DNA from: an uncultured Candidatus Saccharibacteria bacterium | Lineage (GTDB): Bacteria > Patescibacteriota > Minisyncoccia > Phycocordibacterales > UBA918 | Reading direction: 5' to 3' | Assembly: GCA_964502345.1 (NCBI GenBank) | Contig: CAZCWH010000001.1 | Location: 167 to 64,166, forward strand | DNA length: 64,000 nt | In this document: positions 1 through 64,000 of the stretch, one piece after another | How the letters are laid out: every line of letters starts with the position of its first letter | How positions within the stretch are numbered: the stretch's first letter is position 1 | Made by a program: the position numbers and the translations under genes | Notes under the pieces: generated by a model | Told to the model about the DNA's origin: nothing | What the model saw: the letters and a program-made list of their open reading frames with translations, nothing else | The model's database searches: none

Positions 1-319
1 CTTTAATAATGGTCTCATTACGTATCGCAAGATTTTCAAGCTCATCAGTTACTTTTCTGAGATGCGTATCAATCAACTGCCGTGTTTCGCCAGTGTCCCC
101 AGTGAGAGTAATTGAAGCGAGGATCTCTTTACGGGTATGCTCAATATCATTTCGGATTTTTTCCATCTCAGCCTCATCTCCTTTTCGAACTGCTTGTGCA
201 AATCTATGTAAATCTTCTTGAATTCTAAGTCTGAATCTGCGCAACTCAGTTTCAAGATTTTCTCTTTCAACACTATCAGAAATATCAATTTCATCCATGA
301 CCGCGGTTGCTGATGTCAT
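1..319 (-). CDS. hypothetical coiled-coil protein, 3' end runs off window start
   Basis: minus-strand frame is open from ATG (plus 317-319) to position 1. The product is charged and heptad-like (MTSATAVMDEIDISDSVERENLETELRRFRLRIQEDLHRFAQAVRKGDEAEMEKIRNDIEHTRKEIL...). The same frame upstream is closed by stops at 428-430, 446-448 and 476-478. No clear SD. Confidence 0.4.
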   Translation of the reverse strand, partial: MTSATAVMDEIDISDSVERENLETELRRFRLRIQEDLHRFAQAVRKGDEAEMEKIRNDIEHTRKEILASITLTGDTGETRQLIDTHLRKVTDELENLAIRNETIIK

Positions 320-475
320 ATAGATTGGAGGAACATTCGATGTGCGAGATGAAGTCCCACTTGATTGCGGTTTGGTAGTTCCTGCGATGTACGTAGTGTC
401 TTCAAGCTCTGCATGAATCTGCTGTATTTCAACAACTTTCGCAGTCTCAGCTTCTGTGTGAACCGGTACAATAGC

Positions 476-2050
476 ATTAACGATTGATGCTGGAATACGT
501 GTGCTTTCCGTCACACCATACTGGTGCTTTACTCGTGCAAATACTTTGTAATTACCATTCGGTGTTTGTTTGGTAGGCCATTTAAACTTCCACGTATCAT
601 CGTTTTGCTTTTGTGCGCGACCTAAGAATAATGGTGTGAGTGCACTTGTTGGTTGAACGTACAACTCAACAAAGGTTGCGTCAGATACAGTGACAAAAAC
701 GTCAACATCACCATCAAGCGGAGAAGGCTTAGGGATCTGAATGAGTATCTGAGGCTCCAGCGCTGCCGTGGCAGTTGTCGTAGCTGTTGAACTAGCGTTT
801 GTCGCAGGGGTCGCATTATCAATTGATGTTGTAACCTCGTTACTTTGATAGGAAGCTCCTGTAAATAGCGCCTGTGCACGAACAGTATAGGTTCCCTTTG
901 GAAAGAGCGCTGTATTCCATTCAAACCGCCATTCTGTACCGTTGTGGTACGTTGCATACCCAAGTAATGAATAATTTGAGCTGCTACCACTTTTTACATA
1001 GAGCTTAACTCCAGTTGCACCTATAACCGTGGTCTCCATGGTTACGTAGCCCTTAAGTGGCGGAGCTTCATTAATGGTGAGCTGTACGAGTGGTGCCGAT
1101 GTTGCAGTAGTAGTTGTTGTCGGAGTTGACACTGTGGTTGTAGCCGAGGGTGGAGTGCTCGTCGTTGATCCAGTGCTAGTACTTGATCCTGTTTCTGCAT
1201 CAGAAGCCATGGAGACTGGGTAATTTTCTACAAAAATATTTGATGATTCCGTATGGTTGTACGTACCATACGCGTTTTTGACAAGTGCTTTAATACGATA
1301 CTCACCATCTGTGTAGCCTCGCGTATCCCAAAAAAATCTCCAGATATCACTACTTACATTGACTGCTCTTCCGAGCGTTATGCTTGTTCCTGTAGTTTTC
1401 TGATACGCATGTACATCAACGCTTGTGGCATAGGGCACAATGATAGTAATTGGAACAATATTTGCATACGGCGAGACTCCCTCAAACAAAAAGTCGACAG
1501 GTGGTGTTGGATCAACACTAGACCCTGTCGTTCCTGAGGTACCCGCTGTTTCATTTGTTGCACAGTACACCGCATCATAATTTGGGCTTGCTGTGTCAGA
1601 GCAGTTGTAGTTTGATCCAGTAGACTGGGCTACCAGACTTGCACTCTCTAGATTTGCATAGGTTCCACCGAAACTTTGCATATGAAAAAGCGTAAATAGA
1701 GCGCCAACGACAACAAAGAACACTCCGGCATAACGCGCAACCTGAGACGCAAGCCTGTCATTATCAATAGGAAGACGAAACGGTGAAAGTAAAGCTAGTT
1801 GTAAATTATTTCGCACCACAATTGCGCTTGGGAGCGCAAACGTAGTTTGAGGGCTATCCGCTTTAACTTTCTTTGAATCACCGCCAACAGTGATTTTCGT
1901 CTTTAAATTTTTTGAGGACTTTTGATCACGATGTGTAGCCTTAGTTAAAGAAACTGTATTCTTAATCTTTTTAGAACGCACTCGTGATGAAGAATCTTTT
2001 ACCTTCAGCAAAACTGCGGGCTTCTTTAATGCAGCTCCGTTCTTTGACAT
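476..2050 (-). CDS. type II membrane protein. Basic cytoplasmic N-terminus (~110 aa), one TM helix (YAGVFFVVVGALFTLF), then three Ig-like repeats each with a W-[RK]-F-x-W motif. 524 aa.
   Basis: manual codon-by-codon translation of the minus strand from ATG at 2050 to TAA at 476-478 found no in-frame stop. It is absent from the supplied ORF track. Track ORFs 622..990, 1378..1578 and 73..294 are other frames. Confidence 0.55.
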
Positions 2051-2100
2051 GCCATCATTATACTTTGATGTCGTCAGTAATTACGTGACTGTGTCGATAA

Positions 2101-4128
2101 CTATTTTGATTTCTTGAGCGACTCAAGTGCACGGATTTCATCTCGGATAATAGCGGCTGTTTCGAAATCAAGTTGCTTAACCGCCTCCTCCATCTGTTCA
2201 CGCTTTTCGATCAGTGTTTGTTTTGGATTCTTACGGTAAAGATCAATATCTACAGCAAGCAGTGTGTCGACGGTCTGCATATGTTCAGTGCGAAGATGCT
2301 CGGTAATGTCTTTAATTTCTTTAGCGATTGTTTGCGGGGTGATATTGTGCTTTTTATTATAGGCGAGTTGTATCTCACGTCTTCGCATTGTCTCATCAAT
2401 TGCATATTTAAGTGCTGGCGTTATTTCATCTGCATAGAGCAAAACTCTACCATTAACATTGCGTGCTGCTCGTCCTATAGTTTGAATAAGTGATGTTTCA
2501 GAACGCAAAAAACCAGCCTTATCTGCATCGAGAATGGCAACGAGCTCAACTTCGGGTAAATCGAGTCCCTCGCGGAGTAAATTGACTCCAACAAGACAAT
2601 CAAAAACACCCTTTCTGAAGTCTGTAAGAATCTGTATTCGCTCGATTGTCTTAATATCACTGTGCAGATACTTTGAATTAATACCTCGCTCAGTAAGAAA
2701 TTCAGAAAGATCTTCGGCCATCTGCTTCGTGAGCGTGGTTACAAGCACACGTGTACCACTCGTAATCACTTTTACGGCTTCCTCGATAAAGTCTTTTACT
2801 TGCCCCTTGTAATTTCCTTTCTCAACAATCGGTCGAAGATCTATAATTGGATCAACAAGTCCTGTTGGGCGAATAATCTGTGAGACGATTTCACCCTGTG
2901 CATTGTCAGCATGCGCAAACTCGTACTTCCCTGGTGTTGCAGAAGTATAAATGCACTGCCCCACGCGCTCCTCAAATTCTGAAAAGTTGAGAGGCCGATT
3001 ATCAATAGCACTCGGGAGTCTAAATCCATGTTCAACGAGTGTTACTTTACGTGAACGATCGCCTGCGTACATACCACCAAGTTGAGGAATGGTCACATGT
3101 GATTCATCAATAATCGTAAGAAAATCAGGAGTACCGTCAGCCTTGTGTGGAAAGTATGAGAGGAGCGTATAGGGTGCTTCTCCTTCTTTTCTTCCATCAA
3201 AATGGCGTGAGTAATTTTCGATACCATTGCAATAGCCAATTTCACGGATAAGTGCGAGATCATGTTCCGTTCTTCGCTTAATACGTTGTGCTTCTATGAG
3301 CTTCTCTTCCTTCTTAAACTTCTTGAGTTGCAAATCAAGCTCAAGCTTAATATCTGCCATAGCTCGCTTGCGCTCATCTTCTGGGGTAACAAAGTGCTTG
3401 GCAGGAAAAAGAAAGAAGACGTCACTTTCTTCAATAATTGCTCGTGAGACGGCATCAATCTTTGTAATGTCGCTTATTTCGTTCCCTTTAAAACCTAAAC
3501 GGAAGATGACTCGCTCATTGGTTGGCATAATTTCAACAGTATTTCCAACAGCTCTAAAGTGTCCTGGGGTTAAATCAGCATTTGTTCTTTCAAAATACAT
3601 CGAGACAAGTAATCTGAGCATTTCAGCGCGTGATATAGAAAAGCCACGCGTGATTTTCTTATGTACTTTCTCATACTCGATTGGTGAACCGAGCCCGTAA
3701 ATACATGACACGGAGGCAACTATGATGACATCCTTGCGTGTGAGTAAGGCCTGAGTCGAAGCATGTCGTAAGCGGTCAATCTCTTCATTTATCATCGCTT
3801 CTTTTTCGATGTACGTATCAGAAATTGGCATGTATGCCTCAGGCTGATAATAGTCATAGTATGAAACGAAGTAGTGAACAGCATTATTTGGGAAGAAATC
3901 TCGATACTCTTGCGCGAGCTGTGCAGCAAGAGTCTTATTGTGTGCAATAACTAGTGTCGGCTTTTGGACATGTGCAATCACATTCGCTGCCGTATAAGTT
4001 TTTCCAGAGCCAGTCACACCAAGTAACGTCTGGTGACGCATACCCGCTTCGTAACCTTTTACCAGCTTTTCTATTGCCTTTGGTTGGTCACCTGCAGGTG
4101 TTTTATCAGTATTAAGCTTGAATTCCAT
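2101..4128 (-). CDS. uvrB: excinuclease ABC subunit B (UvrB)
   Basis: 675 aa with a Walker A motif (GVTGSGKT), helicase motifs, and a C-terminal UVR domain (IRDEIRALESLKK). Full-length UvrB architecture. Confidence 0.95.
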   Translation of the reverse strand: MEFKLNTDKTPAGDQPKAIEKLVKGYEAGMRHQTLLGVTGSGKTYTAANVIAHVQKPTLVIAHNKTLAAQLAQEYRDFFPNNAVHYFVSYYDYYQPEAYMPISDTYIEKEAMINEEIDRLRHASTQALLTRKDVIIVASVSCIYGLGSPIEYEKVHKKITRGFSISRAEMLRLLVSMYFERTNADLTPGHFRAVGNTVEIMPTNERVIFRLGFKGNEISDITKIDAVSRAIIEESDVFFLFPAKHFVTPEDERKRAMADIKLELDLQLKKFKKEEKLIEAQRIKRRTEHDLALIREIGYCNGIENYSRHFDGRKEGEAPYTLLSYFPHKADGTPDFLTIIDESHVTIPQLGGMYAGDRSRKVTLVEHGFRLPSAIDNRPLNFSEFEERVGQCIYTSATPGKYEFAHADNAQGEIVSQIIRPTGLVDPIIDLRPIVEKGNYKGQVKDFIEEAVKVITSGTRVLVTTLTKQMAEDLSEFLTERGINSKYLHSDIKTIERIQILTDFRKGVFDCLVGVNLLREGLDLPEVELVAILDADKAGFLRSETSLIQTIGRAARNVNGRVLLYADEITPALKYAIDETMRRREIQLAYNKKHNITPQTIAKEIKDITEHLRTEHMQTVDTLLAVDIDLYRKNPKQTLIEKREQMEEAVKQLDFETAAIIRDEIRALESLKKSK

Positions 4129-4160
4129 AGTTTTGTGATTTTAACACATCAGAATAGTAA

Positions 4161-4189
4161 TTGACACTATAGCTTTTTTACGACATAAT
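4161..4189 (+). promoter_or_regulatory. sigma70-like promoter, TTGACA-N17-CATAAT
   Basis: -35 TTGACA at 4161-4166, a 17-nt spacer, then -10 CATAAT at 4184-4189. It lies 32 nt upstream of the GTG of the small plus-strand ORF. Confidence 0.4.
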
Positions 4190-4220
4190 AAATTATACGC
4201 TCATTCTGGAGGAACAGGCC

Positions 4221-4400
4221 GTGCTGACGAACATTGCACAGCAACTTGCGGTAGTTAGTTTTGTCCTTTTTGTTCTCCTTACCCCATGTGATTACTTTGG
4301 TTTATCACACTACCTAAAGTGGATGTATTTCACTGCAGTGGTTACTGGCATAGGCGCAGGAGTACTTTTCTTCTGCAACTACCTCCTGCAACGAAAATAA
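4221..4400 (+). CDS. small two-TM membrane protein (59 aa), GTG start
   Basis: GGAGG SD at 4209-4213 sits 7 nt before GTG at 4221. The ORF is VLTNIAQQLAVVSFVLFVLLTPCDYFGLSHYLKWMYFTAVVTGIGAGVLFFCNYLLQRK. It has a promoter upstream and a hairpin plus T-tract downstream. It is not in the ORF track. Confidence 0.45.
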   Translation: MLTNIAQQLAVVSFVLFVLLTPCDYFGLSHYLKWMYFTAVVTGIGAGVLFFCNYLLQRK

Positions 4401-4425
4401 GAAACAAATTACAAGCATGAATGAG

Positions 4426-4455
4426 GCTCCGTCACTGCGGGGCTTTTCTTTATTC
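4426..4455 (+). terminator. intrinsic terminator-like hairpin (GCUCCG/CGGGGC with one G-U wobble) followed by TTTTCTTTATTC
   Basis: stem 4426-4431/4438-4443, 6-nt loop, T-rich tract 4444-4455. The pairing only works in the plus-sense RNA. It overlaps the last codons of tgt. Confidence 0.35.
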
Positions 4456-5643
4456 GGAAAGAATCCTTTCTCTTAGTTTTTTTGTGAAGTTGACGATGAC
4501 GTACAGATTATGAAGAGATGCAAGGTGAGCACCAAGCATTTCATTAGCTCTAAAAAGATGCGCAAGATACGCTCGCGTATAGTGGGTACATACGTAGCAA
4601 TCACATCCTTCATCTGGCTTTCCTAGATCGTTCGTGTACTGTGCATTTTTTAAATTGAGTTTTTTGATTCCCTCATGTGTATGCACATAGATTGCTCCTG
4701 TGCGTGCGATGCGCGTAGGAGCTACACAATCAAATGTGTCACAACCCATACGTACCCCTGCTTCAATATCCTCAGGCTCACCAATACCAAGAAGGTGTCG
4801 AGGCTTGTCTTGAGGGAGTACCTCATTTACAGCTTTCAAAGATCCACCCAAATCCTCCTTACTAAATGAACCGCCAATACCAAATCCATCGAAGTCCATG
4901 TCACTTAAAATGCGTGCACTCTCTTTTCGTAAATCTAAGTGTCGTCCTCCCTGCACCACTCCATAAAGTCCCTGTTTTTGCAGTGCTTCATAGTTACGCT
5001 TATGCGCAAGAATAGAGCGCTTTGCCCAACGATGCGTCCGATTCATCGCTTCTTCTTGGTACTCCCGGGGTGCGGTAGGAGACGTGCATTCATCAAACGC
5101 AACGATGATATCAGCACCTATACTATGCTGAATTTCTATGGAGCGTTCTGCGGTGAACCGATGCATACTCCCATCAATGTGTGATGTGAATGTGACCCCA
5201 TCTTCATCGATGACACAGAGTTTACCGTGGCTCTCCGCAAGTTCTTTTGAGTACACCGTGAGCCCTTCGTCAGCATCTACGGTTTCACCTTTTGCAAACT
5301 TTGTTACTCCTTTACCAAACGCAGCGCCAAGTGAAAATACTTGAAACCCTCCTGAGTCAGTCATCGTTGGGAGCTTCCAGTTAGAAAATGAATGCAGTCC
5401 CCCTGCTTTTTCTATGAGCTCATGCCCAGGCTGAAGATAGAGATGGTAGGTATTTGCGAGCGCCACCTGTGCACCAACATACTCCTCAAGGTCCTCAGGT
5501 TTGAGTGATTTCACCGTCCCCTTTGTACCCACAACAACAAAAGCAGGTGTCAGAATATCACCATGGGGTGTATGAATAACACCAGCCCGTGCAAGAGTGC
5601 CTGGCTGGTGCTTTACTACTTCAAACGTGATGGGTGAAGCCAT
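4450..5643 (-). CDS. tgt: queuine tRNA-ribosyltransferase (tRNA-guanine transglycosylase)
   Basis: 397 aa with a TGT fold and a C-x-C-x2-C...H zinc site (CDCYVCTHY...H). Its ATG overlaps the stop of the upstream FKBP gene as TAATG. Confidence 0.93.
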   Translation of the reverse strand: MASPITFEVVKHQPGTLARAGVIHTPHGDILTPAFVVVGTKGTVKSLKPEDLEEYVGAQVALANTYHLYLQPGHELIEKAGGLHSFSNWKLPTMTDSGGFQVFSLGAAFGKGVTKFAKGETVDADEGLTVYSKELAESHGKLCVIDEDGVTFTSHIDGSMHRFTAERSIEIQHSIGADIIVAFDECTSPTAPREYQEEAMNRTHRWAKRSILAHKRNYEALQKQGLYGVVQGGRHLDLRKESARILSDMDFDGFGIGGSFSKEDLGGSLKAVNEVLPQDKPRHLLGIGEPEDIEAGVRMGCDTFDCVAPTRIARTGAIYVHTHEGIKKLNLKNAQYTNDLGKPDEGCDCYVCTHYTRAYLAHLFRANEMLGAHLASLHNLYVIVNFTKKLRERILSE

Positions 5644-6188
5644 TAATTAATCTTCACGAGTTCGATAGCGAAAATAAGTGTTGATCCTGCTTCAATTGGA
5701 CCTACTTTCCTCTCTCCGTAGCCAAGTGATGGTGGTATTACAAGAATTCGCTGACCACCAACCTGCATCCCAAGAATTCCTTTTTCCCAACCCTGAATGA
5801 CTCGATGATCACCAACGGTGAATGTGAAGGGTTCACCACGAACGTATGAATTATCAAACTGCACACCACTTTGTGTTGAACCAATATAGTGTGCAACAAC
5901 CGTGTCACCTTCCTTGACCTCGGGACCAGTTCCTATCTTTATGTCATCAACAACAAGCTTTTGTAGCTTTCCATCAACAGTTGCCGCATTTCGTAGTGCC
6001 TTCTCGAGATCGCCAGTACCCACTTCAGTATCAGCCTCAACTGCTACAAGCGCTGCCTGAGAGTCTCCTTCGAGCGTTGCGACAGTTGCATTAATGTCTG
6101 TCTGGAACCTAAGAAGACTAAGGGCTACTGCCATGACTGCAACACTCAAAAAGATGCCAATTACCTCAAATTTATTTACTGGACTCAT
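5643..6188 (-). CDS. FKBP-type peptidyl-prolyl cis-trans isomerase, membrane-anchored or secreted
   Basis: N-terminal hydrophobic segment, then an FKBP_C domain (VVAHYIGSTQSGVQFDNSY...FTVGDHRVIQGWEKGILGMQVGGQRILVIPPSLGYG). Confidence 0.85.
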   Translation of the reverse strand: MSPVNKFEVIGIFLSVAVMAVALSLLRFQTDINATVATLEGDSQAALVAVEADTEVGTGDLEKALRNAATVDGKLQKLVVDDIKIGTGPEVKEGDTVVAHYIGSTQSGVQFDNSYVRGEPFTFTVGDHRVIQGWEKGILGMQVGGQRILVIPPSLGYGERKVGPIEAGSTLIFAIELVKIN

Positions 6189-6235
6189 ATATTCATTGAT
6201 TGATTATCGAACCATAATAGCCGTGTTTCCCAAAT

Positions 6236-6470
6236 ATGCAACCTAAAGCGCAACGACCAAAGGGAGTATGCGTTTGGAAGTACTCCTGTGGTACAACCTA
6301 TTTTTTAAGGAGCCTCTGGCGACTATAAAAATGGAAGTACTCTTGTGGCACAACCTAAAGCGCAACGACCAAAGGGAGTATGCGTTTGGAAGTACTCCTG
6401 TGGTACAACCTGATTTTTAAGGAGCCTCTGGCGACTATAAAAATGGAAGTACTCTTGTGGTACAACCTGA
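6236..6470. repeat. tandem repeat, 2 x 112 bp. Each unit is two ~56-bp half-units ending GGAAGTACTCYTGTGGYACAACCT.
   Basis: direct inspection: acctaaagcgcaacgaccaaagggagtatgcgtttggaagtactcctgtggtacaacctRattttttaaggagcctctggcgactataaaaatggaagtactcttgtggY occurs twice head-to-tail, between the CapA-like and FKBP genes. Confidence 0.8.
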
Positions 6471-6547
6471 TAAGAGTTTGAATTTATGAAAACTATCTTA
6501 GAACCTGAACAGCCTCTGTAAGACAGCACTCGATATCCGTTCAATGC

Positions 6548-7576
6548 TTAATCACGCGACACCACAAAGTACGGGTGACCTACTTCGTTATACTTTCCAT
6601 CGGTAATTTTTTCGAAGCGTTTATAAATCTCCATTCGCTCATCACCGGTCACAACATAGGGTTGACTACGGGAATCCTTACTTGAAAATGGGATAAGCGT
6701 ATAGATGACTCGATCTCTCTCAAACATAAGATCTATGCCTAATCCCTTTTGAACTTCATCACTGAAGTACTGATCAAAAATGAAATTTCCAAGGGAATAG
6801 AAAATTGGTTTGTCATTATATATTTCAATATCTTGGATAACATGGGGGTGATGCCCAATAACTGCATCAATACCGTTATCTATTAGGAGATGCGCTAGAC
6901 CCTCCTCCTTATAACTATGGAGTAATTCGTACTCATTACCCCAATGAACAAAAACGATCTGAAAATCTGATTTCTGCTTCAACTCAGTAACTACTGCCTG
7001 GAGCGCGTCAAGATCCGGTTCTGTAAAGAGCGTATGCATAAACAAGAAACCAATCGTAGTATCACCCACTTTTTTTATACTCGTGGATGAGGATGTAACC
7101 GTGAGTGGATGACCAAAACACGAGATACCATACTGTGAGCATACTGATAGCGTATTTTCATAACTCTGAGGACCATAGTCGAGTGCATGATTATTAGCTA
7201 GCGAGAGGACATCAATTCCAGCATTATGTAACTCCTGCATATACTTTTCTTCTATGGAAAAGGTCATTCCAAGAGATTGTGTTGGGATATGATTCTGTGG
7301 AATCGTGCCCTCAAAATTTCCCACTGCAAGATCAGCACTCCTAATGAGTTCTTCGACTTTTCTAAATGAATATGATGTACCGTTTTGCTCACCAAGGACT
7401 TCAACATTCCTACCAAGCATTATGTCTCCAACAAACAGCACATGAGCATCGTCGTAGGTCTCCACAAATTGCCAAAACTCAAATGAAGGGATGCGAAATT
7501 CAGGAAAATTGACTACTGTAAGATGGACACCCGCTCCAACAATTGCAACAAAAAGTATGATTAGAAAAAATTTCAC
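6548..7576 (-). CDS. CapA/PgsA-family metallophosphatase (poly-gamma-glutamate/capsule synthesis protein-like)
   Basis: 342 aa with an N-terminal TM. Calcineurin-like motifs (VGDIMLGR, GNFE, ANNH, GHHPH, LGNF) are typical of PGA_cap. Confidence 0.7.
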   Translation of the reverse strand: MKFFLIILFVAIVGAGVHLTVVNFPEFRIPSFEFWQFVETYDDAHVLFVGDIMLGRNVEVLGEQNGTSYSFRKVEELIRSADLAVGNFEGTIPQNHIPTQSLGMTFSIEEKYMQELHNAGIDVLSLANNHALDYGPQSYENTLSVCSQYGISCFGHPLTVTSSSTSIKKVGDTTIGFLFMHTLFTEPDLDALQAVVTELKQKSDFQIVFVHWGNEYELLHSYKEEGLAHLLIDNGIDAVIGHHPHVIQDIEIYNDKPIFYSLGNFIFDQYFSDEVQKGLGIDLMFERDRVIYTLIPFSSKDSRSQPYVVTGDERMEIYKRFEKITDGKYNEVGHPYFVVSRD

Positions 7577-7594
7577 AGGTACAGTACTTATGCA

Positions 7595-7999
7595 TTATAG
7601 GTAGAATGGTCCAATTTTAAGTATAAACATCGCAATCGTAGAGGTAACCCCAGCAACTATAATCGCGGTCACAAATGTAATTAGTCTATGCACAAATGTT
7701 GCTTCTAAATTTTGAGCCATTTGATACTCGTCATGAGCCCTTGTAGTACTCGTGTGTATATGGATATTGAGAAGTGACAAAACTGCACCAGATGACAGTC
7801 GCGAATCACGATACAACACCTTCGAAGCTTCACTTTCCTCATGTTCTGCCACCACGACACCTCGAAGTGCCCTAAGTGCTTCTACTATGTCACCATCAGT
7901 CCAAGAAAACTTCTTTAGCTCAAGCGTAATTTCAGCATCAGTAGCTGTGCTTGAAATACCATTAATCCTCAAATAATTTTCAACATATTCTCGAGTCAT
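7595..7999 (-). CDS. hypothetical tail-anchored membrane protein
   Basis: 134-aa ORF with a C-terminal hydrophobic helix and no recognisable domain. Confidence 0.4.
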   Translation of the reverse strand: MTREYVENYLRINGISSTATDAEITLELKKFSWTDGDIVEALRALRGVVVAEHEESEASKVLYRDSRLSSGAVLSLLNIHIHTSTTRAHDEYQMAQNLEATFVHRLITFVTAIIVAGVTSTIAMFILKIGPFYL

Positions 8000-8008
8000 A
8001 CTGGGTTG

Positions 8009-9127
8009 CTACGTCTTACGGATTTGAGTTGCATACAATTCAATGAGCACTGTGAAGAAACTGAGAATGACTGGTCCAAGTATGAAACCGATAGGGCCAA
8101 AGAGTGCTATTCCTCCAAGCACAGAAAGTAGAATAAGAAATGGGTGCAGTGAGTTTCCACGACTCATCACGTACGGCCCAATGAAATTATCGATAATTCC
8201 AACTGCAAGCACACCCCACAGTGCAACACCCCCCGCAAGAAAATGTGAGCCAGTAACTATGAGATATATAACTGCAGGTATAAAAACTATTGTTGTTCCG
8301 ATGCCAGGTATGAGTGCACCAATAGCAGCAACACTCCCCCACAAGACTGCACGTTCAAATCCAAACATGTACAAACCAATTCCAGTTAAGGTTCCTTGAA
8401 GGAGCGCGACGAGTACCGTACCCAGCGCTACTGACCTCACTGATGTAGCAAGTCGCTTTAGAATGAGTTCATCCTGCACATTCTTAAGTGGACTAATCTT
8501 AACGAGATATGTAGTAAACAATTTGCCATCACGGAAAAAGTAAAAAGAAGCAATGAGTGCAATGAAAAAGAGAAATATGGTCGAAGCAGTACCAGCAAAA
8601 AGACTTACTATGTGAGTTGCTATAAAACTTGCAACTTGCTCTACAAAACTTGCCACATCAAGTGAAAATCCAGGAATGAACTCCTGCATAAATGATTCAA
8701 TCCGTTCAAGCTGTCCCGAGAATGTGAGGTATGTATTTGAATTGAAAAGTGAATACACCGAAAGCGCCTCACGCAGAATGAATGATGCAAGAACTGAGAG
8801 AGGTAACACAACAATGAGAATGACTGAAAGTACCGCAAGGAGTGATGCAACAGTTTTGTTTCCCCGCGGAACAATACTTAAAAGTCGTTCATAGAGTGGG
8901 TAGCAAATAGTCACAATAATCGCCGCAAGTGCGAGTGCTCCACCAAACGGTGCAAACAGCTTCCACATAAGAAATGCAGAACCTACAAGAACTGCAAAGA
9001 AAAATATGTGCTCAATGAGTTTGTCACTTACCATACGATTACTCCTATTGTACATTGTTCGTGAAAAGAAAAAAGCCAAGCGGATGCCTGGCTTTTTCTC
9101 TTTATTCAAAATTCTGCTTAGAAGCAA
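8009..9127 (-). CDS. AI-2E family transporter (PerM/YhhT-like permease)
   Basis: about 8 TM helices with AI-2E-like topology and a Gly-rich C-terminal half. The true start may be the internal Met (MVSDKLIEH...). Confidence 0.65.
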   Translation of the reverse strand: MLLSRILNKEKKPGIRLAFFFSRTMYNRSNRMVSDKLIEHIFFFAVLVGSAFLMWKLFAPFGGALALAAIIVTICYPLYERLLSIVPRGNKTVASLLAVLSVILIVVLPLSVLASFILREALSVYSLFNSNTYLTFSGQLERIESFMQEFIPGFSLDVASFVEQVASFIATHIVSLFAGTASTIFLFFIALIASFYFFRDGKLFTTYLVKISPLKNVQDELILKRLATSVRSVALGTVLVALLQGTLTGIGLYMFGFERAVLWGSVAAIGALIPGIGTTIVFIPAVIYLIVTGSHFLAGGVALWGVLAVGIIDNFIGPYVMSRGNSLHPFLILLSVLGGIALFGPIGFILGPVILSFFTVLIELYATQIRKT

Positions 9128-9396
9128 TCGCAGCTGCTTCTAATGCCTCAAATGTAGCCTTTCCTGCTACATCAGCGGCTTCAAAACTCTGAGTAAAGAG
9201 GTTGGATACGTACCACAGTACGAATATGAATCCTATGGCTCGAAACATAGTAATATTTTTGCAAATGCATGCTTTCTTTGACGAGAAGAAAGCTGAAAAA
9301 ATCGACATTTGCCCGAGCTCTCAAGAACTGTACTTCTACACTCTATTACAAAAACTATTCTTGTAAAGTTTCAAGCAGTAGTATGGACGAGCTCTG

Positions 9397-9954
9397 CTAT
9401 TCTTGTGGCACTATTCCACTCACATAGTCTTTGAGTTCTTCGCTCGTGAGTGAGCCTCTTTTATGAAATACGAGATTCCCAATTTCATCATAGAAAAGCG
9501 TCTCTGGCATAGCATACCCTTCAATGGTACTAAAAAGGTGATCGTCTTGATCAATGAGGTACTCAATACCCTCTTCTCTACCAATCGTGTTTAGATATGC
9601 AAGCGCAGTTTCCTTGGTCTCCATTCGATTCATTGCGACAACCGAAATCTTATCGCCATATTCTTTTTTAATTTCACCGAGCGCTTTTAGATCACCCTGA
9701 GAAAAAGGACTCCACGAAGCCCACATGTTGATGATAAGTGGCTTACCTTGGAAGTCAGCAATATTGACCGCATTTCCGCTTAAATTAGTGTATGGCAGTG
9801 TTTCATCATGAACAATACTCACAATGTCAGCATTCCTTTTGGCAAAATATCCATTTGGTGACTTAAGCTCATAGATAACAAAGATACCAATGAGTACGAT
9901 AACACCAAGAATCGTGAGTGTTATTAAGGTTGCTTTCGCCGGATGCTTCATCAC
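9397..9954 (-). CDS. TlpA/ResA-like thioredoxin-fold protein, membrane-anchored, with CXXC replaced by SPFS (probably redox-inactive)
   Basis: N-terminal TM. The redoxin motif context INMWASW-SPFS-QGDLKALGEI occupies the place of the canonical WASWCxPC. Confidence 0.7.
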   Translation of the reverse strand: MMKHPAKATLITLTILGVIVLIGIFVIYELKSPNGYFAKRNADIVSIVHDETLPYTNLSGNAVNIADFQGKPLIINMWASWSPFSQGDLKALGEIKKEYGDKISVVAMNRMETKETALAYLNTIGREEGIEYLIDQDDHLFSTIEGYAMPETLFYDEIGNLVFHKRGSLTSEELKDYVSGIVPQE

Positions 9955-10009
9955 TTAATTCTAATACACTCGGGTGGATTTAGGGCGGTCATCTACTTGA
10001 TAACAGTTG

Positions 10010-10489
10010 TTACCCTTTAATAAACAACTCAAAATCATCTGGAGTCTCATCACTACCTGCTGGAATTAAATTAAGCTCAACAGGTCTTCCTTCAAAGGTT
10101 GCTCGCATACTCGCGCCCTGACTTGCTTGAAATTCTACTTTGAATCGTTGATTCGTCACTACTTGGGCACAGGAATCAGATGTATTAATTACATCAAAGT
10201 TAATAGCAACTTGTTCGGGCATAGACTCAGCTACCACACTGTCCCAATTGAGCAAATCACACGCAGTTGGCATAGCAACTTCTCCAACAAGTGTATGTGT
10301 ACCATCTATAAAGAAGTGTTTTGCATCAATTCTCGTAATAGAGTCATATGGACCTGCTACGGGTTCCTCGACAACTGGAGTCACCCCAGTATTCTCAATC
10401 TCAGACTTCTTCAGGTACGCAAACACAAACATACCAATAATAATGAGTATAAAGAGTACAATGGCAACTATAATTCCATTATTTTTCAT
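10010..10489 (-). CDS. hypothetical N-terminally anchored extracytoplasmic protein
   Basis: 159 aa with a TM at residues ~5-25 and two Cys. Confidence 0.45.
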   Translation of the reverse strand: MKNNGIIVAIVLFILIIIGMFVFAYLKKSEIENTGVTPVVEEPVAGPYDSITRIDAKHFFIDGTHTLVGEVAMPTACDLLNWDSVVAESMPEQVAINFDVINTSDSCAQVVTNQRFKVEFQASQGASMRATFEGRPVELNLIPAGSDETPDDFELFIKG

Positions 10490-10551
10490 AGAGGATAGAG
10501 CTAAGCTACTAATGTATACCTAGTATATCACTTATAACTTCAAGCGATATA

Positions 10552-11904
10552 TTACTCTGACGTCGGTGATGGGATGACAGGCTGAGTCTCAAAGTTAGCT
10601 TTAACCTCATCATCAGAAAGTTTTCGTTCCCCATCACCTTCTTTGATCGTTATTTCATAATCTCGTTCTGGTTGAGACGCATCAGAAATATAGAGAACGG
10701 CCCCGACAAACCCGACAATAAGGAGTGCAACTGAAATGAAAAACATTTTATAGTGCACAATGAATGTCCAAATTGTACTGAGCACATCAAGAAATTCAGT
10801 TACTCTACTCAAGCGTCCCCGAAGATCCGCAGCACCACTACGGATCGGGGCTGATACTGCTCGATATGATACAAGCCGGGCAGGCTGCTTTTTAATTTCA
10901 AGTGTTTCCTCTCTCTCATTATTTGATTCTTCTGGGTGTACACCTGCAAGAGCAAGCATTCTGCGAATATACAATTTGATCATCCATGTCACCAATAAGA
11001 TAAATGCAATTACAATTGAAAGGGTTATGAGCGTTGCTTTTACAGGAATAACCCAGAAATACGTAACCGCATCAGTACTTTTAACCCCGTTTTCTCCATA
11101 CGCAAGTGTTACTATCGCCTTGTACCGCCCAATTTCAGTAACTGAGCCCTCTCCCTTCCAGGTAAACCTGAAGTCTCTAATACTTTTTGGTAACACGTTA
11201 CCAAAATGCGATTGGTTATTAATTGGTATGAGGCCTCGCTCAGTTCCCCACATATTGGTGATTACAATATGACCACGTGGCTGTAAATGCACATTGCCCT
11301 TATTTTCAAATCTAAGTGAGAACTCTGCTTCAGGTGTATCTACAATACTGTCGAGCACTCTAAACTCTCGAACTGAACCTAGCTCAGTAACATCTCCTTC
11401 AATACGTACAAAGAAGAGCGAAGTTATAGTTTGTGATGTGAGTAATTGAAGTTTTGCCTCAGAGTTTTTTGGTGGCTGTGTACCAACGAGTATTGCTGCG
11501 AAATGCCCACCAGGGGGTGCATCTTTTGGAATTTCGACAAAAAATGAAAGTTCTCTGCTTTGCTCGGGTGGTATGACATACGGCCCATTTGCAATCTCTA
11601 TCCACTCTGCAAGTGTGTTTCTACTTTCATCCTCGTCTTCTAGAACTGGAATAAATTTTCCTTGTCCCGATTCCCCTGAAGCTGCAAAATTTACAACTTC
11701 TGCATAAACGGTAATTTCGTATGGATTTCCATTCACAACCTTAACTGAGCTTTGCCAGATATCACCTCTTTCAACTGATAGTTGAAAGAGTGGTGGTGTC
11801 ACCGTGAGCACCTGTGCGTTTGATTGAGCATGTACTGAAAATGGTAGTGCAAGAAAAATGCTAAAGATAAAAACTATACTGTTTGTTACAACTCTTTGAC
11901 TCAT
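10552..11904 (-). CDS. DUF916/CscA-like cell-surface protein (signal peptide, beta-rich ectodomain, C-terminal TM helices)
   Basis: signal peptide, then xTVTPPLFQLSV...VKVVNGNP, which resembles the DUF916 N-terminal motif. TM near residue 290 and a second TM near 385. It overlaps the next gene by 4 nt. Confidence 0.45.
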   Translation of the reverse strand: MSQRVVTNSIVFIFSIFLALPFSVHAQSNAQVLTVTPPLFQLSVERGDIWQSSVKVVNGNPYEITVYAEVVNFAASGESGQGKFIPVLEDEDESRNTLAEWIEIANGPYVIPPEQSRELSFFVEIPKDAPPGGHFAAILVGTQPPKNSEAKLQLLTSQTITSLFFVRIEGDVTELGSVREFRVLDSIVDTPEAEFSLRFENKGNVHLQPRGHIVITNMWGTERGLIPINNQSHFGNVLPKSIRDFRFTWKGEGSVTEIGRYKAIVTLAYGENGVKSTDAVTYFWVIPVKATLITLSIVIAFILLVTWMIKLYIRRMLALAGVHPEESNNEREETLEIKKQPARLVSYRAVSAPIRSGAADLRGRLSRVTEFLDVLSTIWTFIVHYKMFFISVALLIVGFVGAVLYISDASQPERDYEITIKEGDGERKLSDDEVKANFETQPVIPSPTSE

Positions 11905-12935
11905 TGTTTTGTAAGATCTATGTCGTGATGGCGGGGGTCTGAACGAGATTCACGTATGCGAAGTGGAATCGGATCAGAATCATCCTGTATATCGTCGTCA
12001 AGATATTTTTTATGCACAAAGAAAGCAAGTACGACTACAAGAAGTGCAAGCGCTGCAAAAATACTCAGAAGCATTTTGAGCGGTATCACATAAAAAAATG
12101 AAGTGTCCTGGACAGAAGCTCGCTCAGTATTTCCATATTCAATATTGAGAAATGCTTTATATTTGCCAAAAAGTCCATCGACAGGTACCTCTACCGCAAA
12201 CTCCTTCTCCTCGCCTGCATTGATTGTCTGATTATCAGTGTTTACTGGAAGTGAAGCAACTTCAACCCCTTTGCTGTCATAGAAGATGATTTCGCCTTTG
12301 GGTGTAAGTGATTCATCTCCTGGATTTTTGATTGTGTACACTGCTGCCTGATTGCCCGCTCCCGTAATAAATCTATCAATTATAAACTTGCCTAGTTTTA
12401 GAAATTCAACCTTATTGTCTGCTATTGTTGCATTAATAATACTTCCAGGAGCATCACCACGCTTTACCTGCTCTGCTGCTTCATCTCTGTTTCTTCCATA
12501 CCCAAATCCTAAAAACGCATGGTATTCGCCAGGGACTGGACTCGGATGAACTCTGAATGTGACTTCTAAGGTTTTTGTCGCACCAATCATAAGATTAATC
12601 CCTTGCCTGCTGAACTCCATCCAGGAAGAGAGGGACGCGGAACGATCACTCTCAATTGGAGAATGATACTCTTCAATCATTCCCCCTTCATTGACAGAGA
12701 TGTTATTGATGCTCGGGTAGATGGTGACCGGAGAATCACCCGTGTTTGTAATGGTTATGATCTTAGTTACAATGTCGCGTGCTTCTAGATCTAAATCAAT
12801 GACTAGTGGAGAAACAAGGTAAGACGGAGCCGCGAAGCTGACCAAAGGAAATAGCAGTGAAAGACAAAAAAGTGTTATCGGAATCCTTGTTACCATACGC
12901 ACAGATAGTATCATACTAAAAAATTGGTACCGCAA
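11901..12935 (-). CDS. DUF916/CscA-like cell-surface protein with C-terminal TM and an acidic/basic tail
   Basis: signal peptide, beta-rich ectodomain, then TM (LLSIFAALALLVVVLAFFV) plus a charged tail. It lies immediately downstream of the 2471-aa giant gene with a 20-nt overlap. Confidence 0.45.
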   Translation of the reverse strand: MRYQFFSMILSVRMVTRIPITLFCLSLLFPLVSFAAPSYLVSPLVIDLDLEARDIVTKIITITNTGDSPVTIYPSINNISVNEGGMIEEYHSPIESDRSASLSSWMEFSRQGINLMIGATKTLEVTFRVHPSPVPGEYHAFLGFGYGRNRDEAAEQVKRGDAPGSIINATIADNKVEFLKLGKFIIDRFITGAGNQAAVYTIKNPGDESLTPKGEIIFYDSKGVEVASLPVNTDNQTINAGEEKEFAVEVPVDGLFGKYKAFLNIEYGNTERASVQDTSFFYVIPLKMLLSIFAALALLVVVLAFFVHKKYLDDDIQDDSDPIPLRIRESRSDPRHHDIDLTKQ

Positions 12936-15900
12936 TATACCTTATACTTGTGCCATATACACCAGCTGGCTGGGACTGACGGACCTTGAGTTTAAAGACG
13001 ATATCGGTTATTTCATTTGTCACGGGGACTGAACTATATGCCACCTCATCGAGAGTTGTGGTACTCATACGAGCGTACGTATCAATGGCAGAAAATCGTG
13101 CATTGCTGTTATATAGTGTGTCATCACCCGAATGGTAACCAGCACAACCAGTAGCCTCAGTGGAGCAACCTGTACTCCAATCTATTGGACTTGCATTTGT
13201 TCCTGTAATAGGTGGAATAATTGCTTCACTTCCACTCATGAAGTCATCTGTTGCTATCATAAAAATTCGATATCCTTCGGTAGCATTTGTAGTAACTCGC
13301 AACCGTTGAACTGCCTCTACATCTGAACCAATCGGAAGTATGCCAAATGGGATTGTTGTTGTACCAGAAGCAACGTCTGTCGTAATACCCTCAGTCGCAG
13401 TCGACGACGCAACGCCACCAACTGAAAATACGAGTGATGCTCCTTCAGTTACAAGTGACGGATACTGTTCACTATTGTTAGTAGACACGGGGACTCCCTG
13501 CACTACATCGTAAAGTCTAAAGTAGTACACAAGGTTTACGCGAGGACCTGCAGATTGAATGGTAAATTCGTATTCTGTAGCATCACCACCTTCATGCCGA
13601 AAACCACTCAACGCTTGAGGGGATTCATTATGCGTTCCACAACCGTTCCCAACACCCGCGACGCAACTGTCTGCATCAGAAAGTGTTCCGGTCGTTATTT
13701 CACTGTTATCGGTACCACCTCCATCTGCATAGCACCAGGTTGAAGTTGCTGTACACGTACTTGTTGCGACCACATCTGCAACAGTTTCGAAATTTGCATA
13801 CTCTGAGTACTGCAGTTTAAAACGCACATCATCACGTGATATATTTTTTACCTCTTTCACTACAACTCGGAGCTTGACCGCTTGACCATTTGCAATATCT
13901 ATTGGTGCAACATTTTCTATTGCAAGTGGTGTAACGGGTGTTTCATTATTTTCATCGTCGTACCAGCGCCAATTTTGCGTTTTGGGAGTAAAACTTGCAG
14001 TTCTAATTTTTGGATGTTGGTAATAATTTCCTAATAGTTCCCCATTTGTTTCAACCATTCGGAAACAGTAGTATGTTTCTGCATTTGCACCATTTTGTTC
14101 AACAATCCAATCATACTCAATGGTCTCATTCACCTGCACTGCATGCGCATTAGCATCAGTATCATTTTCTTCCTCAAGCGTACCAGCTACATCCGAAATG
14201 GAAGGAAGTACGAGATCGCCGAGCGTAGGAGGGTCTCCGGAAAGAAGCGTACCATCAGTTGTTCCTGTGGCATTAAAACCCCTCCAGATTGTACTTGAAG
14301 CAGCGTTCCCAAGTGTGTTCCAGTTTGCTTCACTAATTGCACTACATGTTGAGACCATTGGAGCATACTGGAGCTTAAATGCCTTAGTGCCAGCTGGCCA
14401 TGTGGCATTGAGTGCCTGAAGAGACATGCGAATACGAATCCGTTCTCCTTCACCTAGTGGTTCATCAGTAGCAGTTAAGGTTGTGTCTTCACCAAGATCT
14501 TGACCCCCGACAGGCCACGGGTCTGTTGGCTTGAGTGCATTGTTATCAACAAACAATTGATAATGGAGTTGCTCGAGTGCAAGCCCTGCAGTTGGCCATT
14601 CAACAATCTCCGCACGATACGTAAGCACTGAACCAGTATTACTGCGCCAGATTTCAAATGCAGTAGATGAAGCAATTGTTATACCTGCTATCGCTCGCGG
14701 GAAAATCGTAGTAGTGAGTGACGAACGAGCATTTGCAAATATTGATGCGTTTGTAAGGTCAGTCAGAACCTTTCCATTCGGAAGCGTGACGCTTACCGTA
14801 AGCGGAGCTGTGCCACCGGTCGTAAAACCATTTGACTGAGTGACTTCCATAGCTCCAGCTGCAGTTTGTGTATTTTCAATGATCCATGCGACTGAAGTCT
14901 GTCCAGACGGGGTTGTCGCACCAGCTTGAAGAAAGTACGACACAGAGCCAACACTAGAAAGCCACACCTCAGCACCAAATTCATCTGTTCCATTGAGTAG
15001 TCGATTATTTCTTTTCTGTGTATGTATAAACGTACGAGTTAGATTACCGAGGGCTGTAATTGCCTCAGTTTCAGTAACACCAGCTGCACTGTAGGTGTGT
15101 TCACTTCGTTGAACAACCCAATTCGGACCTTTAAATTCAACTACGGCATAACTTACCCGTACTGCATCCGTGCCGGTTGCTCCTCGCCAGAAATATGGTG
15201 TATCGTTATTTGCATCCCATGCTGAAGTACTCGGTAATGCATCATAGTTTGCCGAACCAGTATCAGGGCTTTGTTGCCCCGTAATAAATACAACTACATC
15301 ATCATCGTTTGTGATACCAGAAACTATACTGCCCGTAGCACTCGTAGAAGCTACTCCATACGCAATAAATGTTTGATCATGCACTATCATTTCATTATCG
15401 GAACCAGGCTCTCCAATAAATTCAATAATTTCCCAATCAACTCGTGTCGATGTTGCGACTCCTGTTCGTGCAATGGTCACTGAAGTCATGATATTTGAAG
15501 GGTTGAGTATATACGCTGTTGTGTTTGTTGCGTTTTGGGCTGCGGTATTCCCCGAAGCGTGACCAGCACCAGTAATACCGATATTTGTGATACGAATAAA
15601 TGCACTCGTTGAAGCGTTTGGTGTTATGTAGTGCACTCCAGCGACAAGTGTTGTTGAGGTAGCTCCCATGAGTATGGTTGCAGAGTTACGCTGGATTTCA
15701 AAATCTCGCTCAGGAGATGTGGTGAGCTCTGCATATTTTGAATACGCGTTAAGCTCAACACTCGAAGCAGCAAGCCTAAAACAATAGGTTATATCATTAC
15801 CCGCATCGACTGTTTGCTCAATACTAAACTCTGCTTCGAGGTACTCCGAACTCGTAATTGATGTAGTTGCAATGATTGATGATGTGTCCTTTATTGCACT

Positions 15901-18900
15901 GTTTGGTGAGAGGAAACTAGAGTTTTCATTTGATACCCCGCCCCCCAGTATAGAAATGTCTGTACTGTCATCACCATCCGTTAAATTAATCGAATCGTAC
16001 ATCTCCCAGGCGCCGCCAGTCGCACCCACATCAGTCCATGATGTTACAGCGCTACAGGTTGTGATTTTTGCTCCATACTCTAATCGTAATGCTCTGGCTA
16101 ATGAAGTAACAGTACCTTCGTTTGAAACTTGTAACCTCAAACGTACGGGAGTTGTCTGTGCAACATTTGAAATTGCCGTATCTTCCGCGTCACCCGAGAG
16201 CGAAGTTGCTGTTGTCTCATCTCCATTATCACTTCTCCAGTGGTAGTGGGTCTGTGTAAGGACTGCTCCTAAAAGTGTCGTTGACCCATTCATATCACGA
16301 GTAATTGAAGGACTTACTGAGCCTCCTCCAGAGACAATTAAATTTGATGATGGGCTTTCCATGATGATATCGATAGTTTCATCATTTTGTGCAGTGTCAG
16401 TCGTATCAAGTACGGTGTACAAACACATGGTCGACGTCGTCGAAATCGAGACTGACCCTGTAAATGTTGAGGTCCCATTGGGTCCTGAAAATCCATCAGT
16501 ATCTGTTGAACCAAACTGGGCTTCCCCTCCCGTATAACTATCACTTGCACAATCATAGGGAGCAGTGGTATCCAAATCATAATGAAGTTCTATATTGTCT
16601 AGATCGGTTTGTGCATCAACAGTCCCATTTTCTGAAATAGTAATGCTGGTAACATTGCGAGTGCTGACATTCTCAGTAATGACAAAAGCGCTCCCCACAT
16701 AGAAATCTGTTGCTGGTATTGTTGTCGTTGCTGTCTGACTTGTGGTTGCAATGGTCACGAGGACATCTGAAGAAATATTTGCACGCGGTATAACTGAATA
16801 CGCTGAGAGCGCTTGTCCTTGATTGGTAACTCTAAAACAGTATGTATTCCCTTCTACCGCGGTTGTTGAAGCTACTATTGAATACTCTAATTCAACAAAC
16901 TCTGATGATGACAGAGTAATTTGGCCGGTTTGAGATACAGTATCTTTTACACCACCATTTGGAGTAAGGAAGGTAGCATTTTCATCTGTCACAGCACCAT
17001 TGATTCCTGATGCTATATTTGTAGTATCTGCACCATCAGTTAAATTTAGTGTGTCGACCATATCAAAATCACCTCCTGCTGAACCAATGTCAGTCCATCC
17101 TGTTGCTGCTTCGCACGTGCTTGGATTTGGCGCATACTCCAAACGATACTGCATTGCTGGAGTTGAACTACTGCCCTCATTTGATACCTCTACACGGAGA
17201 CGTGTGGTTGATCCTTGTCGCATCGCAGTCAGTGAGGTGTCCTCAACTCCGCTCGTCTTTGAAGTGGCAGTCGTTTCATTTCCATCATCATTGCGCCAAT
17301 GATAGTGAACGAGAGTAGGAGTATCGTTATACACCAATGTTGTTCCAGAAAGATCTTGTGAAGCACTTGGCCCGGCACTACTACTCGTAACGGTCACATC
17401 GCTCGCTGGATTTGCAATAGAAATTTCAATTGTTGAACTACTGTCCGCTGAATCAAGCACGTCCATGACGGGATATACACAAAGTGCTTCAGTCGCATCT
17501 ACATTAACAGTCGAACCAGTAAACCCTGATGTACCATCTGCGCCAGAAAAACCATTACCATCCGTTGAACCAAACTGACTTTCACTTCCTCCATACGTGA
17601 CACTTGCACAATCGTATGGCGACACTGTATCGAGCTCATAAAACAACTTTACGTTAGCAATATCTGCCGAACCATCGATTGTTCCAGATTCAGTAATGGT
17701 AATTCCAGTAATATCATATGCTTGCGTTTCATCAGTATTGTAAAGACTAAACACACTACCGACATAGACATTACTCGTGCTTGCGTAGAGTGACGCAATT
17801 TGAGACCCAGTAGTTGCAATTGCAGTGCTTGGTAAATTTGCGAGTGTAGCACCATAGATATCATCGTCTGTATTATCAAACCATGTAACATACAAACGTT
17901 CACTATTGACGAATCCTACATCAACTCCATAGATATCATCTGGACTAGTATTTACTGGACCTTGTTCATATTCCCATGTAGTCATCCCATCAGTTGATCG
18001 TTTCCATAGTACATTCGCTGTGTTGGCTGTGTTTGCTGTGGCCTGTGCGCTATACGCTACATAGACGTCGTCATTGCTTGTATCCAGTGCAATGGCAACA
18101 TTTGTAAGACCAAGTACGACAGATGCACTCACATTAGTTTTTGGAGTCCACGTACCCGCGGAATAGACTGCTGTACGTAGCACGTCGTTCCCTGGTGTAG
18201 CATTATCTGCAATGTACGCGAGATATACATCTCCAGTCGTTGGACTCACAGTAACAGCCATACCTACGTCATATGTCGCATTATCGATTGCGTTTGAATC
18301 AATAGTCGTAGACGCCGCATCCCACGAGCCAGCTCCATTATTCCAAACTTTACTTTCAATATTTTCTGCAGCGGCGCCGACATCGCGATGAATTGCAATA
18401 ATGTTGCCCCCTGGAAGTGGGGCGAGTATTGCATAGTTGTTAGTGAGCCCAAAGGGGTTAGTTCCTGTTTCTGACCAACTTCCCGCAAGATTACAACTCG
18501 CAGAACATTCAACTACAAATGAATCAGATGCATCAATACTGCTTGCATAGATCGTCCCATCAGTTCCCTTCGTTATTGAAATCTGGTTGGTACCTACAGT
18601 AATCGTGCCTCCTTGAGCGTTTGTCGTACTTACCGGTGCACTACCCATAAGCAGTGTGTCGCTCGTCGTATCAAGCCGGTTGTACCAAACATCATCAGGG
18701 TTAGTATCGAGTGTCGCTATATGAATGTAATCTCCTGTATCTCCGGGCGTCCACTGGTCATACCATACTTGAATAGAGATACAGTCGACCTGAGCATCAA
18801 CCGTTGTGGTACCACTCCATGTCTGACCTCCATCAGTTGTTTTGCGGTACACACAGTATCCGGGTGCGTCAACAAAAAATTTGTACCCTGTCTGATCATC

Positions 18901-20331
18901 GGTAAAGACGGTTTGGGAGCCGGCTAACACATGTGATGTACCTGCGGTACTCACATTGCTATCTATTGTGTACTGGGTGTAGGAGTCATTACTATTGATT
19001 TCGTCAAAGGCAGTTGTGCGTACATGGATCCCTGGAAAAATATCAGCGAGAGTTTCTCCAAAAATATCATTATCTGTGTCATCAAACCACGTTGCATAAA
19101 TCCGTTCATCACTGACCAGATTTAAATTGATGCCGTACATATCATCAGCGCTCGTATTGAGTGGCCCCTGCTCATATCCCCAACTTGCCATGTCATCAGT
19201 CGACTTGCGCCAGTAAATATTTCCAGTCGCTAGTGTGAGAGGTGTTGTACGAGCACTATATGCTACGTACACATCGTCATTAGAGGCATCAAGTGCGATA
19301 GCAACATTCGTGATTCCTTTCTCACTATACCTCACAACCTCTTTTGTCGAGGTCCACGTACCACTCGAGTATCGTGCAGTGCGAATCTGATCGTCAGCTC
19401 CAAGGGTCGTATTACGTGCGATATATGCCAAATACACATCTCCTGTCGTCGGACTCACCGTAACAGCCATTCCAACATCATACGTAGTGTTATCTGTTGC
19501 ATTTGCATCTATGGTCGTCGATGCAGCGTCCCATGAGCCTGTGCCATTGTTCCAAACCTTACTCTCAATATTCTCTGCAACCGCAGCAACGTCACGATGA
19601 ATTGCTATGATGTCGCCACCTGGGAGAGGAGCGAGTATTGCATAGTTATTGGTAAGCCCAAATGGATTTGTACCGGTCTCAGACCAACTTCCTGCGACAT
19701 TACAACTTGAAGAACATTCAACAACAAATGAATCGGAGGCATCTATACTGCTTGCATAGATTGTTCCATCTGTTCCCTTCGTAATAGAAATTTGGTTTGC
19801 ACCTGCCGTAATGGTTCCACCCTGCCCCGTAGTCATACTAACTGGTGAGCTCCCCAAGAGGAGTGTATCCCCATTGGTATCAAGACGGTTATACCAAACA
19901 TCATCTGGGTTAGTATCGAGTGTAGCTATATGGATGTAAGTTCCAGTATCCCCTGGTGTCCACTGGTCGTACCAGACTTGCACTGAGATACAGTCAACCT
20001 GTGCATCGACTGTTGTTGTAGCGCTCCAGGTCTGCCCTCCATCCGTTGTTTTACGGTACACACAGTATCCTGGAGCATCAACAAAGAATTTGTATCCTGT
20101 TTGATCATCAATAAATACCGTTTGCGAACCCGACAGTATGTGCGACGTACCAACGGTACTTGCATCAGAATCAATAGTTGCCTGTGCAGCTTCAGCAGTA
20201 GGTACTATCCTCGTTAATAGTGCATCACCAAAACTGCTAAGCAAAAAAACGAGTATAAGAATAGACGCAACAGTCTTCTTCACTCGCAAGAGTTTTTTAA
20301 ATACAATACCTCCCATTGTCACCATTATCAC
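12916..20331 (-). CDS. giant secreted surface protein (2471 aa). It has two tandem BNR/Asp-box sialidase-like beta-propellers, repeated ~190-aa HYHWRxDDG...YCFR modules, and a conserved C-terminal module.
   Basis: signal peptide. Asp-box motifs TTDGGQTW and STDGMTTW occur in two ~390-aa units that are ~85% identical at the DNA level (about 17780-18980 and 19010-20180). The C-terminus ...GTSIRYIAVPIF is shared with the 378-aa protein. Confidence 0.85.
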   Translation of the reverse strand: MIMVTMGGIVFKKLLRVKKTVASILILVFLLSSFGDALLTRIVPTAEAAQATIDSDASTVGTSHILSGSQTVFIDDQTGYKFFVDAPGYCVYRKTTDGGQTWSATTTVDAQVDCISVQVWYDQWTPGDTGTYIHIATLDTNPDDVWYNRLDTNGDTLLLGSSPVSMTTGQGGTITAGANQISITKGTDGTIYASSIDASDSFVVECSSSCNVAGSWSETGTNPFGLTNNYAILAPLPGGDIIAIHRDVAAVAENIESKVWNNGTGSWDAASTTIDANATDNTTYDVGMAVTVSPTTGDVYLAYIARNTTLGADDQIRTARYSSGTWTSTKEVVRYSEKGITNVAIALDASNDDVYVAYSARTTPLTLATGNIYWRKSTDDMASWGYEQGPLNTSADDMYGINLNLVSDERIYATWFDDTDNDIFGETLADIFPGIHVRTTAFDEINSNDSYTQYTIDSNVSTAGTSHVLAGSQTVFTDDQTGYKFFVDAPGYCVYRKTTDGGQTWSGTTTVDAQVDCISIQVWYDQWTPGDTGDYIHIATLDTNPDDVWYNRLDTTSDTLLMGSAPVSTTNAQGGTITVGTNQISITKGTDGTIYASSIDASDSFVVECSASCNLAGSWSETGTNPFGLTNNYAILAPLPGGNIIAIHRDVGAAAENIESKVWNNGAGSWDAASTTIDSNAIDNATYDVGMAVTVSPTTGDVYLAYIADNATPGNDVLRTAVYSAGTWTPKTNVSASVVLGLTNVAIALDTSNDDVYVAYSAQATANTANTANVLWKRSTDGMTTWEYEQGPVNTSPDDIYGVDVGFVNSERLYVTWFDNTDDDIYGATLANLPSTAIATTGSQIASLYASTSNVYVGSVFSLYNTDETQAYDITGITITESGTIDGSADIANVKLFYELDTVSPYDCASVTYGGSESQFGSTDGNGFSGADGTSGFTGSTVNVDATEALCVYPVMDVLDSADSSSTIEISIANPASDVTVTSSSAGPSASQDLSGTTLVYNDTPTLVHYHWRNDDGNETTATSKTSGVEDTSLTAMRQGSTTRLRVEVSNEGSSSTPAMQYRLEYAPNPSTCEAATGWTDIGSAGGDFDMVDTLNLTDGADTTNIASGINGAVTDENATFLTPNGGVKDTVSQTGQITLSSSEFVELEYSIVASTTAVEGNTYCFRVTNQGQALSAYSVIPRANISSDVLVTIATTSQTATTTIPATDFYVGSAFVITENVSTRNVTSITISENGTVDAQTDLDNIELHYDLDTTAPYDCASDSYTGGEAQFGSTDTDGFSGPNGTSTFTGSVSISTTSTMCLYTVLDTTDTAQNDETIDIIMESPSSNLIVSGGGSVSPSITRDMNGSTTLLGAVLTQTHYHWRSDNGDETTATSLSGDAEDTAISNVAQTTPVRLRLQVSNEGTVTSLARALRLEYGAKITTCSAVTSWTDVGATGGAWEMYDSINLTDGDDSTDISILGGGVSNENSSFLSPNSAIKDTSSIIATTSITSSEYLEAEFSIEQTVDAGNDITYCFRLAASSVELNAYSKYAELTTSPERDFEIQRNSATILMGATSTTLVAGVHYITPNASTSAFIRITNIGITGAGHASGNTAAQNATNTTAYILNPSNIMTSVTIARTGVATSTRVDWEIIEFIGEPGSDNEMIVHDQTFIAYGVASTSATGSIVSGITNDDDVVVFITGQQSPDTGSANYDALPSTSAWDANNDTPYFWRGATGTDAVRVSYAVVEFKGPNWVVQRSEHTYSAAGVTETEAITALGNLTRTFIHTQKRNNRLLNGTDEFGAEVWLSSVGSVSYFLQAGATTPSGQTSVAWIIENTQTAAGAMEVTQSNGFTTGGTAPLTVSVTLPNGKVLTDLTNASIFANARSSLTTTIFPRAIAGITIASSTAFEIWRSNTGSVLTYRAEIVEWPTAGLALEQLHYQLFVDNNALKPTDPWPVGGQDLGEDTTLTATDEPLGEGERIRIRMSLQALNATWPAGTKAFKLQYAPMVSTCSAISEANWNTLGNAASSTIWRGFNATGTTDGTLLSGDPPTLGDLVLPSISDVAGTLEEENDTDANAHAVQVNETIEYDWIVEQNGANAETYYCFRMVETNGELLGNYYQHPKIRTASFTPKTQNWRWYDDENNETPVTPLAIENVAPIDIANGQAVKLRVVVKEVKNISRDDVRFKLQYSEYANFETVADVVATSTCTATSTWCYADGGGTDNSEITTGTLSDADSCVAGVGNGCGTHNESPQALSGFRHEGGDATEYEFTIQSAGPRVNLVYYFRLYDVVQGVPVSTNNSEQYPSLVTEGASLVFSVGGVASSTATEGITTDVASGTTTIPFGILPIGSDVEAVQRLRVTTNATEGYRIFMIATDDFMSGSEAIIPPITGTNASPIDWSTGCSTEATGCAGYHSGDDTLYNSNARFSAIDTYARMSTTTLDEVAYSSVPVTNEITDIVFKLKVRQSQPAGVYGTSIRYIAVPIF

Positions 20332-20335
20332 CTAC

Positions 20336-22123
20336 TTACGTGCTCGATGCGACTGTTTCCTGTGAGTCCAGAGTATCAGTAATTGGTTCAACGTACGGAG
20401 TAATAATTAGATCTTCAATATGCGCTACATCCTCCTCAAAGAGAGACTCAACTGAAGGGATAACGACATCTGAAATACTTGATGTGGCTCCATCAGTATC
20501 GAATTCAGTCTCAAGAATTACATCATCGGTCGATGTTGCAAAATGCGTAGGTGGGGGTATAACCACATCCACTAAAGTGCCTGTCTCCGTCGATGTCGCA
20601 TACGTATCATCGGTAGGATCAGGCTCTGGATTAGTTGACGTTGCTATTTTTGTTTTTACTTGAACGGGTGGTTGCACAAGTGCTCGTTCCTCACCAGTTT
20701 GCTCAGGATCTGGAATCTCTTGTGGTACAGATGTGGGAGAGGAATTAAGAGGCATGACCTCACCACTTTCAAGATCGTATCCTTTAGTCTCTACGTCACC
20801 GTTTTCATGCTTTGTATCATACACAAGCACAAAGCGAGGATTATCAACTGATGCTCCATCAGCATCCTCAATAATGCTTACCTGTTTCGTAATCCGATCA
20901 TAGACCTTTACACGCCATGCATTGTTATCAAATGCCTGCCAAATAATGTAGTTACCGTTTATACGTGGTGATACATCACTCGTGGTGTTATCAGTAATCA
21001 TACTGAGTTCACCTTTCTCTTCAAGCATTACTTCCCAATCACTGCCAACCCAACCCTGCCAAACTGTGATGTCACCATACCGAGAAGGCTCCATATTATT
21101 ATAGCGATCGCTCGTAAGTTGCGCTTCCTCTCCTGTCTCAACGTCATAAGAAATAATTTGGTACCGCTCATCTATGAGCCGGTGCCAAACAATTGTATTT
21201 GATACCTCGTCAAAGTAAGGAGCATCATCATCAAGCATATTAAAGGAAATTTGAATGAGTTCGCCATCTCGCTCAACGAAAATTTCTTTATCACCATCCT
21301 GATCTACTGCGGAAAATACTCTATCGGTTCCAAATACTGAAGGTGTCGTCGTTCCAGAAGAGCAGTAAAATGATCCGTCGCCTACACTCACACACTCATC
21401 TTTTGAAAAGGTGAATTTGCTAGCCTCATCAATCGCAAGGCTTATTGCAGTCGTATCTATCTGAACTACTTCTGGGGTTACAGTAGCAACCTCTGAAATG
21501 GGAGCTGTCTCAATATCTATAATATCCTCTGTACTTGATGCGGCAGGTGGTTGCACATCCTCTATAACAGGCGGGATACTTTCTGGAATTATTTCACCCG
21601 TAGTTGTGGCAGACTGATCATCTGATGTTGTTGTAGCTGTTTCTTCACTTTGAGAAATACCTTCGCTTTCAGGATTAGTAGAAGATGATGAGCTACTCAA
21701 TTCAACATCTTGCAGGACAGGCGCTTCTGTTTCCTCATCTTGAGAGATGTCTTCTAAAGTCGTACTAGCTTCACTCTCTTCAATATACTCAAGGCTTTCA
21801 ATGTTAGTTTCTTCTGTCGCGAGTTCGCTGTCAGGCAGTAAGTCATCAATAGCAGCAGTATCCTCATCACTAACTATTTCTTCTACTTTCGCACTTTCAG
21901 TAGTATCAGAAGAAATTTCAGCTTCAGTCACAGACTCAGATTCAACGCCTCCAGCATCTTCCTGAATGGAAGCTGTTTCTAGAGTATCCACTTCAGAAGC
22001 AAACGCAGGCGCCATCGGGAGAAGTACAAGTACACAGAAAAGGAAAGACGCCAAAAGGCGAGACATTTCATATAAAAATCCTCGCGTATTTTTCTTCGCT
22101 TCTTCTTTATGCGACCTGTTCAT
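20336..22123 (-). CDS. secreted protein with an acidic low-complexity N-region and beta-propeller-like repeats (IVWHR.../ITVWQGW.../YIIWQAF...)
   Basis: 595 aa with a signal peptide. An E/S/T-rich stalk is followed by three TolB-like repeat blades. Confidence 0.6.
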   Translation of the reverse strand: MNRSHKEEAKKNTRGFLYEMSRLLASFLFCVLVLLPMAPAFASEVDTLETASIQEDAGGVESESVTEAEISSDTTESAKVEEIVSDEDTAAIDDLLPDSELATEETNIESLEYIEESEASTTLEDISQDEETEAPVLQDVELSSSSSSTNPESEGISQSEETATTTSDDQSATTTGEIIPESIPPVIEDVQPPAASSTEDIIDIETAPISEVATVTPEVVQIDTTAISLAIDEASKFTFSKDECVSVGDGSFYCSSGTTTPSVFGTDRVFSAVDQDGDKEIFVERDGELIQISFNMLDDDAPYFDEVSNTIVWHRLIDERYQIISYDVETGEEAQLTSDRYNNMEPSRYGDITVWQGWVGSDWEVMLEEKGELSMITDNTTSDVSPRINGNYIIWQAFDNNAWRVKVYDRITKQVSIIEDADGASVDNPRFVLVYDTKHENGDVETKGYDLESGEVMPLNSSPTSVPQEIPDPEQTGEERALVQPPVQVKTKIATSTNPEPDPTDDTYATSTETGTLVDVVIPPPTHFATSTDDVILETEFDTDGATSSISDVVIPSVESLFEEDVAHIEDLIITPYVEPITDTLDSQETVASST

Positions 22124-22255
22124 AGCTCTACGTTCAGGGGCGTAGAAATTGACCTAATACCCCTGATACCTGTAATGGTACCAGTATATACACTGCTTCT
22201 CCACAGTTTTATCAACAGAGTAAGTTAATCTCTTTACCAAGCACATCTACGGAGC

Positions 22256-22993
22256 TTACTTAATAAATGAGTCAGCTAGAAGTATTGAAAAATCCTTAAG
22301 CGTCATGCGCCCGTCTCCATTAAAATCAAAAATCTTACCTTTTGTGAACCATGCTGCCATAAAGGCAGAGATGTCTTTAAGGTCCACTTCCCCATTACCG
22401 TCGAGATCAGTCACGAAGGCAACCTCAGCAGTTCCAATAAGCTCACCATCTACACCCGTTATGTAGATTCTTGTCTCGTCGTCCTCAACGTCCGCGACAT
22501 CAACAAGTGTTCCTAATCCATCTCCCGCAACAAATGTAGCGTTATCGGTGGTCACCTTAGCAATACCTGATTCGAGTGCTTTTGCATTGATTCGAGCAAT
22601 CGTATGCTCTCCAATAAAACCCTTTCTAAATGTTCCTCCCCGCATATATATGCGCCCATCCTTTGCATAGGGTTTCTCTGTCCACAGTGTAATGACTGAG
22701 GTCCCCGTATCAACACTTTCGATGCTCATCTGTGATTCTGGATACTTTATGGTTATATCAACAGCATTTACCGGTGTATGTGCTGTTGCGCGTACTTCTA
22801 TGTAAAAATTCTCACCTTCGAGTACTGAAGACGGACTTGTGTGAATTGAAATATATGAAGTATTTTCTGTGATTACAGAAGCAAGGCTTGCAAAGAGTGC
22901 CGTGAGTACAACCAGTGGAAATGCATATCGAACAGTCTTACCAGTTGTAAGCGTATATGATGGAAACATCATTTTCCAAATCTTTTCAAACAT
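22256..22993 (-). CDS. small secreted protein with an N-terminal cohesin-like domain and a C-terminal dockerin-like module
   Basis: cohesin-like segment VLEGENFYIEVRATAHTPVNAVDITIKYPESQMSIESVDTGTSVITLW. The C-terminus DLDGNGEVDLKDISAFMAAW...DFNGDGRMTLKDFSILLADSF is two Ca-binding dockerin-like repeats. Confidence 0.6.
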   Translation of the reverse strand: MFEKIWKMMFPSYTLTTGKTVRYAFPLVVLTALFASLASVITENTSYISIHTSPSSVLEGENFYIEVRATAHTPVNAVDITIKYPESQMSIESVDTGTSVITLWTEKPYAKDGRIYMRGGTFRKGFIGEHTIARINAKALESGIAKVTTDNATFVAGDGLGTLVDVADVEDDETRIYITGVDGELIGTAEVAFVTDLDGNGEVDLKDISAFMAAWFTKGKIFDFNGDGRMTLKDFSILLADSFIK

Positions 22994-22995
22994 AG

Positions 22996-23655
22996 TTACG
23001 TGCCAAGTTCAGCTCGTAAGTTATCAATCTGCTTATCAATAACGTTCAGTGTTTCTGATATGTTTTGTGCAGTACTTGCAAGCCCTTGCACGTTTTTACT
23101 TGATGTTTGCTCACCTTTTATAAGTGCGGTGATAATATCACCTTGTATAGTGGTAAGTTCTGTAAGATATGCACTTCGGTCTTTCTCAAGATCGATAATC
23201 TTCCCCCAGGTATCGAGATTATTGAACGAAACAGTTTTTGGGCTAATAACTTTAAGTAACGCAATACTTTCCTCTAATGATGCATACTCACGTTCGAGAC
23301 GCGACACCATGAGTGCCTTTCTTTCTGCATAGAAACTCCCGCAGCTTTCAAATAATTGTTGAACGATTATGAGATCCTTGTTTGTAAGTGACTCTAGGCG
23401 ACCCAAAAGGAGGTCAAATTCATTTCGTCTTGGACAGTCTTGAATAATTGCCCCAACGACACCATCTGCGCCATTCCAGTCTGTTGTATCAGCAAGTCCA
23501 ACCATGAGCTCGACTTGTGCATCAATGTTTTCTTGAATTTTTTGCACCACTTCTTCTTTTTGGTAATGTGCGACCCACGCACCGGCAGTAATTGCTCCTG
23601 CAATGATACAGAGGTGGATACTTATGAGTAAGTGCGAATTCAGAAAGGATTTCAT
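22996..23655 (-). CDS. hypothetical membrane-anchored coiled-coil protein
   Basis: 219 aa with an N-terminal TM. The remainder is predicted helical/coiled. Confidence 0.5.
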   Translation of the reverse strand: MKSFLNSHLLISIHLCIIAGAITAGAWVAHYQKEEVVQKIQENIDAQVELMVGLADTTDWNGADGVVGAIIQDCPRRNEFDLLLGRLESLTNKDLIIVQQLFESCGSFYAERKALMVSRLEREYASLEESIALLKVISPKTVSFNNLDTWGKIIDLEKDRSAYLTELTTIQGDIITALIKGEQTSSKNVQGLASTAQNISETLNVIDKQIDNLRAELGT

Positions 23656-23659
23656 GCTT

Positions 23660-25405
23660 CTATTGTACTATATGTTCGATATCTGATATTTCCTTTCGTA
23701 TCTTTGACCGTGCGTCAGCGAGATCTGTTTCAATTTGATCTATAAGAGTATTTTCTGCCTGTGTGAGCTTGCCTTTTCGTGACTCTTTCAGCTTTTCAAC
23801 ATTTTTGTGCATGTTGGTCATTACTTCGTCGAGCTCTATCTTCATTATACTCTCTACCTCAAGGGTTTCTTTCTCAACTTTTCGACGCCACACCGCAAGC
23901 CTGTGCCAGAGATACCAGCAACCAAAAATCAGTACAATAGAGAGTGAGATAAGCGGAACAAGTACAGAAAGCACCGTCACAACAAACGAACCAATTCGTA
24001 CGAATCCTGGTTCCTCAACTATAATTCTAATCGGATCTGAGACATCACTTGTTGCGCCGTGCATGTCTGTTGCAATTGCCGTTATGTCATACACACCAAT
24101 TTCAAATGGTGCGTCAGGGATGAATATGAATGCACCTCCCCCGTCGGATTTAAGTGTGTACGTTTTTGTAGCACCATCTGTTGGTGTCACTGACACCTCT
24201 ACCTGTGCGTCAGGACGTGTAGTACCCCTCAGTGCTGGGATTACTTCAGCGTTAATTCGTGATGGATACTCAGTAAAAAGTGGTTTCTCAAATGCTGTAA
24301 TATCAAATGAATATGTAGCAACTCGACTGTTACCTGCACCATCAAATGCTTCTACGATAAGTGTATGGTGTCCTGGCGCTATTGAAGGAAGCACGTACTT
24401 TCTCGTTTCTTCCTCATCTAGATATTCAAAAGGGTCAGTAGCATCAATCTGTATTTTGTATCGTGTTACAGGAGAAATATCTTCCACAGTAAACTGAAGT
24501 GTTCGCTTTGGATTTGATGGATCAAAATCAGTATCTTCTGAAACAGTAAATGCTGACGGCGCCTCACTATCTACCTGGATTTTAAAGTGGGTTACCCTAC
24601 CCCATCCCTCTGCATTTTTAAACTGAATATGGAAATACGATATGCCTTGTGGCAAATCCTCGAGTGTACGTGATCGAATGGGCTCGTCATATACGATGGT
24701 TGGTATTGTACTTGGAGCAGTGTCGAGTAATGTACGTACTGCAATAATTCCACTCGGTAGTTCCCAACTAAGCTCTGCAGCGTCATTCTTGTACCAGGTC
24801 TCCTGATTACCATGAGTCGTTGAAGTGACAACTGGAGCCTTTGGGGTATTGGCTGGTGCAATATACTCAGGCTCTGGATTACTCGTTACTGCAGAAATTG
24901 TATAGGAAGAACCAGTCATTGATGTCAGAACATTTGTTCCAAGTCCATCAGCTGCAAGCACTGAACCACTCTTAAAGGTGACTTTTGGATTACCTGCACC
25001 AAGAGGTCTAAACGTAATTGTTAAAATGTTCCCCGAGGCTCCGGTGTAACCCGTTGGTGATCCTCCTCCAAACGATATTGTGCCTAATGTATTTGAAAAA
25101 CTTGGCTCCTGTGTCCACAAATTAAAAATGGAACTCGCTCGAGAGACACTGACGACAGAAAGCTCCTTTGGGTTATAAGAAAGCTGACCATCTGCAGCAT
25201 TGACTGCTTTGTTTTGAGTATTAATGATCACATTTGCGGTAAATGTCCCTCCAACGGTATACACTCCCGTATCTGGACTCACACGAAGTGTTGCAGCATG
25301 TGCCGACTGTGTCATACAGATATACAACACACTCAAGAGACCAACGATGATGATCGTTCGTAAAAATACTATTCCTATACTATTCGATTTCAACATTGTC
25401 TTCAT
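23660..25405 (-). CDS. cohesin-domain bitopic membrane protein with a cytoplasmic coiled-coil tail
   Basis: signal peptide, then a cohesin-like domain (ATLRVSPDTGVYTVGGTFTANVIINTQNKAVNAADGQLSYNPKELSVVSVS...NLW). Ig-like domains follow, then a TM (IGSFVVTVLSVLVPLISLSIVLIFGCWYLW) and a ~90-aa charged helical tail. Confidence 0.7.
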   Translation of the reverse strand: MKTMLKSNSIGIVFLRTIIIVGLLSVLYICMTQSAHAATLRVSPDTGVYTVGGTFTANVIINTQNKAVNAADGQLSYNPKELSVVSVSRASSIFNLWTQEPSFSNTLGTISFGGGSPTGYTGASGNILTITFRPLGAGNPKVTFKSGSVLAADGLGTNVLTSMTGSSYTISAVTSNPEPEYIAPANTPKAPVVTSTTHGNQETWYKNDAAELSWELPSGIIAVRTLLDTAPSTIPTIVYDEPIRSRTLEDLPQGISYFHIQFKNAEGWGRVTHFKIQVDSEAPSAFTVSEDTDFDPSNPKRTLQFTVEDISPVTRYKIQIDATDPFEYLDEEETRKYVLPSIAPGHHTLIVEAFDGAGNSRVATYSFDITAFEKPLFTEYPSRINAEVIPALRGTTRPDAQVEVSVTPTDGATKTYTLKSDGGGAFIFIPDAPFEIGVYDITAIATDMHGATSDVSDPIRIIVEEPGFVRIGSFVVTVLSVLVPLISLSIVLIFGCWYLWHRLAVWRRKVEKETLEVESIMKIELDEVMTNMHKNVEKLKESRKGKLTQAENTLIDQIETDLADARSKIRKEISDIEHIVQ

Positions 25406-26471
25406 AGAGTGCTAACAGTTTTTGCTTGCGTCGCCAGAGCATGTATACAATAAGCCCACACACAACGATTACGAGCGTCCCCACAACAACCCACGTAATA
25501 ATTGTGCCCAAGGTTAATGTACGCATTGCCTCTGCAGGAACGAGGACCGCAACAGTTTCATTTCCTGCCTTATCAATTGCTTTGACACGTATTGTGCTAT
25601 TAAGTGTTTGATCAGTTAGGACATATGGGCTTTCAGTTGTCACCCATGGCGCATCAGCTCTCCCCCACCTAAATGCATAGAAATCTTCAAAGGGTTCTTC
25701 CATTACTTCATAGTGGTCGATTCCTGATTGTTTATCATGACTATTAAAGGATATGAAGTAGCGTCCACTAAACGCGAAATCATCTTTGAAAAGACTTATT
25801 AAAAAATCTGATGGCTTAGTGGTGTCCGTCTGGACACGATTTTTCCAGTCGTCTTCAGTTGTTTCACCTGCAGTGCCAAGTAGTGTGATTATGGCTCCCT
25901 GTGTACGTAGTGAAGCTGGAGTGCCGAAACCATCATGAATAAGCACTTGCGATGTCTCGTCAACCCAAATATTAGCTGTGGGTGCATCTCCAGCTCCGAT
26001 ACTAAAACCAGGTGACCGGAAGACAAGTTCTGCAATTATATTCGTGAGACTCGGATCACCAGCAATTCTTCCACAGTATCCACCAGGCAAGCCTCCTGCG
26101 AGTGTAATCGTGTGATTTTCTTCATCAATCTTAGGGTCCTCGAGCCAAATATTGAGAATTGAATCACCGCGCGATACATCAACGGCTCTGATGGCTGAAT
26201 CATACTTAATTACAGCATCGACTGCATTGATACATTCCCCTTCATCTGTATCAATTCTTAAACCGACCGTCACAGTATCACCTCGATTTAAATTTATTTC
26301 TCCTGGATCAAAATATAGAAGTGCAGCTTGTGTATGCACACATAACACCAAAAACAGTAGTGAAGAAAATAAAAAATAGGCGAAACCTCGCACGACATGC
26401 TGAATGGCGCTGTGCATATGTACGTATAGTATAACAGTCACTATAGTCTGACATAGCCCCACTACCCACAT
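25380..26471 (-). CDS. cohesin-domain membrane protein (N-terminal signal/anchor, cohesin-like domain, C-terminal TM)
   Basis: LLYFDPGEINLNRGDTVTVGLRIDTDEGECINAVDAVIKYDSAIRAVDVSRGDSILNIW is cohesin-like. The C-terminal TM is TIITWVVVGTLVIVVCGLIVYMLW. Confidence 0.65.
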   Translation of the reverse strand: MWVVGLCQTIVTVILYVHMHSAIQHVVRGFAYFLFSSLLFLVLCVHTQAALLYFDPGEINLNRGDTVTVGLRIDTDEGECINAVDAVIKYDSAIRAVDVSRGDSILNIWLEDPKIDEENHTITLAGGLPGGYCGRIAGDPSLTNIIAELVFRSPGFSIGAGDAPTANIWVDETSQVLIHDGFGTPASLRTQGAIITLLGTAGETTEDDWKNRVQTDTTKPSDFLISLFKDDFAFSGRYFISFNSHDKQSGIDHYEVMEEPFEDFYAFRWGRADAPWVTTESPYVLTDQTLNSTIRVKAIDKAGNETVAVLVPAEAMRTLTLGTIITWVVVGTLVIVVCGLIVYMLWRRKQKLLALYEDNVEIE

Positions 26472-26826
26472 AAAAAACCCATCTCGCTCTAAAGTGACCC
26501 AATGTCACTTTAGAGGAGGTTCTCGATAGTTTAATCCGCCTGAGGGCGGAGAGAACTATCATAGAACCAGAACAGCTTCTGTAAGAAGGTGGCTAGCCAC
26601 CACGAGCTTGGCTTTTCTTTTGAGCAAATCCATTTGCTCAAAAGAAAAACCCGTCTCGTGGTGCGACCCAATTTCTAAGGAGCGAAGCGACTATAGAAAT
26701 GGAAGTACTCCTAGATCAGCTCCGAACATCGCAGAATTCAAACATAGTGTAGCGGGTGGGATAAAAGAAAAACCCGTCTCGTGGTGGGAGATAGGGTTTT
26801 TCTAAACTCTTGTACTGTTGCTTGTT

Positions 26827-27963
26827 TTAGAACGTCGGTGTCGCAATGTAGCGAAGCTCCGTCGTATAGTCGTCGCCTGCTTCTTGGAGCGCCGAGATCT
26901 GAATCTGGTACCCGATGCGTGCGGCGCCTATTCCGGCAGTCACACCATCTGCTGGTCCCGTATGACCCATAACCACTATAGGTGTCGTGCTACCTGATAC
27001 CCATTCATCTGAACCAAACTCTTCTGGTGCAGAACGTGAAGTTGTAGCGTCAGTTGAGGTTAGACCCCAATGACCGTAGGTAGCGATGTCAGCAACAAGA
27101 GCACTTGGCCCTTGCCACGCAGTTGGTGTTTGCGTGTAGGCTCCATCGATGAATCCATCGATTATTCCGCCTGTTGTTGATTCGAGATCACCTGTTTGTT
27201 CTACTGTTACCGTGTAGCCGTGTAGGGCGTTTGTGGTAACAGAAAGATCTTGAGCAAGTGTTTTTGACGTATTGATTTCGAGTGTACCGAACGGTAGCGC
27301 TACATTAGTTGAAGTTGCTGCAGTCGTTGTTGGGCTCCCGTTCACGGTTGAGCTGGCTCCGACGCCAGTGACTGTGAATGTGAGCGAAGCATTGACGCTT
27401 GCAGATACCGTTACTTCATCAATGATAGCGACCCGAACTTGCCCTGAATCGGGCATGGTTCCACCGATTTCAATAAGATGCGATGTCGTTGTTGCAGTCG
27501 GGTTTGAGATCTGAGCATCCCCTCCTCCAAATAGACCAATCTCAATTACGAGTGGTGTACTTGATGCCTGCGGTACGTTACTCGGTGATGTGAGTGTTAG
27601 TACCTGAGCATTGAAGTAGGCTCCCCACACTCCACTTCCATTTACTGCCGCTACTGTTTGTGGAGTAGCTGATGCAGTGATGTCGATATCATCGAATGCC
27701 ATTGCTGGTATCGTGAAATCTACAGGAAATGTAATGGTGATCGTTGAACTTGCGAGCATACCAGTTGGCGTTGTAAACGCAATGGTGTGGTCGGAAGGCA
27801 ACCCTGGTGCAGAACTAGACAACGTATCACTTGCAAAAGTGATTGATGCAGCTTCCGCGGTGCGGAAGATGGTTGGAAGACCTGTACTCCAAAGGAATAC
27901 AGCGATACCAACAATCATTGCAACAGCCTGAAGAGTTCGCACGGTACTTGCCGTGTGAATCAT
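26827..27963 (-). CDS. secreted protein sharing the ~170-aa type-A C-terminal module with the 2471-aa giant protein
   Basis: 378 aa with a signal peptide. Its C-terminal half aligns by eye with the 2471-aa C-terminus (L.F.V.GV.ASST...PFG.L.I...VTTNA..GY... ...RYIA.P.F). Confidence 0.6.
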   Translation of the reverse strand: MIHTASTVRTLQAVAMIVGIAVFLWSTGLPTIFRTAEAASITFASDTLSSSAPGLPSDHTIAFTTPTGMLASSTITITFPVDFTIPAMAFDDIDITASATPQTVAAVNGSGVWGAYFNAQVLTLTSPSNVPQASSTPLVIEIGLFGGGDAQISNPTATTTSHLIEIGGTMPDSGQVRVAIIDEVTVSASVNASLTFTVTGVGASSTVNGSPTTTAATSTNVALPFGTLEINTSKTLAQDLSVTTNALHGYTVTVEQTGDLESTTGGIIDGFIDGAYTQTPTAWQGPSALVADIATYGHWGLTSTDATTSRSAPEEFGSDEWVSGSTTPIVVMGHTGPADGVTAGIGAARIGYQIQISALQEAGDDYTTELRYIATPTF

Positions 27964-28537
27964 AGGCTTTACGTTGTATTAACTACAGTATGTCGACTCT
28001 AATAATGAGCGGTTTGTATTGTTGTGCTCTTTCAACAATATTTACCTAGTAACCATGAGAGTCTCCACCCCTCTTTGATTCACTTTCGAACATACTACAC
28101 TCACCTCGACAACGCTCGGCTGTAAGCATTGGTACAGGATATTAATCCTAATACAAGTATTTCCTTCTCACATGTATGAAGTAAATACCTCGAAATGACT
28201 GTAAGTTCATTGTAACGTGAAGTTTTTTTATGAGCGGTTACTTATACACAAAATGGAGTAAAAATTCTTGTCACGGTAAATTTTTCACAAACCGCCAGCC
28301 TCCCTTGTACTCAAGGACTAAAAAGGCACCCCGTGTAATTGCAACTTATTTAACTAACTTGAGTTCCTTTCATCGCTTTTTCTTCATTGAAAAAGAAAAA
28401 GCGACGAACTCAGAAAATATCGGCCAGTTGCTTATGTCCAAATTGAAAGTTGGAGCAGGGCGTCTCCACAAAGCATCAGGAAAAGCATTGTGGAGACGGA
28501 CTCCTAAAGTATTGTCGCTGCGCTCTGTACTTTAGGG

Positions 28538-29662
28538 TCACCCGGTCCAGTTGAAGAGAAGGATTGAGAAGTCTTCGAGACTGACTCGACCATTTTGATT
28601 AATGTCTGCTGGAGGATTCGAGTTTCCACCTGGCGTATTCCACCAAAAAATCAGGATTGAAAAGTCGATTAGATTTACCTTCCCGTCACGATTGAGATCC
28701 GAGTTACTCGTCGGCCTCCCCTCAACTCCTACAAATAGTGACAGTGCCGTACCATAGGTACTTTCTGTTTTGAGGTTGCCTGTTCCTTCAATGAATCGTG
28801 CCTTTGCGGTGTGTGTATCTGCGGTGACGCTCGATGTATTGAAATCAACACTCCAATTTCCATTCGCGTCTGATGTTGTCCTCAGAGTTTGCTTTCCATT
28901 ATCAATTGATACTTCAACTGCAACACTTGGAACTGTTTGCCCACGCAAAATTATTGTCTCACCGGGATTAGGAGCATTATTGGAAGCACGTATAGTTGGT
29001 GGAATTAGCACACCGTTTACGTTTGTCACTGCACCCTGCGTTATATCAAACGTAGTACTGAATGTTGCAGATCGTGTCCCCGCAGTATCATTTGCCCAAA
29101 AGCTAAGTGATGCTGTACCAGGTTCAGTATCTGTATTAAATAAAAATTCTCCCCTACTATTTGTACGCACAGTCCCCACTGACTCACCATCAATTAAAAT
29201 AGTAACGGTGACATTCGGATACGCTTTCCCCTGCACAGTCACTTGCGTATCGCCAAGTTCGGTATCTCGTCCTCCTGACCCTGAATTTCCACCACCACCG
29301 GTCGATCCTCCTCCTGCATCTGCTTCTTCTTCTGTACAGTCTGCTGCACAAAAATCACCATCGGTATTGTTACCATCATCACACTCCTCTGAATAAATCG
29401 TTTGTAAAATAGCATCACCACAATATGGTGCCCACCTACAAATATCAGTGCACTGTCTTCCTGCGATTGTTGTGCTGTATTCCCCAGTATCTGTTGGGAT
29501 ATCACAGCTTTCTCCTGCATTGACAATAAGGTCACCACAAATACTAATGAGTAGCGAAGTCGTCGCAATACTTGATTGAGACGAAGCAACAAGAGGAACA
29601 AACATGGTGAGCAAACCACATATGCTTAGAATGAAATGATACGCAGGTCGTTTAGCGTACAT
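28538..29662 (-). CDS. secreted dockerin-bearing protein. Myxococcus-type Cys-rich repeats, a Gly-rich linker, two Ig-like domains, and a C-terminal dockerin.
   Basis: CGDxxxxxGEECDDGNNTDGDFCAADC-type repeats. The C-terminus DLNRDGKVNLIDFSILIFWW...DINQNGRVSLEDFSILLFNWTG is a dockerin duplicated-segment motif. Confidence 0.7.
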   Translation of the reverse strand: MYAKRPAYHFILSICGLLTMFVPLVASSQSSIATTSLLISICGDLIVNAGESCDIPTDTGEYSTTIAGRQCTDICRWAPYCGDAILQTIYSEECDDGNNTDGDFCAADCTEEEADAGGGSTGGGGNSGSGGRDTELGDTQVTVQGKAYPNVTVTILIDGESVGTVRTNSRGEFLFNTDTEPGTASLSFWANDTAGTRSATFSTTFDITQGAVTNVNGVLIPPTIRASNNAPNPGETIILRGQTVPSVAVEVSIDNGKQTLRTTSDANGNWSVDFNTSSVTADTHTAKARFIEGTGNLKTESTYGTALSLFVGVEGRPTSNSDLNRDGKVNLIDFSILIFWWNTPGGNSNPPADINQNGRVSLEDFSILLFNWTG

Positions 29663-29665
29663 ATG

Positions 29666-30604
29666 CTAACGTGCTCGCGAGCGTCGTGACTTCCCTATGC
29701 GTATGACAACAAACGCAAACGATATAATAAAGAATAATACTGGTGCAATCACAGAAAGCTTGTGCGGTAATGAAAGTCCACTAAACCCAAAACCAGCAGT
29801 CTGTAATGTTCCATACGGCAAGATACTCACGTTTACTTCACCATTTAACTTAACCTCCTCATCGTTCAATATCTCAAATCGTGCTAGGTAACTTCCTGCA
29901 GGGAGTCTTGTTGGCAATTCAGCGAACACAGTCTCAACTTTAAAAGGATCAACCTCATCTATTTTTCCCTTCTTATGAGTCTCTTCCAAAAGTACCTTGC
30001 CTGTGCTGTCATAGATTCTAAACACAACGTCACTTGGAGCGACTGGAACATTTCCTAAGTTTTCAAGAAGCATTTCAAAACGGATTTTTCCTGGGAAATA
30101 CAACCACCCAACTTTATGTCCTTCGTTTAAATCAGATATGCCAATTTTTCTTACTTTAAAATCTTTAATCTCCTTATCAATGACCGTAATATCTACATCG
30201 ATTTGTGCTCCTAGAGAAATATTTACTGCTCCACCAGACACCTGATCATCGGGGGCACCGGTCTTAATACGAATGTTACCAGTGTAATCCTTAAAATCAG
30301 CATCATCTGGAACCTTTACCCGAACGGTCATTGGAATTTTTTGCGCTCCCTGCGGTAGTAAAAATTCGTTTCCTTCAACAATAGTAAACCACTCATTGAT
30401 ACCAGGAACATCAACACTGATTGTTGCTTTAAGCGCAGTAGTTGGATCACTACGTACGAGATAAATTATTTGCTCATACTCAGAATTTCTTGTAAGACTT
30501 GCGTTCGATACATAGGGAGGCGTAATTCCAAATCCCGCATGAACAGTCGCAGTCACTGAAAAAGCAAGCAGTATAGCCAATAAAAGAGATCTATAGATTC
30601 CCAT
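29666..30604 (-). CDS. DUF916/DUF3324 (CscA)-like membrane-anchored cell-surface protein
   Basis: signal peptide, then GFGITPPYVSN... as a DUF916-like start. Two beta-rich domains, a C-terminal TM, and an RSRRSRAR tail. Confidence 0.5.
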   Translation of the reverse strand: MGIYRSLLLAILLAFSVTATVHAGFGITPPYVSNASLTRNSEYEQIIYLVRSDPTTALKATISVDVPGINEWFTIVEGNEFLLPQGAQKIPMTVRVKVPDDADFKDYTGNIRIKTGAPDDQVSGGAVNISLGAQIDVDITVIDKEIKDFKVRKIGISDLNEGHKVGWLYFPGKIRFEMLLENLGNVPVAPSDVVFRIYDSTGKVLLEETHKKGKIDEVDPFKVETVFAELPTRLPAGSYLARFEILNDEEVKLNGEVNVSILPYGTLQTAGFGFSGLSLPHKLSVIAPVLFFIISFAFVVIRIGKSRRSRAR

Positions 30605-30673
30605 TATTCAAAACGCAGCCGCAAAATGCGTATGCTACCTAATTATCAAACGGTTAAGCCATAAACGCAAGAA

Positions 30674-30699
30674 CCACCGTAGGATAACGGTGGTTTTTT
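30674..30699 (+). terminator. hairpin CCACCGT-aggata-ACGGTGG followed by TTTTTT
   Basis: a perfect 7-bp stem plus a T6 run in plus-sense. It lies just 3' of the stop of minus-strand gene 30718..32601, where the A-run on the other side is weaker. Confidence 0.35.
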
Positions 30700-30717
30700 G
30701 CTGATGGTATTTATAAA

Positions 30718-32601
30718 CTACCAGTCGATTGATTCTCCTACTTTTGCAGTGAAAGTGTTTTCACCGGTATAGTCACCTGCATATGAGATAGTTATTGGAA
30801 CTCTAATACCCCAGAAAGCATCTGCCGTGGCCTGTGATGAGGTTGCTGTAGACTTAGGTACGTTGATTTCAATTTCCTTTGGCGTGGTTGAAGATAGTGT
30901 GAATCCTGCATTAACAGCATCTGTATAGCTTATAGAGCTAGTTGCAAACACCTGCTCACTTTCTGGAATTGTCGATGATGCAGACTGAGGACAGAGAGTT
31001 GATCCAGTATACGTAGTACACATTGATTCACCTGTTACATCTTTATCGAGACCAACGTTTCCAGTTGCAGCTATAGTTGTCTCAGCTACAAGAGGATCCG
31101 TTTGTTGTCCAGGTTCAAGTGCACCATATGGAATCGAAAGCGTGTTGAGAGCGAATGCAAGGAAACTTGTTACCTCAACCCCAGTATCCGCTTCTGAAAG
31201 TGATCCAGTTAATGAGACACCGTTGTTACCTTGTTGCCCATCATCAATAGCACGAACTTGTGCCCTCCAATCGTTCCATGAATACTTGGTAGACGTTGCT
31301 GTTCCATCAGTTGGATCTGCGACATACCAAAGTGGGAATGTACAATTCCAAATCATATCAACGTCTGATGAACCAGTACATGAGGTAGTTGAAGCCGTAC
31401 AATTAAGATTCCAGACAGCACTTGAAACAGAGCTTGGGTAACAATTATTTGGGTCATATGGACCAGTAACTGGGCACGTTGATGATGAACTTGTGATGGT
31501 ACCAGTACCGTTTCTGTAAATACTCAAATCGTAATCAATGACTTCATCTCCAACTCCACCACCAACCGCATCGCAACTATTATTATCTACAGTAGTAAAT
31601 GACAAACTGAAGCCTGTAGTTTCAGCTGCTTCATTCACAAGAACTATATTAGTAGTTGTCGGTTGGACAAGTGAAATAGTCGAGGCAGTAACTGTCGGTG
31701 CAATATTACCTACCGTAAGTATCGAGTTTGTTCCTTGTGTAGTAGTAGCTTCAAATCCGTGACTATCAAAAACATACCCATACGCTCCATAGTTTTGGTC
31801 TTGAGTAGGAACAACTACTGTATACGTAGCGGTTGCATTAGCAGCAACAAATACTGTGGTACTTGCAAGCGTTGTTCCTGTGCATGAGTCAGTTGTCGTA
31901 CTGAAGCCTGCTGTTGCACAAACGAAGAGCTTTACAAAGTCCTGTGTTCCAGATACATCTGCATCAGTTGAAGTACTTGTGAAAACTACAGCATTACCTG
32001 GAGTTGTCGTTGAGTTATCCCAGAATGAAGTAAAGTTTGGTCGGTGATTGATTTCAAATGGTGATGAGTTGGTTGCATTTGTTCCTTGTGTGTATGAGCT
32101 ATTGCATCGTGGTGATACTGAGTTACCGTCGCAAATCCAAGCAAACCAAGCATTGGATTCTGACCAGCTGTGTAGTGATGTGGTTGCAGCTCGTGCCTGT
32201 GTTCCAGAAGTTGTTGTTGCTGAAACTGCATACTGCACACCGTTATTACAGTGTGGCGCGCCATTGCTAGTTGCAGATGCTGTATCGCTTGTACTACATA
32301 TGAGAAGCCAGTAATCCTCAGCGTTCGAGTCTGTAGCGACTGCAACCCACGCAACTACATCCCCTGCATTAGTTGGTGTTGTTGCTGAAGACTCCGTTTC
32401 CTCTGTTGTAGAGGCTGTCCACTGAGGAGGGGTGTTAAGAACAGTAACTGATGTAGTTGCATTTTCCTGAGCAACTACTTGCTTGAGATCATTTGTACCA
32501 AGATTGAAAATAAATACAAATGCAAAAATCAGCACTCCAATGATTGTGGTGTACACAGTGATTTTACCTGCCGTACGTAAATTATCTGTGTTATATGACA
32601 T
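30718..32601 (-). CDS. secreted Cys/Thr/Ser-rich surface protein (627 aa) with the type-B C-terminal module shared with the 7248-aa giant protein
   Basis: N-terminal TM/signal. The last ~330 aa align by eye with the giant protein's C-terminus (PNNCY...DPTDG...WRA...YGALE...FWGI.[IV]P...G[TE]NTF). Confidence 0.65.
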   Translation of the reverse strand: MSYNTDNLRTAGKITVYTTIIGVLIFAFVFIFNLGTNDLKQVVAQENATTSVTVLNTPPQWTASTTEETESSATTPTNAGDVVAWVAVATDSNAEDYWLLICSTSDTASATSNGAPHCNNGVQYAVSATTTSGTQARAATTSLHSWSESNAWFAWICDGNSVSPRCNSSYTQGTNATNSSPFEINHRPNFTSFWDNSTTTPGNAVVFTSTSTDADVSGTQDFVKLFVCATAGFSTTTDSCTGTTLASTTVFVAANATATYTVVVPTQDQNYGAYGYVFDSHGFEATTTQGTNSILTVGNIAPTVTASTISLVQPTTTNIVLVNEAAETTGFSLSFTTVDNNSCDAVGGGVGDEVIDYDLSIYRNGTGTITSSSSTCPVTGPYDPNNCYPSSVSSAVWNLNCTASTTSCTGSSDVDMIWNCTFPLWYVADPTDGTATSTKYSWNDWRAQVRAIDDGQQGNNGVSLTGSLSEADTGVEVTSFLAFALNTLSIPYGALEPGQQTDPLVAETTIAATGNVGLDKDVTGESMCTTYTGSTLCPQSASSTIPESEQVFATSSISYTDAVNAGFTLSSTTPKEIEINVPKSTATSSQATADAFWGIRVPITISYAGDYTGENTFTAKVGESIDW

Positions 32602-32673
32602 GATGCTTATGAACTTGTTAGTACAATTGTACCTAATCCACAGAATATTATAGCCAAGTTATGCACAGGTCGC

Positions 32674-33888
32674 TTATTCATACCGAATGGCATCAAGCGG
32701 GTTGAGAAGTGACGCTCTACGCGCTGGAAAAATTCCAGTTAAATAGCCTACTGCAGCCGAGAAAATCGCAATGAATGTAAGGAAGGTTAGCGGGAAAGAA
32801 AACAAGTTTACTGATTGACCACCGAACTGACTTGCCGCGATGTTCAACAGGATATTCACCACAATCCCCAGCGTTACCCCCATAGCTATCCCCGTCACAC
32901 CTCCCATGAACCCTACGACAATTGACTCGGAAATGAAGAGGAATTTAATGTCACGAGGCGAAGCGCCGAGCGTTCGCATAATCCCAATTTCTTTTGTACG
33001 TTCAAGAAGTGTGACTGTCATTGTGTTGAACATACCGATCGCTGAAACAAGGAGTGCAATACCTCCGAACGTTGCCAAGACTGCCTGCACTCCTTCAAAA
33101 ATCTTTGATGCTTGCTCAACTGTCTTTGAAAGTGCAGTAACCCGATACCCTGCCTTTATGAGTGATTCTTCGGTTACGGTGAGGAATTCATTTGATACCA
33201 CTTTCACTTGAGCACGGTCGTACTCTTCTACCCCCACGTAGTTTTTAAGTTCTTGAAGCATCATGAGTGCATTGAGTACACCTTCTTCCTTTGTAACCCC
33301 TCGAACCTTAAACTGCTTCTCGATTACAATCTCATTGATTGTATCTGTTCCATCGTCTGCAGGAATCAAGAGGCGAAATGAAACCTCCTGTCCTATAAAA
33401 GAATCGATTTTATCATCAGCAATACCGAAAAGCTTTAGAACAGCAGGTGAAATCATCACATCAGTTCCGTTTCCAATATCAGCTTCCTGAAAAACTTCTC
33501 CGTATGTCGCAGTTATACCTGAATATCGTATATATGCAGGTTCTGCTCCTTGAAGGAAGACATTACCAGTTAGACCTTTATAGGTAATGAGCGCAGGATA
33601 CCGTGCGAGCGGAGCAGCATCTTGAATATTTGGGTCCTTTTCAAATTCAGCGATAACCTCGTCAGTGATTGAAAGATTTCGTGCCCCCGTTGCCGAGACG
33701 CCAAGTGAGAGAAGACTGTCACCGAAGACAATCTGTTCAAGAATGATCTGCTGAAGACCAAACCCGAGTCCAACAAGCACAACGACTGCCCCGGTTCCCA
33801 CTCCCATACCAAGAATAGTAAGCCACGTACGAAGTGGATTCGTCTTAAACATTCTCGTTGAGAGTCGAGCGAGATCAGCAACTTGCAT
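32674..33888 (-). CDS. ABC transporter permease, FtsX/MacB-like, with a large extracytoplasmic domain
   Basis: 404 aa with TM1, an ~220-aa periplasmic-type domain, then a 3-TM FtsX domain with TLGAS...G motif context. Confidence 0.85.
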   Translation of the reverse strand: MQVADLARLSTRMFKTNPLRTWLTILGMGVGTGAVVVLVGLGFGLQQIILEQIVFGDSLLSLGVSATGARNLSITDEVIAEFEKDPNIQDAAPLARYPALITYKGLTGNVFLQGAEPAYIRYSGITATYGEVFQEADIGNGTDVMISPAVLKLFGIADDKIDSFIGQEVSFRLLIPADDGTDTINEIVIEKQFKVRGVTKEEGVLNALMMLQELKNYVGVEEYDRAQVKVVSNEFLTVTEESLIKAGYRVTALSKTVEQASKIFEGVQAVLATFGGIALLVSAIGMFNTMTVTLLERTKEIGIMRTLGASPRDIKFLFISESIVVGFMGGVTGIAMGVTLGIVVNILLNIAASQFGGQSVNLFSFPLTFLTFIAIFSAAVGYLTGIFPARRASLLNPLDAIRYE

Positions 33889-33982
33889 ACTGTAGTGTAA
33901 TAGTAAACAAAAAACACCGAATACGAAACCTGGTTGCTCGCATAACTAGCACTCAAAGCTAAAAGCGCACTTTGAGCGTGCA

Positions 33983-35305
33983 TTAATTTTTGTAACTCAC
34001 ATCAACACCGAGTGCGATGAGTTTCTCCATATAGCGAGCAATATCATCTGCTACTTTTTCCTTAAGACCAAGACCTCCTGTTTTTTCGCTTTCCATGAGC
34101 CCTTGATGGAACTGTACATCACCGTAAATACCCGAGAGCCTATCTGCAATGAGTCCAGCCATATTTTCATTTGTCTTTTTTGAAAGCGGTATATTATGAC
34201 ACTGGAGTAAATATTCCCGTACCCGTTCAGCAAATTTATGCTGTTGAAAGAATGCGGCATCTGATGTGTTATCACTTCGGTATCGTCGAACATCATCTGC
34301 CTGTGTTACGAGTGTGACTGAAAGGTCAGACATTCGCTCAGCCGTCACACGATCAATCCCAATACCTCCTTCTTCATACTTGCGGATGAGTGTCTGCGTA
34401 AAGAGTTTTTTATGTATTTTGCCTGAGATAAGCAGTCGAATCGCCTTTTCAAGTCGCACGAGTTGGTCAAATGTATAGTCTTGCGTGAGAAAGTTCGTGA
34501 GGCTTTTCACTCGAAGTGTTTCAACAGAGTCGTACGGAAAAAGACGAGCAAGTTGTTCAAGTTCAGTCACAATAGTCTCGCCTTCCATAACTGGTTTAAT
34601 CTGCTTACGTTGTGGATTAACAACCTCACGAACAATAAATCCATCTTTGAGATAGTACACGCGGTGCGCATATGCAAGGTGTGCTGCATTATGGGAAACC
34701 ATGATGATAGTACGCATATCAAATGTATTGATTTCATCAATCTTATCCATCACTTGCTGTGTCGAAACACTATCGAGATTCCCTGTCGGTTCATCCGCAA
34801 GAAGAATCTGAGGATCATTCACCATGGATCGAGCCACCGATACACGTTGCTGTTGTCCTCCAGAAAGCATAGAAGGAATTTTGTGCGATACCCCTCCCAC
34901 ACCAAAGCGATCAAGGAGCGACTGCGCTCGACGTTCACGAGTTGCCTTATTTGCATCACAAAAAATCATTGGGAGTGCCACATTATCAAGAACTGAGAGC
35001 GAACCAATGAGGTTAAATGACTGGAAGATAATACCCATGACGTATCGTTGAAAAAACACACGTTCTGCTGGTGGATACGCATATACATCATCACCACGAA
35101 TAAGCAGTGTTCCGTCCCCAGGCGGGAGTGAGCCTTGAATCGAATACATGAGTGTAGATTTACCACACCCTGATGGACCGAACAGAATGATATATTCACC
35201 CTCGTAGATATCAGTATTAACGCCTTGGAGTGCTTTAAACTCATTCGACTTACCTTTGTTGTAGGTAATCGTGAGATCTCGACAGACGATGAGTGGTTTA
35301 GCCAT
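33983..35305 (-). CDS. ABC transporter ATP-binding protein (FtsE/LolD/MacB family) with an unusual ~200-aa C-terminal extension
   Basis: Walker A GPSGCGKST, signature LSGGQQQRV, Walker B ILLADEPT, H-loop. The protein is 440 aa against ~230 for typical FtsE. Confidence 0.9.
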   Translation of the reverse strand: MAKPLIVCRDLTITYNKGKSNEFKALQGVNTDIYEGEYIILFGPSGCGKSTLMYSIQGSLPPGDGTLLIRGDDVYAYPPAERVFFQRYVMGIIFQSFNLIGSLSVLDNVALPMIFCDANKATRERRAQSLLDRFGVGGVSHKIPSMLSGGQQQRVSVARSMVNDPQILLADEPTGNLDSVSTQQVMDKIDEINTFDMRTIIMVSHNAAHLAYAHRVYYLKDGFIVREVVNPQRKQIKPVMEGETIVTELEQLARLFPYDSVETLRVKSLTNFLTQDYTFDQLVRLEKAIRLLISGKIHKKLFTQTLIRKYEEGGIGIDRVTAERMSDLSVTLVTQADDVRRYRSDNTSDAAFFQQHKFAERVREYLLQCHNIPLSKKTNENMAGLIADRLSGIYGDVQFHQGLMESEKTGGLGLKEKVADDIARYMEKLIALGVDVSYKN

Positions 35306-35311
35306 AGTGTG

Positions 35312-36823
35312 TTATCCACCGATATTCTTAACCCAACCAAAGGTGCCTTGGAAGTTTTCAATGATTATATCAATGATATTTTTCTCCTGTATTGGAGTAA
35401 AAAGTACGTAGTTCTCGGAATCCACTGCATTCTTCGCTTCATCTTCACAATTAAGCCAAAACTGATACACAGTAGCTGGTGCAAATTCAACAATAACTTC
35501 AACGTGTTGTTCACTGTAGCTGACATCTTTTGCTTCAACTAAGGTTGGGTCTACTCCTCCCACGATACCTTCTCGATAGAAAAGCTTACAAAAAGCTGGT
35601 TCATCAGTACTCCACTCAATGATAGTCTGAATACGCGATTCACCTCCTGGAAAAAGAGTTGACTCGTTTGTTACGTTACTGATTATTGGTGCAGCAGTGT
35701 CCTTAACGGTAATAAATGTAATCGGATTACTTTTTACACGATCACCACCAGCATTTTCTGCAATAACGAATGCGACATATCGTGTCCCAAGCGTGAGGTC
35801 AGCAATACGCATCTGATGTGTCGAAGCAAGTGTTGGACGCCCAATTGAATTTTGTGTACCGGTAGTAAGGTCTTGATACTCAATGAGTGCTTTTGCGGGG
35901 ACTGTTGTGTCCCACGCGAGTGTTGCTGAGTTTTCTTCAACTTTGACGATACGTAGATTTTTAATTTCTGGAAGCGAAGCCTTCGTCATAAATGTGTAAT
36001 CACGACTTTCTCCCAGAATCCCATATGTGTCCTTCGAGCGAACCTTAAAGTGATATTCGGTATATGCTTCAAGGCCAATGAGTCGAACTTCGTGCTCTGT
36101 TGTATTACCACCTGGGTCAGCTTGAGAAAAACTATACTGATCTGGGACATATGAATCAGTTGGTGAAAAAACGACTTCAGAACTTGATTCACGATCTGTG
36201 GTCCACTTGACGATAGCGCTCGTGGTCTCGGCAATAACGGTTGGAGGACCAACAATAGTAAGATCTTCGGTGATACCCTCAATTGCCTTCACGGTCTCAT
36301 TGAGGATTTCCTGCAAAATTTCAGGAGATTGAATTTGTTCAATTTGTTCAACAATTTCCTGTGTTGTCTGTGATTGAGATTGTGATTCACTCTGTACTGT
36401 TTGTTCAGTTTGAGTTTGTGACTCTGCGCCTTCCCCAGCTTCTGCACCAACCTGTGGTGTTCCTTCGGTCAGCACTTTATAGTTAGCTGAAATACCTTGG
36501 TTTCCATCTTCATCAGAAGAAACTACACGAAAATAGTATGTGCGCCCTGGTTCAAGACCGTTGAGGGTGATGGTGTGCTCCGTTTTATCAACTTGAGGAA
36601 CACGAACGATACCGTAATCCTCTTGAAGACCATAATTCACGAGTGAATCTGCATTTTCATCTGTCTCCCAGGTAATCGTTACTGTATCCTCCGCAACATT
36701 CGTAATTTGCACATTGGTTATATCAGGCGGAATTGCGTCAGCAGCACGAACGACTGGTGACACCTGTATGTAGTAAATCAACACAAAAAGCGTGAGCGCT
36801 ACTGAAGAGAGCGAACGTAACAT
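35312..36823 (-). CDS. secreted protein with tandem fibronectin type III domains
   Basis: signal peptide. Four FN3-like units (ITWETDENADSLVNYG..., IVKWTTDRESSSEVVF..., TLAWDTTVPAKALIEYQ..., IIEWSTDEPAFCKLFY...). Confidence 0.7.
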   Translation of the reverse strand: MLRSLSSVALTLFVLIYYIQVSPVVRAADAIPPDITNVQITNVAEDTVTITWETDENADSLVNYGLQEDYGIVRVPQVDKTEHTITLNGLEPGRTYYFRVVSSDEDGNQGISANYKVLTEGTPQVGAEAGEGAESQTQTEQTVQSESQSQSQTTQEIVEQIEQIQSPEILQEILNETVKAIEGITEDLTIVGPPTVIAETTSAIVKWTTDRESSSEVVFSPTDSYVPDQYSFSQADPGGNTTEHEVRLIGLEAYTEYHFKVRSKDTYGILGESRDYTFMTKASLPEIKNLRIVKVEENSATLAWDTTVPAKALIEYQDLTTGTQNSIGRPTLASTHQMRIADLTLGTRYVAFVIAENAGGDRVKSNPITFITVKDTAAPIISNVTNESTLFPGGESRIQTIIEWSTDEPAFCKLFYREGIVGGVDPTLVEAKDVSYSEQHVEVIVEFAPATVYQFWLNCEDEAKNAVDSENYVLFTPIQEKNIIDIIIENFQGTFGWVKNIGG

Positions 36824-36858
36824 ATGTAATCAAAGTGTAGCATCCGACTACTCAAGAG

Positions 36859-36885
36859 CTGATGCATGTTATTAACATGCATCAG
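36859..36885. promoter_or_regulatory. perfect 27-nt palindrome CTGATGCATGTTA-T-TAACATGCATCAG
   Basis: direct inspection. It lies between the giant gene stop (37020) and the FN3 gene start (36823). There is no adjacent U-tract, so it looks more like an operator than a terminator. Confidence 0.4.
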
Positions 36886-37019
36886 TCCCCAATCGCATAG
36901 AACGTGACCAGAAAATAATGAGCGTAGCGATTATATTTTCTGAGTCCATCTTCATGAGCTTTTCCTATGCCTCATGAAGATGCCGTAATCAAACGCTCAA
37001 TAAAATATGGAAGTAGTAT

Positions 37020-40000
37020 CTAATCTCCAATTGCGTAAAACGTATTCGTCCCCTGGTGTGGATTCCCTGCAACTCCAAATGGAATTGCTATACCCCAGAA
37101 AAGTTGATCACTCACAGAAGGTGTCGTAGAAGTCGGCTTTGTGAGGTCAAGTTCATAATTCGTAGAACTTGCAGAAAGCTGGCTACAGAACGTACACGTG
37201 GTGTATGTAAATGTTGACGTTGCAAAGATTTGCTCATTAACAGGAATGAGTGAGGAATTACCATCAGTAAGGTCAGTTCCTGCTATCGCAATATCGAGAG
37301 CGTCATTTCCGATATTTTCAACCGTTGTTGTTGCATTATAAGAACCTGTGTCGTTATTAACTTCTAGAGCCCCATAGTTAATAGTGCTGTCTACTGTAAT
37401 TGCACGCAAAGTGAGTAGATCTATCGAAGGTGCTGTGCCTGTCGCAATAGCACCGCTTTGATCACTCACCGAAAGTTCTGCGCGCCATGTTTGACCAGCG
37501 TAGGTACCAACATCTGTTGGGTCTGCATGGTAATAGAAATCTGCCGAACACGTTACGTCACATGAACTTCCACTACAATTTTCAAACACGCACTGTGTTG
37601 GAGAAGCTATGTAGCAGTTATTTGGATCACTCGTACATGACGAGAGCACACTTGAGCGGAACATGGTAGTTGTTGCGAGATTCAAATCACCATACCCGTT
37701 GAGGTCCGAGACTGTCCCTGTTGCGTAAATTGTCGTTGTCGCACCAGGTGAAAGAGTGATGTCATTTCCACCATTAAGTGAGAGTGAGGTTACGACCGGT
37801 GTAAACACAAGACTCAATTCTGCAACCTTTGTGTATGCGTCGAGCTCTGCCCCTTCGTTTGTCACACGGAAACAATAGTTCGAATCACTCACGTTAATTG
37901 TGGGTGCGATTACATACTCAAGTTCTGTAAACTCACCTGAATCGACATCTAGGCTTCCTGTGTTATTGCTTGAATCTTCCACTACCTGTCCTGGTGTAAA
38001 CACACCCGAGCCTCCGAGGAGGTCAGTCGTACTTTCCAAGTCTGTAATATTGGAAGAAGACACCATACAAATATCACTCGTACCGCAACTTGCGACATTC
38101 GGAACCTCTACATAGTCATTGTAATCAACAGATTCACAGCTCGGTGCTGCACCCTTTGGTGCAAACTCAATCTCATAATTTTGCGCACTCACTGGAGTTC
38201 CGCTATTTTCTACGAGGAATCGAACGCGAGCAGTTTCCCCTATATCAATTCCAGAAGCAGGGGTATTACGAGCAGAAGTCCATGTTGCACCACCAGGAAC
38301 CTGTTCACCACCTAAGCTCGTAGTTGCAGCGGTTGCCATGAGCGGACGAGCTGAGTAAATATCCCATCCACCGTGGTATCCCCAAAGTGTAAATCCAACA
38401 CCTCCCGAGGTGTAGCTACTGTCCGTCGCACTGGTTGTTGCAACCACACTGCCATTTTTCGATAGCCGTACATATATTGAGTCATCGGTATCCCAATCAA
38501 CTTCAACTTCATACCAACCTGTACTGTACGTTACTGTTGTTGATGCAAGTACGGTACCACTCGTATCACGATGGGTTGCATTTTCAGAAATAGAGAGTCG
38601 ATCAACACCGAAAAGTTCGAGACATACCGCATAACTTGTCGCTCCTGTCTGAACACCAAAGTGGGTACATGATTCGTCCGCTGCTCCACTCACAGTATCA
38701 ATGTATTGGAGCCATCTAAGTGTCTGCCCTTGCGCTACCGTCACGCCAAGATTACGCATGTTCTGATCTGTCTTTGAATTGGTTTGATCAAACGCTTCAA
38801 GCCTATATGTTCGCTCATATGCGCTACTTCCCACCACACTAAAGTCTCCAGTGTCACCAGTGTACTCACTGATATTTCCATCTTCAAAGTTGTCCATGAA
38901 GTCAAACGTCGATGTTGCACTTCCATCACTCACCGTACCTTCCCCGTAGTACATGTATACAGTTGCTGTTGTTGACGTTGCAAGTGTTGGTACCTTGACC
39001 CACACAACAGCTTGTGTACTTGCAGTATATGATTCGGTGAAGTGTTCTACCGCAGTGAGCCCATCTTCTTCTGTAAATCTTAGATCATCAAAATCGGCCT
39101 GCATATCACTGTCATATGGCACGATGACCTTCACGGCGACGTCATGATAGGTTACTGGATCAGAATTTGTTACCGTGACACGCTTTCGCTTACTCCAGTC
39201 AAAGTCAAACCACTCTGAATTTGGTACGCCTTCCCCACCATCGTCGTTTCGGAATCGATACGCTGATTGCTCAATGAGTATACAGTTGCTATCGTCCCAT
39301 CGTATTGAACCACAGGCATCCCCACCATCAATATCGAATGCTTCACCATCAAAGTTTCCTGTATGTGACACAAATGTCCATGCACTCGGCGTAGAGCCAC
39401 TCAACTCTACGTTTGCTCCAGTGATAGCCGTTGTTGTTGCAAAGGCAACTCCAGTCACAAAGAGTCCTGCGTTGTAGTTGAGTGTTGTTGAGGAGAGCGT
39501 TATGAGTGAACCTCCATTTACCGCAAGCGTGAAGTTACCTTCGGTGAGTGAACTTACGGTCGTGAGACCACTTAATTTTAGTCCGTCAACATTCATATTT
39601 GCGAAGCTGTAGTAGAGTGCATTGAGTGTGCCTCCAAGAATATCAATCGCATAGGTACCGCTTCCTTGATTAGAAATAGTTGTATCAAATCCACTTGCTC
39701 CTACGATATTGAGTGATCCACCCTGAAGTGTCGTGGTTGCATTCGCCGCAATGTACACAAATACCTGTCTTGAACTTCCGCCAAGCGCGGTGCCATCGAA
39801 ATCAGTTGCATAGCTCCAGTAGTCAGCACCTGCGGTTCGCTCATAATCTCCATAGATGTAGAGGACACCACTTACACCTGCATGATCTTGTGAGTAAAAT
39901 GAACTTTCTGAATCAGTGATTGTAATCGTGCCCGTACTATCCCACGCACGAAGCTCCGTACTTGAACCAACGCGGATATTGTTGTAGGTATCTCCACCCG

Positions 40001-43000
40001 CACTCTTACTGTTAATTGTGTACGAACTGCCTGAATTGATAACGAGCGTACTACCCGTCCAAGTCGTTGGGGCACCACCTACAAGATTCGTAAAGACTCC
40101 ACCAACATATAGTCGTGTACTAGAGCTCTGCGTAAAGCTCGACGCTGAAGTTAGTGAGAAATTCCCTGTTGTTGTCGCATTAGCTGATATGGTCCATCCA
40201 CCACCGCCACTCGCAAGCGTCACATTGTGGAATAATGAATTGCCTGGATTAATAATTTCACCAGTATCACTCGAATTGAAGAGTATACTGCCTGATGCAT
40301 TATTGAATGAGCCTCCAGTATTTAGAAGTGATCCTCCAATAGACATGGTTCCAGTCGCCAAAGTCACTGCACCACTCTGGATAGTTAAACTACCAAGCAA
40401 AGCAACATTTGTATTAGTGAATGTATATGCCCCTCCTCCGGCAAAGGTTGTGCTGTAGAGATCGGAGGTACTTGCGGTCACAACGACTGCACCTGCACTA
40501 GTGAATCGGAGTTCCCCACTGCCGTGCACAAAGACATCACTATTTATAAAGTTACCGCCTATCGTCAAGGTACCCGTTGCACTGGTGAATGATCCATCAA
40601 CGATTCGTACATCTCCCGTCGTAGTTGCATACCCTCCTTGGAGTGAGAAACTACCCACCCCATTCACGACGAGGGTACCGAAACTGGAACTACGTGGGCG
40701 AATAGTCTCAGCACTTCCTGAGTTAAAGACCATTGTTCCACCGCTCGAGGTGAATGAGCCTCCGGTGACACTCAATGAACCTGTGACTGTCGTCGTCGCA
40801 GATGGAAGTGTTACAGTACCCTGTGCAACAGTAAAATCATTACCAATATCAAACGTGGTATTGGTAACAGTCCAGCTACCTGATCCGTTAAATGTGGCAT
40901 CATACAAACTACTCGAATTAGTATCGACGGTCCGTCCTGCTCCTGATGTTGTAAATACAAATGTAGAGGTCTCATCATCGATACTTGCTCCAGTGCCACT
41001 AATGAGGCTTCCTCCAATTGAGTGTGTCTCACTACCCGTCGCATCAAATACTGCATTTGTATACAATTCAAGCGTTCCATCGTATGCACTGCCACCCCCA
41101 CCACCCGTTACCGTGATGTTTCCGTTTGGTTCAAACTCTTTCCCTGTCCATACAATAAGCTTACGATTTGCAGGTAGGGTAAGTGTGTCCGGAGTACCAT
41201 CGACAGCAGTAAATGGAATATCAGCGTCATCACTTGAGTCCCAAAGTGACATATCAACAATTGAGAGTGGGTCGCTACTCTCATGACGAACAATCACACG
41301 ATTTTCATAGAGATCGAGACCAGTTATGTTTGAAACTGGGTCTTCAGTAACAGTTGCTGCCTTTTCAGTCTCACCATCAATATATACAACGAGTGAATCA
41401 TTCGGACTATAGAGCACTCCTGGAATTGAATAAAGGCCTGAACCATTACATGAGCCAGTATATGACGTAAGACCACCAACACGCAGATGAATGCTTTGAG
41501 TCGAACCATCACACACAGACACACCCATTGGAGTAGTACCCTCATCGCTATATACCGTTCCCGAAACAGTAATACTTGACGACGAATTATCCCATACGAT
41601 ATAACCTGGGTTACCATCTGGATCCACATCAAAATCTTCACCATCAATTGATCCTGCATGATTCGTAAATCTCCACGAACTAGCCGTAGTACCTGTTGCA
41701 GTGACGTTATACGCAGGAGTAATTCCTGTTGAAGTTGCAAAGTAATTATTTGTGAATGTTTTTGCAGGATTTTGTGTAATGACAGTCCCCCCTACGGTCA
41801 TTGCTGTACCGCTATTTTGAGAAACAGTGATGTCACCATACGCGAGTGTTACCACATTCGGTGTACCGCTCAAGGTAAGTCCAGATGCATCCATATCTTG
41901 CATGTCGTAATACGACCATGTTGTTGATGCGCTACCACCAATACGGAATGAGTACGTACCACTTCCCTGATTCTGAATTGTTGTAGAAGCGCTGTCTAAA
42001 CCGAGTACAGAAAGTCCTCCACCCGTATAAAGAACGCTACCACCACCTCGAATGTATACGTCGACGTTACGTGGTGTACCGCTGATATTTGTGCCATCAA
42101 AGTCTGTTGTATAGCTCCAGTAGTCAGTACCAGATGTTTTGCTGTATGCACCATATATATACAAGTCTCCATTCACTCCCCCATGATCTTGTGAGTACAG
42201 TGAACCATTTGCATGTGTATCATATGTACCCGCAGTACTATTCCACATACGTATTTGTGTCCCACTGCCGACACTCAGTTTCTCATAGGTGTCACTCGTC
42301 GTAGAGGCATTTATAGAGTAGCTTCCACTTCCATAGAAATGGAGCACGGAACTAGTCCATGTGGTGACTCCACCACCTTGTCCGTTCGTAAAGAGACCAC
42401 CCACCGCGAGTGATTGACCGCTTGCGAGCGTAAATGATCCTGCATTGGTGAGCGAAAATGCACCTGTCGTTGTTGCCGGTTCGGATACCGTAAATGCTCC
42501 CGAGCCATTAATCGTGAGATTCGCAAAAGGTGAGTTACCTGCAGCGATTGATGGAGTACCTGCACCATCAAAGGTAACTGTTCCACTACTTCCAGTATAA
42601 GTACCATTATTATCCCAACTGCCAGCAACAGTGAAGTTTGCACTTGCACTTCCTATGAGCGTTCCTGTGGAATCAATGGTGATGTTTCCATTTACATCAA
42701 ACGCCGGATCACTTGTATCCAGTGTAAACGTTGTTGCATTAGGACCTCCCACAGTGAGATTGTTGCTCACAATAATACCAAGACCTGTTCCGGTATATGT
42801 TGGTGAGCTTCCCTGTGCCTTCAAGTCGAGATTATAGTAAGTCGTTGAAATAACATTGGTTGCGCCAGCACCGCTATATCGCACCGTACTTGTATCCTCA
42901 AGGAAAGTACCGCTCTCAACAAATACATTTCCTGTTCCAGAAAGATTCCAGAGCGAACTTCCTGCATCAAGGTAATGTGCAGTATTTATTGTGAGTTTTC

Positions 43001-46000
43001 CGAGAATCGTAGTTGTTGCGTTACTTCCAGGTGTTGTGGTCCCAATGATACTTCCGTTACCAAGGACGAGGTTTGCGAGAGTCCATGCAGTTGTACCTCC
43101 AAGCGTATTTGTTTGGTAGATTGTTGTTGTACCACTTCCCATTGAGAGGACTCCATTTCCAGAAAGTGAGCCATTTACCACCGTGATATCAGCCGTTCCT
43201 GTGACCGTACCAAGCGTTACATCAATGTCCTGTAATGCTCTAATATCACCATTAATATTCCATCCACCACCAAGACCATTGAACTCAATTGTATTAAATG
43301 TAATCTCCTGAGTTCCAGTAGTGGTGATAGTCTTCCCCGTAGTCGTTGCATTCATAATGACCGTCGTTGAAGCACTCGCGAATGTTGCACCATCATCCAT
43401 AGTGAAACTTCCTCCAATTGTGTATGTAGATGAGGCAGATCCTGTAAAGATTGCATTATTGTCAATATGCAAAGATCCATCAAACGCGGTGGACGAGGCA
43501 TTCCCGTTAATGGTGATATTACCGTCTGGTGCAAACGTACTGCTCGAAGCAATGTGGAGCTCAGTATTAGCGAGCACGGTAAGTGTGCCTGTCGCGGCAA
43601 CAAACGAGATGTCACTATCGTTATCATTGTCATATGCTGACATCTTTAGAATGGTCATTGGCTCCGTATCCTCATGACGCGTAATAACTCTATTCTGATA
43701 GATATCAAGATCAGTGATATCTGAAATTGGTGTACGTGTTACTACTGTCCCCTTTGCACCACCGTTTGTATTGAGGTACACAGTTACCACCGGATCCCCC
43801 ACAACAACGACACCAGGAATACTAAATGAACCGTTTGCTGAGGCACAGGTACCTGTATACGAACTTCCACCTTGCACGACGATACGAATATTTGCTGTCA
43901 CATCATCACACACTGGATTTCCCATTCGGGTAACCCCGTCATCACTGTAGACGACACCAGAAACAGTAATGACAAGTGAGCTATCGTCCCATCTGACTGA
44001 ACCTGGGTCACCAGTATCATTATCAAATGCTTCACCATCAATATTTCCTGTTGAGTCTCGGAACCACCAGTACGATGTCGGTGTACCATCTGTCTGCGTT
44101 ACATTGGTCGCTGAAATTGCGGTCGTTGTTGAGAAATTGACTCGATATATTTGGAACCCTGGATTTGCGTTGATTGATGAGGAGGCAACAGTAAATCCAG
44201 TTCCTGCAGATATTCCTGGTTTTACAAAACCATCGTTCAGTGAAGATATGGTGCCTGCTCCTCTAAAAGTTACCCCTGCTGTCCCAAGATTACTAAATTC
44301 ATAATTATTGAATGTCGTCGCCGTTGAAGAAGCGATTACAACATACGTACCGCTTCCTTGATTAGCAACTGTTGTCGTAGCTGTCGAAGATCCAATCATT
44401 GAGAAAGTACTTCCAGAGAGTGTCGCACTCGTTCCTGAAGCAAGTCGTACATCAACTTGGCGTGAACTTCCACCAAGCGCTGTGCCATCAAAATCAGTTG
44501 CATAGCTCCAATGCTCAGTACCGGACGTTCGTGTATAGTCACCAAAAATATAGAGATCCCCGTCTACTGCAGAGTGATCCTGTGAGTAAATTGATGCTGT
44601 ATCGAGTGTTGAATATGTGTTTGCACTTGAATTCCACATGGAGATGTCAGTATCACCAACAACGAGAAGCGTGCCGTACACATCTCCCGCGTGACTCTTA
44701 CTATTAAGGGCACTGTCTCCACCAGTGAGTCGAAGCGTTGATCCTGTCCATGTTGTATTGCTGCCATTTGCTGCATGTGTAAATGTTCCACTTGCAGTAA
44801 GTGTCAGACCACTATTGAGCGTAAACTGGGACACATTGGTCAAAGACACTGCTACTGTTCCTGTTGCAGACTCGGTGACGGTGAAGTCTCCGGACGCACT
44901 ATTAAAATCAAGAGTTGAAAATGCTGAAGTACCAGCTGCAATAGTTTCACTGCCTCCAGAAGAATTGAATCTGACAGTGCCCCCATTTGCATCAAATATT
45001 GCATTATTGTCAAACGAACCACCTATCGACAGCACCCCTGTTGGGAATACAGCATCTCCACCGAGCTCAGAAATATAGTTTCCGAGAATCGTAGTATTCG
45101 TATCGCTAAATCTGCGTGAGCGAGAGCTCTCTTCTCCGCCAGCGGTGTAAAACGATGTCGAGGTTGCCATGTTGCGGTATTCTGCATCACGCCATGCATC
45201 AGCTCGAGTAGTTGTTGATACGCGCACCTCGTCAATTCGACCATCAAATGAAATAGGTGGTACACGATTCGGTCGAAGCCCAGATATGGTGAAGTTTGCA
45301 GTTGGGTCTGAATTGCCGGCTGTAAAACTACCGCGAGCAACACCGTTTACGCGGGTCGTGACAGTACTATTTCTCACTGCATTAATTGAGACATGGTACC
45401 AATTTCCTGCAACTAGATCAGCACCAGTTGTCACATTACACGTCGTCACGGTAGTAAATGCACGCACGCACACTTCATCAGGAGCCGGTGTGCCACCAAC
45501 TGATGTCCAGTCATAAACTCCCGCTGTTGAAACTCCGTACAAACTATACCCATAGGTATTAGTCTCCTGAGGTGCAGCTCCTGCGAGCGTATCAGGATTA
45601 AACCACATTGATACGTTGTACTGCGTCTGCCCATTGAGGAAGCTGCCTGTGTATTGAATCGGTGTTGTATCAAAGGATTGTGCTTTCTTTACACGCCCAG
45701 TTGAAACCTCGAGCGGGTTGTTCGAAACGGGGCTACCCGCTGTGTCTGTCTTAACACCAGTGATTGTACGAACACTATTCTGTACCACGCTCGTCGTGAG
45801 ATCATTCATGTGACTGACGAGTGTATAGCCATTACTCCATACACTTCGTGCTCCATATGGAGAAGTTGATGCGTAGGCACTCGCACCACTGTTACCATAG
45901 TAGATATAGAATGTCGTATCAGTCGTTGAAGAGACTGAAGTCGCTCTAAAGTAGAGTTCACCATCAGTGCCACTCGTGTCAATTGATACGAGTTCGATTG

Positions 46001-49000
46001 GTACTTCAGTCACTCCGTCACTCTCCGTGACACGGATATCACTACCATCGGTCTTTACGGTACTGAAGAATGCGGATGAGAGGTCGTCGAGATTGACGTA
46101 GACTGGGAAATTCGTGAGTCCTGCATCTATTTGGGAGGCTTGGATGGTGATCGGAATACGTCGAGTCCAAGAATCATTGTACCAAGAGGTCGCGATACCG
46201 CCTCGCGTACGTACATTATTAAATGAAGAACCATTTGTACTCACTGTCTTAGAGTTTTGTACAACAAAGATTACTTCGCCCGAATTATGTGTGAAGGCAC
46301 CAGTACCAGTGGTAGTAAAATCACCACTTACCGTAAGCGTACCTGATGGGAGTGTCACGGTACCAGCCTGGATACGGAATGTGTTGGATGTTGTTGCATT
46401 ACTTTCTGTAAATGCCCATGAACCAGAACCAGTGAAGACGAGATTATAAAAAGCATTAAGGAATGTTCCGCCACTCTGCGTAATCGAACGACCACCAGCA
46501 GTACTACTCATGACGACTGTCCCGTTATTGTGAGCAAACACACCCCCTGTATTAAGGAAGGATCCTGCGACTGTTGTCGTTGCTGTTGGTAACGTTACCG
46601 TCCCTGTTGCAATCGTGAGATGGTTACTTACCGTGAGTGTTGGAGCAGTGAATGACCATGAACCACCAACCCCAGAGAAGGTTAAGTTATAGAATGCACT
46701 CGAGCCGGTCGTAATGATTCTGTTCGTTGTTGTTGCAATGAAGGAAACAGTTCCAGTTCGAGCAGTAAAGGTATTATTGTTGATCCAATCTTCGTATACG
46801 GAAGCACTGAATCCTGTGATTGAAGCATCAAAGGCATCGTTTGCTCCAATAGTCATTGATTGCATGGTCACATTACTTCCCAGGACAAGTGTCTTTGTCG
46901 TACCATCAACAAGCACACGTCCAACATTTTGTTTAACAGCATTATTATCTGTCCATGTCGATGGGTTAATTCCATCAAATGTAGTCGTCCCCATACCGGT
47001 CCAATAACCACTTGCACCTATCGTGAGGTTGCCAGCGACGAAAATAGATGTGGTTCCTCGAGCAAGTGTTCCAAACGACACTCCTAAGTTACCATCCACA
47101 TCAAGTGTCGAAAGCGTATTCCATGTTGCTGTTCCACTCGTCTCACCAAAGGTTACGTTATTGAATCCACTAGTCACTGATCCAGTCTCATCTATTGATT
47201 CAGTTGATGAGGTGGCAGTGAATATGACCGTCGAGCCAGTCATGGTCGTTGTCGCATTATTGTCCCATGAACCACTCACTCGAATACTGTTACTACCTGC
47301 AGTAAAGGTGCCATAATTCCTAAGATCATGTGTAGTGACATCAGCTCCAGTTCCTGGTGCATACGTATTTCGTGTAAGTACAACAATACTTGCATCAGTA
47401 CAACCAGTATCAGCACACATAGTGAGATCATTCCCTGCATTCACATCAAAGAAGAGATCTTCATCATTCGTGTAATCGTACATACCAATCTGTGTATTCG
47501 TAGCAGTCACAAAGTCATTTGAACCAATGGTGAGATGACGTTTTTGAAGACGCATACCTGTCACGTCAGGCGTACCATCAAATACGGTGACCCCTACAGC
47601 TTCATCCACGTCATTCGCCCCACTTATAAATGTAGTAATTACATCCCCACTGAAGAGTGGGATATTCTCAATCTCCCATGTGCCGTCTCCAAGAATTGCA
47701 CCCGTCGCGCCAGACTGAAGTACTCCATTTACTGCTACTGCAACAGTACCCGCTGTGGTAGATGATACCCCGTCATACTCAAGCGCAGTACCCGATACCG
47801 TGAAGCCAGCTATCCATGTGACTGTCCAATCATCAAGTGTTGGACAATTTGCTCCACTACAATTGAGATTTCCAACAATCCGTATCTGGTTGTATGTTGT
47901 TGTATTAAGCGCTTCTAGATCAATAGGTGATGTGGTAAATCCTGTTGAATTCCCCGGAAGTGCACTATCAGGAATGAGTCCCCATACGCCAAGTCCATTA
48001 AGGAACTCGATCTGATATCGCACTTCACTTCCGCCTGGCTCAGAATCTCGCCATGACAATTCTCCCCACCCTGGTCCACTACCATCATCAAAATCTATAG
48101 TATCTGATTTAATACTACCCGAACTCAATACTGCTGGATTAACTGCGAATTGGAATCCTGTTGCACTATCGGCGACGCTCAAGCCAACAGTTGCTGCTCC
48201 TGTTCCTCCGGCACTTGCCACCAATTGAGTTCCCCATACTCCAGACGCATTAGCAGTTCCGCCTCCTGCCTGTATTTCATCACTCTCAGTCCAGCCTGTT
48301 CCTGAAACAGTGAATGGGTATACATCTCCACCGTCTCCACTTAAGAGATAGAATGCCAACGACTGGTCTTCTGTCGTCGTAATACCAGTAACTGCATGAC
48401 TGGCAGCACTTCCTCCATTATAGTCAGCACCAATAACATTTATAGGATCCGTGGTACTTGCTCCGGTTACTCTAATGTAGAATCCCCAGAAATCATCCGA
48501 TGATTGTGCGGGAACATTAATTGTTGTCCCCTCTGAACCATTTGCAACACGATAGAATGCTGCTGCATGAGCATCTGATACAGTGTCATTTCCTGATTCA
48601 TTAATGAGTGTGAACCCAGACGGCTTGAGTGTCGTATCATTCCACTGCGCTGTTGCAGAGTTATCATCACTTCCTACCAAAATAAGGAGGAGGTCACCTG
48701 AGACCACTCCGGATGGCTTCGTGAGTGTAAGCGAACTGCCAGGAATTGCTGTATTTGATGTCCAGCCACTTTCAACCACAATCCCTCCACCGATTCCTAC
48801 ACTATTTGTCGCTGCATCAACTCCTGAGAGTGTACCCTTATCAAACTGAAGTCCAAGAGTTTGGAACCAAGTTGACACTTGCACTGGTTCACCTGACGTT
48901 GCAGTCGTAAAACTCCATGGCTCTGACCATGTTGAAAAATTATCGCTTCCGCTTGGATCTTTAGCGCGAGCACGCCACCAGTACGTTGTACTTGCAGAAA

Positions 49001-52000
49001 GTGCGTCTCCTGGTTGAATTTTATACGAAATCGTGTCCCCTGAATCAAATGGGTTTGTGTCCCCACCATTAACAAGATTCACGAATCCTGTTGGTGAAGT
49101 GCTTGAGTTTCTTGTAGTGCTTCCCGTAGCGAAATTGTAATCTGTTGACCACGATACTTCGTACTCAATGTCGTCATTCTCTGGGTCAGAAGAAGAGAAG
49201 CCGAACGTTGGAGATGTTGTTGCAAATTTTTCATTATCAAATGGAGCACTGAGCGTTGGTACTTCTATACTTTCTGCCCATGCAAGTGTCCAATCAAGAA
49301 GTGTTGGCGCTCCAGTTCTAAAGTTTGCTCGAATGCGTATGACGTCGTACAGTGTGACATCAAGCCCACTAAGGTCAACGGGTGATGAGTCGTATCCAGC
49401 CGCATTTCCAGAGAGCGCACTGTCTGGAATCAAGAACCAGTCCCCATCATTTTCGTATTCAATATGGTAGAGAATATCATTTGCAGAACCTGTCTCGTTA
49501 AATGAAAGCTCCCCCCACACATTACCAATTGTTGCGTCGCTAAAATCAATCGCTGTTGATGTAGTCGTCGCGACCGTAGATCCACTTGCAAAAGCGACGA
49601 GATCGCTCGCAGTTGCTTCAGTACCATCATGAGTGTTTGTTTCAAACTGCTCCTCAGTTGTTTGGTACCACGTAGAGACAGTGAGTGATGTGTCTACTGT
49701 AAAACTCTGTGGAGTAGACCAGTCTCCATATGCAGCAGATCCACTCGCATCCTTAGAACGCACTCGCCACCAATACGTGACCCCATTGCTGAGTGACGAC
49801 GGAATTGTGTAACGCATTCTTGCATAATTATTAAACGGTGTTTTGTCTGAAGGAGTAGCAATGTTAAGGAAATCATCCAAATTAGTCTCTGAATCAGTAT
49901 CTATCACTGTGGAACTGAAAGCATAGTCATTATCAATCTGAATCTGATAATCAACTTCATCACCATTTTCATCGTAGCCAATAAACTCAAACCATGGTGA
50001 TGTGCTTGCAAGCTTTTCATTATCAAATGGCGCAAACATGTCTTCGATCAGTGGAGAAGCGTTTGTTACAAGTGTCGGAAACTGGGTGTAGGTATCAAGT
50101 TCTGTCCCGTCTGCATTAACCATTCTGAAACAGTACTGTGCTCCCGGTGTTGCATCATTATTTTGTAAAGCAAAATCCCACTCGGCAGCTTCACCAACAT
50201 TAATAGCATTTGGATTGGGTACTGTTGGATTTCCTTCCTCATAGGTTTCGAGTACATCTGAGTCAGTGAGCAATAGTGAGGTGAGCTCATACCCATCAGC
50301 GCTTCCACCCATCGATTCATCCGAAACGGTATAGAAATCCGTAGAGGTCGCCATATTGCGATACTCAGCGTCTCGCCATGCATCAGCTCGAGTCGTTGTC
50401 GATACACGGACCTCATCAATTCGTCCATCAAAACCGATGTTTCGTTGGGGTGTACCACGTAGATCACCGATAGTGAAGTTTGCACCCACGTTGTTCTCAC
50501 TACCATTAATATACGATAGTCGCTGTACTCCATTGACTCGAACAGTAGTGGTACCTCCGTCAATTGCATTCACCGATGTGTGGTACCAGTTACCTGTAGC
50601 TAGCCCTGCGCCACTTGTTGGCACACATGTGGTGGCTGTATCTTCATACGCACAGAGACGTAGCTCAGTGAGATTACCTGTACCCCCTGCAGTAAGCCAT
50701 TGATATGGTGCGGCTGTTGGTGAAATACCGTAGAGTGACAATCCATAGGTGCCCAAGTCTCCACCCCCGGTGAGTGCATCGGGATTAAACCAGAGTGAGA
50801 CAGCGTATTGGGTTGCATTTGTGAGCATGGTACCGGTGTACTGTATGAGATCAAGGCTAAAGTCTTGAGCCTCTGAAACAGGACCTGTACTTACTTCTGC
50901 AGGATTTCCAGCACTCGTCTTTACTCCATTGAGCGTCCCGGCACTATTCTCGACGACACTCGTCGTGAGATCATTCATATGGCTCACGAGAATGTATCCA
51001 TTACTCCATACACTTCGTGCTCCATATGGAGAAGTTGATGCGTAGGCACTCGCACCACTGTTACCATAGTAGATATAGAATGTCGTATCAGTCGTTGAAG
51101 AGACTGAAGTCGCTCTAAAGTAGAGTTCACCATCAGTGCCACTCGTGTCAATTGATACGAGTTCGATTGGTACTTCAGTCACTCCGTCACTCTCCGTGAC
51201 ACGGATATCACTACCATCGGTCTTTACGGTACTGAAGAATGCGGATGAGAGGTCGTCGAGATTGACGTAGACTGGGAAATTCGTGAGTCCTGCATCTATT
51301 TGGGAGGCTTGGATGGTGATGCGAGTCCTACTACTCCAATTTTCGTCGTACCAATCATCCATCGCAATACCATTTTCATATCCGCGCCAGAGCGCTGTAG
51401 TACTTGCAGCATCACCCACGTCGTACCATGTGAGATCAACGCTACATGTATCCCCTTCAGCATACTGTAAATTGAAGAGCTCAGAATCTGCACTTGCATT
51501 TGTACTCGAACCAACAAGTGACATGCGAAGCCGGAGTACATCAGCATTGAGTACTGCACTCGATGAGTCAATCGCTTCATTTTCATTTAGATCTACGCCT
51601 CCAACCGGCCATATGTCCGTTGGTGTGGTTGAAGCAGCATTTACATACCATTGGTAATCTTGCTGTACAAATTGGGGCGAGAGCACCCAACTCACGGTCC
51701 AATCTTCTAGTATTGGCGAGGTACTCGCACTGTCTTGCTGTAACTCCATCTGAAGACAAATACGATTGTAAGTCGTTGTAGATAGTGTTGAGATATCAAG
51801 TGGGCTCGTATCACTGGTAAAGCCTGTACTGTTTCCAGGAAGCGCTCCGTCAGTGATGATGGTGTCGCACACAGTAGTACTCGAGTAATACAAGCGCATG
51901 CGCGTCTCAGAACCTGCTGGCTCAGTGACGCTCCAACTCACCTCTCCCCATGTGCTTTGATTTGGCACTGAATCATGATCAACTTCAGTTGACATTATGG

Positions 52001-55000
52001 TTCCTTGGCTACCGGTACCTGCAACCTTTAAACTGATACCACTCATTGAATCATGCGTACCAGCGGCACTCGCGGTATGTCCGGAGGCTTCTGTCCCCGC
52101 CGTCGTGACGTTCCGATTATTGATATGGAATCCAAGACCCCAGTTAGTACCCGGTACATACGTTGCCGCAACAGACGATGGACTCGGCCAGGTTGCATTT
52201 GACCATGTGGTTACTGTACGTACACCAGCACCAGCTGTTGAACGTGCGAGATTAATGACCTCAATTGCTTGATCTCCTTGATTGATAGTGAGACCAGCTG
52301 AGAATGGACCTACTGTGGCATTTGCAGTGGCGCCACTGAAGTAGTTGCGTGCATCAGTCACTACAGTTGTTTGATCAACTCCTGCAAAAACAGCTGCATA
52401 TACGTAATTGTAATAGGAGGTTCCACCAGTAATGGTCACATCGAGGTCGTCCCCCGAGGCAGCAGCAATTCCCGCATCATTGAGGTAGAAAATGTACGTA
52501 TGATTTCGGTTGGTAGCATTTGTCGCATCCCCCACAGCAAGGGTCATAGCCTGACCGCCGTACGTCACACTCACGGACTGTGTCCCTACTGTGGTTCGAG
52601 TAGAACCAATTGCAACTACGAGCATTCGGTCAGTGCCTGCTGCTATTGCATAGCTCGCATTAACTGTTCCTGCTGGGTACGCAGTACTTGCGTACTGTTG
52701 CAGCCAGTCTGCTTGAGTCGTGATGACCGTTGAAGGAGTTCCGATGGTCTCAATCTCAACACTGTCTCCACTTGTCGTTGCATTTGAAAGTGTGGCTTCA
52801 TCAAACTGTGCATCAGTGGTTTGGTACCATTCAGGTACTCCTATAAACGTATTAACCGACATACTACGTGCAGTTGAAGTAGCACTCCATGTGTTGGTAC
52901 CAGAAGGATCTCGTGCGCGTACTGCCCACCAATAGGTTGTGCCTACCGTAAGCTCATCTCCAGCCTGGAGTGCATAGGTTGTCGTCGCCCCTGAGGCAAA
53001 TGTTGATGCACTCCATCCTGCATCAGTCGGATAATTTGAAGACTGCTTCGTCAAGATTGGCGAAGTGAGATTTGAACTTGTACTTACAATAAGCTCAAAT
53101 TCCATTGCGTCACCCTCAAAGTCAGTCGCAGCAAAACCTCCAAGTGTCGGTCGTGTTGTCGTGGCACGAAGATTATTAAACGCAGGATAAAGCGCGAGAT
53201 TTGGCGTATACGGTATCTGATTTGGAACCGCCCAGTCCACAGTCCAATCATTAAGCGACGGTGAGGTGGTACCAAAACCTAGATCGAAGGTCATCCGCAG
53301 ACAGATGCGATTATAGGTCGTCGTTGAAAGTGTATTGATGAACAACTCTGACGCCGTAACATCAAATCCAGTACTATTTCCTGGAAGTGCCGAGTCAGGA
53401 AGTATGGTGTCGCAGGCAAGCGTACTCGTATAGAACAACTGGAGTCGTGTATCGGTATGCGTTGGCTCAGTCGTATTCCAAGTCACTACTCCCCAGTCAC
53501 TCTGTCCGGATACAGAGTCAAAATCTACTTCAGGCGACATTACGGTACCTTTCACGTGTGAAGGATTAATAGCGAACTGGAATCCAGATGAGCTATCGTT
53601 CACAGAGAATGCAACCGTGGCAGCACCAGTTGCGCCCGCAGTCACCATCGAACGTGTTCCCCACGTACCAGCAGATCCATTTCCTCCAGCCCCTACCTGA
53701 ACTTCTGCACTCTCACTCCATCCAGTTCCTGAAACACTAAATGGGTATGTATCATCCCCATCACCAGAGATGACGTAGAATGCGAGCGTATTATTGACCG
53801 TTGTATTGACGCTTGTAACGGCGTGACTGACAGCTCCTGCATCGTCATTATCTGCTCCGACTACATTGATTGGATTTGTTGTTGATGCTCCCGTTACTCG
53901 AATATAGTATCCCCAATAATCGGCTGAGATTTGAGCAGGAACACTCGTTGTCGCTCCTTCTGTTCCGTCTGCAACTCGATAAAATGCAGCGGTGTGTGTA
54001 TCGGATGTGGTGTTTCCCGATTCATTGATGAGCGTGAATCCTGTTGGTTTAAGTGTCGTGTTATTCCACTGCGCGTTTGCAGTATTGTCATCATTACCCA
54101 CGATGATCATCAAAAGGTCCCCGATTTCTACATTTGATGGCTTCGTGAGTACGAGTGATGCACCTGGAGATGTGGTAGCTACTCTCCAGCCACTCACAAC
54201 GGTCGGGACAGCAGTACTTGTTGTCGCGAGCTGTGCAGTACCGGAGGTCGAAGCTGTATTTGTGAGTGTTCCTCTCTCAAATTGGCTACCTTCAGTCTGG
54301 AACCACGTCGATGGATCAATACCAGTCGTATACGTAAAACTTCGGACACTACTCCATTCACCCCAAATATTACCAACTGTTTCTTTCGCTCGAACACGCC
54401 AATAGTACGTCACTCCATTTGTAAGCGCAGTCTGTATGGTAAAGCGCATCTGTTCATTTTCGGTATACGGATGTGTATCGGTCGATGAGGCGGTATTGCT
54501 AAAACAATTCGGTGTACATCCGCTTTCATTGTCTGATGTCCGATCTCCAACAGGTGAAGTACCTACATCAACATCATCATCCCATTGGAACTGGTATACC
54601 AAGGTATCACTACCGTCAGGATCATTTGCAGTAAATGTGAAGGATGGTGTTGAAGTACCAGTCTGTTCATTATCAAAAAGCGCAATAGTAGTAGGTGCCT
54701 CAGGCACAGCACCTCCTACATCTCGCTTTGCAAACACTGCAGTTCTGAATGGAGGTATCGTTGCTACCGCTGAGAAGTTTGTGACGTCGACTTGATGCGT
54801 ATGTGCATTAGTCGTGACTGTATTATCAATAGTCACAAGGTCACGAGTCTGTGTACCACTTGGCCCCTGCGAGGTTACGGTAATGTTACTGTGAGTCGTC
54901 GTTGCAGCTCCGCCAGTGCCTCCATAAGTCGTGCTCGCTTTTACAAAGCGATTTTCAAATGGATCAGATGGTCCTGAGAGATCACCCCACCCGAGCGGTG

Positions 55001-58000
55001 CTTCATCTGTCCACATTGCAATCATTGCATCGGTTGGAGATGACGTTGCATTTAGTTTTCCGAGTACTGCTTCTCGATATGGTGGTTCATGGTTGACTGT
55101 ACCAGTGACAGAACTCACGATGTGTGTGTGGTTAGCAGACGCAGTATTTACCAAATTGTCACCTGCCGCTGCGGTAGTAAAGTTTCCTGTCGCCACAAGA
55201 CTTCCGGTAATACTGTGCGTGTGTGTATTAGAACTACTTGCGGTTCCTACCGTCGTTGTTGCTGCACCTCGTATATACCTTCCATCTTGTGCGGAATACT
55301 GTGTCCAACCAGTTGGAACGGCCGCATCAAAAATCGCAATGGCTCCCGCTGGGATTGTTGGTGGTGAACCAGCAGAATTGTACTGAATCACTACTAATTC
55401 CCGATAGGCGGGAAGATTGTTATCAGTTGAAATTGTGGGAGTATATGTGTGTGCGTGAGCAACTGTAGGCACATTCGTAGCACCTCCACCACCAGAGTTT
55501 ATTGACGTACTTGAAGCAGAGGCGGTAACTCCACCCGTTGCAGTGTGTGTGTGTGTCGAGACCCCACCATTAGTACCTGCAGTAGAAGAACCCTGAATGA
55601 ATCGTTGATAGAACACGTCCCCTGGCAGACACGATACACAGGTCCATCCTGATGGGATGTTTGTCCCGTCCCAGTACAAGAGCATATTTCCTGTCGCATC
55701 TGAAGCAATCTGCCACTGTCGGTGTTCAACAAATACAATATTTGTGGATGTAGCAACAACAAGAGGGGCGTCCCCAGTCGCAACTTCATCAAGAACAACG
55801 GTGCTGGTAGCCGTTTCTACATCTTCTTCCATTTCAACACCAGTATCTTCCGGGATTATTTCTTCTTCTAACAAAGGTACAGATTCATCTTCCACCTCAG
55901 TAGTAAACTCTGTTGTTTCAGCTTGTGTGAATAAGAACTTACCGATAACTTTCTTAAAGACCGAGACATACGATGATTCGTCACCCTCAGTCTGAAGAGA
56001 TGATTCGGTTGGTTCGGGAGCTACTTCCTCTTCTGGAGCCTCAGCTTCAGACTCAGTCGAAGGAACAGGTTCTGGTTCTACAGGGGTTTGCTCAGGTGTG
56101 ATTTCACCTGTCTCGCTCTCAACTGTAGACGAATCATCTGTTGGCACAGGCTCTGATGTTTCAGGAGTTACTGGCTCTACCGGAGACTCGTCTACCACTG
56201 GAGTGGATGATGCTTCAGGCTCGATAGGACTCTGTGTATCAGGTTCCATAGAACCTGATACATCAACCGGACCCTGACCTTCCGTGCCCTCCTCTATGAC
56301 TTCTGGTGACTGCACTTCCTCCCCAGTAACGGCAGCAACTGGCTCAATTTCATTTGAAATAAGTTGAGCGGGGCCAAGCTCATAGAGATATGGTGATATA
56401 TCGGGAGCATCAAATTCATACGAGACCGTAAGGCTCGAACTACTCGCCATATCCACCTTCCAGACGAGTTCAGTGTAGCTTTCCTGTGGTCTGATCTCTG
56501 CATCAGTATTAAATATTGCAAAACTTTTTGGTACACGCTCGACTATCTCACCAGTAAATGATCGACGCAGTGCATGGACGGTGAGTTCCATTGCGTATGG
56601 TGACGGTGGATAAATTCGAGTTGGCCCACTGCGCTCAATCACAATAGGTTGATTGCTTGCTACAAAGAACGTCTCTAGCGTATGTGAAATTACACTTCCA
56701 GACTCATCGACTCGCTCAAGGTACATTTCGTATTCACCTGGAACTCCTGTTACAAATTGGCTGCTGTAGTCCGGAACATCAATGACATTGTTTCCATTAC
56801 AGTAACCCGAAGGGAGAACTTGTGTGCTCGATATAAAGCCATTTGGGTCAGAAATGTATAGATTGAGATTTGCGTCACAGAGTGTATTTCCATTTGAGGT
56901 AAGCGCACCCATTGAAATATCTGCAACATCACCACTTTCATAGGTCGTTTGATTGCTGTTGATTGAGAGAAGTCCCCACTGGAATTCAAATGTATCAGTC
57001 GAGACGAGTCCTCCTTCATTGATTTCGAGCTCAACGGTGTAGATACCCGGGAAAAGCTGTTCTTTATCAGCCTCTGTCAACACAACTGAAATGAGCCCCT
57101 CTTGTGTGACCGTTACCTCAGGTGAGATCTCAACTTCCTCCCCTTCATTGTGGACAAATTCCACAGACTCTACTGTTGCCAGATCTCGTCCAAAGAAACT
57201 CCTAAACGCCTGCACGAGGAAATTACGTTGTGAGTTGTACCGGAGATTAAATTGTGGCAATTCCTCACGAAGGAAATCAAGTTTCTCACTCAAGAGTTCC
57301 ATACTCACAGGGCCATCCAAGTGCTTCAACATTTCATCAGATGAAAATCGTTCCTTGAGAAGTTCCTTATCAAATACGACCGTCCCAACCTCAAGCCACG
57401 CAGCATCTATGTAGAGAGACTGAAGTTGTTTCACGTCTCCATCAAATGAAATCGTGATGACAAGTTGCTTGAGAAGCTCTGGGTCTGTTATTGATGGGAG
57501 TGGAATGAGGTAATAGCCACCATTAATCGCATTCGATATTTCAGCATCAAGTAATATGCTTCCCGCATCTCGAGAGAATTCTCCAAACGAATATTCTACA
57601 GAAACGAACCCGGGCTTCTGTCCATTACTCATGTCATATTGACCAGCGAGCGAGAGACGAAGTTGTAAATTATTAATAAACTGTCCGGAAGCGAGCCCTG
57701 GGATACCAAAATTACTCAAAGTAATCTGTGGAGCAGCATTTGTTTCTTGTATAGGTTGAGCAACTGTTTGTCCACCAGTAGGTGCAGGTTCTTCGTCCTC
57801 GATTGAAGAGGTCGCTTCTTCAGCTGCTGGCAATATTTCTTCAGTCTCAGTTACGACTTCATCAGAAATAGTTTCTTCGGGTATTGAACTACTGGTCTCT
57901 TCCTCTGCAATAGGGATCTCTTCAGATGTTAATTCCTCCTCATTCAAAGGCTCGGAAGATTCCTCGTTAGTTTCCAAGATAAGTTCAGTCGTTTCAGCTT

Positions 58001-58766
58001 GCGTGAACAAGAACTTACCGACAACTTTCTTAAACACTGAGAAATAGGAAACTTCCTCCGGTGCTATTTCAGGAGAATCATTACTTGATTGCGAATCAGA
58101 TTCCTCGACAGCTGGAACGACTGTTTCTGTGACTGGGTCTTCTTCAGGTATTTCAGGAGAAACATCATCCTGCGGAGCTTGAGTATCACCTTCTGCATCT
58201 GGTAAATTCTCATTCTGCTCTGCATTACCCTCCTCAGTGCTATCTACTGACTCAGACTCGACCGAAGTATCCTCATCTGCTGTTCCAGAGTTTGAATCAG
58301 CATGTTGCAGCGCATACTCCCGATCAATGTGTGCAGAATTACTCGTATTAAACTCATGCGTAAGTGACTGCTCACTCAAATCCTGATTATTCACTGTCTG
58401 CACATTCAACCATCCTTGAGAAGAAATATCTGAAGGATACACATCAATGGACTCATTCTGAGGTTTAAAACTGCTTTCCTTTTTGGCTTGTGCAACAGAT
58501 GCATCGAATGAAGAGAGAAGCGTAAATGAAAGCAGAACACAGAAAGCAACGCATGCGAAGAGGACTTTTCTCTTACTGCGCTGAATATTTGTAACATGAG
58601 AAAAATTAAAAATTTCAACAAAATTTGTTACATACTTAATTTTTTGTGTACTAAAATCAACAAAACGCCACAGCTTTGATTCCAGCGCTCTAAATATGAT
58701 TATTTTATTGTCCGCTCTTGTTTTTCTTGAGAAAAATCTCATCAACTCAACAAGCAACCCGACCAC
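37020..58766 (-). CDS. giant secreted surface protein (7248 aa, 21.7-kb ORF). Signal peptide, acidic low-complexity stalks, phage-tail-collar-like HxH repeats, FN3/Ig-like domains, DUF2341+LamG pairs, long beta-helix-like repeat region, and the type-B C-terminal module.
   Basis: uninterrupted ORF. DUF2341-like W..R..ItI......LtNFPV.V.L...........dG.D.R....dg...P.E...........YF......YIYYGN followed by LamG_3-like ...DEVRVSTTTRADAWRDAEYRNM (twice). HTHT/NHTHI/NAHTHQ repeats each ending PPYR/PPFR. The start codon is uncertain because a 75-aa basic leader precedes the signal peptide. Confidence 0.9.
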   Translation of the reverse strand: MVGLLVELMRFFSRKTRADNKIIIFRALESKLWRFVDFSTQKIKYVTNFVEIFNFSHVTNIQRSKRKVLFACVAFCVLLSFTLLSSFDASVAQAKKESSFKPQNESIDVYPSDISSQGWLNVQTVNNQDLSEQSLTHEFNTSNSAHIDREYALQHADSNSGTADEDTSVESESVDSTEEGNAEQNENLPDAEGDTQAPQDDVSPEIPEEDPVTETVVPAVEESDSQSSNDSPEIAPEEVSYFSVFKKVVGKFLFTQAETTELILETNEESSEPLNEEELTSEEIPIAEEETSSSIPEETISDEVVTETEEILPAAEEATSSIEDEEPAPTGGQTVAQPIQETNAAPQITLSNFGIPGLASGQFINNLQLRLSLAGQYDMSNGQKPGFVSVEYSFGEFSRDAGSILLDAEISNAINGGYYLIPLPSITDPELLKQLVITISFDGDVKQLQSLYIDAAWLEVGTVVFDKELLKERFSSDEMLKHLDGPVSMELLSEKLDFLREELPQFNLRYNSQRNFLVQAFRSFFGRDLATVESVEFVHNEGEEVEISPEVTVTQEGLISVVLTEADKEQLFPGIYTVELEINEGGLVSTDTFEFQWGLLSINSNQTTYESGDVADISMGALTSNGNTLCDANLNLYISDPNGFISSTQVLPSGYCNGNNVIDVPDYSSQFVTGVPGEYEMYLERVDESGSVISHTLETFFVASNQPIVIERSGPTRIYPPSPYAMELTVHALRRSFTGEIVERVPKSFAIFNTDAEIRPQESYTELVWKVDMASSSSLTVSYEFDAPDISPYLYELGPAQLISNEIEPVAAVTGEEVQSPEVIEEGTEGQGPVDVSGSMEPDTQSPIEPEASSTPVVDESPVEPVTPETSEPVPTDDSSTVESETGEITPEQTPVEPEPVPSTESEAEAPEEEVAPEPTESSLQTEGDESSYVSVFKKVIGKFLFTQAETTEFTTEVEDESVPLLEEEIIPEDTGVEMEEDVETATSTVVLDEVATGDAPLVVATSTNIVFVEHRQWQIASDATGNMLLYWDGTNIPSGWTCVSCLPGDVFYQRFIQGSSTAGTNGGVSTHTHTATGGVTASASSTSINSGGGGATNVPTVAHAHTYTPTISTDNNLPAYRELVVIQYNSAGSPPTIPAGAIAIFDAAVPTGWTQYSAQDGRYIRGAATTTVGTASSSNTHTHSITGSLVATGNFTTAAAGDNLVNTASANHTHIVSSVTGTVNHEPPYREAVLGKLNATSSPTDAMIAMWTDEAPLGWGDLSGPSDPFENRFVKASTTYGGTGGAATTTHSNITVTSQGPSGTQTRDLVTIDNTVTTNAHTHQVDVTNFSAVATIPPFRTAVFAKRDVGGAVPEAPTTIALFDNEQTGTSTPSFTFTANDPDGSDTLVYQFQWDDDVDVGTSPVGDRTSDNESGCTPNCFSNTASSTDTHPYTENEQMRFTIQTALTNGVTYYWRVRAKETVGNIWGEWSSVRSFTYTTGIDPSTWFQTEGSQFERGTLTNTASTSGTAQLATTSTAVPTVVSGWRVATTSPGASLVLTKPSNVEIGDLLMIIVGNDDNTANAQWNNTTLKPTGFTLINESGNTTSDTHTAAFYRVADGTEGATTSVPAQISADYWGYYIRVTGASTTNPINVVGADNDDAGAVSHAVTSVNTTVNNTLAFYVISGDGDDTYPFSVSGTGWSESAEVQVGAGGNGSAGTWGTRSMVTAGATGAATVAFSVNDSSSGFQFAINPSHVKGTVMSPEVDFDSVSGQSDWGVVTWNTTEPTHTDTRLQLFYTSTLACDTILPDSALPGNSTGFDVTASELFINTLSTTTYNRICLRMTFDLGFGTTSPSLNDWTVDWAVPNQIPYTPNLALYPAFNNLRATTTRPTLGGFAATDFEGDAMEFELIVSTSSNLTSPILTKQSSNYPTDAGWSASTFASGATTTYALQAGDELTVGTTYWWAVRARDPSGTNTWSATSTARSMSVNTFIGVPEWYQTTDAQFDEATLSNATTSGDSVEIETIGTPSTVITTQADWLQQYASTAYPAGTVNASYAIAAGTDRMLVVAIGSTRTTVGTQSVSVTYGGQAMTLAVGDATNATNRNHTYIFYLNDAGIAAASGDDLDVTITGGTSYYNYVYAAVFAGVDQTTVVTDARNYFSGATANATVGPFSAGLTINQGDQAIEVINLARSTAGAGVRTVTTWSNATWPSPSSVAATYVPGTNWGLGFHINNRNVTTAGTEASGHTASAAGTHDSMSGISLKVAGTGSQGTIMSTEVDHDSVPNQSTWGEVSWSVTEPAGSETRMRLYYSSTTVCDTIITDGALPGNSTGFTSDTSPLDISTLSTTTYNRICLQMELQQDSASTSPILEDWTVSWVLSPQFVQQDYQWYVNAASTTPTDIWPVGGVDLNENEAIDSSSAVLNADVLRLRMSLVGSSTNASADSELFNLQYAEGDTCSVDLTWYDVGDAASTTALWRGYENGIAMDDWYDENWSSRTRITIQASQIDAGLTNFPVYVNLDDLSSAFFSTVKTDGSDIRVTESDGVTEVPIELVSIDTSGTDGELYFRATSVSSTTDTTFYIYYGNSGASAYASTSPYGARSVWSNGYILVSHMNDLTTSVVENSAGTLNGVKTSAGNPAEVSTGPVSEAQDFSLDLIQYTGTMLTNATQYAVSLWFNPDALTGGGDLGTYGLSLYGISPTAAPYQWLTAGGTGNLTELRLCAYEDTATTCVPTSGAGLATGNWYHTSVNAIDGGTTTVRVNGVQRLSYINGSENNVGANFTIGDLRGTPQRNIGFDGRIDEVRVSTTTRADAWRDAEYRNMATSTDFYTVSDESMGGSADGYELTSLLLTDSDVLETYEEGNPTVPNPNAINVGEAAEWDFALQNNDATPGAQYCFRMVNADGTELDTYTQFPTLVTNASPLIEDMFAPFDNEKLASTSPWFEFIGYDENGDEVDYQIQIDNDYAFSSTVIDTDSETNLDDFLNIATPSDKTPFNNYARMRYTIPSSLSNGVTYWWRVRSKDASGSAAYGDWSTPQSFTVDTSLTVSTWYQTTEEQFETNTHDGTEATASDLVAFASGSTVATTTSTAIDFSDATIGNVWGELSFNETGSANDILYHIEYENDGDWFLIPDSALSGNAAGYDSSPVDLSGLDVTLYDVIRIRANFRTGAPTLLDWTLAWAESIEVPTLSAPFDNEKFATTSPTFGFSSSDPENDDIEYEVSWSTDYNFATGSTTRNSSTSPTGFVNLVNGGDTNPFDSGDTISYKIQPGDALSASTTYWWRARAKDPSGSDNFSTWSEPWSFTTATSGEPVQVSTWFQTLGLQFDKGTLSGVDAATNSVGIGGGIVVESGWTSNTAIPGSSLTLTKPSGVVSGDLLLILVGSDDNSATAQWNDTTLKPSGFTLINESGNDTVSDAHAAAFYRVANGSEGTTINVPAQSSDDFWGFYIRVTGASTTDPINVIGADYNGGSAASHAVTGITTTEDQSLAFYLLSGDGGDVYPFTVSGTGWTESDEIQAGGGTANASGVWGTQLVASAGGTGAATVGLSVADSATGFQFAVNPAVLSSGSIKSDTIDFDDGSGPGWGELSWRDSEPGGSEVRYQIEFLNGLGVWGLIPDSALPGNSTGFTTSPIDLEALNTTTYNQIRIVGNLNCSGANCPTLDDWTVTWIAGFTVSGTALEYDGVSSTTAGTVAVAVNGVLQSGATGAILGDGTWEIENIPLFSGDVITTFISGANDVDEAVGVTVFDGTPDVTGMRLQKRHLTIGSNDFVTATNTQIGMYDYTNDEDLFFDVNAGNDLTMCADTGCTDASIVVLTRNTYAPGTGADVTTHDLRNYGTFTAGSNSIRVSGSWDNNATTTMTGSTVIFTATSSTESIDETGSVTSGFNNVTFGETSGTATWNTLSTLDVDGNLGVSFGTLARGTTSIFVAGNLTIGASGYWTGMGTTTFDGINPSTWTDNNAVKQNVGRVLVDGTTKTLVLGSNVTMQSMTIGANDAFDASITGFSASVYEDWINNNTFTARTGTVSFIATTTNRIITTGSSAFYNLTFSGVGGSWSFTAPTLTVSNHLTIATGTVTLPTATTTVAGSFLNTGGVFAHNNGTVVMSSTAGGRSITQSGGTFLNAFYNLVFTGSGSWAFTESNATTSNTFRIQAGTVTLPSGTLTVSGDFTTTGTGAFTHNSGEVIFVVQNSKTVSTNGSSFNNVRTRGGIATSWYNDSWTRRIPITIQASQIDAGLTNFPVYVNLDDLSSAFFSTVKTDGSDIRVTESDGVTEVPIELVSIDTSGTDGELYFRATSVSSTTDTTFYIYYGNSGASAYASTSPYGARSVWSNGYTLVSHMNDLTTSVVQNSVRTITGVKTDTAGSPVSNNPLEVSTGRVKKAQSFDTTPIQYTGSFLNGQTQYNVSMWFNPDTLAGAAPQETNTYGYSLYGVSTAGVYDWTSVGGTPAPDEVCVRAFTTVTTCNVTTGADLVAGNWYHVSINAVRNSTVTTRVNGVARGSFTAGNSDPTANFTISGLRPNRVPPISFDGRIDEVRVSTTTRADAWRDAEYRNMATSTSFYTAGGEESSRSRRFSDTNTTILGNYISELGGDAVFPTGVLSIGGSFDNNAIFDANGGTVRFNSSGGSETIAAGTSAFSTLDFNSASGDFTVTESATGTVAVSLTNVSQFTLNSGLTLTASGTFTHAANGSNTTWTGSTLRLTGGDSALNSKSHAGDVYGTLLVVGDTDISMWNSSANTYSTLDTASIYSQDHSAVDGDLYIFGDYTRTSGTEHWSYATDFDGTALGGSSRQVDVRLASGTSATLSGSTFSMIGSSTATTTVANQGSGTYVVIASSTATTFNNYEFSNLGTAGVTFRGAGTISSLNDGFVKPGISAGTGFTVASSSINANPGFQIYRVNFSTTTAISATNVTQTDGTPTSYWWFRDSTGNIDGEAFDNDTGDPGSVRWDDSSLVITVSGVVYSDDGVTRMGNPVCDDVTANIRIVVQGGSSYTGTCASANGSFSIPGVVVVGDPVVTVYLNTNGGAKGTVVTRTPISDITDLDIYQNRVITRHEDTEPMTILKMSAYDNDNDSDISFVAATGTLTVLANTELHIASSSTFAPDGNITINGNASSTAFDGSLHIDNNAIFTGSASSTYTIGGSFTMDDGATFASASTTVIMNATTTGKTITTTGTQEITFNTIEFNGLGGGWNINGDIRALQDIDVTLGTVTGTADITVVNGSLSGNGVLSMGSGTTTIYQTNTLGGTTAWTLANLVLGNGSIIGTTTPGSNATTTILGKLTINTAHYLDAGSSLWNLSGTGNVFVESGTFLEDTSTVRYSGAGATNVISTTYYNLDLKAQGSSPTYTGTGLGIIVSNNLTVGGPNATTFTLDTSDPAFDVNGNITIDSTGTLIGSASANFTVAGSWDNNGTYTGSSGTVTFDGAGTPSIAAGNSPFANLTINGSGAFTVSEPATTTGAFSLTNAGSFTLASGQSLAVGGLFTNGQGGGVTTWTSSVLHFYGSGSYSINASTTSDTYEKLSVGSGTQIRMWNSTAGTYDTHANGSLYSQDHGGVNGDLYIYGAYSKTSGTDYWSYTTDFDGTNISGTPRNVDVYIRGGGSVLYTGGGLSVLGLDSASTTIQNQGSGTYSFRIGGSASTTWSYYDMQDMDASGLTLSGTPNVVTLAYGDITVSQNSGTAMTVGGTVITQNPAKTFTNNYFATSTGITPAYNVTATGTTASSWRFTNHAGSIDGEDFDVDPDGNPGYIVWDNSSSSITVSGTVYSDEGTTPMGVSVCDGSTQSIHLRVGGLTSYTGSCNGSGLYSIPGVLYSPNDSLVVYIDGETEKAATVTEDPVSNITGLDLYENRVIVRHESSDPLSIVDMSLWDSSDDADIPFTAVDGTPDTLTLPANRKLIVWTGKEFEPNGNITVTGGGGGSAYDGTLELYTNAVFDATGSETHSIGGSLISGTGASIDDETSTFVFTTSGAGRTVDTNSSSLYDATFNGSGSWTVTNTTFDIGNDFTVAQGTVTLPSATTTVTGSLSVTGGSFTSSGGTMVFNSGSAETIRPRSSSFGTLVVNGVGSFSLQGGYATTTGDVRIVDGSFTSATGTLTIGGNFINSDVFVHGSGELRFTSAGAVVVTASTSDLYSTTFAGGGAYTFTNTNVALLGSLTIQSGAVTLATGTMSIGGSLLNTGGSFNNASGSILFNSSDTGEIINPGNSLFHNVTLASGGGGWTISANATTTGNFSLTSASSFTQSSSTRLYVGGVFTNLVGGAPTTWTGSTLVINSGSSYTINSKSAGGDTYNNIRVGSSTELRAWDSTGTITITDSESSFYSQDHAGVSGVLYIYGDYERTAGADYWSYATDFDGTALGGSSRQVFVYIAANATTTLQGGSLNIVGASGFDTTISNQGSGTYAIDILGGTLNALYYSFANMNVDGLKLSGLTTVSSLTEGNFTLAVNGGSLITLSSTTLNYNAGLFVTGVAFATTTAITGANVELSGSTPSAWTFVSHTGNFDGEAFDIDGGDACGSIRWDDSNCILIEQSAYRFRNDDGGEGVPNSEWFDFDWSKRKRVTVTNSDPVTYHDVAVKVIVPYDSDMQADFDDLRFTEEDGLTAVEHFTESYTASTQAVVWVKVPTLATSTTATVYMYYGEGTVSDGSATSTFDFMDNFEDGNISEYTGDTGDFSVVGSSAYERTYRLEAFDQTNSKTDQNMRNLGVTVAQGQTLRWLQYIDTVSGAADESCTHFGVQTGATSYAVCLELFGVDRLSISENATHRDTSGTVLASTTVTYSTGWYEVEVDWDTDDSIYVRLSKNGSVVATTSATDSSYTSGGVGFTLWGYHGGWDIYSARPLMATAATTSLGGEQVPGGATWTSARNTPASGIDIGETARVRFLVENSGTPVSAQNYEIEFAPKGAAPSCESVDYNDYVEVPNVASCGTSDICMVSSSNITDLESTTDLLGGSGVFTPGQVVEDSSNNTGSLDVDSGEFTELEYVIAPTINVSDSNYCFRVTNEGAELDAYTKVAELSLVFTPVVTSLSLNGGNDITLSPGATTTIYATGTVSDLNGYGDLNLATTTMFRSSVLSSCTSDPNNCYIASPTQCVFENCSGSSCDVTCSADFYYHADPTDVGTYAGQTWRAELSVSDQSGAIATGTAPSIDLLTLRAITVDSTINYGALEVNNDTGSYNATTTVENIGNDALDIAIAGTDLTDGNSSLIPVNEQIFATSTFTYTTCTFCSQLSASSTNYELDLTKPTSTTPSVSDQLFWGIAIPFGVAGNPHQGTNTFYAIGD
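45831..46150. repeat. intragenic direct repeat, copy 2 (about 320 bp, 100% identical to 51000..51320) inside a ~1.1-kb diverged duplication
   Basis: direct comparison of the two stretches encoding DUF2341 unit 2. Flanking sequence is ~80% identical. Confidence 0.8.
51000..51320. repeat. intragenic direct repeat, copy 1 (identical to 45831..46150)
   Basis: same as above. It encodes ...IQASQIDAGLTNFPVYVNLDDLSSAFFSTVKTDGSDIRVTESDGVTEVPIELVSIDTSGTDGELYFRATSVSSTTDTTFYIYYGNSGASAYASTSPYGARSVWSNGY. Confidence 0.8.
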
Positions 58767-58794
58767 TTTATTAGAGTGGGGGCTAATTGTAATT

Positions 58795-58826
58795 ATAGCG
58801 CGCTAAACGTTCGTTTAGTGCGCTAT
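58795..58826. promoter_or_regulatory. 15-bp inverted repeat (one mismatch) ATAGCGCGCTAAACG-tt-CGTTTAGTGCGCTAT
   Basis: direct inspection. It lies between the cohesin gene stop (58850) and the giant gene start region. Confidence 0.35.
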
Positions 58827-58849
58827 GACTGTGGATTGGAATGTATTTG

Positions 58850-60379
58850 TTACTTTAGAATTTTATTGACGTCACTTATTTCCTTTTCTATAAGCGTCTC
58901 AGAGACTTCGAGTGCCTGATTGAGGCCTTCTACAGCTTCACGCTCCTTCTTTGATAGTCGTTGTTTCTTAGTAATGAGGTTAATCTGATCGTAAATTTCG
59001 TCACGAAGTGCAGAGAATATCTTTTCCATCTGGTCCTGAATTTCCTTCGTCTCTTTACGAAGTTTGTGCTCCTTCTGGTCATGCTGCTTTCGTAGATAAA
59101 TCATATACCCTGTCTGGCAGAAGAAAAGGATTATGAGGAGCATAATTATGAGATTCTTTCCCTTGAAGAAATCCCAAATTGAACTTTCATCAATAACCGC
59201 TGATGGAGGAAGCCATCCGGCAGTAATAAGGACAGGGACAGTTGAACGCATCTTATTGCCTGCAAAGTCATATGCTACAACCTCAACAGTATATGTTCCG
59301 TCCTCGAGCTTATTGAGAAGGTAACCAAGTTTCGCCTCATCAGGCGTTACTTCAATCATCTCTTGGTCGGCGATGGTCATTTCGTATCGCTCAATACCTG
59401 AAGTTTCATCTTTTGCTTCAAAGGTGAGCATCGGGAATGATGTAGGTGAGTTGCCAGCACGCACATTTATCGTAAATGGCTGCGGAGGTTGCGTATCAAT
59501 CTTCAACATTCGATGCAGAATACCTCCCCACCCAACCTGATTCTTAAATTGAAGCGTCAAGTACTGCACTCCTTCAAAAAGTACTTCATCATTAGTTGTA
59601 AACTCTTCAATCGGAGGGTCATATCGGGTGACTGGTGTAAAGTCTGATGACGTTGCAATATCGAGCGCTACTTCAGTAACATCAAATGGAAGCGTCCAGG
59701 TAAAAATACCAGTCTTGGTTGAATACCATAATTCAGGATCTAAAAATGTGGTTGAGCCTGCCTCTGGAGCGCGGGGTGGATCACCAAATGTAATAGTTGC
59801 ATCGTCAGATGGCTCTTCTGCAACAGGCTCTTCTTCGGATGGTGGAGGTGTTACCGGTGCGGTTGCCGCGGTTACTGTATAGCTTGCTGGATTTCCACGT
59901 GTATAGACATCAGTGCCGAGGCCGTCAGCCGCAAGCACTGAAGCTGACGCAACAGTGGCTGCGCCTGTTCCTTCCGCAAGTGTTTTAAAGGTTACAGCAA
60001 TCAGGGTTGACCGTGCAGTGAACGGTGTCGGACTTCCTCCTCCAAAGTCAATGGTACCAGCACTGTTTGAAAAGGTTGGTTCTGTTGTCCATAGTGAAAA
60101 TACTGAACCAGTTTTTGAAACACTTACCACCGAGAGCTTTGTATTATCAAATGACAATTTCGCTTCAACCGCATTGACACTTTTACCCTGTGGATCAACC
60201 TGCACCGTCACCGTGAACGATTGTCCAATTGCATAACTGCCCGTTGATGGCGAAAAGTTGATTTCCGCCGCATGTGCAAACGTCGCTGCACCAAAAAAAC
60301 CGAGTGCAAGCACCGTGAGGTAAAATATTTTTCTAAATTGATTTAAATGAACTGAAAGAACCATAAACGTAAGACACAT
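58850..60379 (-). CDS. cohesin-domain bitopic membrane protein with a cytoplasmic coiled-coil tail
   Basis: signal peptide. Cohesin-like AEINFSPSTGSYAIGQSFTVTVQVDPQGKSVNAVEAKLSFDNTKLSVVSVS...SLW. TM (IIMLLIILFFCQTGYMIY) plus a ~100-aa charged helical tail. The likely start is ATG at 60379 with an AAGGAG SD. The track start 60382 is GTG. Confidence 0.7.
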   Translation of the reverse strand: MCLTFMVLSVHLNQFRKIFYLTVLALGFFGAATFAHAAEINFSPSTGSYAIGQSFTVTVQVDPQGKSVNAVEAKLSFDNTKLSVVSVSKTGSVFSLWTTEPTFSNSAGTIDFGGGSPTPFTARSTLIAVTFKTLAEGTGAATVASASVLAADGLGTDVYTRGNPASYTVTAATAPVTPPPSEEEPVAEEPSDDATITFGDPPRAPEAGSTTFLDPELWYSTKTGIFTWTLPFDVTEVALDIATSSDFTPVTRYDPPIEEFTTNDEVLFEGVQYLTLQFKNQVGWGGILHRMLKIDTQPPQPFTINVRAGNSPTSFPMLTFEAKDETSGIERYEMTIADQEMIEVTPDEAKLGYLLNKLEDGTYTVEVVAYDFAGNKMRSTVPVLITAGWLPPSAVIDESSIWDFFKGKNLIIMLLIILFFCQTGYMIYLRKQHDQKEHKLRKETKEIQDQMEKIFSALRDEIYDQINLITKKQRLSKKEREAVEGLNQALEVSETLIEKEISDVNKILK

Positions 60380-60840
60380 CACTGCTCCTTTGTACGTGCT
60401 CGACTTATCTTTAAACGAACCTTCTCCTTTTCTTCAGGTCGCAGAAGAGGAAGGATAAGGACCAGTACTCCATTCTTAATCTTTGCCTCTGCACCCTCAA
60501 TATCAACACTTTCTGGTAAGATGATTCGTCTATAAAAATCGCCCCAGACGCATTCTTCAGTAAAGAAAGCACCTTCAGGCTTTTTCTTTGGGAATGCCAA
60601 ATGTTCTGGGCGCAACCGCTTACCCTCAATAAGCACAACATCGGCATCACCCTCAATAGACACATGAATATCGGTGAGCTCAGCCCCGGCAGCTTGTGCA
60701 TATACGGTAATAAGATCAGTCGTCTGAAATACATCGACATCGAGTTGCACAATCTTATCAAGTGCCGTTTCTTCTTCGCTCGATTGCAGACGTTGTTCAG
60801 TTCGAATACCTCTTCCCTTGAGTCTTTGCAAAAAGGACAT
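60379..60840 (-). CDS. Hsp20/alpha-crystallin family small heat-shock protein
   Basis: 153 aa with an alpha-crystallin domain (LDVDVFQTTDLITVYAQAAGAE...IEGKRL...GDFYRRIILPESVDIEGAEAKIKNGVLVLILP). Its stop TGA overlaps the ATG of the downstream cohesin gene as TGATG. Confidence 0.85.
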   Translation of the reverse strand: MSFLQRLKGRGIRTEQRLQSSEEETALDKIVQLDVDVFQTTDLITVYAQAAGAELTDIHVSIEGDADVVLIEGKRLRPEHLAFPKKKPEGAFFTEECVWGDFYRRIILPESVDIEGAEAKIKNGVLVLILPLLRPEEKEKVRLKISRARTKEQ

Positions 60841-61030
60841 ACGATATCATTCTACTTGAAATGTTCAAAATATTACTGCGACTTATACACAAATGTTGCT
60901 TTAAGAAGATATCAGAAAAATGCTGACAGAAATTACTATCGCTGCAACTCCGAGGGGCGGTACACCTTTCGCAGAGATTGGCCCAGGCCACTCTCTCTGC
61001 CTACTGCATTCACCTTGTGTTCAAGGTCCT

Positions 61031-61053
61031 AAAAAAGCACCCCGTGCTTTTTT
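61031..61053. terminator. bidirectional intrinsic terminator AAAAAAGCAC-ccc-GTGCTTTTTT
   Basis: perfect 10-nt complementary arms with a GC core, flanked by an A-run and a T-run. A degenerate copy sits at ~28321-28345. Confidence 0.55.
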
Positions 61054-61084
61054 AGCCCGTCCAGTTGAAGATCATGATTGAAAA
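61052..61084 (-). pseudogene. orphan remnant of a dockerin C-terminus (encodes FSIMIFNWTG-stop) without an upstream ORF
   Basis: reverse-complement reads ttt tca atc atg atc ttc aac tgg acg ggc taa. That is 10/10 aa identical to the end of the 61171..63042 protein and ~70% nt identical to the 3' ends of both dockerin genes. The frame is closed a few codons upstream. Confidence 0.4.
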
Positions 61085-61170
61085 ATTAAATGAAGAAATG
61101 AAAGTAATGAATATTCTGAATTTATGTCCCGATTTTCCCCTTTCAAGGGAAAATCGCTGGACCACGCCAA

Positions 61171-63042
61171 TTATCCAGTCCAATTAAAGATCATGATCGA
61201 GAAGTCCGTCAAAGATACCTTTCCGTCACGATTGATGTCTGCAGGTGGATTTGAAGCACCTCCGTTTGAATTCCACCAGTAGAGAAGAATAGAAAAGTCG
61301 ATTAGATTTACCTTGCCGTCACGATTCAGGTCTGATGTTTGTGGTACTTGCGCCTGTGCACCTACTCCGTAATATGTAAAGTCAGAAAAATTAGTCGAGA
61401 CACCTCCATCCTGGCGAGCTTTTGCCCTTACCTTGTACGTACCTGTTTGAAAACCTGAAGTACTTAAATCGATTGACCACGCACCATTTGCGTCGGATGT
61501 AGCGGTGAGTGTTTTAAGACTGGCACTTGATTTATCATTTTGATTTTCAATAGTAATGGTAGCGTCTGGAATCGCAAATCCTGATATTTGGACTATACTA
61601 TTAGGATCGACAGGGTTTGGGGTCACCTTGATTGAAGGCATTACATTAATGTTAGAAAGTGTCGAACCACGAGCCCCTGAGACGGTAAATGTTGTCGAGA
61701 AAGTACTTGAACGAGTGCCGTTTTTATCTACAGCATACACACCAAAGGTATATACGCCACGGGCAATAAGATCAATGAGTACAGAAAATTCTCCTGTTGT
61801 CCCTGCTGTATCCTGCTCAGCAATCTGACCGTCGACGAGTACATACACCGTACTACGCGGGAAGGCGTACCCATTAACAATAACCCTACCATCGCCACTC
61901 TGGTACACTTTCTCTGACCCCTCCAGTCCACCTCCGCCATCGTCTCCACCACTTGATGATCCTGTACCCCCTCCGCCACCTCCACCTCCGCCTCCGCCAG
62001 AAGAGCCACCACTCGAGTCATCACCACCGGAAGGATCTCCCCCACCATCATCTACATCCCCCGAACCTTCTCCTGTACCAGAGCCCTCTCCTTCATCTTC
62101 ACCCTCTGCTCCTGGTGTTCCTTCCGGATATTCAGGCACAGTAAAGGTGAGTACATAGTCATCAATATTTACGTTCCCTTCATCGTCAATACAACGAATG
62201 AAAAACGTGTAGGTGGTACTTGTGGACACAGATATTGTTTCAGGATGAATCGTCGTAAAATTTGAAGTAAACTCAGACCCCATTGAAAAGTATGGCGTGC
62301 CTGAGGCAGTGCTATATCGACATTTCGAAAACTCATCAGTCTCAACGGAAATTTGCACTGCAAGTGAAGTACCTGAAATAGTTCCTGAAGGAGCCCCATT
62401 GAAGCGGACTGGTGGGTCAGTCTCCGTCGTGTCAAGATTAGGAACCGAGACTCTATCGACAGTAGCCACATGTCCTCTCACTCGCTCATCAGTACCTCCA
62501 CCTCCTGCCTCAATATGAAACTCAAATGTACCTGTTGCTGATGGATTAAGTAAACCAACATCTGTAGTAGTCGCATTTGTTGTGTGTGAACCAATAAGTA
62601 GACGAATGTATCTATTTGCTGGAATCCCAGTGGTCGAATTGAGTGTCACTTCAATATTCCCTGAAGTCCCAGTCGTAATTGCCACACCATCATCCACGGC
62701 ATCAGGAGTCACTGTTGCTGTACGAAGCGTATACCCTGACTCTGCTGAAGCTGATACATACATTTCAACATTATCAATATCAAAATCAGATACAGGTACA
62801 GTAAACGCTCCATCCTCAGGTATGAATCGTACATAGCCACCAGGTGGAATAGCAACGGTCGTCTTAAACTGTATGGTGTGGTTTGAATACTCACTCGGAA
62901 CAGAGTTAGAAAGTGTGTCCTTGTACTCGTGTATTGTTGCAGCAAAAACTGCATGTACTACAAATAAAAAAGACAAAACGCTCAGTGCAACAAAAGCGAG
63001 TTTAAATAAATCTTTATATAAAAAACGGCCCCATACATCCAT
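61171..63042 (-). CDS. secreted dockerin-bearing protein (623 aa). N-terminal head domain, long Gly/Ser/Asp linker (G13 run), two Ig-like domains, and a C-terminal dockerin.
   Basis: signal peptide. The C-terminal ~200 aa are paralogous to the 28538..29662 protein and end DLNRDGKVNLIDFSILLYWW...DINRDGKVSLTDFSIMIFNWTG. Confidence 0.7.
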   Translation of the reverse strand: MDVWGRFLYKDLFKLAFVALSVLSFLFVVHAVFAATIHEYKDTLSNSVPSEYSNHTIQFKTTVAIPPGGYVRFIPEDGAFTVPVSDFDIDNVEMYVSASAESGYTLRTATVTPDAVDDGVAITTGTSGNIEVTLNSTTGIPANRYIRLLIGSHTTNATTTDVGLLNPSATGTFEFHIEAGGGGTDERVRGHVATVDRVSVPNLDTTETDPPVRFNGAPSGTISGTSLAVQISVETDEFSKCRYSTASGTPYFSMGSEFTSNFTTIHPETISVSTSTTYTFFIRCIDDEGNVNIDDYVLTFTVPEYPEGTPGAEGEDEGEGSGTGEGSGDVDDGGGDPSGGDDSSGGSSGGGGGGGGGGGTGSSSGGDDGGGGLEGSEKVYQSGDGRVIVNGYAFPRSTVYVLVDGQIAEQDTAGTTGEFSVLIDLIARGVYTFGVYAVDKNGTRSSTFSTTFTVSGARGSTLSNINVMPSIKVTPNPVDPNSIVQISGFAIPDATITIENQNDKSSASLKTLTATSDANGAWSIDLSTSGFQTGTYKVRAKARQDGGVSTNFSDFTYYGVGAQAQVPQTSDLNRDGKVNLIDFSILLYWWNSNGGASNPPADINRDGKVSLTDFSIMIFNWTG

Positions 63043-63342
63043 GGTACTTGCTTATTGTACCGTACGTAACCACTGATTATTGACTCCCGGTGCGTATAAA
63101 TCCATCCTCAGTGCTCATTTGTATAGAACATGCTTCCCTGAGCAAAGTTCGAGATAAAAGAAGCATTAGGAAAAGCATTATCGCTAATATTCTTATATTT
63201 CAGTTATTTTGAGACGTCTAGCCCTTTCATCATGAACGATGAAAGGGAGACGGAAGTTCGCAATAGTCGCTACTTCTTACAGAAGCTGTTTAGGTTGTTG
63301 CAAGTTTGTCTCCAGAGTCACAAACTTGCTAACAACCTCTTG

Positions 63343-63364
63343 CAAAAGTGCACAGCACTTTTTC
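63343..63364. terminator. intrinsic terminator-like hairpin AAAAGTGC-aca-GCACTTTT with a flanking T-run
   Basis: 8-nt complementary arms, plus-sense TTTTT at 63359-63363, and an A-run on the other side so it is bidirectional. It lies in the 460-bp intergenic region upstream of the dockerin gene. Confidence 0.45.
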
Positions 63365-63504
63365 ACTCGTTGCTCACTTTTTATAAAACCTGATTTCCTG
63401 AGCAAAGTTCGAGGCAAAACTAAGTTTTTGATTAAGCCCTACTTGGCGTAGGGTGAGATGAAAAACTGACGTTTTAACGAGGAAATTTGCCAGGAAAGCA
63501 GGTT

Positions 63505-64000
63505 TTATTTCACACATCTAAAGCCGATACCTATACTCGCAGACGTAGGGAGTGTATCGGCATGAATTGAATAGGTACCTGCATCTTTACCACTATCGTA
63601 GTAACCGCCACGGATCATACCGTAAGCACCTGTCTCATTAACCCAGAAATAGTCTTCCCCAAAAAGTGACTGGGGGATATCAGTTGAAACGATAGCGACT
63701 CCTCCAACATCGACTTGTGCAACATACCCTTCCTGAGGCAGTAATCGTTCTTTATATTTTCCATCGATTATGTCATCACTTACCCACTCCCACACATTAC
63801 CCACAAAATCATATGCACCATGTGGAGAAACACATTCTGCATAGGCACCTGTTTTTGAAACTTGTTTAGAATTTACATTACATGCTGCTTCTACAGTGGT
63901 CATACCAAGACTGAGTTGATACCACTCCTCTGCGGTCGGTAAGCGCTTACCAGCCCGTGCACACATCTGCATCGCCTGATCACGAGTGACAAACCCCCAT
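63505..64000 (-). CDS. formylglycine-generating-enzyme (FGE-sulfatase/SUMF1) domain protein, 5' end beyond window
   Basis: ...WGFVTRDQAMQMCARAGKRLPTAEEWYQLS...GNVWEWVSD...RGG matches conserved FGE-sulfatase motifs. The frame stays open to the last base of the window. Confidence 0.75.
   Translation of the reverse strand, partial: WGFVTRDQAMQMCARAGKRLPTAEEWYQLSLGMTTVEAACNVNSKQVSKTGAYAECVSPHGAYDFVGNVWEWVSDDIIDGKYKERLLPQEGYVAQVDVGGVAIVSTDIPQSLFGEDYFWVNETGAYGMIRGGYYDSGKDAGTYSIHADTLPTSASIGIGFRCVK

What the first reader, a model, noticed from the sequence alone, without database searches (positions are those of the whole stretch)
37020..58766. 21.7-kb single ORF encoding a 7248-aa mosaic surface protein
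It is one of the largest bacterial ORFs and occupies a third of the window. In protein order it has a basic leader, a signal peptide, an E/S/T-rich acidic stalk (with a duplicated ...SY[FV]SVFKKV[VI]GKFLFTQAETTE... segment), a globular region, and a second P/E-rich stalk. Then come three tail-collar-like HxH units, a duplicated ~250-aa unit (...SGWxxxTxxPGxSLxLTKPS...GDGxDxYPFxVSGTGWxES...), DUF2341+LamG twice, ~1500 aa of beta-helix-like repeats, a third DUF2341-like unit after YRFRNDDGGE, and the type-B C-terminal module. Its size, stalks and lectin-like modules fit a host-attachment fibre of an epibiotic bacterium.
Basis: partly seen in the sequence, partly recalled or inferred. Interest (0 to 1): 0.7.

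Follow-up and report, generated by a model that had tools for sequence, protein, structure and literature searches.

The report
Giant surface protein of a Patescibacterium
The 21.7-kb gene is real and encodes a 763-kDa modular cell-surface protein of a Kaiserbacteria-like ultrasmall bacterium; giant proteins of this kind are already known in that group, and attachment to a partner cell remains a reasonable but untested inference.

Summary
The ORF at 37020..58766 (-) is intact: 7,248 codons, no N, no tandem array. Its full length is not an assembly artefact. A second contig (L003) carries a collinear orthologue over aa 1-5846 at 68.5% identity. Others cover aa 3586-7248, and relatives of 5,600-6,500 aa exist. 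The closest genomes are Candidatus Kaiserbacteria / Paceibacteria (Patescibacteria).

Verified features: a conserved basic leader, one hydrophobic segment, two acidic stalks, three DUF2341, two LamG_3, four FN3-like units, internal duplications, and a conserved Cys-rich C-terminal array of Ig-like sandwiches.

The beta-helix label could not be tested, and that region spans about 2,500 aa, not 1,500.

The gene sits in a gene order conserved in five other loci: cohesin protein, giant, FN3 protein, MacB-type ABC pair, a 627-aa protein sharing its C-terminus, dockerin protein.

Giant DUF2341-bearing Patescibacteria proteins, including a 6,999-aa Kaiserbacteria one, are already published. This is a new member of a known kind; the adhesin function is inferred.

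The parts
37020..58766 (-). Whole ORF: 7,248 aa, 763 kDa, pI 4.06, net charge -539
   Evidence: It is collinear with L003 over aa 1-5846 at 68.5% identity and with L002 over aa 3586-6465 at 80%.
58566..58766 (-). Conserved basic N-terminal leader (aa 1-67; motif KTRxxxxxxIFRALxS). The likely start is either GTG 58766 or ATG 58742.
   Evidence: The leader aligns with P0002, L003 and P0237. Net charge is +9.
58482..58565 (-). The only hydrophobic segment (aa ~65-92): a Sec signal or signal-anchor, followed by VAQA|KKE
   Evidence: The Kyte-Doolittle scan finds one segment in 7,248 aa.
57762..58316 (-). Acidic stalk 1 (aa 151-335), carrying the SYFSVFKKVVGKFLFTQAETTE motif at aa 240
   Evidence: Composition and motif are. 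Identity to L003 is only 29%.
56352..57761 (-). Globular region (aa 336-805), with no family assignment
   Evidence: It is 69% identical to L003. It has no Pfam hit. It is present in P0001-P0003, P0020 and the giant relatives.
55752..56351 (-). Acidic/Pro-rich stalk 2 (aa 806-1005), with the second copy of the stalk motif at aa 932
54702..55751 (-). HxH triple-repeat module (aa 1006-1355): three ~110-aa all-beta units. This is an undescribed domain.
   Evidence: AF2 gives pLDDT 86.5 and pTM 0.82. There is no solved relative. The family has 824 cluster representatives.
51672..54701 (-). Insert block (aa 1356-2365): FN3-like, ~250-aa unit, ~110-aa sandwich, FN3-like, variant ~250-aa unit, sandwich. 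It is absent from the 5,600-aa core relatives.
50307..51356 (-). DUF2341 + Laminin_G_3 cassette, copy 1 (aa 2471-2820)
   Evidence: Pfam hits are. The cassette is copy-2-like rather than orthologous to L003 copy 1.
47802..50306 (-). Sandwich, FN3-like units 3 and 4, ~250-aa unit B and sandwiches (aa 2821-3655)
   Evidence: Ig_Rha78A_N hits at E 1.5e-12. Identity to L003 is 71-87%.
46197..47801 (-). T/G/S/N-rich ~80-aa repeats (aa 3656-4190); solenoid-like, fold unverified
   Evidence: No Pfam hit.
45126..46196 (-). DUF2341 + Laminin_G_3 cassette, copy 2 (aa 4191-4547). It is absent from L004, L007, P0237 and P0239.
39267..45125 (-). Three ~800-aa super-repeats (aa 4548-6500)
   Evidence: Self-similarity is 44-47%. 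Relatives are 45-68% identical. There is no family or PDB match.
38337..39266 (-). YRFRNDDGGE motif, third DUF2341 and an unassigned ~200 aa (aa 6501-6810)
   Evidence: Pfam E values are 5.8e-17 and 1.2e-13. The motif is at aa 6503. No LamG hit was found here.
37023..38336 (-). Conserved Cys-rich C-terminal array of Ig-like sandwiches (aa 6811-7248). The last ~250 aa are the 'type-B' module.
   Evidence: There are 88 homologues, up to 71% identical. AF2 gives pLDDT 80.8. Foldseek matches integrin legs, RTX-adhesin extenders and pilins. The module is shared with ORF 30718-32601.
45829..46151 (.). 323-nt exact DNA repeat, partner at 50998-51320. The spacing is 5,169 nt, which is 1,723 codons.
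   Evidence: Interpreted as an intragenic gene-conversion tract.
28538..36823 (-). Conserved downstream partners: FN3 protein, ABC ATPase, FtsX/MacB permease, 627-aa type-B protein, 312-aa protein, dockerin protein
   Evidence: Pfam hits are. The same order occurs in L001 and L004-L007 at 43-81% identity.
58850..63972 (-). Conserved upstream partners: membrane-anchored cohesin protein, HSP20, dockerin protein, FGE-sulfatase-like protein
   Evidence: Pfam hits are. The same order occurs in L003 at 66-90% identity.

Best explanation
The gene encodes a Sec-exported, non-enzymatic, modular cell-surface fibre of a Kaiserbacteria-like Patescibacterium.

Proposed mechanism:
- A long bipartite N-terminus (conserved basic leader plus one hydrophobic segment) takes the protein across the membrane. 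It either stays as an N-terminal anchor or is cleaved after VAQA.
- Two acidic, low-complexity stalks space the folded part away from the membrane.
- The folded part is a string of beta-sandwich and repeat modules: the HxH triple-repeat head, FN3-like units, LamG_3/DUF2341 lectin-type cassettes, about 2,500 aa of repeats, and a terminal Ig-like array. Together these offer many weak binding sites for glycans or proteins on another surface, most plausibly that of a partner cell.
- Module number and type change by intragenic duplication and gene conversion.
- The protein works with the conserved neighbours (membrane-anchored cohesin proteins, dockerin proteins, an FN3 protein, a MacB-type ABC pair and a small protein with the same C-terminal module).

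Shown: the intact gene, collinear orthologues, the export signal, the module inventory, conserved gene order, and cassette conversion.

Inferred: surface retention, extended shape, ligand binding, the partner cell as target, and cooperation with the neighbours.
For: - The ORF is intact and the orthologues are collinear.
- The taxon is Patescibacteria/Kaiserbacteria.
- There is a single N-terminal hydrophobic segment and a conserved leader.
- Extracellular-type modules are present: DUF2341 x3, LamG_3 x2, FN3-like.
- The C-terminal model matches Ig-like rods of integrins, RTX adhesins and pilins.
- No enzyme, toxin or defence family hits in Pfam, NCBIfam or PHROGs.
- Gene order is conserved with membrane and surface proteins in five other loci.
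- There is module-level variation and gene conversion.
- Literature: giant DUF2341/FhaB proteins of Patescibacteria are inferred adhesins, including a 6,999-aa Kaiserbacteria protein (PMC11809585, main text and Fig. S8). Vampirococcus giant membrane proteins are linked to a fibrous surface (PMC8080830). Adhesins are essential for epibiotic growth by Tn-seq in a Saccharibacterium (PMC10633639).
Against: - There are no expression, localisation or binding data.
- No Kaiserbacteria host is known, and some Parcubacteria are argued to be free-living (title of PMC12625730, seen).
- The part that would be distal if the N-terminus is the anchor (aa 4548-7248) is the best conserved region across distant relatives, up to 67.5% identity. 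That is unusual for a host-specificity determinant.
- The C-terminal module is shared with smaller proteins, as sorting or anchoring domains often are. The topology could therefore be the reverse.
- About 60% of the protein has no fold assignment.
Confidence: 0.55

Rival explanations
1. It is an envelope-building or spacing protein. In this reading it is a structural component of a conserved cohesin-dockerin surface scaffold, a coat or matrix, rather than an adhesin aimed at a partner cell.
For: - The gene sits among membrane-anchored cohesin proteins and dockerin proteins, in an order conserved in five loci.
- The C-terminal 2,700 aa are strongly conserved.
- The protein is extremely acidic and T/S/G-rich, like many S-layer and sheath proteins.
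- Two proteins in the island share the C-terminal module.
Against: - The giant has no cohesin, dockerin or SLH domain of its own.
- Lectin-type cassettes (LamG_3, DUF2341) and module-level variation fit ligand binding better.
- A single 763-kDa chain is an expensive way to build a lattice.
Confidence: 0.2
2. It is a surface-tethered depolymerase. In this reading the repeat region forms a right-handed beta-helix with polysaccharide lyase or hydrolase activity, as in phage tailspikes or the cell-wall-degrading giant proteins proposed for Omnitrophota.
For: - About 2,500 aa of T/G/N-rich repeats have ~80-aa units compatible with a solenoid.
- Giant proteins of predatory bacteria have been linked to cell-wall degradation (10.1101/2023.11.21.568195).
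Against: - No Beta_helix, pectate-lyase, glycoside-hydrolase or peptidase family hits at E<=10 in short tiles.
- None appears in the precomputed Pfam of 52 homologues.
- The profile has no PDB match.
- The fold itself is unverified.
Confidence: 0.1
3. It is a polymorphic toxin or effector delivery protein (CDI/FhaB-, Rhs- or MARTX-like) whose long filament presents a C-terminal toxin.
For: It is very large, has an extended signal region resembling those of large exoproteins, and has an adjacent ABC transporter. FhaB domains are common in other giant Patescibacteria proteins (PMC11809585).
Against: - The C-terminus is conserved at up to 71% identity, not polymorphic, and folds as Ig-like sandwiches.
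- There are no TPS, FhaB, Rhs or RTX hits, and no GGxGxD motif.
- No immunity-like small gene follows. The next gene is a conserved FN3 protein.
- The ABC pair is MacB/FtsX type, not a type I secretion exporter.
Confidence: 0.03
4. It is an assembly artefact or pseudogene: a chimeric or repeat-collapsed contig that happens to stay in frame.
For: - There is one 323-nt exact direct repeat inside the ORF.
- Most database homologues are contig-end fragments.
- L002 has frameshifts near the 3' end.
Against: - L003 is collinear over 5,846 aa with almost no gaps.
- L004, L006 and L007 are open for at least 3,782 aa up to the locus edge.
- Full-length relatives of 5,600-6,500 aa exist.
- There is no N and no tandem array.
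- A two-copy direct repeat with a unique spacer allows only one linear path. Only the copy number of the spacer could be wrong (inference).
Confidence: 0.02

Closest known systems
Giant DUF2341/FhaB-bearing proteins of Patescibacteria (Dutkiewicz et al. 2024, PMC11809585). Examples include the 6,999-aa Kaiserbacteria protein OGG71089 shown in their Fig. S8.
   Same: Same phylum and apparently the same lineage (Paceibacteria, UBA9973/Kaiserbacteria). Over 4,000 aa, DUF2341 domains, annotated 'hypothetical', an inferred adhesion or host-interaction role, and evidence for domain reshuffling by recombination.
   Different: - This protein has no FhaB (COG3210-type) region detectable in Pfam.
- I could not fetch OGG71089, so orthology to it is likely but not shown.
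- The paper reported no full-length homologues for its own proteins. This family has several collinear ones and a conserved gene neighbourhood.
Giant membrane proteins of Vampirococcus lugosii (Moreira et al. 2021, PMC8080830)
   Same: A CPR bacterium. The longest proteins are predicted to be membrane or surface proteins built from interaction domains (fibronectin, integrin-like and others), and are proposed to give a fibrous surface and host attachment.
   Different: Those proteins reach 4,163 aa, come from Absconditabacteria and have other domain sets. No sequence relationship was tested.
Repetitive Ig-like giant adhesins of Gram-negative bacteria (RTX adhesins such as the Aeromonas and Marinomonas ice-binding type, SiiE, LapA)
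   Same: Long chains of Ig-like sandwiches act as extenders, with ligand-binding modules interspersed. The C-terminal model matches an RTX-adhesin extender repeat (6xi1, E 3.8e-6).
   Different: This protein has an N-terminal Sec-type signal instead of a C-terminal type I secretion signal. It has no RTX nonapeptides and no type I exporter next to it. Its modules are heterogeneous rather than dozens of near-identical repeats.
Phage tail-collar / HxH fibre tips (Pfam Collar PF07484; T4 gp12 and gp37, from general knowledge)
   Same: HxH motifs occur in an all-beta module, in three copies. In trimeric phage fibres, HxH motifs from three chains bind metal ions on the axis.
   Different: No sequence, profile or fold similarity was detected. 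Here the three copies lie in one chain. Any likeness is at most an analogy.
Extended signal peptide regions of very large exoproteins (ESPR of autotransporters and TpsA proteins; from general knowledge)
   Same: The layout is bipartite: a charged stretch and a short hydrophobic stretch, then a second charged stretch and the true hydrophobic core. It is conserved among orthologues and attached to a giant secreted protein.
   Different: There is no ESPR Pfam hit in the first 360 aa at E<=1. The motif differs (KTRxxxxxxIFRAL), and the organism is presumably monoderm.

Membership tests
Giant DUF2341-containing surface proteins of Patescibacteria (PMC11809585) | Encoded by a Patescibacteria genome | tested here: met
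   The best genome matches are Candidatus Kaiserbacteria, Paceibacterota and Patescibacteria MAGs, with neighbours 72-81% identical. Protein hits are named Minisyncoccia, Parcubacteria and Saccharibacteria.
Giant DUF2341-containing surface proteins of Patescibacteria (PMC11809585) | Length above 4,000 aa | tested here: met
   7,248 aa.
Giant DUF2341-containing surface proteins of Patescibacteria (PMC11809585) | One or more DUF2341 (COG5306/MJ1470) and/or FhaB domains | tested here: met
   DUF2341 occurs three times above the Pfam cut-off. No FhaB-type hit was found.
DUF2341 + Laminin_G_3 cassette | PF10102 followed by PF13385, both above the gathering score | tested here: met
   Copies 1 and 2 have DUF2341 and Laminin_G_3 at 43.4 and 43.1 bits against a cut-off of 27.6. 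The third DUF2341 has no LamG hit.
Phage tail collar (Pfam PF07484) | Match to the Collar profile | tested here: not met
   No hit at E<=10 in single units or the whole module, and none at E<=1 in ten homologues.
Phage tail collar (Pfam PF07484) | Fold similarity to solved tail-fibre or collar structures | tested here: not met
Phage tail collar (Pfam PF07484) | Occurrence in phage genomes | tested here: not met
   No tblastn match in 50,697 phage records. No relative in IMG/VR by pattern scan.
Right-handed parallel beta-helix (Pfam Beta_helix / pectate-lyase clan) | Profile match or predicted solenoid fold | tested here: inconclusive
   No Pfam hit, no PDB profile hit, and no such family in 52 homologues. 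A weak ~80-aa periodicity is present.
Sortase-anchored (LPXTG) surface proteins | C-terminal LPXTG, hydrophobic segment and basic tail | tested here: not met
   There is no LPxTG anywhere. The only hydrophobic segment is N-terminal, and the protein ends ...GTNTFYAIGD.
Type I secreted RTX adhesins | GGxGxD nonapeptide repeats, a C-terminal secretion signal and an adjacent type I exporter | tested here: not met
   There is no GGxGxD. The adjacent transporter is ABC_tran plus FtsX/MacB_PCD. An N-terminal Sec-type signal is present.
Two-partner secretion / autotransporter exoproteins (FhaB, AidA) | N-terminal TPS domain or C-terminal beta-barrel | tested here: not met
   No such Pfam or NCBIfam family was found. 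The C-terminus is modelled as Ig-like sandwiches.
Cellulosome-type cohesin-dockerin components | A cohesin or dockerin domain in the protein itself | tested here: not met
   None is found in the giant. Both domains are present in neighbours.

The most novel reading that the evidence does not exclude
The HxH triple-repeat module (aa 1006-1355) may be a new fold in which three tandem ~110-aa units pack into one pseudo-threefold body. In this reading its six conserved HxH/His sites bind metal on the axis, making it a single-chain counterpart of the trimeric, metal-stapled receptor-binding tips of phage fibres. It would serve as the ligand-binding head of a widespread set of surface proteins in Patescibacteria, Chloroflexota and DPANN archaea.

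In addition, the conserved MacB-type ABC pair next to the giant gene may act on the fibre mechanically, as FtsEX-type complexes act on extracellular partners.
Probability: 0.2. Interest if true: 0.65.

Novelty: new member of a known kind. Interest (0 to 1): 0.4.

Why it matters
Patescibacteria make up a large share of bacterial diversity. How the Paceibacteria/Kaiserbacteria branch contacts other cells is unknown, because none is cultured.

This locus gives three concrete things:
- A complete, cross-validated 7,248-aa example of a conserved giant surface-protein family.
- A conserved partner set (cohesin and dockerin proteins, a MacB-type ABC pair, and a small protein sharing the C-terminal module) that can be searched for and imaged.
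- An undescribed, confidently modelled His-rich domain with hundreds of relatives and no solved structure.

It also shows, within one gene, recent cassette conversion of the kind proposed to diversify such proteins. None of this changes the current picture, and the function is still inferred.

Tried and rejected
The search with aa 1-5000 timed out.
- Exact-sequence look-ups of three window proteins found nothing, so the source genome is not in that collection.
- No tRNA or Rfam hit was found in the window to help with taxonomy.
- Pfam scans of 350-4,000-aa tiles missed Laminin_G_3, which short tiles then found (versus 71). Negative results from long tiles were therefore repeated with short ones.
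- NCBIfam and PHROGs gave no family.
- PDB sequence searches with the two halves, and with three profiles, gave nothing meaningful.
The single protein was used instead.
- Consensus promoter and terminator scans of both flanks found nothing.
- Hydrophobic autocorrelation gave only a weak ~80-aa period and does not settle the beta-helix question.
- Tail-collar homology was considered and rejected (see the membership test).
- Toxin-delivery and artefact readings were considered and rejected (see the rival explanations).
- dN/dS was not computed, because the available orthologues are too diverged (68-80% aa identity) for unsaturated synonymous sites.
Full report
**1. The observation**

The minus-strand ORF 37020..58766 exists exactly as described. 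It has a GTG start, a TAG stop and 7,248 codons with no internal stop. At the local base composition, a stop-free run of that length has a chance probability of about 1e-177. All 26 large ORFs of the window lie on the same strand.

The protein is 763 kDa, with pI 4.06 and a net charge of -539. It has a single hydrophobic segment, at aa ~65-92.

**2. Is the contiguous ORF an artefact?**

The window has no N. The ORF has no tandem array. It has one long exact repeat: 323 nt at 45829-46151 and 50998-51320, spaced 5,169 nt apart, which is 1,723 codons.

Independent assemblies carry the same gene:
- L003 (JACCDG012080479.1, a 116-kb contig) aligns in one tblastn segment to aa 1-5846 at 68.5% identity. 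It then runs off the fetched stretch. A module-by-module comparison shows almost no gaps outside the two stalks and one cassette.
- L002 (a 72-kb JGI contig) matches aa 3586-6465 at 80% in one segment. Its called product there is 6,409 aa, and the 3' end is broken by frameshifts.
- Three Kaiserbacteria/Patescibacteria MAG contigs (L004, L006, L007) have a frame that stays open for at least 3,782 aa up to the edge of the fetched DNA. L004 and L007 align collinearly with aa ~3540-7248. For L006 only aa 3549-4342 survived my overlap filter, so its collinearity is not established.
- Database relatives of 5,625-6,510 aa are collinear over most of their length.

The only open point is the copy number of the 5,169-nt unit between the two 323-nt repeats.

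**3. Organism**

Homologues are named Minisyncoccia, Paceibacterota, Parcubacteria, Kaiserbacteria and Saccharibacteria. In the species-representative genome set, the best match to the C-terminus is a Candidatus Kaiserbacteria MAG at 59% identity, with neighbouring genes 65-81% identical. I conclude that the window comes from a Kaiserbacteria-like member of Paceibacteria (Patescibacteria/CPR).

**4. Anatomy (aa coordinates)**

*N-terminus.* Residues 1-67 are basic (+9). They carry a motif (KTRxxxxxxIFRALxS) conserved in P0002, L003 and P0237, so the leader is translated. Translation may start at GTG 58766 or at ATG 58742 (aa 9). The hydrophobic segment ends in VAQA|KKE (FVTA|EEE in L003). Whether it is cleaved or kept as an anchor cannot be told from sequence. 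The bipartite layout recalls the extended signal regions of very large exoproteins, but there is no Pfam match.

*Stalks.* Residues 151-335 and 806-1005 are acidic and low in complexity, with a net charge of -53 each. They are only about 30% identical to L003. Each carries one copy of a hydrophobic motif (SYFSVFKKVVGKFLFTQAETTE). Both copies are also present in L003.

*Globular region.* Residues 336-805 are 69% identical to L003 and have no family.

*HxH module.* Residues 1006-1355 are three ~110-aa units. They share the pattern (W/F)D..P.GW ... R(F/Y)(I/V).G ... THTH ... H.H ... P(P)YR. All five HxH motifs of the protein lie here, and the His positions are invariant or nearly so in 50 homologues.

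AlphaFold2 with that alignment gives an all-beta model with pLDDT 86.5 and pTM 0.82. The high pTM, and the fact that homologues almost always align across all three units at once, suggest that the triple is one structural body. This is an inference.

The module has no relative in:
- Pfam, in short tiles and in ten homologues
- PDB sequences or profiles
- Foldseek against PDB, best E 0.76
- 50,697 phage genomes
- IMG/VR

It is nevertheless common. It has 824 cluster representatives at E<=1e-3 and 495 at E<=1e-10, in proteins of 340 to 7,246 aa. Named hits include proteins labelled Chloroflexota, Dehalococcoidales and Woesearchaeota. 'Tail-collar-like' is therefore not supported. The module is best called an undescribed His-rich domain.

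*Middle region.* Four FN3-like units are present; Ig_Rha78A_N reaches E 1.5e-12 for the best one. There are two clear copies and one diverged copy of the ~250-aa unit, and four ~110-aa sandwiches. There are two DUF2341 + Laminin_G_3 cassettes. Small 'Y.W' sandwiches are shared with the neighbouring 2,471-aa protein.

*Repeat region.* Residues 3656-4190 and 4548-6500 are T/G/S/N-rich. The second block is three ~800-aa super-repeats, 44-47% identical to one another. No family, PDB profile or homologue annotation assigns a fold. The periodicity analysis is weak. The beta-helix label is untested, and the region is about 2,500 aa, not 1,500.

*C-terminus.* A third DUF2341 lies after YRFRNDDGGE. The last 449 aa are among the best conserved parts of the family: 88 hits, up to 71% identical, with many invariant Cys. 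The model (pLDDT 80.8) is a chain of Ig-like sandwiches. It matches integrin legs, an RTX-adhesin extender, filamin and pilins at E 1e-9 to 1e-5. The last ~250 aa also end the 627-aa neighbour, and end short proteins made of a signal, one HxH module and this module.

No LPXTG, RTX motif, TPS domain, beta-barrel, cohesin or dockerin is present.

**5. Mosaic evolution**

The 5,600-aa relatives lack four blocks of the window protein:
- aa 1356-2363
- aa 2471-2820
- about aa 3325-3540
- aa 4190-4547

The window protein is thus an expanded version built by insertion and duplication of modules.

In the window, cassette copy 1 is 92.6% identical (DUF2341 part) and 58% identical (LamG part) to copy 2. 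It is only 53% and 22% identical to the positionally equivalent copy 1 of L003. Copy 2 is 83-87% identical to L003 copy 2. Together with the 323-nt exact tract, this indicates recent intragenic gene conversion of copy 1 by copy 2.

**6. Surroundings**

Upstream lie an FGE-sulfatase-like gene, a dockerin protein, HSP20 and a cohesin protein with a C-terminal membrane anchor. Downstream lie an FN3 protein, an ABC ATPase, an FtsX/MacB permease, the 627-aa protein sharing the C-terminal module, a 312-aa membrane protein, a dockerin protein and a 378-aa protein.

The downstream order recurs in L001 and L004-L007 at 43-81% identity. The upstream order recurs in L003 at 66-90%. The giant gene is thus one part of a conserved surface-protein cluster. 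The whole stretch from about 10 to 63 kb of the window encodes exported proteins.

**7. How it most likely works**

Shown: export signal, module inventory, conservation, gene order and cassette conversion.

Inferred: the protein is exported by Sec. It is held at the surface either by its uncleaved N-terminus or through its C-terminal module and partner proteins. It is kept away from the membrane by the acidic stalks. It presents many sandwich and lectin-type modules that bind glycans or proteins on another surface.

From general domain dimensions, I estimate an extended length of roughly 100-300 nm, similar to the diameter of such cells. This is my estimate, not a measurement.

A role in contact with a partner cell is the best guess (0.55 for a surface binding fibre; lower for host attachment specifically). 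Three papers make this reasonable:
- Giant proteins are linked to a fibrous surface and host attachment in Vampirococcus (PMC8080830).
- Adhesins are essential for epibiotic growth in a Saccharibacterium (PMC10633639).
- Large DUF2341/FhaB proteins of Patescibacteria have been given the same interpretation (PMC11809585).

Against it: there are no data on expression or binding, and no known host. Conservation is also highest in the C-terminal 2,700 aa, which would be the distal part if the N-terminus is the anchor.

**8. Comparison with what is known, and novelty**

Dutkiewicz et al. found 149 Patescibacteria proteins above 4,000 aa, 82 of them with FhaB and/or DUF2341. They drew a 6,999-aa Kaiserbacteria protein (OGG71089) as an example. 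That protein comes from a genome with a near-identical name to that of L006, so it is probably an orthologue. I could not fetch it to check.

The window protein meets the defining features of that class (phylum, size, DUF2341). It is a new member of a known kind.

New here are:
- the cross-validated full architecture
- the conserved neighbourhood with a MacB-type ABC pair and cohesin/dockerin proteins
- the evidence for cassette conversion
- the recognition of the HxH triple-repeat as a widespread, confidently modelled domain without a solved relative

At 7,248 aa it is far below the largest reported bacterial proteins, which exceed 30,000 aa (10.1101/2023.11.21.568195).

**9. Verdict**

Interest is 0.4.

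Noticed in passing
window 10552-63972 (minus strand): Almost the whole stretch is an island of exported proteins. It holds four cohesin-type proteins, several with a C-terminal membrane anchor. It also holds three dockerin-bearing proteins, a WxL-interacting-protein-like pair, a 2,471-aa protein and the giant. This suggests a membrane-anchored cohesin-dockerin scaffold in a Patescibacterium.
   Followed up: partly
window 12916-20331 and 26827-27963: The 2,471-aa protein and a 378-aa protein share a different C-terminal module, ending ...IRYIAVPIF and ...LRYIATPTF, at 31% identity. Large and small proteins of the island therefore come in pairs that share a C-terminus, as the giant does with the 627-aa protein.
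   Followed up: no
window 45829-46151 and 50998-51320: A 323-nt exact repeat lies inside the ORF. Comparison with L003 indicates that cassette copy 1 was recently overwritten by copy 2 (intragenic gene conversion). Recombination between the two tracts would delete or duplicate exactly 1,723 codons in frame.
   Followed up: yes
window 57984-58049 and 55908-55973 (aa 240-261 and 932-953): A hydrophobic 22-aa motif (SY[FV]SVFKKV[VI]GKFLFTQAETTE) sits in the middle of each acidic stalk. Both copies are conserved in L003. It ends in an AxA-like Q-A|E and could be a processing site or a docking helix. No explanation was tested.
   Followed up: partly
window 58767-58849 and L003 ~5850-5908: The short spacer before the giant gene holds a hairpin-forming GC-rich inverted repeat followed by GCGCTATAAT. 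Both are conserved between the window and L003, about 30 nt before the GTG. The consensus promoter scan did not call it, and no Shine-Dalgarno sequence is evident.
   Followed up: partly
window 32674-35305: A MacB-type ABC pair lies two genes downstream of the giant gene and is 73-81% identical across five loci. It consists of a 440-aa ATPase with about 200 aa beyond the nucleotide-binding domain, and a 404-aa FtsX/MacB_PCD permease. It is better conserved than the giant itself. Its role in this surface cluster is unknown.
   Followed up: partly
window 60379-60840: A small heat-shock protein (HSP20) gene lies between the dockerin and cohesin genes. It is 90% identical in L003, the best conserved gene of the cluster.
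   Followed up: no
giant ORF, aa 2646-2793 and 4380-4521: Method note. Laminin_G_3 scores 43 bits in 250-aa tiles but is not reported at E<=1 in 450-4,000-aa tiles of the same sequence. Long-tile scans of such compositionally biased proteins therefore give false negatives.
   Followed up: yes
L002 8650-11000: The close relative on the JGI contig has at least four frame changes in the last ~2.3 kb of the giant gene, and one in the following FN3 gene. The preceding 8.6 kb are clean. This may be sequencing error or decay; it was not resolved.
   Followed up: no
window 40501-41286, 54931-55386 (+) and 50066-50569 (-): ORFs of 151-261 aa overlap the giant gene in other frames. They are most likely spurious products of its biased composition.
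   Followed up: no

Follow-up and report, generated by a model that had tools for sequence, protein, structure and literature searches.

Probable recent gene conversion between two lectin-like cassettes of a giant gene from an uncultured patescibacterium

In the window, the whole 64-kb stretch of DNA that was analyzed, a single giant open reading frame (ORF) on the minus strand (37020..58766; 7,248 amino acids as listed) contains two copies of a 323-nt sequence that do not differ at any position. This identity is far above chance. We attribute it to recent nonreciprocal homologous recombination (gene conversion) between paralogous cassettes of one gene, with a probability of about 80%. A sequence-only reading of this DNA had also proposed recent gene conversion between the cassettes, which stands as the best-supported explanation: in a neighbor-joining (NJ) tree, the two copies cluster with 100% bootstrap support and are then joined by the ortholog of the downstream cassette in the closest relative, L018 (L018B; 94.5%).

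The identical core and its surroundings

Core copy A (50998..51320, minus strand; aa 2483-2589 plus 2 nt) encodes, within the upstream cassette (cassette A), the DUF2341 beta-sandwich and is matched by the Pfam DUF2341 model at E = 1.3e-6. Core copy B (45829..46151, minus strand; aa 4206-4312) lies in the DUF2341 domain of the downstream cassette, cassette B. Together they form an exact direct repeat with a spacing of 5,169 nt (1,723 codons), in frame within the one ORF, and the repeat covers almost exactly the DUF2341 beta-sandwich in these two DUF2341+LamG cassettes. A perfect core of about 320 bp (45831-46150 and 51000-51320) had been reported from the sequence alone, and we recovered it at a length of 323 nt. 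None of the 107 full core codons differs between the copies, and every one of the 267 mismatches among the 975 aligned nucleotides of the homologous block falls outside the core. When the match/mismatch string was permuted 20,000 times, the longest run obtained was 47 nt, and at the outside-core identity of 0.593, a run of 323 nt has a P value of about 1e-73. Third-position identity is 1.0 in the core versus 0.33 to 0.53 elsewhere in the cassette. At aa 2777-2812, the two proteins are 94% identical, yet about half of the third codon positions differ.

The homologous block is about 1.05 kb long (aa 2468-2817 versus 4192-4545). Outside the core, it is 59% identical overall, with saturated third codon positions, and the LamG bodies of the two cassettes share 53% of nucleotides and 52% of amino acids (third-position identity, 0.33). 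The flanks had been described as about 80% identical, which our measurements do not bear out: that level is limited to two short segments. One is the 81-nt C-terminal flank of core A (50917..50997, minus strand), which is about 80% identical to 45748-45828 and includes a 20-nt identical run. The other is an island of about 90 nt (50341..50432, minus strand; aa ~2780-2809) with 83 to 85% nucleotide identity to 45157-45248. Its differences from cassette B are all synonymous, leaving the proteins identical, and it represents either a tract of greater age or sequence under strong constraint. At the N-terminal side, homology to cassette B stops at a flank (51321..51389, minus strand; aa 2460-2482) that is of A type and orthologous to the upstream cassette of L018 (L018A), with 77% amino acid identity to L018A versus 37% to cassette B. 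Beyond this core edge, the longest identical run is 7 nt, and flanking homology is absent today.

Cassette B (45132..46193, minus strand; aa 4192-4545) combines DUF2341 with a Laminin_G_3/ConA-like lectin domain, both above the Pfam gathering score (PF10102, 29.3 bits; PF13385, 42.5 bits). Its AF2 model has a pLDDT of 86.8, and the core forms a block (residues ~15-121) with pLDDT values of 93 to 98. In Foldseek, the model matched AbnA domain 4, the clostridial-neurotoxin Hc lectin-like domain, and the NanA CBM40, with E values of about 1e-8. The predicted fold is a ConA-like jelly roll, like those of carbohydrate-binding and lectin-like domains.

History of the upstream cassette

Other metagenomes supplied four giant genes orthologous to the window ORF (L018, L019, L001, and L015), which were located through DNA loci because the proteins listed by the first protein search did not exceed about 620 aa. 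Each one stays open for at least 6,387 aa, up to the locus edge that truncates it, and the L018 gene is colinear with the window ORF, almost without indels, from aa ~890 to the C terminus. In each of the four, the upstream position holds an A-type cassette that is very unlike the window's; A-type and B-type LamG domains share only 15 to 24% identity, and the A and B DUF2341 domains within each genome are only 45 to 54% identical. Cassette B of the window is 85.5% identical to L018B at the amino acid level. Because core B matches L018B at 89% of amino acids and 77% of nucleotides (nucleotide difference, 23%; third-position difference, 53%), it looks native to its position.

In the A position of the window, a B-type patch of about 990 nt (50331..51320, minus strand; aa 2483 to ~2812) interrupts the orthology to L018, which returns on both sides; the C-terminal edge of the patch is fuzzy (aa 2810-2817). 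Cassette A has only DUF2341 above the Pfam gathering score. Its LamG body (50439..50945, minus strand; aa 2608-2776), which we call B2 type, had no Pfam match at E values of 0.01 or less and was recognized by its identity to L019B (66%) and to cassette B of the window (52%); identity to L018B is 48%. It also has indels in common with L019B. In the NJ tree of the LamG body, cassette A groups with L019B and cassette B groups with L018B, each with 100% bootstrap support. As judged from sequence comparison, the upstream cassette is a mosaic patch of about 1 kb that consists of an A-type context, a B core, and a LamG domain closest to that of the distant relative L019. Because all four orthologs hold an A-type cassette at this position, we regard the patch as a derived mosaic and not as an old tandem copy that has drifted. 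The 1.1-kb intragenic duplication of the sequence-only reading therefore corresponds to a real homologous block, but its description as a diverged duplication with 80% flanks was wrong: what now occupies the upstream position is a mosaic of derived origin that replaced another cassette.

A protein search for a closer donor of the cassette A LamG domain returned none at E values of 1e-10 or less. GC/GC3 of the LamG body is within the normal range of the gene (0.379 versus 0.356 ± 0.041), and composition is therefore compatible with either source, horizontal transfer or an unsampled paralog. We consider it possible, but doubtful, that this domain was gained from a distant Patescibacteria lineage (L019-like), displacing a nonhomologous A-type lectin module, and that the adjoining DUF2341 was then rehomogenized to the resident copy.

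Gene conversion and its alternatives

Synonymous sites do not differ at all within the proposed conversion tract, but they are saturated through the remainder of the cassette. The 4.8-kb interval between the cores (46152-50997) is intact and colinear with L018, and thus the exchange took place without a crossover. Given the 23% difference of the L018B core, conversion falls within the last ~3 to 4% of the time since the L018 split (upper bound, ~3.4% of the divergence). Copy B is the probable donor and copy A the probable recipient, although this direction is unprovable if the earlier DUF2341 of cassette A was already of B1 type.

The steps may have been as follows. After the L018 lineage split off, an earlier exchange would have displaced the ancestral A-type cassette with B-type sequence, and this replacement would have supplied the homology that permitted the recent RecA-type exchange. 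Heteroduplex formation or branch migration may then have halted at the N-terminal limit of homology, leaving the abrupt edge at 51320/46151. Homology would be looked for at both ends of a conversion tract. Here the C-terminal end has the 81-nt flank at 80%, and the N-terminal end has none today; classical conversion does not call for such a one-sided edge, which counts against this reading and would have to reflect the boundary of the older patch. The outcome would be two lectin-like modules with the same "constant" DUF2341 and differing "variable" LamG domains. As a by-product, the 323-nt perfect direct repeat could be a substrate for in-frame deletion or duplication of 1,723 aa.

Homogenization or variation of the cassettes could instead be ongoing, selected, or programmed, with DUF2341 as a hot spot or as part of a system resembling antigenic variation and not the site of a single accident. 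Identity declines stepwise from 100% to 80% to ~53%, and these steps, with the 83 to 85% island, could be tracts of several ages. Furthermore, LamG and DUF2341 have different histories in both the window and L019, and giant genes from other lineages carry near-identical patches of their own (L009, 98% over 318 nt; L016, 92% over 1.2 kb of DUF2341-LamG). However, the low identity between A and B DUF2341 domains within each of the four orthologs shows that these domains do not evolve in concert in those genomes. The segments at 80% identity are short, with third-position identities (0.44 to 0.53) close to those expected from protein constraint alone, and silent donor cassettes, recombinases, and retroelements are all absent from the 64 kb. 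We therefore find this explanation very improbable. Specific systems of this kind were also considered and rejected. A silent-cassette system does not fit because only three DUF2341 copies occur in the 64 kb, all within one ORF, and the window ORFs did not include a reverse transcriptase, an invertase, or an array of silent cassettes. A diversity-generating retroelement was set aside because no reverse transcriptase was present among the window ORFs scanned, the repeats are identical, and the flank mismatches between the copies have no adenine bias. A nearby 42-nt repeat beside an FGE-sulfatase-like ORF does not qualify as a TR/VR pair.

The identity could also have arisen in assembly or polishing, through repeat collapse, a chimeric strain join, or short-read polishing that homogenized two similar copies. 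The window assembly is probably metagenomic, and a 323-nt repeat is longer than common k-mers and reads. Exact-protein look-ups of four neighboring genes found no second assembly of this genome, and a 50-nt core probe had no match among viral contigs. On the other hand, the two copies have four distinct junctions, each of which would need read support, and the A-type flank and the core have no long k-mer in common. The ORF remains open across its 7,248 aa, and its large-scale internal order and spacing recur almost indel-free in the independently assembled L018. Polishing homogenizes only copies that are at least ~95% alike, so that even then a recent conversion would be implied. Taken together, these points make an artifact very improbable. 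Purifying selection at the nucleotide level, for example on an embedded RNA or regulatory element, could keep the cores identical without recombination, but nothing beyond the identity itself favors it, the in-frame tract corresponds to a protein domain, and the divergence of the L018B core (23% in nucleotides, 53% at third positions) effectively refutes it; an embedded RNA was likewise rejected, as the window had no Rfam match.

The giant gene and known systems

Across its 7,248 aa, the product had only three DUF2341 domains, one Laminin_G_3 domain, and one Ig-like domain above Pfam thresholds. The third DUF2341 (38871..39095, minus strand; aa 6558-6632; Pfam E, ~1e-16) is diverged, with ~26% amino acid identity to the other two, and has no part in the conversion. 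Near the N terminus, the translation contains a Sec-type signal-peptide-like segment (58485..58580, minus strand; aa 63-94), RSKRK-VLFACVAFCVLLSFTLLSSF-DASVAQA. No canonical start codon stands just upstream of it in the translation, and the true start of the ORF may be further downstream. The product is probably a secreted surface protein. Its signal-like N terminus, lectin-like folds, and cohesin/dockerin neighbors would be consistent with the label "adhesin" used in the sequence-only reading. Names of homologs and contigs place the bacterium among the ultrasmall Patescibacteria (CPR).

Protein self-comparison (blastp of overlapping 400-aa chunks) also aligned two old paralogous segments, X1 (53232..54791, minus strand; aa 1326-1845) and X2 (47814..49364, minus strand; aa 3135-3651). 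They are 49% identical in amino acids and 57% in nucleotides; their best blastn stretch is 594 nt at 68%, and no identical run exceeds 15 nt. Their counterparts in L018 are 50% identical and thus equally diverged. A second duplication of about 80% identity (~48000-48900 with ~53500-54300) had been noted here; the duplication exists but is larger, older, and far less similar than that.

The conversion mechanism is a textbook one and a well-known route for repeat-rich surface genes, which makes the finding real but fairly ordinary. It offers a clean, datable case of domain-scale conversion and cassette replacement in a giant surface-protein gene of an uncultured Patescibacteria bacterium. Such giant genes are thought to mediate host-cell attachment and are almost unstudied; the present one shows them to be mosaics, with a separate history for each lectin-like module. 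In practice, a 323-nt perfect repeat in a 21.7-kb gene is a spot at which short-read assemblies can fragment or be resolved wrongly, and variants with the in-frame 1,723-aa deletion at the repeat may exist in populations. The assembly hazard and the route to length variation raised in the sequence-only reading are reasonable suggestions. If the LamG domain did come from an L019-like lineage, giant CPR surface proteins would swap "variable" lectin modules between positions and lineages while conversion keeps the "constant" DUF2341 scaffold compatible, which could alter host or ligand specificity in episymbionts.

Repeat domains of Gram-positive surface proteins show concerted evolution. In Helicobacter pylori, cagY undergoes intragenic recombination among the direct repeats of a surface/secretion protein (PMC2194252). 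Like both of these, the window has direct repeats in one large surface-protein gene, with homologous recombination, in-frame products, and homogenization. Unlike the dense tandem arrays of the cagY type, it has two dispersed copies 5.2 kb apart, and what is seen is a noncrossover patch and not a change in length; variants are unobserved. In pilE/pilS, vlsE, msp2, and tprK, antigenic variation proceeds by segmental gene conversion (reviewed in PMC4534519), and there, as proposed for the window, conversion carries a short nonreciprocal tract from one paralogous cassette of a surface protein to another. Those systems use silent donor arrays and convert a variable region between conserved flanks, whereas here both copies appear to be expressed parts of one ORF and the conserved DUF2341 was converted instead of the variable LamG. 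Diversity-generating retroelements, which are common in CPR, likewise involve two similar repeats tied to a lectin-fold surface protein, but the window has no reverse transcriptase, and its 323-nt repeats are identical and both coding.

Giant proteins with DUF2341 or FhaB domains have been described in Patescibacteria, with an adhesion or host-interaction role proposed by inference (PMC11809585). Like the window product, these are CPR proteins that exceed 4,000 aa and contain DUF2341 domains; that paper counts such proteins and is not known to describe cassette exchange or conversion between their modules. Finally, ectopic recombination between cell surface paralogs in the yeast FLO genes yields chimeric alleles (PMC3512402). 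There, as in the proposed history of the window, a mosaic adhesin-like module is built from paralogous sources; the FLO case is eukaryotic and intergenic, while the present one is bacterial and intragenic, with one source possibly foreign.

An identical tract within the giant gene

Both copies of the identical core lie within a single very large minus-strand open reading frame (ORF) in the window (37020..58766; 7,248 amino acids), where 45829-46151 matches 50998-51320 over all 323 nucleotides. The sequence-only reading had placed these limits (45831-46150 and 51000-51320) correctly to within two bases. Each core belongs to a cassette, a DUF2341 plus LamG module. Copy A (50998-51320, minus strand), nearer the N terminus, comprises the codons for amino acids 2483 to 2589, and copy B (45829-46151, minus strand) those for amino acids 4206 to 4312. 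Because the copies are offset by 5,169 nucleotides, or 1,723 codons, they share a reading frame.

The homologous block around the core covers about 1.05 kb (amino acids 2468 to 2817 versus 4192 to 4545), and every one of the 267 mismatches over its 975 aligned nucleotides falls outside the core. Core identity exceeds chance: the longest identical run by permutation was 47 nucleotides (20,000 permutations), and a 323-nucleotide run has a probability of ~1e-73 given the identity of 0.593 outside the core. Protein constraint is ruled out as the cause because amino acids 2777 to 2812 are 94% identical between A and B as protein but match at only 44% of third codon positions, whereas 107/107 full codons of the core are identical. 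Nor are the flanks generally ~80% identical, as had been claimed. That value holds only for the 81 nucleotides C-terminal of the core (45748-45828 and 50917-50997), an 80% stretch that includes a 20-nucleotide identical run, and for an island of ~90 nucleotides (45157-45248 and 50341-50432; 85% identity, every difference synonymous). The LamG body (amino acids 2608 to 2776) is 53% identical in nucleotides and 52% in amino acids, with a third-position identity of 0.33, which represents saturation. A second duplication, described as ~80% identical at ~48000-48900 and ~53500-54300, does exist but extends over 53232-54791 and 47814-49364 at 49% amino acid and 57% nucleotide identity; its best 594 nucleotides reach 68%, and its longest identical run is 15 nucleotides. 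Since these two paralogs also show 50% identity to each other in L018, a locus with an orthologous giant gene, this duplication is ancient and carries no sign of conversion.

It is unlikely that an assembly artefact made the identical core, because the four junctions are all unique sequences with no long k-mers in common, the giant ORF is uninterrupted, and the independently assembled L018 has the same large-scale layout. Selection at the nucleotide level holding the cores identical is contradicted by the core of B itself, which differs by 23% (JC distance, 0.275) from its L018 ortholog, and the window gave no Rfam hits. A diversity-generating retroelement (DGR) was rejected, as far as the window shows, given identical repeats and flank mismatches without adenine bias; no reverse transcriptase was seen in the window. 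Silent-cassette antigenic variation is not supported, as the window has only three DUF2341 copies, all inside the giant ORF.

The upstream cassette and its orthologs

By scanning genomes and metagenomes with cassette B, we found four orthologous giant genes. That of L018 has 75 to 85% amino acid identity to the window's gene and is colinear with it from amino acid ~890 to the end, with hardly any indels; those of loci L019, L001, and L015 are ~50 to 55% identical. All four orthologs carry cassettes at both positions, and these are of very different types: A-type and B-type LamG share 15 to 24% identity, and the DUF2341 domains at A and B within one genome are 45 to 54% identical. The alignment of the window with L018 shows high similarity as far as ...DDWYDENWS.R (amino acid ~2481), collapses from amino acid 2483 to ~2812, and resumes at ...ES.G..DG.ELT.LLLTDSDVL. 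Because the alignment is lost over this interval and good on both sides, the window's upstream cassette is a derived B-type patch of ~990 nucleotides in an A-type context. The patch was probably gained only once the L018 lineage had diverged, and it is not an old duplicate that drifted.

The core has 89% amino acid and 77% nucleotide identity to the B-position cassette of L018 but only 62% amino acid identity to that of L019. The LamG body of cassette A, however, is 66% identical in amino acids to the L019 B cassette, with which it has indels in common, whereas its identity to the window's B is only 52% and to that of L018 only 48%; the latter two are 83% identical to each other. Neighbor-joining trees (200 bootstraps) were built separately for the two parts. 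In the core tree, the window's A and B group at 100% and join L018 B at 94.5%; in the LamG body tree, the window's A groups with L019 B at 100% and its B with L018 B at 100%. Amino acids 2780 to 2809 are protein-identical to the window's B yet lie between L019 B-like residues (RGTPQRNI.F before, DFY.VS after), and could represent an older tract or simply constraint. That the LamG module at position A came from another lineage is a rather doubtful possibility; protein search found no closer donor, and its base composition is uninformative on foreign origin. In the L019 B cassette (10001-11023), DUF2341 is 57 to 64% identical to other B cassettes (61 to 73% among those others) and LamG 44 to 50% (66 to 74% among the others). 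Since its DUF2341 is about equally diverged and its LamG much more so, these two domains seem, from their identities, to have separate histories in that lineage too.

The giant protein and its surroundings

Cassette homologs carry Pfam DUF2341 and Laminin_G_3, and those with names are from Patescibacteria. Both window cassettes match DUF2341 above threshold, and cassette B also matches Laminin_G_3. A third, diverged DUF2341 occupies amino acids 6558 to 6632, and the remainder of the 7,248 amino acids has almost no Pfam matches. In the AlphaFold model of cassette B (pLDDT, 86.8), a beta-sandwich precedes a jelly roll, and the latter resembles lectin-like or carbohydrate-binding domains (AbnA domain 4, the clostridial neurotoxin Hc domain, and NanA CBM40). 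The core corresponds to residues ~15 to 121 of this model, taking in essentially the entire DUF2341 sandwich and the linker that leads to the first LamG strand. Amino acids 63 to 94 form a Sec-like signal segment (N-terminal end, 58485-58766). As it begins only at amino acid ~63 of the longest ORF and no ATG, GTG, or TTG lies just upstream, the protein must have a long extension at its N terminus or else a noncanonical start. From the Pfam domains, jelly-roll matches, and signal segment, it is reasonable to infer that the cassettes are surface lectin-like modules of a putative giant secreted protein, for which adhesin is a tentative label. Giant DUF2341 proteins of Patescibacteria have been noted previously, and an adhesion role is likewise inference only there (PMC11809585). 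The C-terminal third of the protein (39267-45110; amino acids 4553 to 6500) holds three units of ~800 amino acids that are mutually 40 to 47% identical.

The genes around the giant ORF are of cellular types (UvrB, tRNA-guanine transglycosylase, an ABC/FtsX transporter, and HSP20). Around it, on the minus strand, are also cohesin-domain proteins (58850-60382, 23660-25405, and 22256-22993) and dockerin-domain proteins (61171-63042 and 28538-29662), an arrangement suggestive of cohesin-dockerin surface assembly in this bacterium, whose genome is small. Across the 64-kb window, all plausible genes are on the minus strand, cumulative GC skew declines monotonically, and the search for tRNA genes gave none. 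Another very large ORF (12916-20331, minus strand; 2,471 amino acids) matches next to nothing in Pfam beyond a BNR-like hit below threshold. In the spacer separating the genes for an FKBP-type isomerase (5643-6188) and PGA_cap (6548-7576), a 112-nucleotide unit is repeated 2.1 times at 97% identity (6239-6468), with no Rfam family match. A noncoding 42-nucleotide motif (…CTCGAACTTTGCTCAGG…) occurs at 63118-63159 and 63378-63419, 260 nucleotides apart and 83% identical; it was rejected as a DGR template/variable pair, as similarity ends at the motif limits. The C-terminal part of a short ORF (63505-63972, minus strand), whose locus runs off the window edge, matches the FGE-sulfatase/C-type-lectin-like domain, a fold frequent in DGR target proteins of CPR genomes.

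Direction, mechanism, and comparable systems

With 0 differences in 323 nucleotides, the 95% upper bound on the A-B core distance is 0.0093, roughly 3.4% of the B-L018 divergence if equal rates are assumed. The core has the look of B-lineage sequence, which makes conversion from B into A the likelier direction, although this would be unprovable if the earlier DUF2341 of A was already a B1 copy. An earlier exchange may have placed B-type sequence at the A position and so made the two cassettes homologous; more recently, a RecA-type event would then have copied the DUF2341 segment, with B serving as template for break repair in A or with mismatch correction of a heteroduplex. On the N-terminal side, identity ends abruptly exactly at the limit of B-type homology (ATC ACC ATC, a conserved I-T-I motif), consistent with exchange blocked by heterology; on the C-terminal side, it decays through the 80% stretch. 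The interval between the cores is intact, so no crossover took place. Recombination between the two perfect repeats could delete 1,723 amino acids in frame.

Standing concerted evolution was not seen in the four relatives (L018, L019, L001, and L015). Other giant genes do, however, contain patches of near identity: in L009, from a "Ca. Saccharibacteria" MAG, a non-DUF2341 repeat (3053-6162) has patches of 318 nucleotides at 98% and 189 nucleotides at 96%, and in L016, from a Bryobacterales MAG, DUF2341-LamG cassettes of two adjacent genes (10105-11311 and 18571-19788) share 1.2 kb at 92%. To judge by these cases, sporadic conversion seems to be a general feature of giant genes of this kind. 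Repeat-rich surface proteins are well known to undergo such intragenic or ectopic recombination, and the process is comparable to the intragenic case of Helicobacter pylori cagY (PMC2194252), bacterial antigen variation (reviewed in PMC4534519), and yeast FLO chimeras (PMC3512402). What sets the window's gene apart from programmed systems is that its two copies are both expressed, within a single ORF, and that the conserved domain, not the variable one, is converted.

Follow-up and report, generated by a model that had tools for sequence, protein, structure and literature searches.

The window analysed here is a 64,000-nucleotide stretch of DNA from an uncultured Candidatus Saccharibacteria bacterium. 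Its minus strand contains a giant open reading frame (ORF) encoding a 7,248-aa protein, and the genes around it code for cohesin, dockerin and fn3 proteins. Every string quoted in the earlier note was found in the minus-strand frame of ORF 37020..58766, whereas the plus-strand frames of the same range are riddled with stops, and a plus-strand reading was rejected. Thr, Ser and Gly make up 35% of the protein. In a Kyte-Doolittle scan, aa 66-94 were the sole hydrophobic stretch, with no further TM-like segment. From these sequence features, we infer that the protein is exported via the N-terminal signal-like segment and acts at the surface, perhaps as an adhesin.

Three tandem units in a giant protein

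The motif H.H occurs five times in the whole giant protein, at aa 1072, 1104, 1182, 1213 and 1322, and P[PA][YF]R occurs three times, at aa 1119, 1228 and 1338; all of them are confined to aa 1072-1341. In 5,000 composition-preserving shuffles of the protein, the mean number of HxH motifs was 0.66, and five or more were obtained in 0.02%. The motifs lie in three tandem units of ~105 aa (Table 1), which are separated by merely 3-5 residues and are 31-33% identical to each other (BLASTP E 1e-16 to 1e-8, alignments of ~100 aa). The units are a true tandem triplication and not low complexity. The three repeat units that had been proposed at this locus are real, with the reservation that a single His is left of the first motif in unit 3. 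The range first assigned to them, 54780-55700, clips the last strand of unit 3 (PPFR) at its lower bound. A search of all six frames detected no second module elsewhere in the window.

Table 1 Coordinates of the giant ORF, the three-unit module and its motifs in the window
Feature	Coordinates	Strand	Remarks
Giant ORF bearing the module	37020..58766	-	7,248 aa; DUF2341 and Ig-like (Rha78A_N-type) domains downstream
N-terminal signal or anchor segment, aa 66-94 (KRKVLFACVAFCVLLSFTLLSSFDASVAQA)	58485..58571	-	Kyte-Doolittle scan
Complete three-unit module, aa 1024-1349	54720..55697	-	single compact body (AF2, predicted)
Unit 1, aa 1024-1131	55374..55697	-	A2 profile i-E 4.6e-34; best fit to the short-type HMM for position 1
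Unit 2, aa 1137-1240	55047..55358	-	A2 profile i-E 6.9e-27
Unit 3, aa 1245-1349	54720..55034	-	A2 profile i-E 5.4e-29
Unit 1 first HxH, H1072-T-H1074	55545..55553	-	proposed metal site A
Unit 2 first HxH, H1182-T-H1184	55215..55223	-	proposed site A
Unit 3 degenerate first motif, T1290-T-H1292	54891..54899	-	one of six site-A His missing
Unit 1 second HxH, H1104-A-H1106	55449..55457	-	proposed site B; both His near-invariant in the family
Unit 2 second HxH, H1213-T-H1215	55122..55130	-	proposed site B
Unit 3 second HxH, H1322-T-H1324	54795..54803	-	proposed site B
Unit 1 closing strand P-A-Y-R, aa 1119-1122	55401..55412	-	counterpart of the strand LPPYY at the C-terminus of Collar-type fibre tips
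Unit 2 closing strand P-P-Y-R, aa 1228-1231	55074..55085	-	
Unit 3 closing strand P-P-F-R, aa 1338-1341	54744..54755	-	just beyond the range given in the earlier note

When the three units were modelled together, AF2 predicted one compact body (pLDDT 85.1, pTM 0.79), compared with a pLDDT of 78.9 and a pTM of 0.50 for one unit alone. The region of the first HxH had a pLDDT of ~61 in the lone unit vs ~93 in the full module, and the inter-HxH loop of each unit was of low confidence. Judging from the models and the sequences, the three units seem to make up one module, and its geometry would be pseudo-threefold. They are better read as this one apparent module, with its unit number locked at three, than as three separate binding modules.

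The copy number was examined across a family of single-chain three-unit HxH modules, an uncurated family that we defined in the present analysis by modules of exactly three tandem units that each have P-x-GW, at least two HxH motifs and a PPY closing strand. The window module has three tandem units, each bearing P-x-GW, HxH motifs and the PPY closing strand. With the unit profile, the family comprises 8,378 representative clusters (50% identity) at E<=0.001, at least 813 of them at E<=1e-30; neither Pfam nor NCBIfam has a model for it. Exactly three units were found in 30 of the 32 first-round homologues; the two exceptions are a protein with two units, seemingly truncated, and one with a lone unit at its C-terminus. 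A census of the 150 best-scoring representatives from 1.84 billion proteins gave, for the best 145 new ones, three units in 117 proteins, six in 25, and nine, four and seven in one each. Proteins with four or five units would have been listed in this census, since they would outrank those with three.

Two types of module can be distinguished in the family. The short type has units of ~105 aa with 2,2,2 HxH motifs, and the long type has units of ~135-145 aa with three or four HxH each. HxH count and unit length are concordant within modules (mean within-module range 0.535, vs 0.775 +/- 0.02 after shuffling of units among proteins), although common descent instead of structural constraint may explain part of the concordance in HxH count. 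The three unit positions have diverged into distinct, positionally conserved types. Against position-specific HMMs, the window units scored 140 bits for unit 1 (94 and 74 with the other two models), 119 bits for unit 2 (74 and 64) and 115 bits for unit 3 (82 and 66). Homologues retain the second HxH of every unit with a conservation of at least 90%, and they differ greatly in the sequence and length of the loops between the HxH motifs.

Relationship to Collar-type fibre tips and to modules of cells and phages

A likeness to the phage tail collar and MdpB-type domains had been proposed, with hmmscan and Foldseek as the checks. Direct hmmscan with Pfam Collar gave zero matches to the giant protein, the module or the single units, even at E<=10, and among 33 module homologues it gave three weak matches (best E 0.2). 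PHROGs returned marginal matches only, such as a tail fibre family at E 0.046; NCBIfam returned no match to the module. A near-match to DUF6143 in Pfam (E 0.011-0.027) was dismissed, as its 15-16 bits lie below the cut-off of 27.

The single-unit profile A2 was more informative when compared with the PDB, where it matched 9qgo_A (Pvc13 of the Photorhabdus PVC) at E 3.6e-7 and 9nxk_A (gp60 of Pseudomonas phage Pa223) at E 1.3e-3, followed by the weaker 7z47_I (E 0.017) and 6ov6_A (C24; E 0.036). Each of these PDB entries contains three copies of the matched chain. Pvc13 and Pa223 gp60 are described as trimeric fibres in the respective papers. The C-terminal region of Pvc13 is said to share homology with the domains by which phage short tail fibres bind the host, and C24 is presented as a phage receptor-binding protein similar to the tip of the T4 long tail fibre. 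In a database of 5.8 billion proteins, the unit profile also found the single-unit proteins P0079, P0083, P0092, P0122 and P0125 (E 4e-9 to 6e-4). These score 25-52.6 bits on Pfam Collar (PF07484), above its gathering score of 24 bits, with the Collar match starting exactly where the unit starts and the unit profile aligning along the whole C-terminal domain. The homology of the window units to Collar can be demonstrated by profile and transitive searches, and the units do not reach the gathering score directly.

Collar, MdpB and the C-terminal receptor-binding domain of T4 gp12/gp10 (PF21939) share with the window units a strand with P-x-GW, an R-F-x-x-G, a G-x-T-GG turn, then HxH motifs, and an (L)PPY strand that closes the unit. 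In contrast, the CDG-x-TPDLR core scored by the Pfam model is absent from the window units. The known members also have one unit per chain and form homotrimers, as in the solved tips of Pvc13 (9qgo), Pa223 gp60 (9nxk), Bizionia prophage C24 (6ov6) and the T4 gp37 needle (2xgf), whereas the window has three diverged units in one chain and not the three identical chains of a gp12/gp37-type tip. Taken with the BFVD match given below, the profile matches and the Collar-scoring bridges support the likeness noted earlier, with the units as distant homologues of the Collar/MdpB/gp12-type tail-fibre tip. In the literature, we found no described pseudo-trimeric or tandem Collar module and no Collar domains in Patescibacteria.

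The module is common in giant surface proteins of CPR and DPANN and is also present in some phage proteins. Relatives sit in giant ORFs of Saccharibacteria, Paceibacterota and Woesearchaeota. The window units are positional orthologues of those in 137 other short-type modules, of which the named ones are from CPR and DPANN; because of this orthology, the triplication and its residence in cellular proteins are taken to be old. Short-type modules 37-45% identical to that of the window, with the same three positional unit types, make up stand-alone three-unit proteins of ~500 aa (P0002-P0019, from Patescibacteria and relatives). Unlike the window protein, these are small secreted proteins and do not embed the module in a giant multidomain chain. 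Their N-termini look like TasA/camelysin-type signal peptides, and the P0002 gene adjoins genes for Peptidase_M73 and an S26 signal peptidase.

Foldseek of the AF2 model detected nothing significant in the PDB but matched two proteins of Actinoplanes phage phiAsp2 in BFVD, Pas28 (E 7e-15) and Pas29 (E 1.9e-14), over the whole module (TMq 0.59 and 0.57). Both are single chains with exactly three tandem units. They differ from the window module, to which they are ~20% identical, in having long-type units, which measure ~135-145 aa and contain four HxH apiece, or 12 in each protein. The module-bearing genes of phiAsp2 are in the tail-gene block, where the gene immediately before them carries the annotation 'tail protein'; the annotation of Pas29 names a possible role in receptor recognition. 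A three-unit module is also present on an SU10-like phage contig. Positional orthology between the long-type phage units and the short-type cellular units was not detectable, tblastn of the module against 50,697 GenBank phage records gave no match, and a scan of IMG/VR gave no relative.

A putative single-chain copy of a trimeric binding head

We consider it probable that the three units constitute one domain, a single-chain pseudo-threefold copy of the homotrimeric, receptor-binding HxH tip of phage and tailocin fibres (the lineage of Collar, T4 gp12, the gp37 tip and MdpB), and that it serves as a metal-clamped binding head. The analysis establishes the repeat, its relationship to fibre tips, the constant number of three units and a predicted fold that is compact; threefold geometry, metal binding, ligand binding and a role in adhesion are what we infer. 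In the phage proteins, each of three identical chains provides an HxH, and six His clamp a metal ion on the threefold axis. T4 gp12 has a Zn site. For T4 gp37, six-His metal sites built from HxH motifs are cited in PMC11705849. An old internal triplication may have allowed one polypeptide to supply all three 'chains'; the head could then fold without partner chains and be carried within a giant secreted protein that is itself monomeric.

In the window copy, 11 of the 12 canonical His are present and in register across the three units, which would suffice for two six-His metal sites like those of T4 gp12 and gp37. Site B would be formed by six candidates (H1104, H1106, H1213, H1215, H1322 and H1324) and site A by five (H1072, H1074, H1182, H1184 and H1292). 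Contact with a ligand would likely be made by the variable, low-confidence loops between the two HxH of each unit. The host protein would be an exported giant of a Patescibacteria (Saccharibacteria-like) cell, encoded at a locus where genes for cohesin, dockerin and fn3 proteins abound, and the module would most likely bind a surface structure of a partner or host cell.

A pattern of HxH and PPYR could also arise in a Thr/Ser/Gly-rich protein by chance, by low complexity or from an unrelated metal or catalytic site. The composition of the giant protein and the lack of a significant family match in Pfam, PHROGs and NCBIfam would fit such an origin, but we find it hardly credible: the HxH count far exceeds the shuffled expectation, the unit alignments span ~100 aa and reach an E of 1e-16, thousands of relatives exist and the unit profile matches PDB fibre tips. 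The same evidence refutes mere low complexity, which the earlier note had allowed for. A recent graft of a phage or prophage tail-fibre gene into the bacterial gene is very unlikely, even though three-unit modules do occur in phiAsp2 and on the SU10-like contig. Neither the phage records nor IMG/VR contained a close relative, the long-type phage units have no positional correspondence to those of the window, and the latter are positionally orthologous to short-type modules of which the named ones are cellular. The description of the module as phage-derived and grafted is not borne out.

Two further explanations accept the homology and dispute the form or the function. The units may be independent Collar-like domains on a string, with three giant proteins trimerising in register and the HxH sites lying between molecules. 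All solved relatives are homotrimers and a lone unit is still predicted with moderate confidence, but such an assembly would not impose a copy number of 3, 6 or 9. The divergence of the three positions into distinct conserved types, the short gaps between units and the confident placement of the units by AF2 as a monomer (by pTM) also argue against it, and we regard it as unlikely. It is rather unlikely, too, that a pseudo-trimer serves mainly as a rigid metal-clamped joint or a metal store. The HxH metal sites of fibres and spikes are usually discussed as stabilising, the module lies away from the chain termini, and the C24-like domain of phage Sf14 is likewise in mid-fibre. However, the named relatives (the C-terminal region of Pvc13, C24 and Pas29) are host- or receptor-binding by description or annotation, and the inter-HxH loops are highly variable, as expected of a specificity surface.

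If the single-chain pseudo-trimer is correct, an obligate homotrimer has become a single chain, in which three faces are free to diverge and which can be inserted into monomeric proteins. More tentatively, it is possible that CPR and DPANN share an uncurated domain class, a monomeric triplicated fibre tip with two six-His metal centres that occurs in one to three copies per giant surface protein and recognises the partner cell; this would be a phage solution to recognition freed from trimer assembly. To our knowledge, host recognition by ultra-small episymbionts (Saccharibacteria, other CPR and DPANN) is largely unknown, and the giant surface proteins of CPR and DPANN episymbionts are mostly unannotated. 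The ~330-aa module offers a testable handle: its ancestry lies with receptor-binding fibre tips, its predicted fold is compact, eleven candidate His ligands can be named, and specificity might be determined by its variable loops. As the family is large and missing from both Pfam and NCBIfam, many proteins would gain an annotation from a curated model.

Site A of the window copy has five of its six His and is thus incomplete. One degenerate first motif is found in many members of the family, in which 1,2,2 and 2,2,1 patterns of HxH are common.

Repeat units of the giant protein

The motif strings quoted in the earlier note were all found in the minus-strand frame of the giant ORF. The whole protein contains five H.H motifs (starting at aa 1072, 1104, 1182, 1213 and 1322); shuffled versions contain 0.66 on average, and at least five in 0.02% of 5,000 shuffles. 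There are three P[PA][YF]R motifs (aa 1119, 1228 and 1338), one behind each group of His motifs. Pairwise identity among the units u1, u2 and u3 is 31-33% (E 1e-16 to 1e-8), and the first motif of u3 is reduced to a single His (T1290-T-H1292). The three HxH repeat units were thus confirmed, but the lower bound assigned to them, 54780, loses the final strand of u3.

Features of the giant protein and of other ORFs in the window
Feature	Window position	Strand	Details
Giant ORF	37020..58766	minus	7,248 aa
Three-unit module	54720-55697	minus	u1-u3, aa 1024-1131, 1137-1240, 1245-1349
FKKV[VI]GKFLFTQAETT, 16 aa, copy 1	57987-58034	minus	aa 245-260
Same motif, copy 2	55911-55958	minus	aa 937-952
fn3/Ig-like segment	~54300-54690	minus	aa ~1360-1490
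One cohesin-domain and two dockerin-domain genes (with Ig-like domains)	58850-60382, 61171-63042, 28538-29662	all minus	
Second very large ORF	12916-20331	minus	2,471 aa

A divergent relative of phage fibre tips

The units had been likened to the phage tail collar domain. Neither the module, nor single units, nor the whole protein matched Collar in a Pfam hmmscan, even at E<=10; Foldseek of the AF2 model against the PDB gave no match, and PHROGs and NCBIfam searches no significant one. The module search returned 32 homologues, nearly all aligned across the full three-unit stretch, and splitting the module homologues into single units gave a 62-sequence unit alignment, A2. Against PDB sequences, A2 matched 9qgo_A (E 3.6e-7), 9nxk_A (1.3e-3), 7z47_I (0.017) and 6ov6_A (0.036). 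The first is Pvc13, the fibre of a contractile injection system from Photorhabdus; it consists of three intertwined copies, and its C-terminal region has been described as a homologue of the domains with which phage short tail fibres bind the host. Entry 9nxk is Pa223 gp60, a trimeric fibre with a tip similar to that of T4 gp37, and 6ov6 is C24, a receptor-binding protein of a temperate Bizionia phage.

From 5.8 billion proteins, A2 retrieved 96 small proteins, mostly single-unit, including five with a precomputed PF07484 match, one with PF21939 (Gp10_C) and four named "microcystin-dependent protein". Rescanned single-unit proteins scored 25-52.6 bits on Collar, above the gathering score and starting exactly at the unit start, and in those that passed, the HxH region and the C-terminal LPPYY strand aligned with the remainder of the unit profile. 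Together with the matches to fibre tips, these proteins identify the unit as a divergent homologue of the Collar/gp12/MdpB-type fibre tip; the likeness therefore stands by profile searches but does not extend to membership by Pfam's own criterion.

Three units as one module

The three units are one module, a point not seen in the earlier note. AF2 on the three-unit alignment (331 residues) gave pLDDT 85.1 and pTM 0.79, a predicted value not expected for loosely linked beads; a single unit gave 78.9 and 0.50, and confidence near the first HxH was ~93 within the module versus ~61 in the lone unit. Exactly three units were found in 30/32 first-round homologues, the exceptions being one apparently truncated protein and one with a single C-terminal unit. 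A HMMER search with the unit profile against 1.84 billion representatives gave 8,378 proteins at E<=0.001 (813 at E<=1e-30), and the 145 new proteins among the best 150 of these had three (n=117), six (n=25), nine (n=1), four (n=1) or seven (n=1) units. Because scores are additive over units, four- and five-unit proteins would rank above three-unit ones and hence be listed. Copy number is fixed at three per module.

Units also agree within modules. The short type, to which the window's module belongs, has 2,2,2 HxH in units of ~105 aa, and the long type has three to four HxH per unit of ~135-145 aa; the mean within-module range was 0.535 versus 0.775 +/- 0.02 after shuffling units among proteins. 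Each window unit scored highest on the HMM of its own position, built from 137 other short-type modules, and therefore the triplication is old and the three positions are specialised.

Some homologues (P0129-P0152, P0138, P0134) have two or three complete modules, that is, six or nine units, adjacent or apart. In P0145, P0147, P0152 and P0244, insertions of ~200 aa interrupt the run of units, suggesting that other domains can be accommodated between or within units. P0033 (on a 90-kb contig) and P0035 appear to have 1.5 units, with unrelated sequence right behind the first HxH of the second; several such proteins have the appearance of three-unit genes with a frameshift or truncation, not of genuine short forms.

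In BFVD, Foldseek gave matches spanning the whole module in two proteins of Actinoplanes phage phiAsp2, each a single chain: Pas28 (E 7e-15, TMq 0.59) and Pas29 (E 1.9e-14). Like the window module, both contain exactly three units; theirs carry four HxH apiece. Their genes come directly after one annotated "tail protein", and the annotation of Pas29 mentions HXHY motifs and a possible role in receptor recognition. P0024, another three-unit protein, is encoded on an SU10-like phage contig, near the genes for portal and capsid. A phage origin of the window's module, as proposed earlier, is not established: neither tblastn against 50,697 phage records nor an IMG/VR scan gave a relative of it. No positional correspondence was found between phage long-type and cellular short-type units, and triplication may have occurred once or several times.

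Homotrimeric tips of the Collar type are well known, as are HxH metal sites; Pfam, NCBIfam and the searchable literature gave no single-chain version with an internal triplication, a fixed count of three units and a wide distribution among the giant proteins of CPR and DPANN lineages.

Possible function and genomic setting

gp12 has a Zn site. The HxH motifs of the T4 gp37 tail fibre coordinate iron ions, as cited in PMC11705849. By analogy with T4 fibres, from which we infer both module geometry and metal, the His ligands would be supplied by the three units of one chain. Putative site B, from the second HxH motifs, would comprise H1104, H1106, H1213, H1215, H1322 and H1324, all in columns with conservation of 90% or more across the family; putative site A, from the first, would comprise H1072, H1074, H1182, H1184 and H1292, with T1290 in place of the sixth His. 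The segments between the two HxH motifs have the lowest conservation and AF2 confidence in the module and would be the natural place for ligand contact.

The closest genomic relatives (four loci) are from Saccharibacteria, Paceibacterota and a Patescibacteria single-cell genome, and in 3/4 of these loci the module lies within an ORF overrunning the 7-kb locus. Other members bear the name DUF2341 protein, one of 5,649 aa from Paceibacterota and one of 5,808 aa from a Woesearchaeota archaeon; the latter has six units, so the module is present in both Bacteria and Archaea. Stand-alone three-unit proteins of ~500 aa also occur, among them P0002. A surface-exposed binding role in an episymbiotic lifestyle seems the most economical reading. 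Within 6330-10037 of locus L003 (and in L004), the P0002 gene lies between genes for Peptidase_M73 (camelysin/TasA family) and an S26 signal peptidase, and its product's N-terminus resembles a TasA/camelysin-type (SipW-dependent) signal peptide.

The single hydrophobic segment of the giant protein is at its N-terminus and ends in AQA, and the rest of the protein has no TM-like stretch; acidic linkers lie upstream of the module, and DUF2341 and Ig-like domains elsewhere. The second very large ORF contains no unit of the three-unit HxH family. Genes around the giant ORF encode cohesin, dockerin, fn3 and MacB-type ABC proteins; the cohesin and dockerin genes point to a surface assembly system of the cohesin-dockerin kind in this Patescibacteria-like genome. 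The fn3/Ig-like segment (…YYWRVRAKETVGNIWGEWS…) comes directly after the module; the stand-alone homologues P0022 and P0026 have similar segments behind theirs, and the pairing may thus be conserved. Both copies of the 16-aa motif, itself hydrophobic and basic, lie inside long acidic Glu/Pro/Ser/Thr-rich linkers, one of them ~70 aa upstream of the module.

Follow-up and report, generated by a model that had tools for sequence, protein, structure and literature searches.

What is a second copy of a gene's last ten codons doing beyond that gene's own stop codon? The question is raised by dockerin gene B of the stretch of DNA analyzed here, 64,000 nucleotides from an uncultured Candidatus Saccharibacteria bacterium (below, the window means this whole stretch). 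The C-terminal domain of gene B scores 36.6 bits (5e-9) against Pfam PF00404, Dockerin_1, which has a gathering cut-off of 22.9; Big_6 was also matched. The window holds a second dockerin gene, gene A. Domains were called type I dockerins if they had two calcium-binding repeats, each a DxNxDGxxxxxD motif then a helix, and scored above the Pfam gathering cut-off; those of genes A and B both do. The features discussed are located in Table 1.

Table 1. Positions of the features of the dockerin gene B locus and of related features elsewhere in the window
Feature	Position	Strand	Remarks
END1, true last 10 codons of gene B plus TAA	61171..61203	minus	FSIMIFNWTG*; codons (61203..61171) TTC TCG ATC ATG ATC TTT AAT TGG ACT GGA TAA
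END2, orphan gene end (last 10 codons and TAA)	61052..61084	minus	FSIMIFNWTG*; out of frame, without start codon; codons (61084..61052) TTT TCA ATC ATG ATC TTC AAC TGG ACG GGC TAA
Dockerin gene B	61171..63042	minus	623-aa ORF; Big_6/Ig-like domains and C-terminal type I dockerin
Dockerin gene A	28538..29662		Dockerin_1 34.1 bits, over the Pfam cut-off of 22.9
hsp20	60379..60840		Downstream of gene B
FGE-sulfatase gene	ORF 63505..63972		FGE-sulfatase domain confirmed
Conserved motif before hsp20	60849..60893	minus	TTTGTGTATAAGT plus -10-like box
Intrinsic-terminator-like hairpin	61029..61055	minus	12-bp stem, GGG loop, flanking A-tract and T-tract
Small hairpin	61013..61028	minus	CCTTGAACACAAGG; right after the terminator
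Diverged terminator plus small-hairpin module	28303..28335	minus	Downstream of gene A
Spacer, inverted copy of element M	61085..61170	plus	Forward strand of the element is the plus strand of the window
ATTAAATGA in spacer	61085-61093	plus	Resembles the V-K-stop end of FGE-sulfatase genes
Hairpin H1	61094-61117	plus	Stem AGAA/TTCT, 14-nt loop, AT-rich variant GAAAGTAATGAATA
Hairpin H2	61130-61156	plus	Inverted repeat CGATTTTCCC/GGGAAAATCG; CTGGACC after
Second M copy in the window	63214..63274	minus	nhmmer E = 1.5e-10; between FGE-sulfatase gene and gene B
Direct repeat bracketing an H1	26640/26763		27 nt, 96%, period 123
Direct repeat bracketing an H1	61052/61171		33 nt, 82%, period 119
Direct repeat bracketing an H1	63118/63378		42 nt, 83%, period 259

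The orphan dockerin end is real. A repeat search recovers the true end of gene B (END1) and the orphan (END2) as a direct repeat of 33 nt with a period of 119 nt, identical at 27 of 33 positions (82%) and, once translated, at all ten amino acids plus the stop. The two are separated by a gap of 86 nt. The offset of 119 nt is 2 mod 3, so the orphan is not in the frame of gene B; its own frame is open right across the 86-nt spacer but contains no ATG and is closed by a TAA 44 codons upstream. A preliminary description had already reported the orphan, its amino acid identity with the true C-terminus and its closed upstream frame, and all three hold. Its figure of about 70% nucleotide identity to both dockerin ends was too low: besides the 82% with gene B, a hand count gives 26/33 (79%) with the end of gene A (28538..28570). 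When D-F-S-I-x-x-F-N-W-T-G-stop is back-translated degenerately, the pattern matches three times in the window, at the two true gene ends and the orphan, and has no match in 100 shuffles. We therefore reject a chance match and read END2 as a copy of the 3' end of gene B that arose by duplication or recombination. The orphan covers only the last ten residues of the second dockerin helix and is no domain by itself. A donor for either END copy was not found within the ~64 kb window.

The orphan stop codon falls inside the left arm of a terminator-like hairpin, a perfect 12+12 nt structure (CTAAAAAAGCAC-GGG-GTGCTTTTTTAG) followed by a T-run, which is recovered in both MFE and centroid folds of both strands. 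This terminator, overlapping the orphan stop, is likely to be the original terminator of gene B. Together with the small hairpin that follows it, it forms a 34-nt module common to the flanks of genes B and A. The copy in the gene A flank has lost the left terminator arm and agrees with the gene B module at 29 of 34 columns, a match equaled by none of 2000 shuffles. The position of the orphan between gene and terminator, and the degenerate terminator copy after the other dockerin gene, are thus as the preliminary description had them. It had gone on to suggest that the dockerin 3' cassette was duplicated or exchanged. Duplication or recombination finds support in the pattern of divergence described below; exchange with gene A does not, no remnant of an orphan being found in the gene A flank (P = 0.19). 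A 35-nt near-identical run between genes A and B in dockerin repeat 1, which ties the longest among 136 pairs, is the sole hint of such an exchange, and is not decisive.

Gene B is followed in the window by hsp20 and then by a gene for a cohesin-domain protein. Its relatives were collected from genome contigs, all of them candidate-phyla-radiation (CPR) MAGs labelled Saccharibacteria, Paceibacterota or Kaiserbacteria, and among them the order FGE-sulfatase gene(s), gene B, hsp20, cohesin protein is kept. The spacer between gene B and hsp20 varies from 40 to about 400 nt in these relatives and is unconserved except for TTTGTGTATAASTN(20-40)TANAAT before hsp20. The TTTGTGTATAAGT motif region, which was found in the orthologous loci readable through to hsp20, marks the downstream boundary of this variable intergenic region. 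Some 120 full-length orthologs of gene B all end in FNWTG or a close variant, without any extension. The protein database has the source contig once; the closest other protein in it is 70% identical, the window's nearest relatives spanning 68-73% protein identity, and exact-protein look-ups with gene B and hsp20 gave no match. Since the next relative of gene B is only 70% identical, the event that placed the orphan cannot be dated from close strains.

What separates the two gene ends? The 86-nt spacer matches the profile of an element that we call M (nhmmer, E = 8e-21, the spacer itself being among the five seeds of the profile). By blastn, it is 73% identical to L034:9628-9706 over 78 nt and 79% identical to L003:3710-3762 over 53 nt. 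Another M copy, in the orthologous locus L014 described below, is 83.5% identical to L034:9628-9706 over 79 nt (E = 7e-17) and also matches L002:3656-3706 (blastn); between the window and L014, the spacer and orphan together are 83% identical over 112 nt (blastn). Read on the plus strand, the spacer begins with an FGE-like gene end and continues with hairpin H1, GAATTTATGTC and hairpin H2. In L034, L002 and L003, an FGE-sulfatase gene ends in (G/A)T(T/G/C) AAA TGA, and M stands directly 3' of this stop codon. The spacer is therefore an inverted copy of an FGE-gene 3' flank that includes the last two codons and stop of that gene. The window has a further M copy in the forward orientation relative to the genes, so that it and the spacer copy make an inverted pair flanking gene B. 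The preliminary description, which our results support in part, missed both the spacer as an inverted M copy and the layout shared with L014.

Judged by its sequences, M is a genuine structured repeat family of CPR genomes. Its loop motif, GAGCG(N)AGCGAC(W)A, occurs at about 15 intergenic sites in 255 kb, and the 64-kb window has about five M/H1 elements. In an alignment of 13 copies of H1, 88% of cells are paired and all nine pairs (9/9) have changed on both sides; the covariation score of 0.82 was reached in none of 500 shuffles, which gave 0.22, and sliding the partner gave no more than 0.21. M is found in both orientations relative to neighbouring genes, and its copies are about equally similar (73-84%) whatever their context or species. 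Some other copies carry a 1-nt indel in the H1 loop that would break a reading frame and are conserved equally well, which indicates that the conservation of M does not come from coding. Given about 80% conservation in every context, M probably has a function. There was no gathering-score match to Rfam in the whole window and no relevant one at E up to 10 in 60800-63600; scanned viral contigs lacked the M core; and neither such elements nor dockerin gene remnants turned up for CPR bacteria in searches of the literature. The M family thus appears not to have been described before.

The differences between the two END copies are the most telling part of the locus. There are six (orphan to true end: T>C, A>G, C>T, C>T, G>T, C>A), all at third codon positions and all synonymous. 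Simple arithmetic puts the chance that six random sites of 33 are all third positions at 462/1,107,568, or 4e-4. Under duplication and neutral decay, modelled with a neutral downstream copy and an upstream copy that accepts synonymous change only, the probability of six synonymous differences out of six is about 0.001-0.004. Six of the eight degenerate codons differ between END1 and END2, as they do between unrelated orthologous ends, and over its 3' half the repeat has changed at almost all of its synonymous sites and at none of its non-synonymous ones. Purely synonymous divergence implies that the copies diverged while both were coding; for the window pair it argues strongly against a tandem duplicate with later neutral decay, and so separates recombination between working genes from duplicate-and-decay. 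We infer that the END copies were juxtaposed, or refreshed, by recombination between working dockerin ends, which is in line with the cassette turnover proposed in the preliminary description. The orphan would then have lost its gene recently, or else remain constrained.

Is the arrangement peculiar to this window? A scan of 241 million metagenome records for the pattern WTG-stop, 46-106 nt, FNWTG gave 18 matches, of which 17 were due to chance and one, L014, was real. L014 is an ortholog of gene B (60% protein identity) followed by hsp20 and then the cohesin gene. Its layout is DFSIMVFNWTG-TAG, an 89-nt spacer, and FSIMVFNWTG-TAA; the spacer is homologous to that of the window and the right junction, CATTTAAY | TTYTC, is identical. 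The END offset in L014 is 122 nt, likewise 2 mod 3. Its two END copies share their first 19 nt exactly and thereafter show five differences, all (5/5) synonymous or stop-to-stop, and the duplication seems not to end at the stop codon but to run on for about 10 nt (P = 0.011). On reading, H2 of L014 shows a compensatory change from T-A to G-C relative to the window. Nucleotide identity between window and L014 is 68% over the last 240 nt of gene B, 74% in hsp20, 76% in the spacer alone and 85% in the orphan, the last being at most the level shared by any two orthologous ends; the remaining intergenic region is unalignable. A long-range stem between the END palindromes (ATCATGAT) was predicted for the window but not for L014, and was dropped.

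Three further sequences (L035, L036 and L037) belong to the 90% protein cluster of L014, and their genes are 96.4%, 99.0% and 99.5% identical to it in nucleotides. L035 and L036, from two ENA samples, read END-M-END-M, with a middle END that equals the true end exactly; both contigs end inside the second M, giving at least two units. L014 and L037 have one M each, that of L037 being the other allele. The END+M unit, 122 nt long there, is thus a copy-number-variable tandem repeat in the L014 species: some strains have one, others two or more. The window has 1.28 units. The L037 orphan reads FSIMAFNWTC*, with two non-synonymous changes, but its contig is poor and the gene is split into three ORFs. 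The END-M-END bracket is missing from the 14 other sampled lineages, among them the nearest relatives of the window, so that two of 16 carry it.

How might such a bracket arise? END2 makes up the far arm of a bracket of direct repeats (END1 - M - END2), two coding-competent ends that enclose an inverted copy of an element that normally lies right after neighbouring FGE-sulfatase genes and is about 80 nt long. A single illegitimate recombination could have fused an FGE gene end, as its reverse complement (TCATTTAAY), with a dockerin end at the codon for F (TTYTCN ATC ATG); the join shares at most the dinucleotide AC. The END copies would have diverged as working coding sequence, whether as alleles, orthologs or paralogs, before they came to be adjacent; alternatively, one of them may have been overwritten later by recombination with a diverged functional allele. 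In the L014 species the bracket does behave as an unstable minisatellite, in which END-END or M-M recombination gains or loses units of 119-122 nt. If it contracted to a single END, the bracket would disappear, which would explain its rarity and patchy distribution. Translation would end at the first TAA and the transcript would probably continue through M and the orphan to the terminator. We regard it as fairly probable that the orphan is such a non-functional, untranslated gene end, displaced within an unstable repeat.

When the bracket arrived is a harder question. A single origin before the split of the window and L014 lineages, which are far enough apart for synonymous sites to be saturated and flanks to be unalignable, predicts a neutral orphan that has decayed. 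Against this, the orphan is intact in both. The sole sign of decay is the L037 orphan, a weak one. Intact orphans would call for a late arrival in each of the two lineages, for gene conversion or for genuine constraint. In the first case, a piece of about 150-250 nt would have to pass from one clade to another despite unalignable flanks. Gene conversion explains the identical 5' halves of L014 and the matching residue there (V in both END copies, against I in both of the window) but cannot explain the 3' halves of the repeat, where synonymous sites are saturated.

Several other candidate explanations were tried and dropped. Neither the window nor L014 has any similarity to a decayed second M after the orphan (P about 0.3). 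Over the last 750 nt of gene B, identity profiles against 14 orthologs are flat and so show no recombination tract, and the near-identity of END1 to the L039 end (a 35-nt run) is insignificant after multiple testing. Integron attC sites and Xer/dif sites do not fit the sequence on reading. Selection by recombination load cannot, on reasoning, keep the orphan intact, as contraction removes the bracket whatever the state of the orphan. Translational bypass between the END copies would yield the identical protein, and the sequence does not qualify as a frameshift or bypass site.

A plain tandem duplication of the gene end in place, with a downstream copy that is neutrally decaying, would be the simplest route to a direct repeat and would agree with the variable copy number in the L014 species. 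It is nevertheless improbable: the six-out-of-six synonymous pattern is at odds with it (P about 0.001-0.004), as is the like bias in L014, and so are saturated synonymous sites beside untouched non-synonymous ones in the 3' half. The flank after the orphan has no similarity to M (P = 0.29-0.37), so this is not a decayed END-M-END-M array. Could the orphan be conserved because it is used? Its coding capacity might serve as a -1 frame extension or small ORF, or as an antisense peptide of about 37 aa starting at an ATG within the orphan palindrome GATCATGAT; the putative peptides would be ...KSGHKFRIFITFISSFNFSIMIFNWTG or MIEKLNEEMKVMNILNLCPDF... respectively. The orphan frame is open over the whole spacer in L014 as in the window, and the plus-strand ORF 61065..61187 is, by reading, also open in L014 (MIEKLNEE...ILNLCPD...NRWT). 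As antisense third positions are sense third positions, the synonymous pattern would suit either strand, and the orphan, at 85%, is closer between window and L014 than adjacent coding DNA (68-74%). That figure, however, is no higher than between any orthologous ends, and no start codon of any kind is conserved between the two, nor is there a convincing ribosome-binding site. From the -1 frame stop (61186..61184) to the TAA there is no slippery heptamer of the form X XXY YYZ, and a period of 119 or 122 nt shifts the frame at each unit. The H1 loop indel of other, equally conserved M copies breaks either frame; a protein search with the 43-aa orphan-frame ORF gave no candidates; both changes in the L037 orphan are non-synonymous; and the ~120 orthologs all stop at the usual place. 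Translation of the orphan thus has no support, and a coding role is very improbable. That the whole arrangement is a chance similarity or a metagenome assembly chimera is scarcely credible. The window does come from a metagenome-assembled contig, but the shuffles gave no matches, and four assemblies of another species, made independently of one another (JGI, two ENA samples, NCBI), show the same architecture.

The bracket might also be the work of a mobile element. END-M, or M alone, could be a small non-autonomous mobile or recombining cassette that enters gene 3' ends, either leaving long direct target repeats (27-50 nt) or spreading by recombination in the conserved dockerin end, and each orphan would then be the native end of the recipient, newly displaced. 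Such a cassette accounts for the intact orphans, for their patchiness (2/16 lineages) and for the identical junction, and the similarity of M copies regardless of context or species agrees with it. Significant direct repeats enclose three of the window's five H1 elements (empirical P <=0.007 each against a 1% null), the L014 duplication apparently runs past the stop codon, and in L034 there is a gene for a Y1 (IS200-like) transposase 6 kb from the locus. On the other side, most M copies in other genomes have no bracket, and the brackets at 26.7 kb and 63.2 kb are built from modules that themselves recur: a terminator arm and a motif that L002 has too. The 241 million metagenome records, in a single degenerate scan, gave one true case, and that in an orthologous gene. 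Target duplications are identical at birth, whereas identity here is 82%; the window yielded no transposase, and there are no terminal inverted repeats. We consider a mobile cassette unlikely. A bolder form, in which M is a new mobile or recombinogenic element of CPR bacteria that inserts at gene 3' ends between unusually long target repeats (27-50 nt) and carries the last ten codons of the gene at dockerin genes, the orphan being integration machinery and not debris, is likewise unlikely; if it were true, each M insertion at dockerin genes would keep the gene intact.

For the reading that we prefer, a displaced gene end in an unstable repeat, the closest documented parallel is icd / cryptic prophage e14 / icdC pseudogene of E. 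coli K-12, in which the 3' end of a gene is duplicated around an insert (PMC13626634). There the e14 insert supplies the working 3' end of icd and the native end is left as a downstream fragment; excision of e14 recombines the ends and thereby brings a block of synonymous changes, along with two conservative substitutions, into the gene (PMC13626634). In the window, likewise, gene B is intact and a C-terminal fragment is directly repeated beyond an insert, and the copies differ mainly at synonymous sites, as they also do in L014. The same icd-type replacement end is found in phage 21. End-to-end recombination removes e14 and leaves a hybrid functional end, and the copy-number changes in the L014 species imply recombination of the same kind. 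The differences are that the present insert is an 86-nt non-coding hairpin element with no genes and no integrase, that the duplicated segment is 33 nt, and that the unit can be amplified in tandem. The bracket also resembles a VNTR or minisatellite lying over a stop codon, in that head-to-tail units of 119-122 nt vary between strains and the stop in the first unit keeps the gene intact; it differs in that the window has little more than one unit, and its synonymous-only pair of 82% identity fits neither recent slippage nor neutral decay.

Small intergenic repeats offer a comparison for M itself. REP, BIME and REPIN sequences are extragenic palindromes mobilised by RAYT (Y1) transposases, and other repeats of this sort include Correia, BOX, RUP and ERIC. 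Like REPs and REPINs, M is short, hairpin-forming and extragenic, usually follows closely on a stop codon and is found in either orientation, and L003 has an inverted M doublet reminiscent of a REPIN. REPs conserve the stem sequence, however, whereas the stems of M vary and covary while its loop is conserved, and its copy number is low. By tblastn, no Y1 transposase is encoded in the 64-kb window; the L034 protein scores 27 bits for Y1_Tnp against a cut-off of 23. Unlike a MITE, the spacer lacks terminal inverted repeats at its ends, and the repeat that flanks it is 33 nt long and 82% identical. A non-coding near-copy of C-terminal coding sequence close to a gene end also recalls the template and variable repeats of DGRs, but the repeat here is 33 nt, the mismatches are not adenine-specific, and the protein is invariant rather than diversified.

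A stray gene end would by itself be commonplace. For the biology of these organisms, the findings show that the 3' ends of dockerin surface-protein genes are recombination hot spots in ultra-small CPR bacteria, at which units come and go between strains about 1% apart. END-M brackets also break metagenome assemblies, as in the two contigs here that stop within the repeat. The M family, common to CPR lineages labelled Saccharibacteria, Paceibacterota and Kaiserbacteria, is possibly worth more as a lead; it might act as a mobile element, as a protein-binding site or as a 3'-UTR RNA.

A family of intergenic elements built of two hairpins (H1, a short linker and then a variable hairpin, H2) is found both in the window and in contigs of related CPR genomes, whose names begin with L (see table). 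Its members usually lie within about 100 nt 3' of a stop codon, and both orientations occur. The H1 stems (4-10 bp) are variable and covarying, and enclose the conserved loop GAGCG(N)AGCGAC(W)A; covariation in H1 holds up against shuffling (paired cells, 88%; double changes in 9 of 9 pairs; 0/500 shuffles). Are these RNA elements, protein-binding sites or repeat elements? All three are candidate roles, and a search of the window against Rfam at the gathering score gave no match to the element.

In the relative L009 an H1 element and an FGE-sulfatase gene overlap: the element's 5' stem shares sequence with the gene's end and contributes the final codons, the protein ending in …RCVAGN* in place of the …RCVK* of relatives. 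Two-hairpin elements can therefore remodel gene ends.

Some copies are bracketed by direct repeats. Those around an inverted H1 element are 27 nt long (26/27 identical, period 123), the distal copy being one arm of the terminator of a 378-aa gene; a third, partial copy also occurs. The forward copy of the element upstream of dockerin gene B lies between the two copies of a direct repeat of 42 nt (83% identical, period 260), and in L002 a similar motif, TTTTGCCNCGAAYTTTGCTCA, adjoins an H1 element. On the 1.03-Mb contig L034, the gene B ortholog has a Y1 transposase gene of IS200-like type 6 kb upstream. This gene encodes an HNHYH (HuH-type) motif and scores 27 bits in Pfam against a cut-off of 23, and its product could be a RAYT-like partner of the hairpin elements. 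By tblastn, no Y1 transposase gene was found in the 64-kb window.

Coordinates of elements, repeats and genes (window positions unless a contig is named)
Feature	Position	Strand
Two-hairpin element	26680-26693	+
Two-hairpin element	28512-28525	-
Two-hairpin element	36920-36933	+
Two-hairpin element	61100-61113	+
Two-hairpin element	about 63214-63274	-
Two-hairpin element, relatives	L001:5882; L002:3671/3848/8357; L003:3665/3782; L006:4769; L009:3878; L014:5504; L034:9643/9726	
H1 stem in FGE-sulfatase gene end	L009:3860-3900	
27-nt direct repeat	26640-26666 / 26763-26789	
Partial third copy	26473-26486	
378-aa gene	26827..27963	
42-nt direct repeat	63118-63159 / 63378-63419	
Y1 transposase gene	L034:3307-3963	-
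TTTGTGTATAA(G/C)T motif region	60849-60893; 28209-28252; also each orthologous locus read as far as hsp20	-
333-aa gene	L039:11878-12879; L040:6212-7213	
(ATCTATC)n microsatellite	L007:4742-4790	
TAGCTA/TTAGT palindrome	L008:4757-4810	
35-nt run, genes B and A	61264-61298 and 28631-28665	
Cohesin-domain protein gene	58850-60382	-
7248-aa ORF	37020-58766	-

The DNA downstream of gene B is a general repeat hot spot. Before hsp20, every relative read has the motif TTTGTGTATAA(G/C)T, followed about 30 nt further downstream by a TAnAAT box; the motif recurs upstream of the 378-aa gene that comes after dockerin gene A, and may serve as a promoter or as a site for a regulator. The interval between gene B and hsp20 varies among relatives. 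One lineage has a 333-aa gene there, with no recorded Pfam family, that starts 6 nt past the dockerin stop; L007 has a microsatellite in this slot and L008 a long palindrome of short repeats.

In dockerin repeat 1, over a run of 35 nt, genes B and A differ at one position and agree at all synonymous sites; the paralogs are otherwise 70% identical over the region. Gene conversion between A and B is possible but not significant, because the run ties for longest among 136 pairwise comparisons.

Two genes downstream of gene B is a gene for a cohesin-domain protein, and next after it comes a 7248-aa ORF whose giant equivalents in relatives carry DUF2341. The cohesin-domain and dockerin proteins may form a cohesin-dockerin pair in a CPR bacterium.
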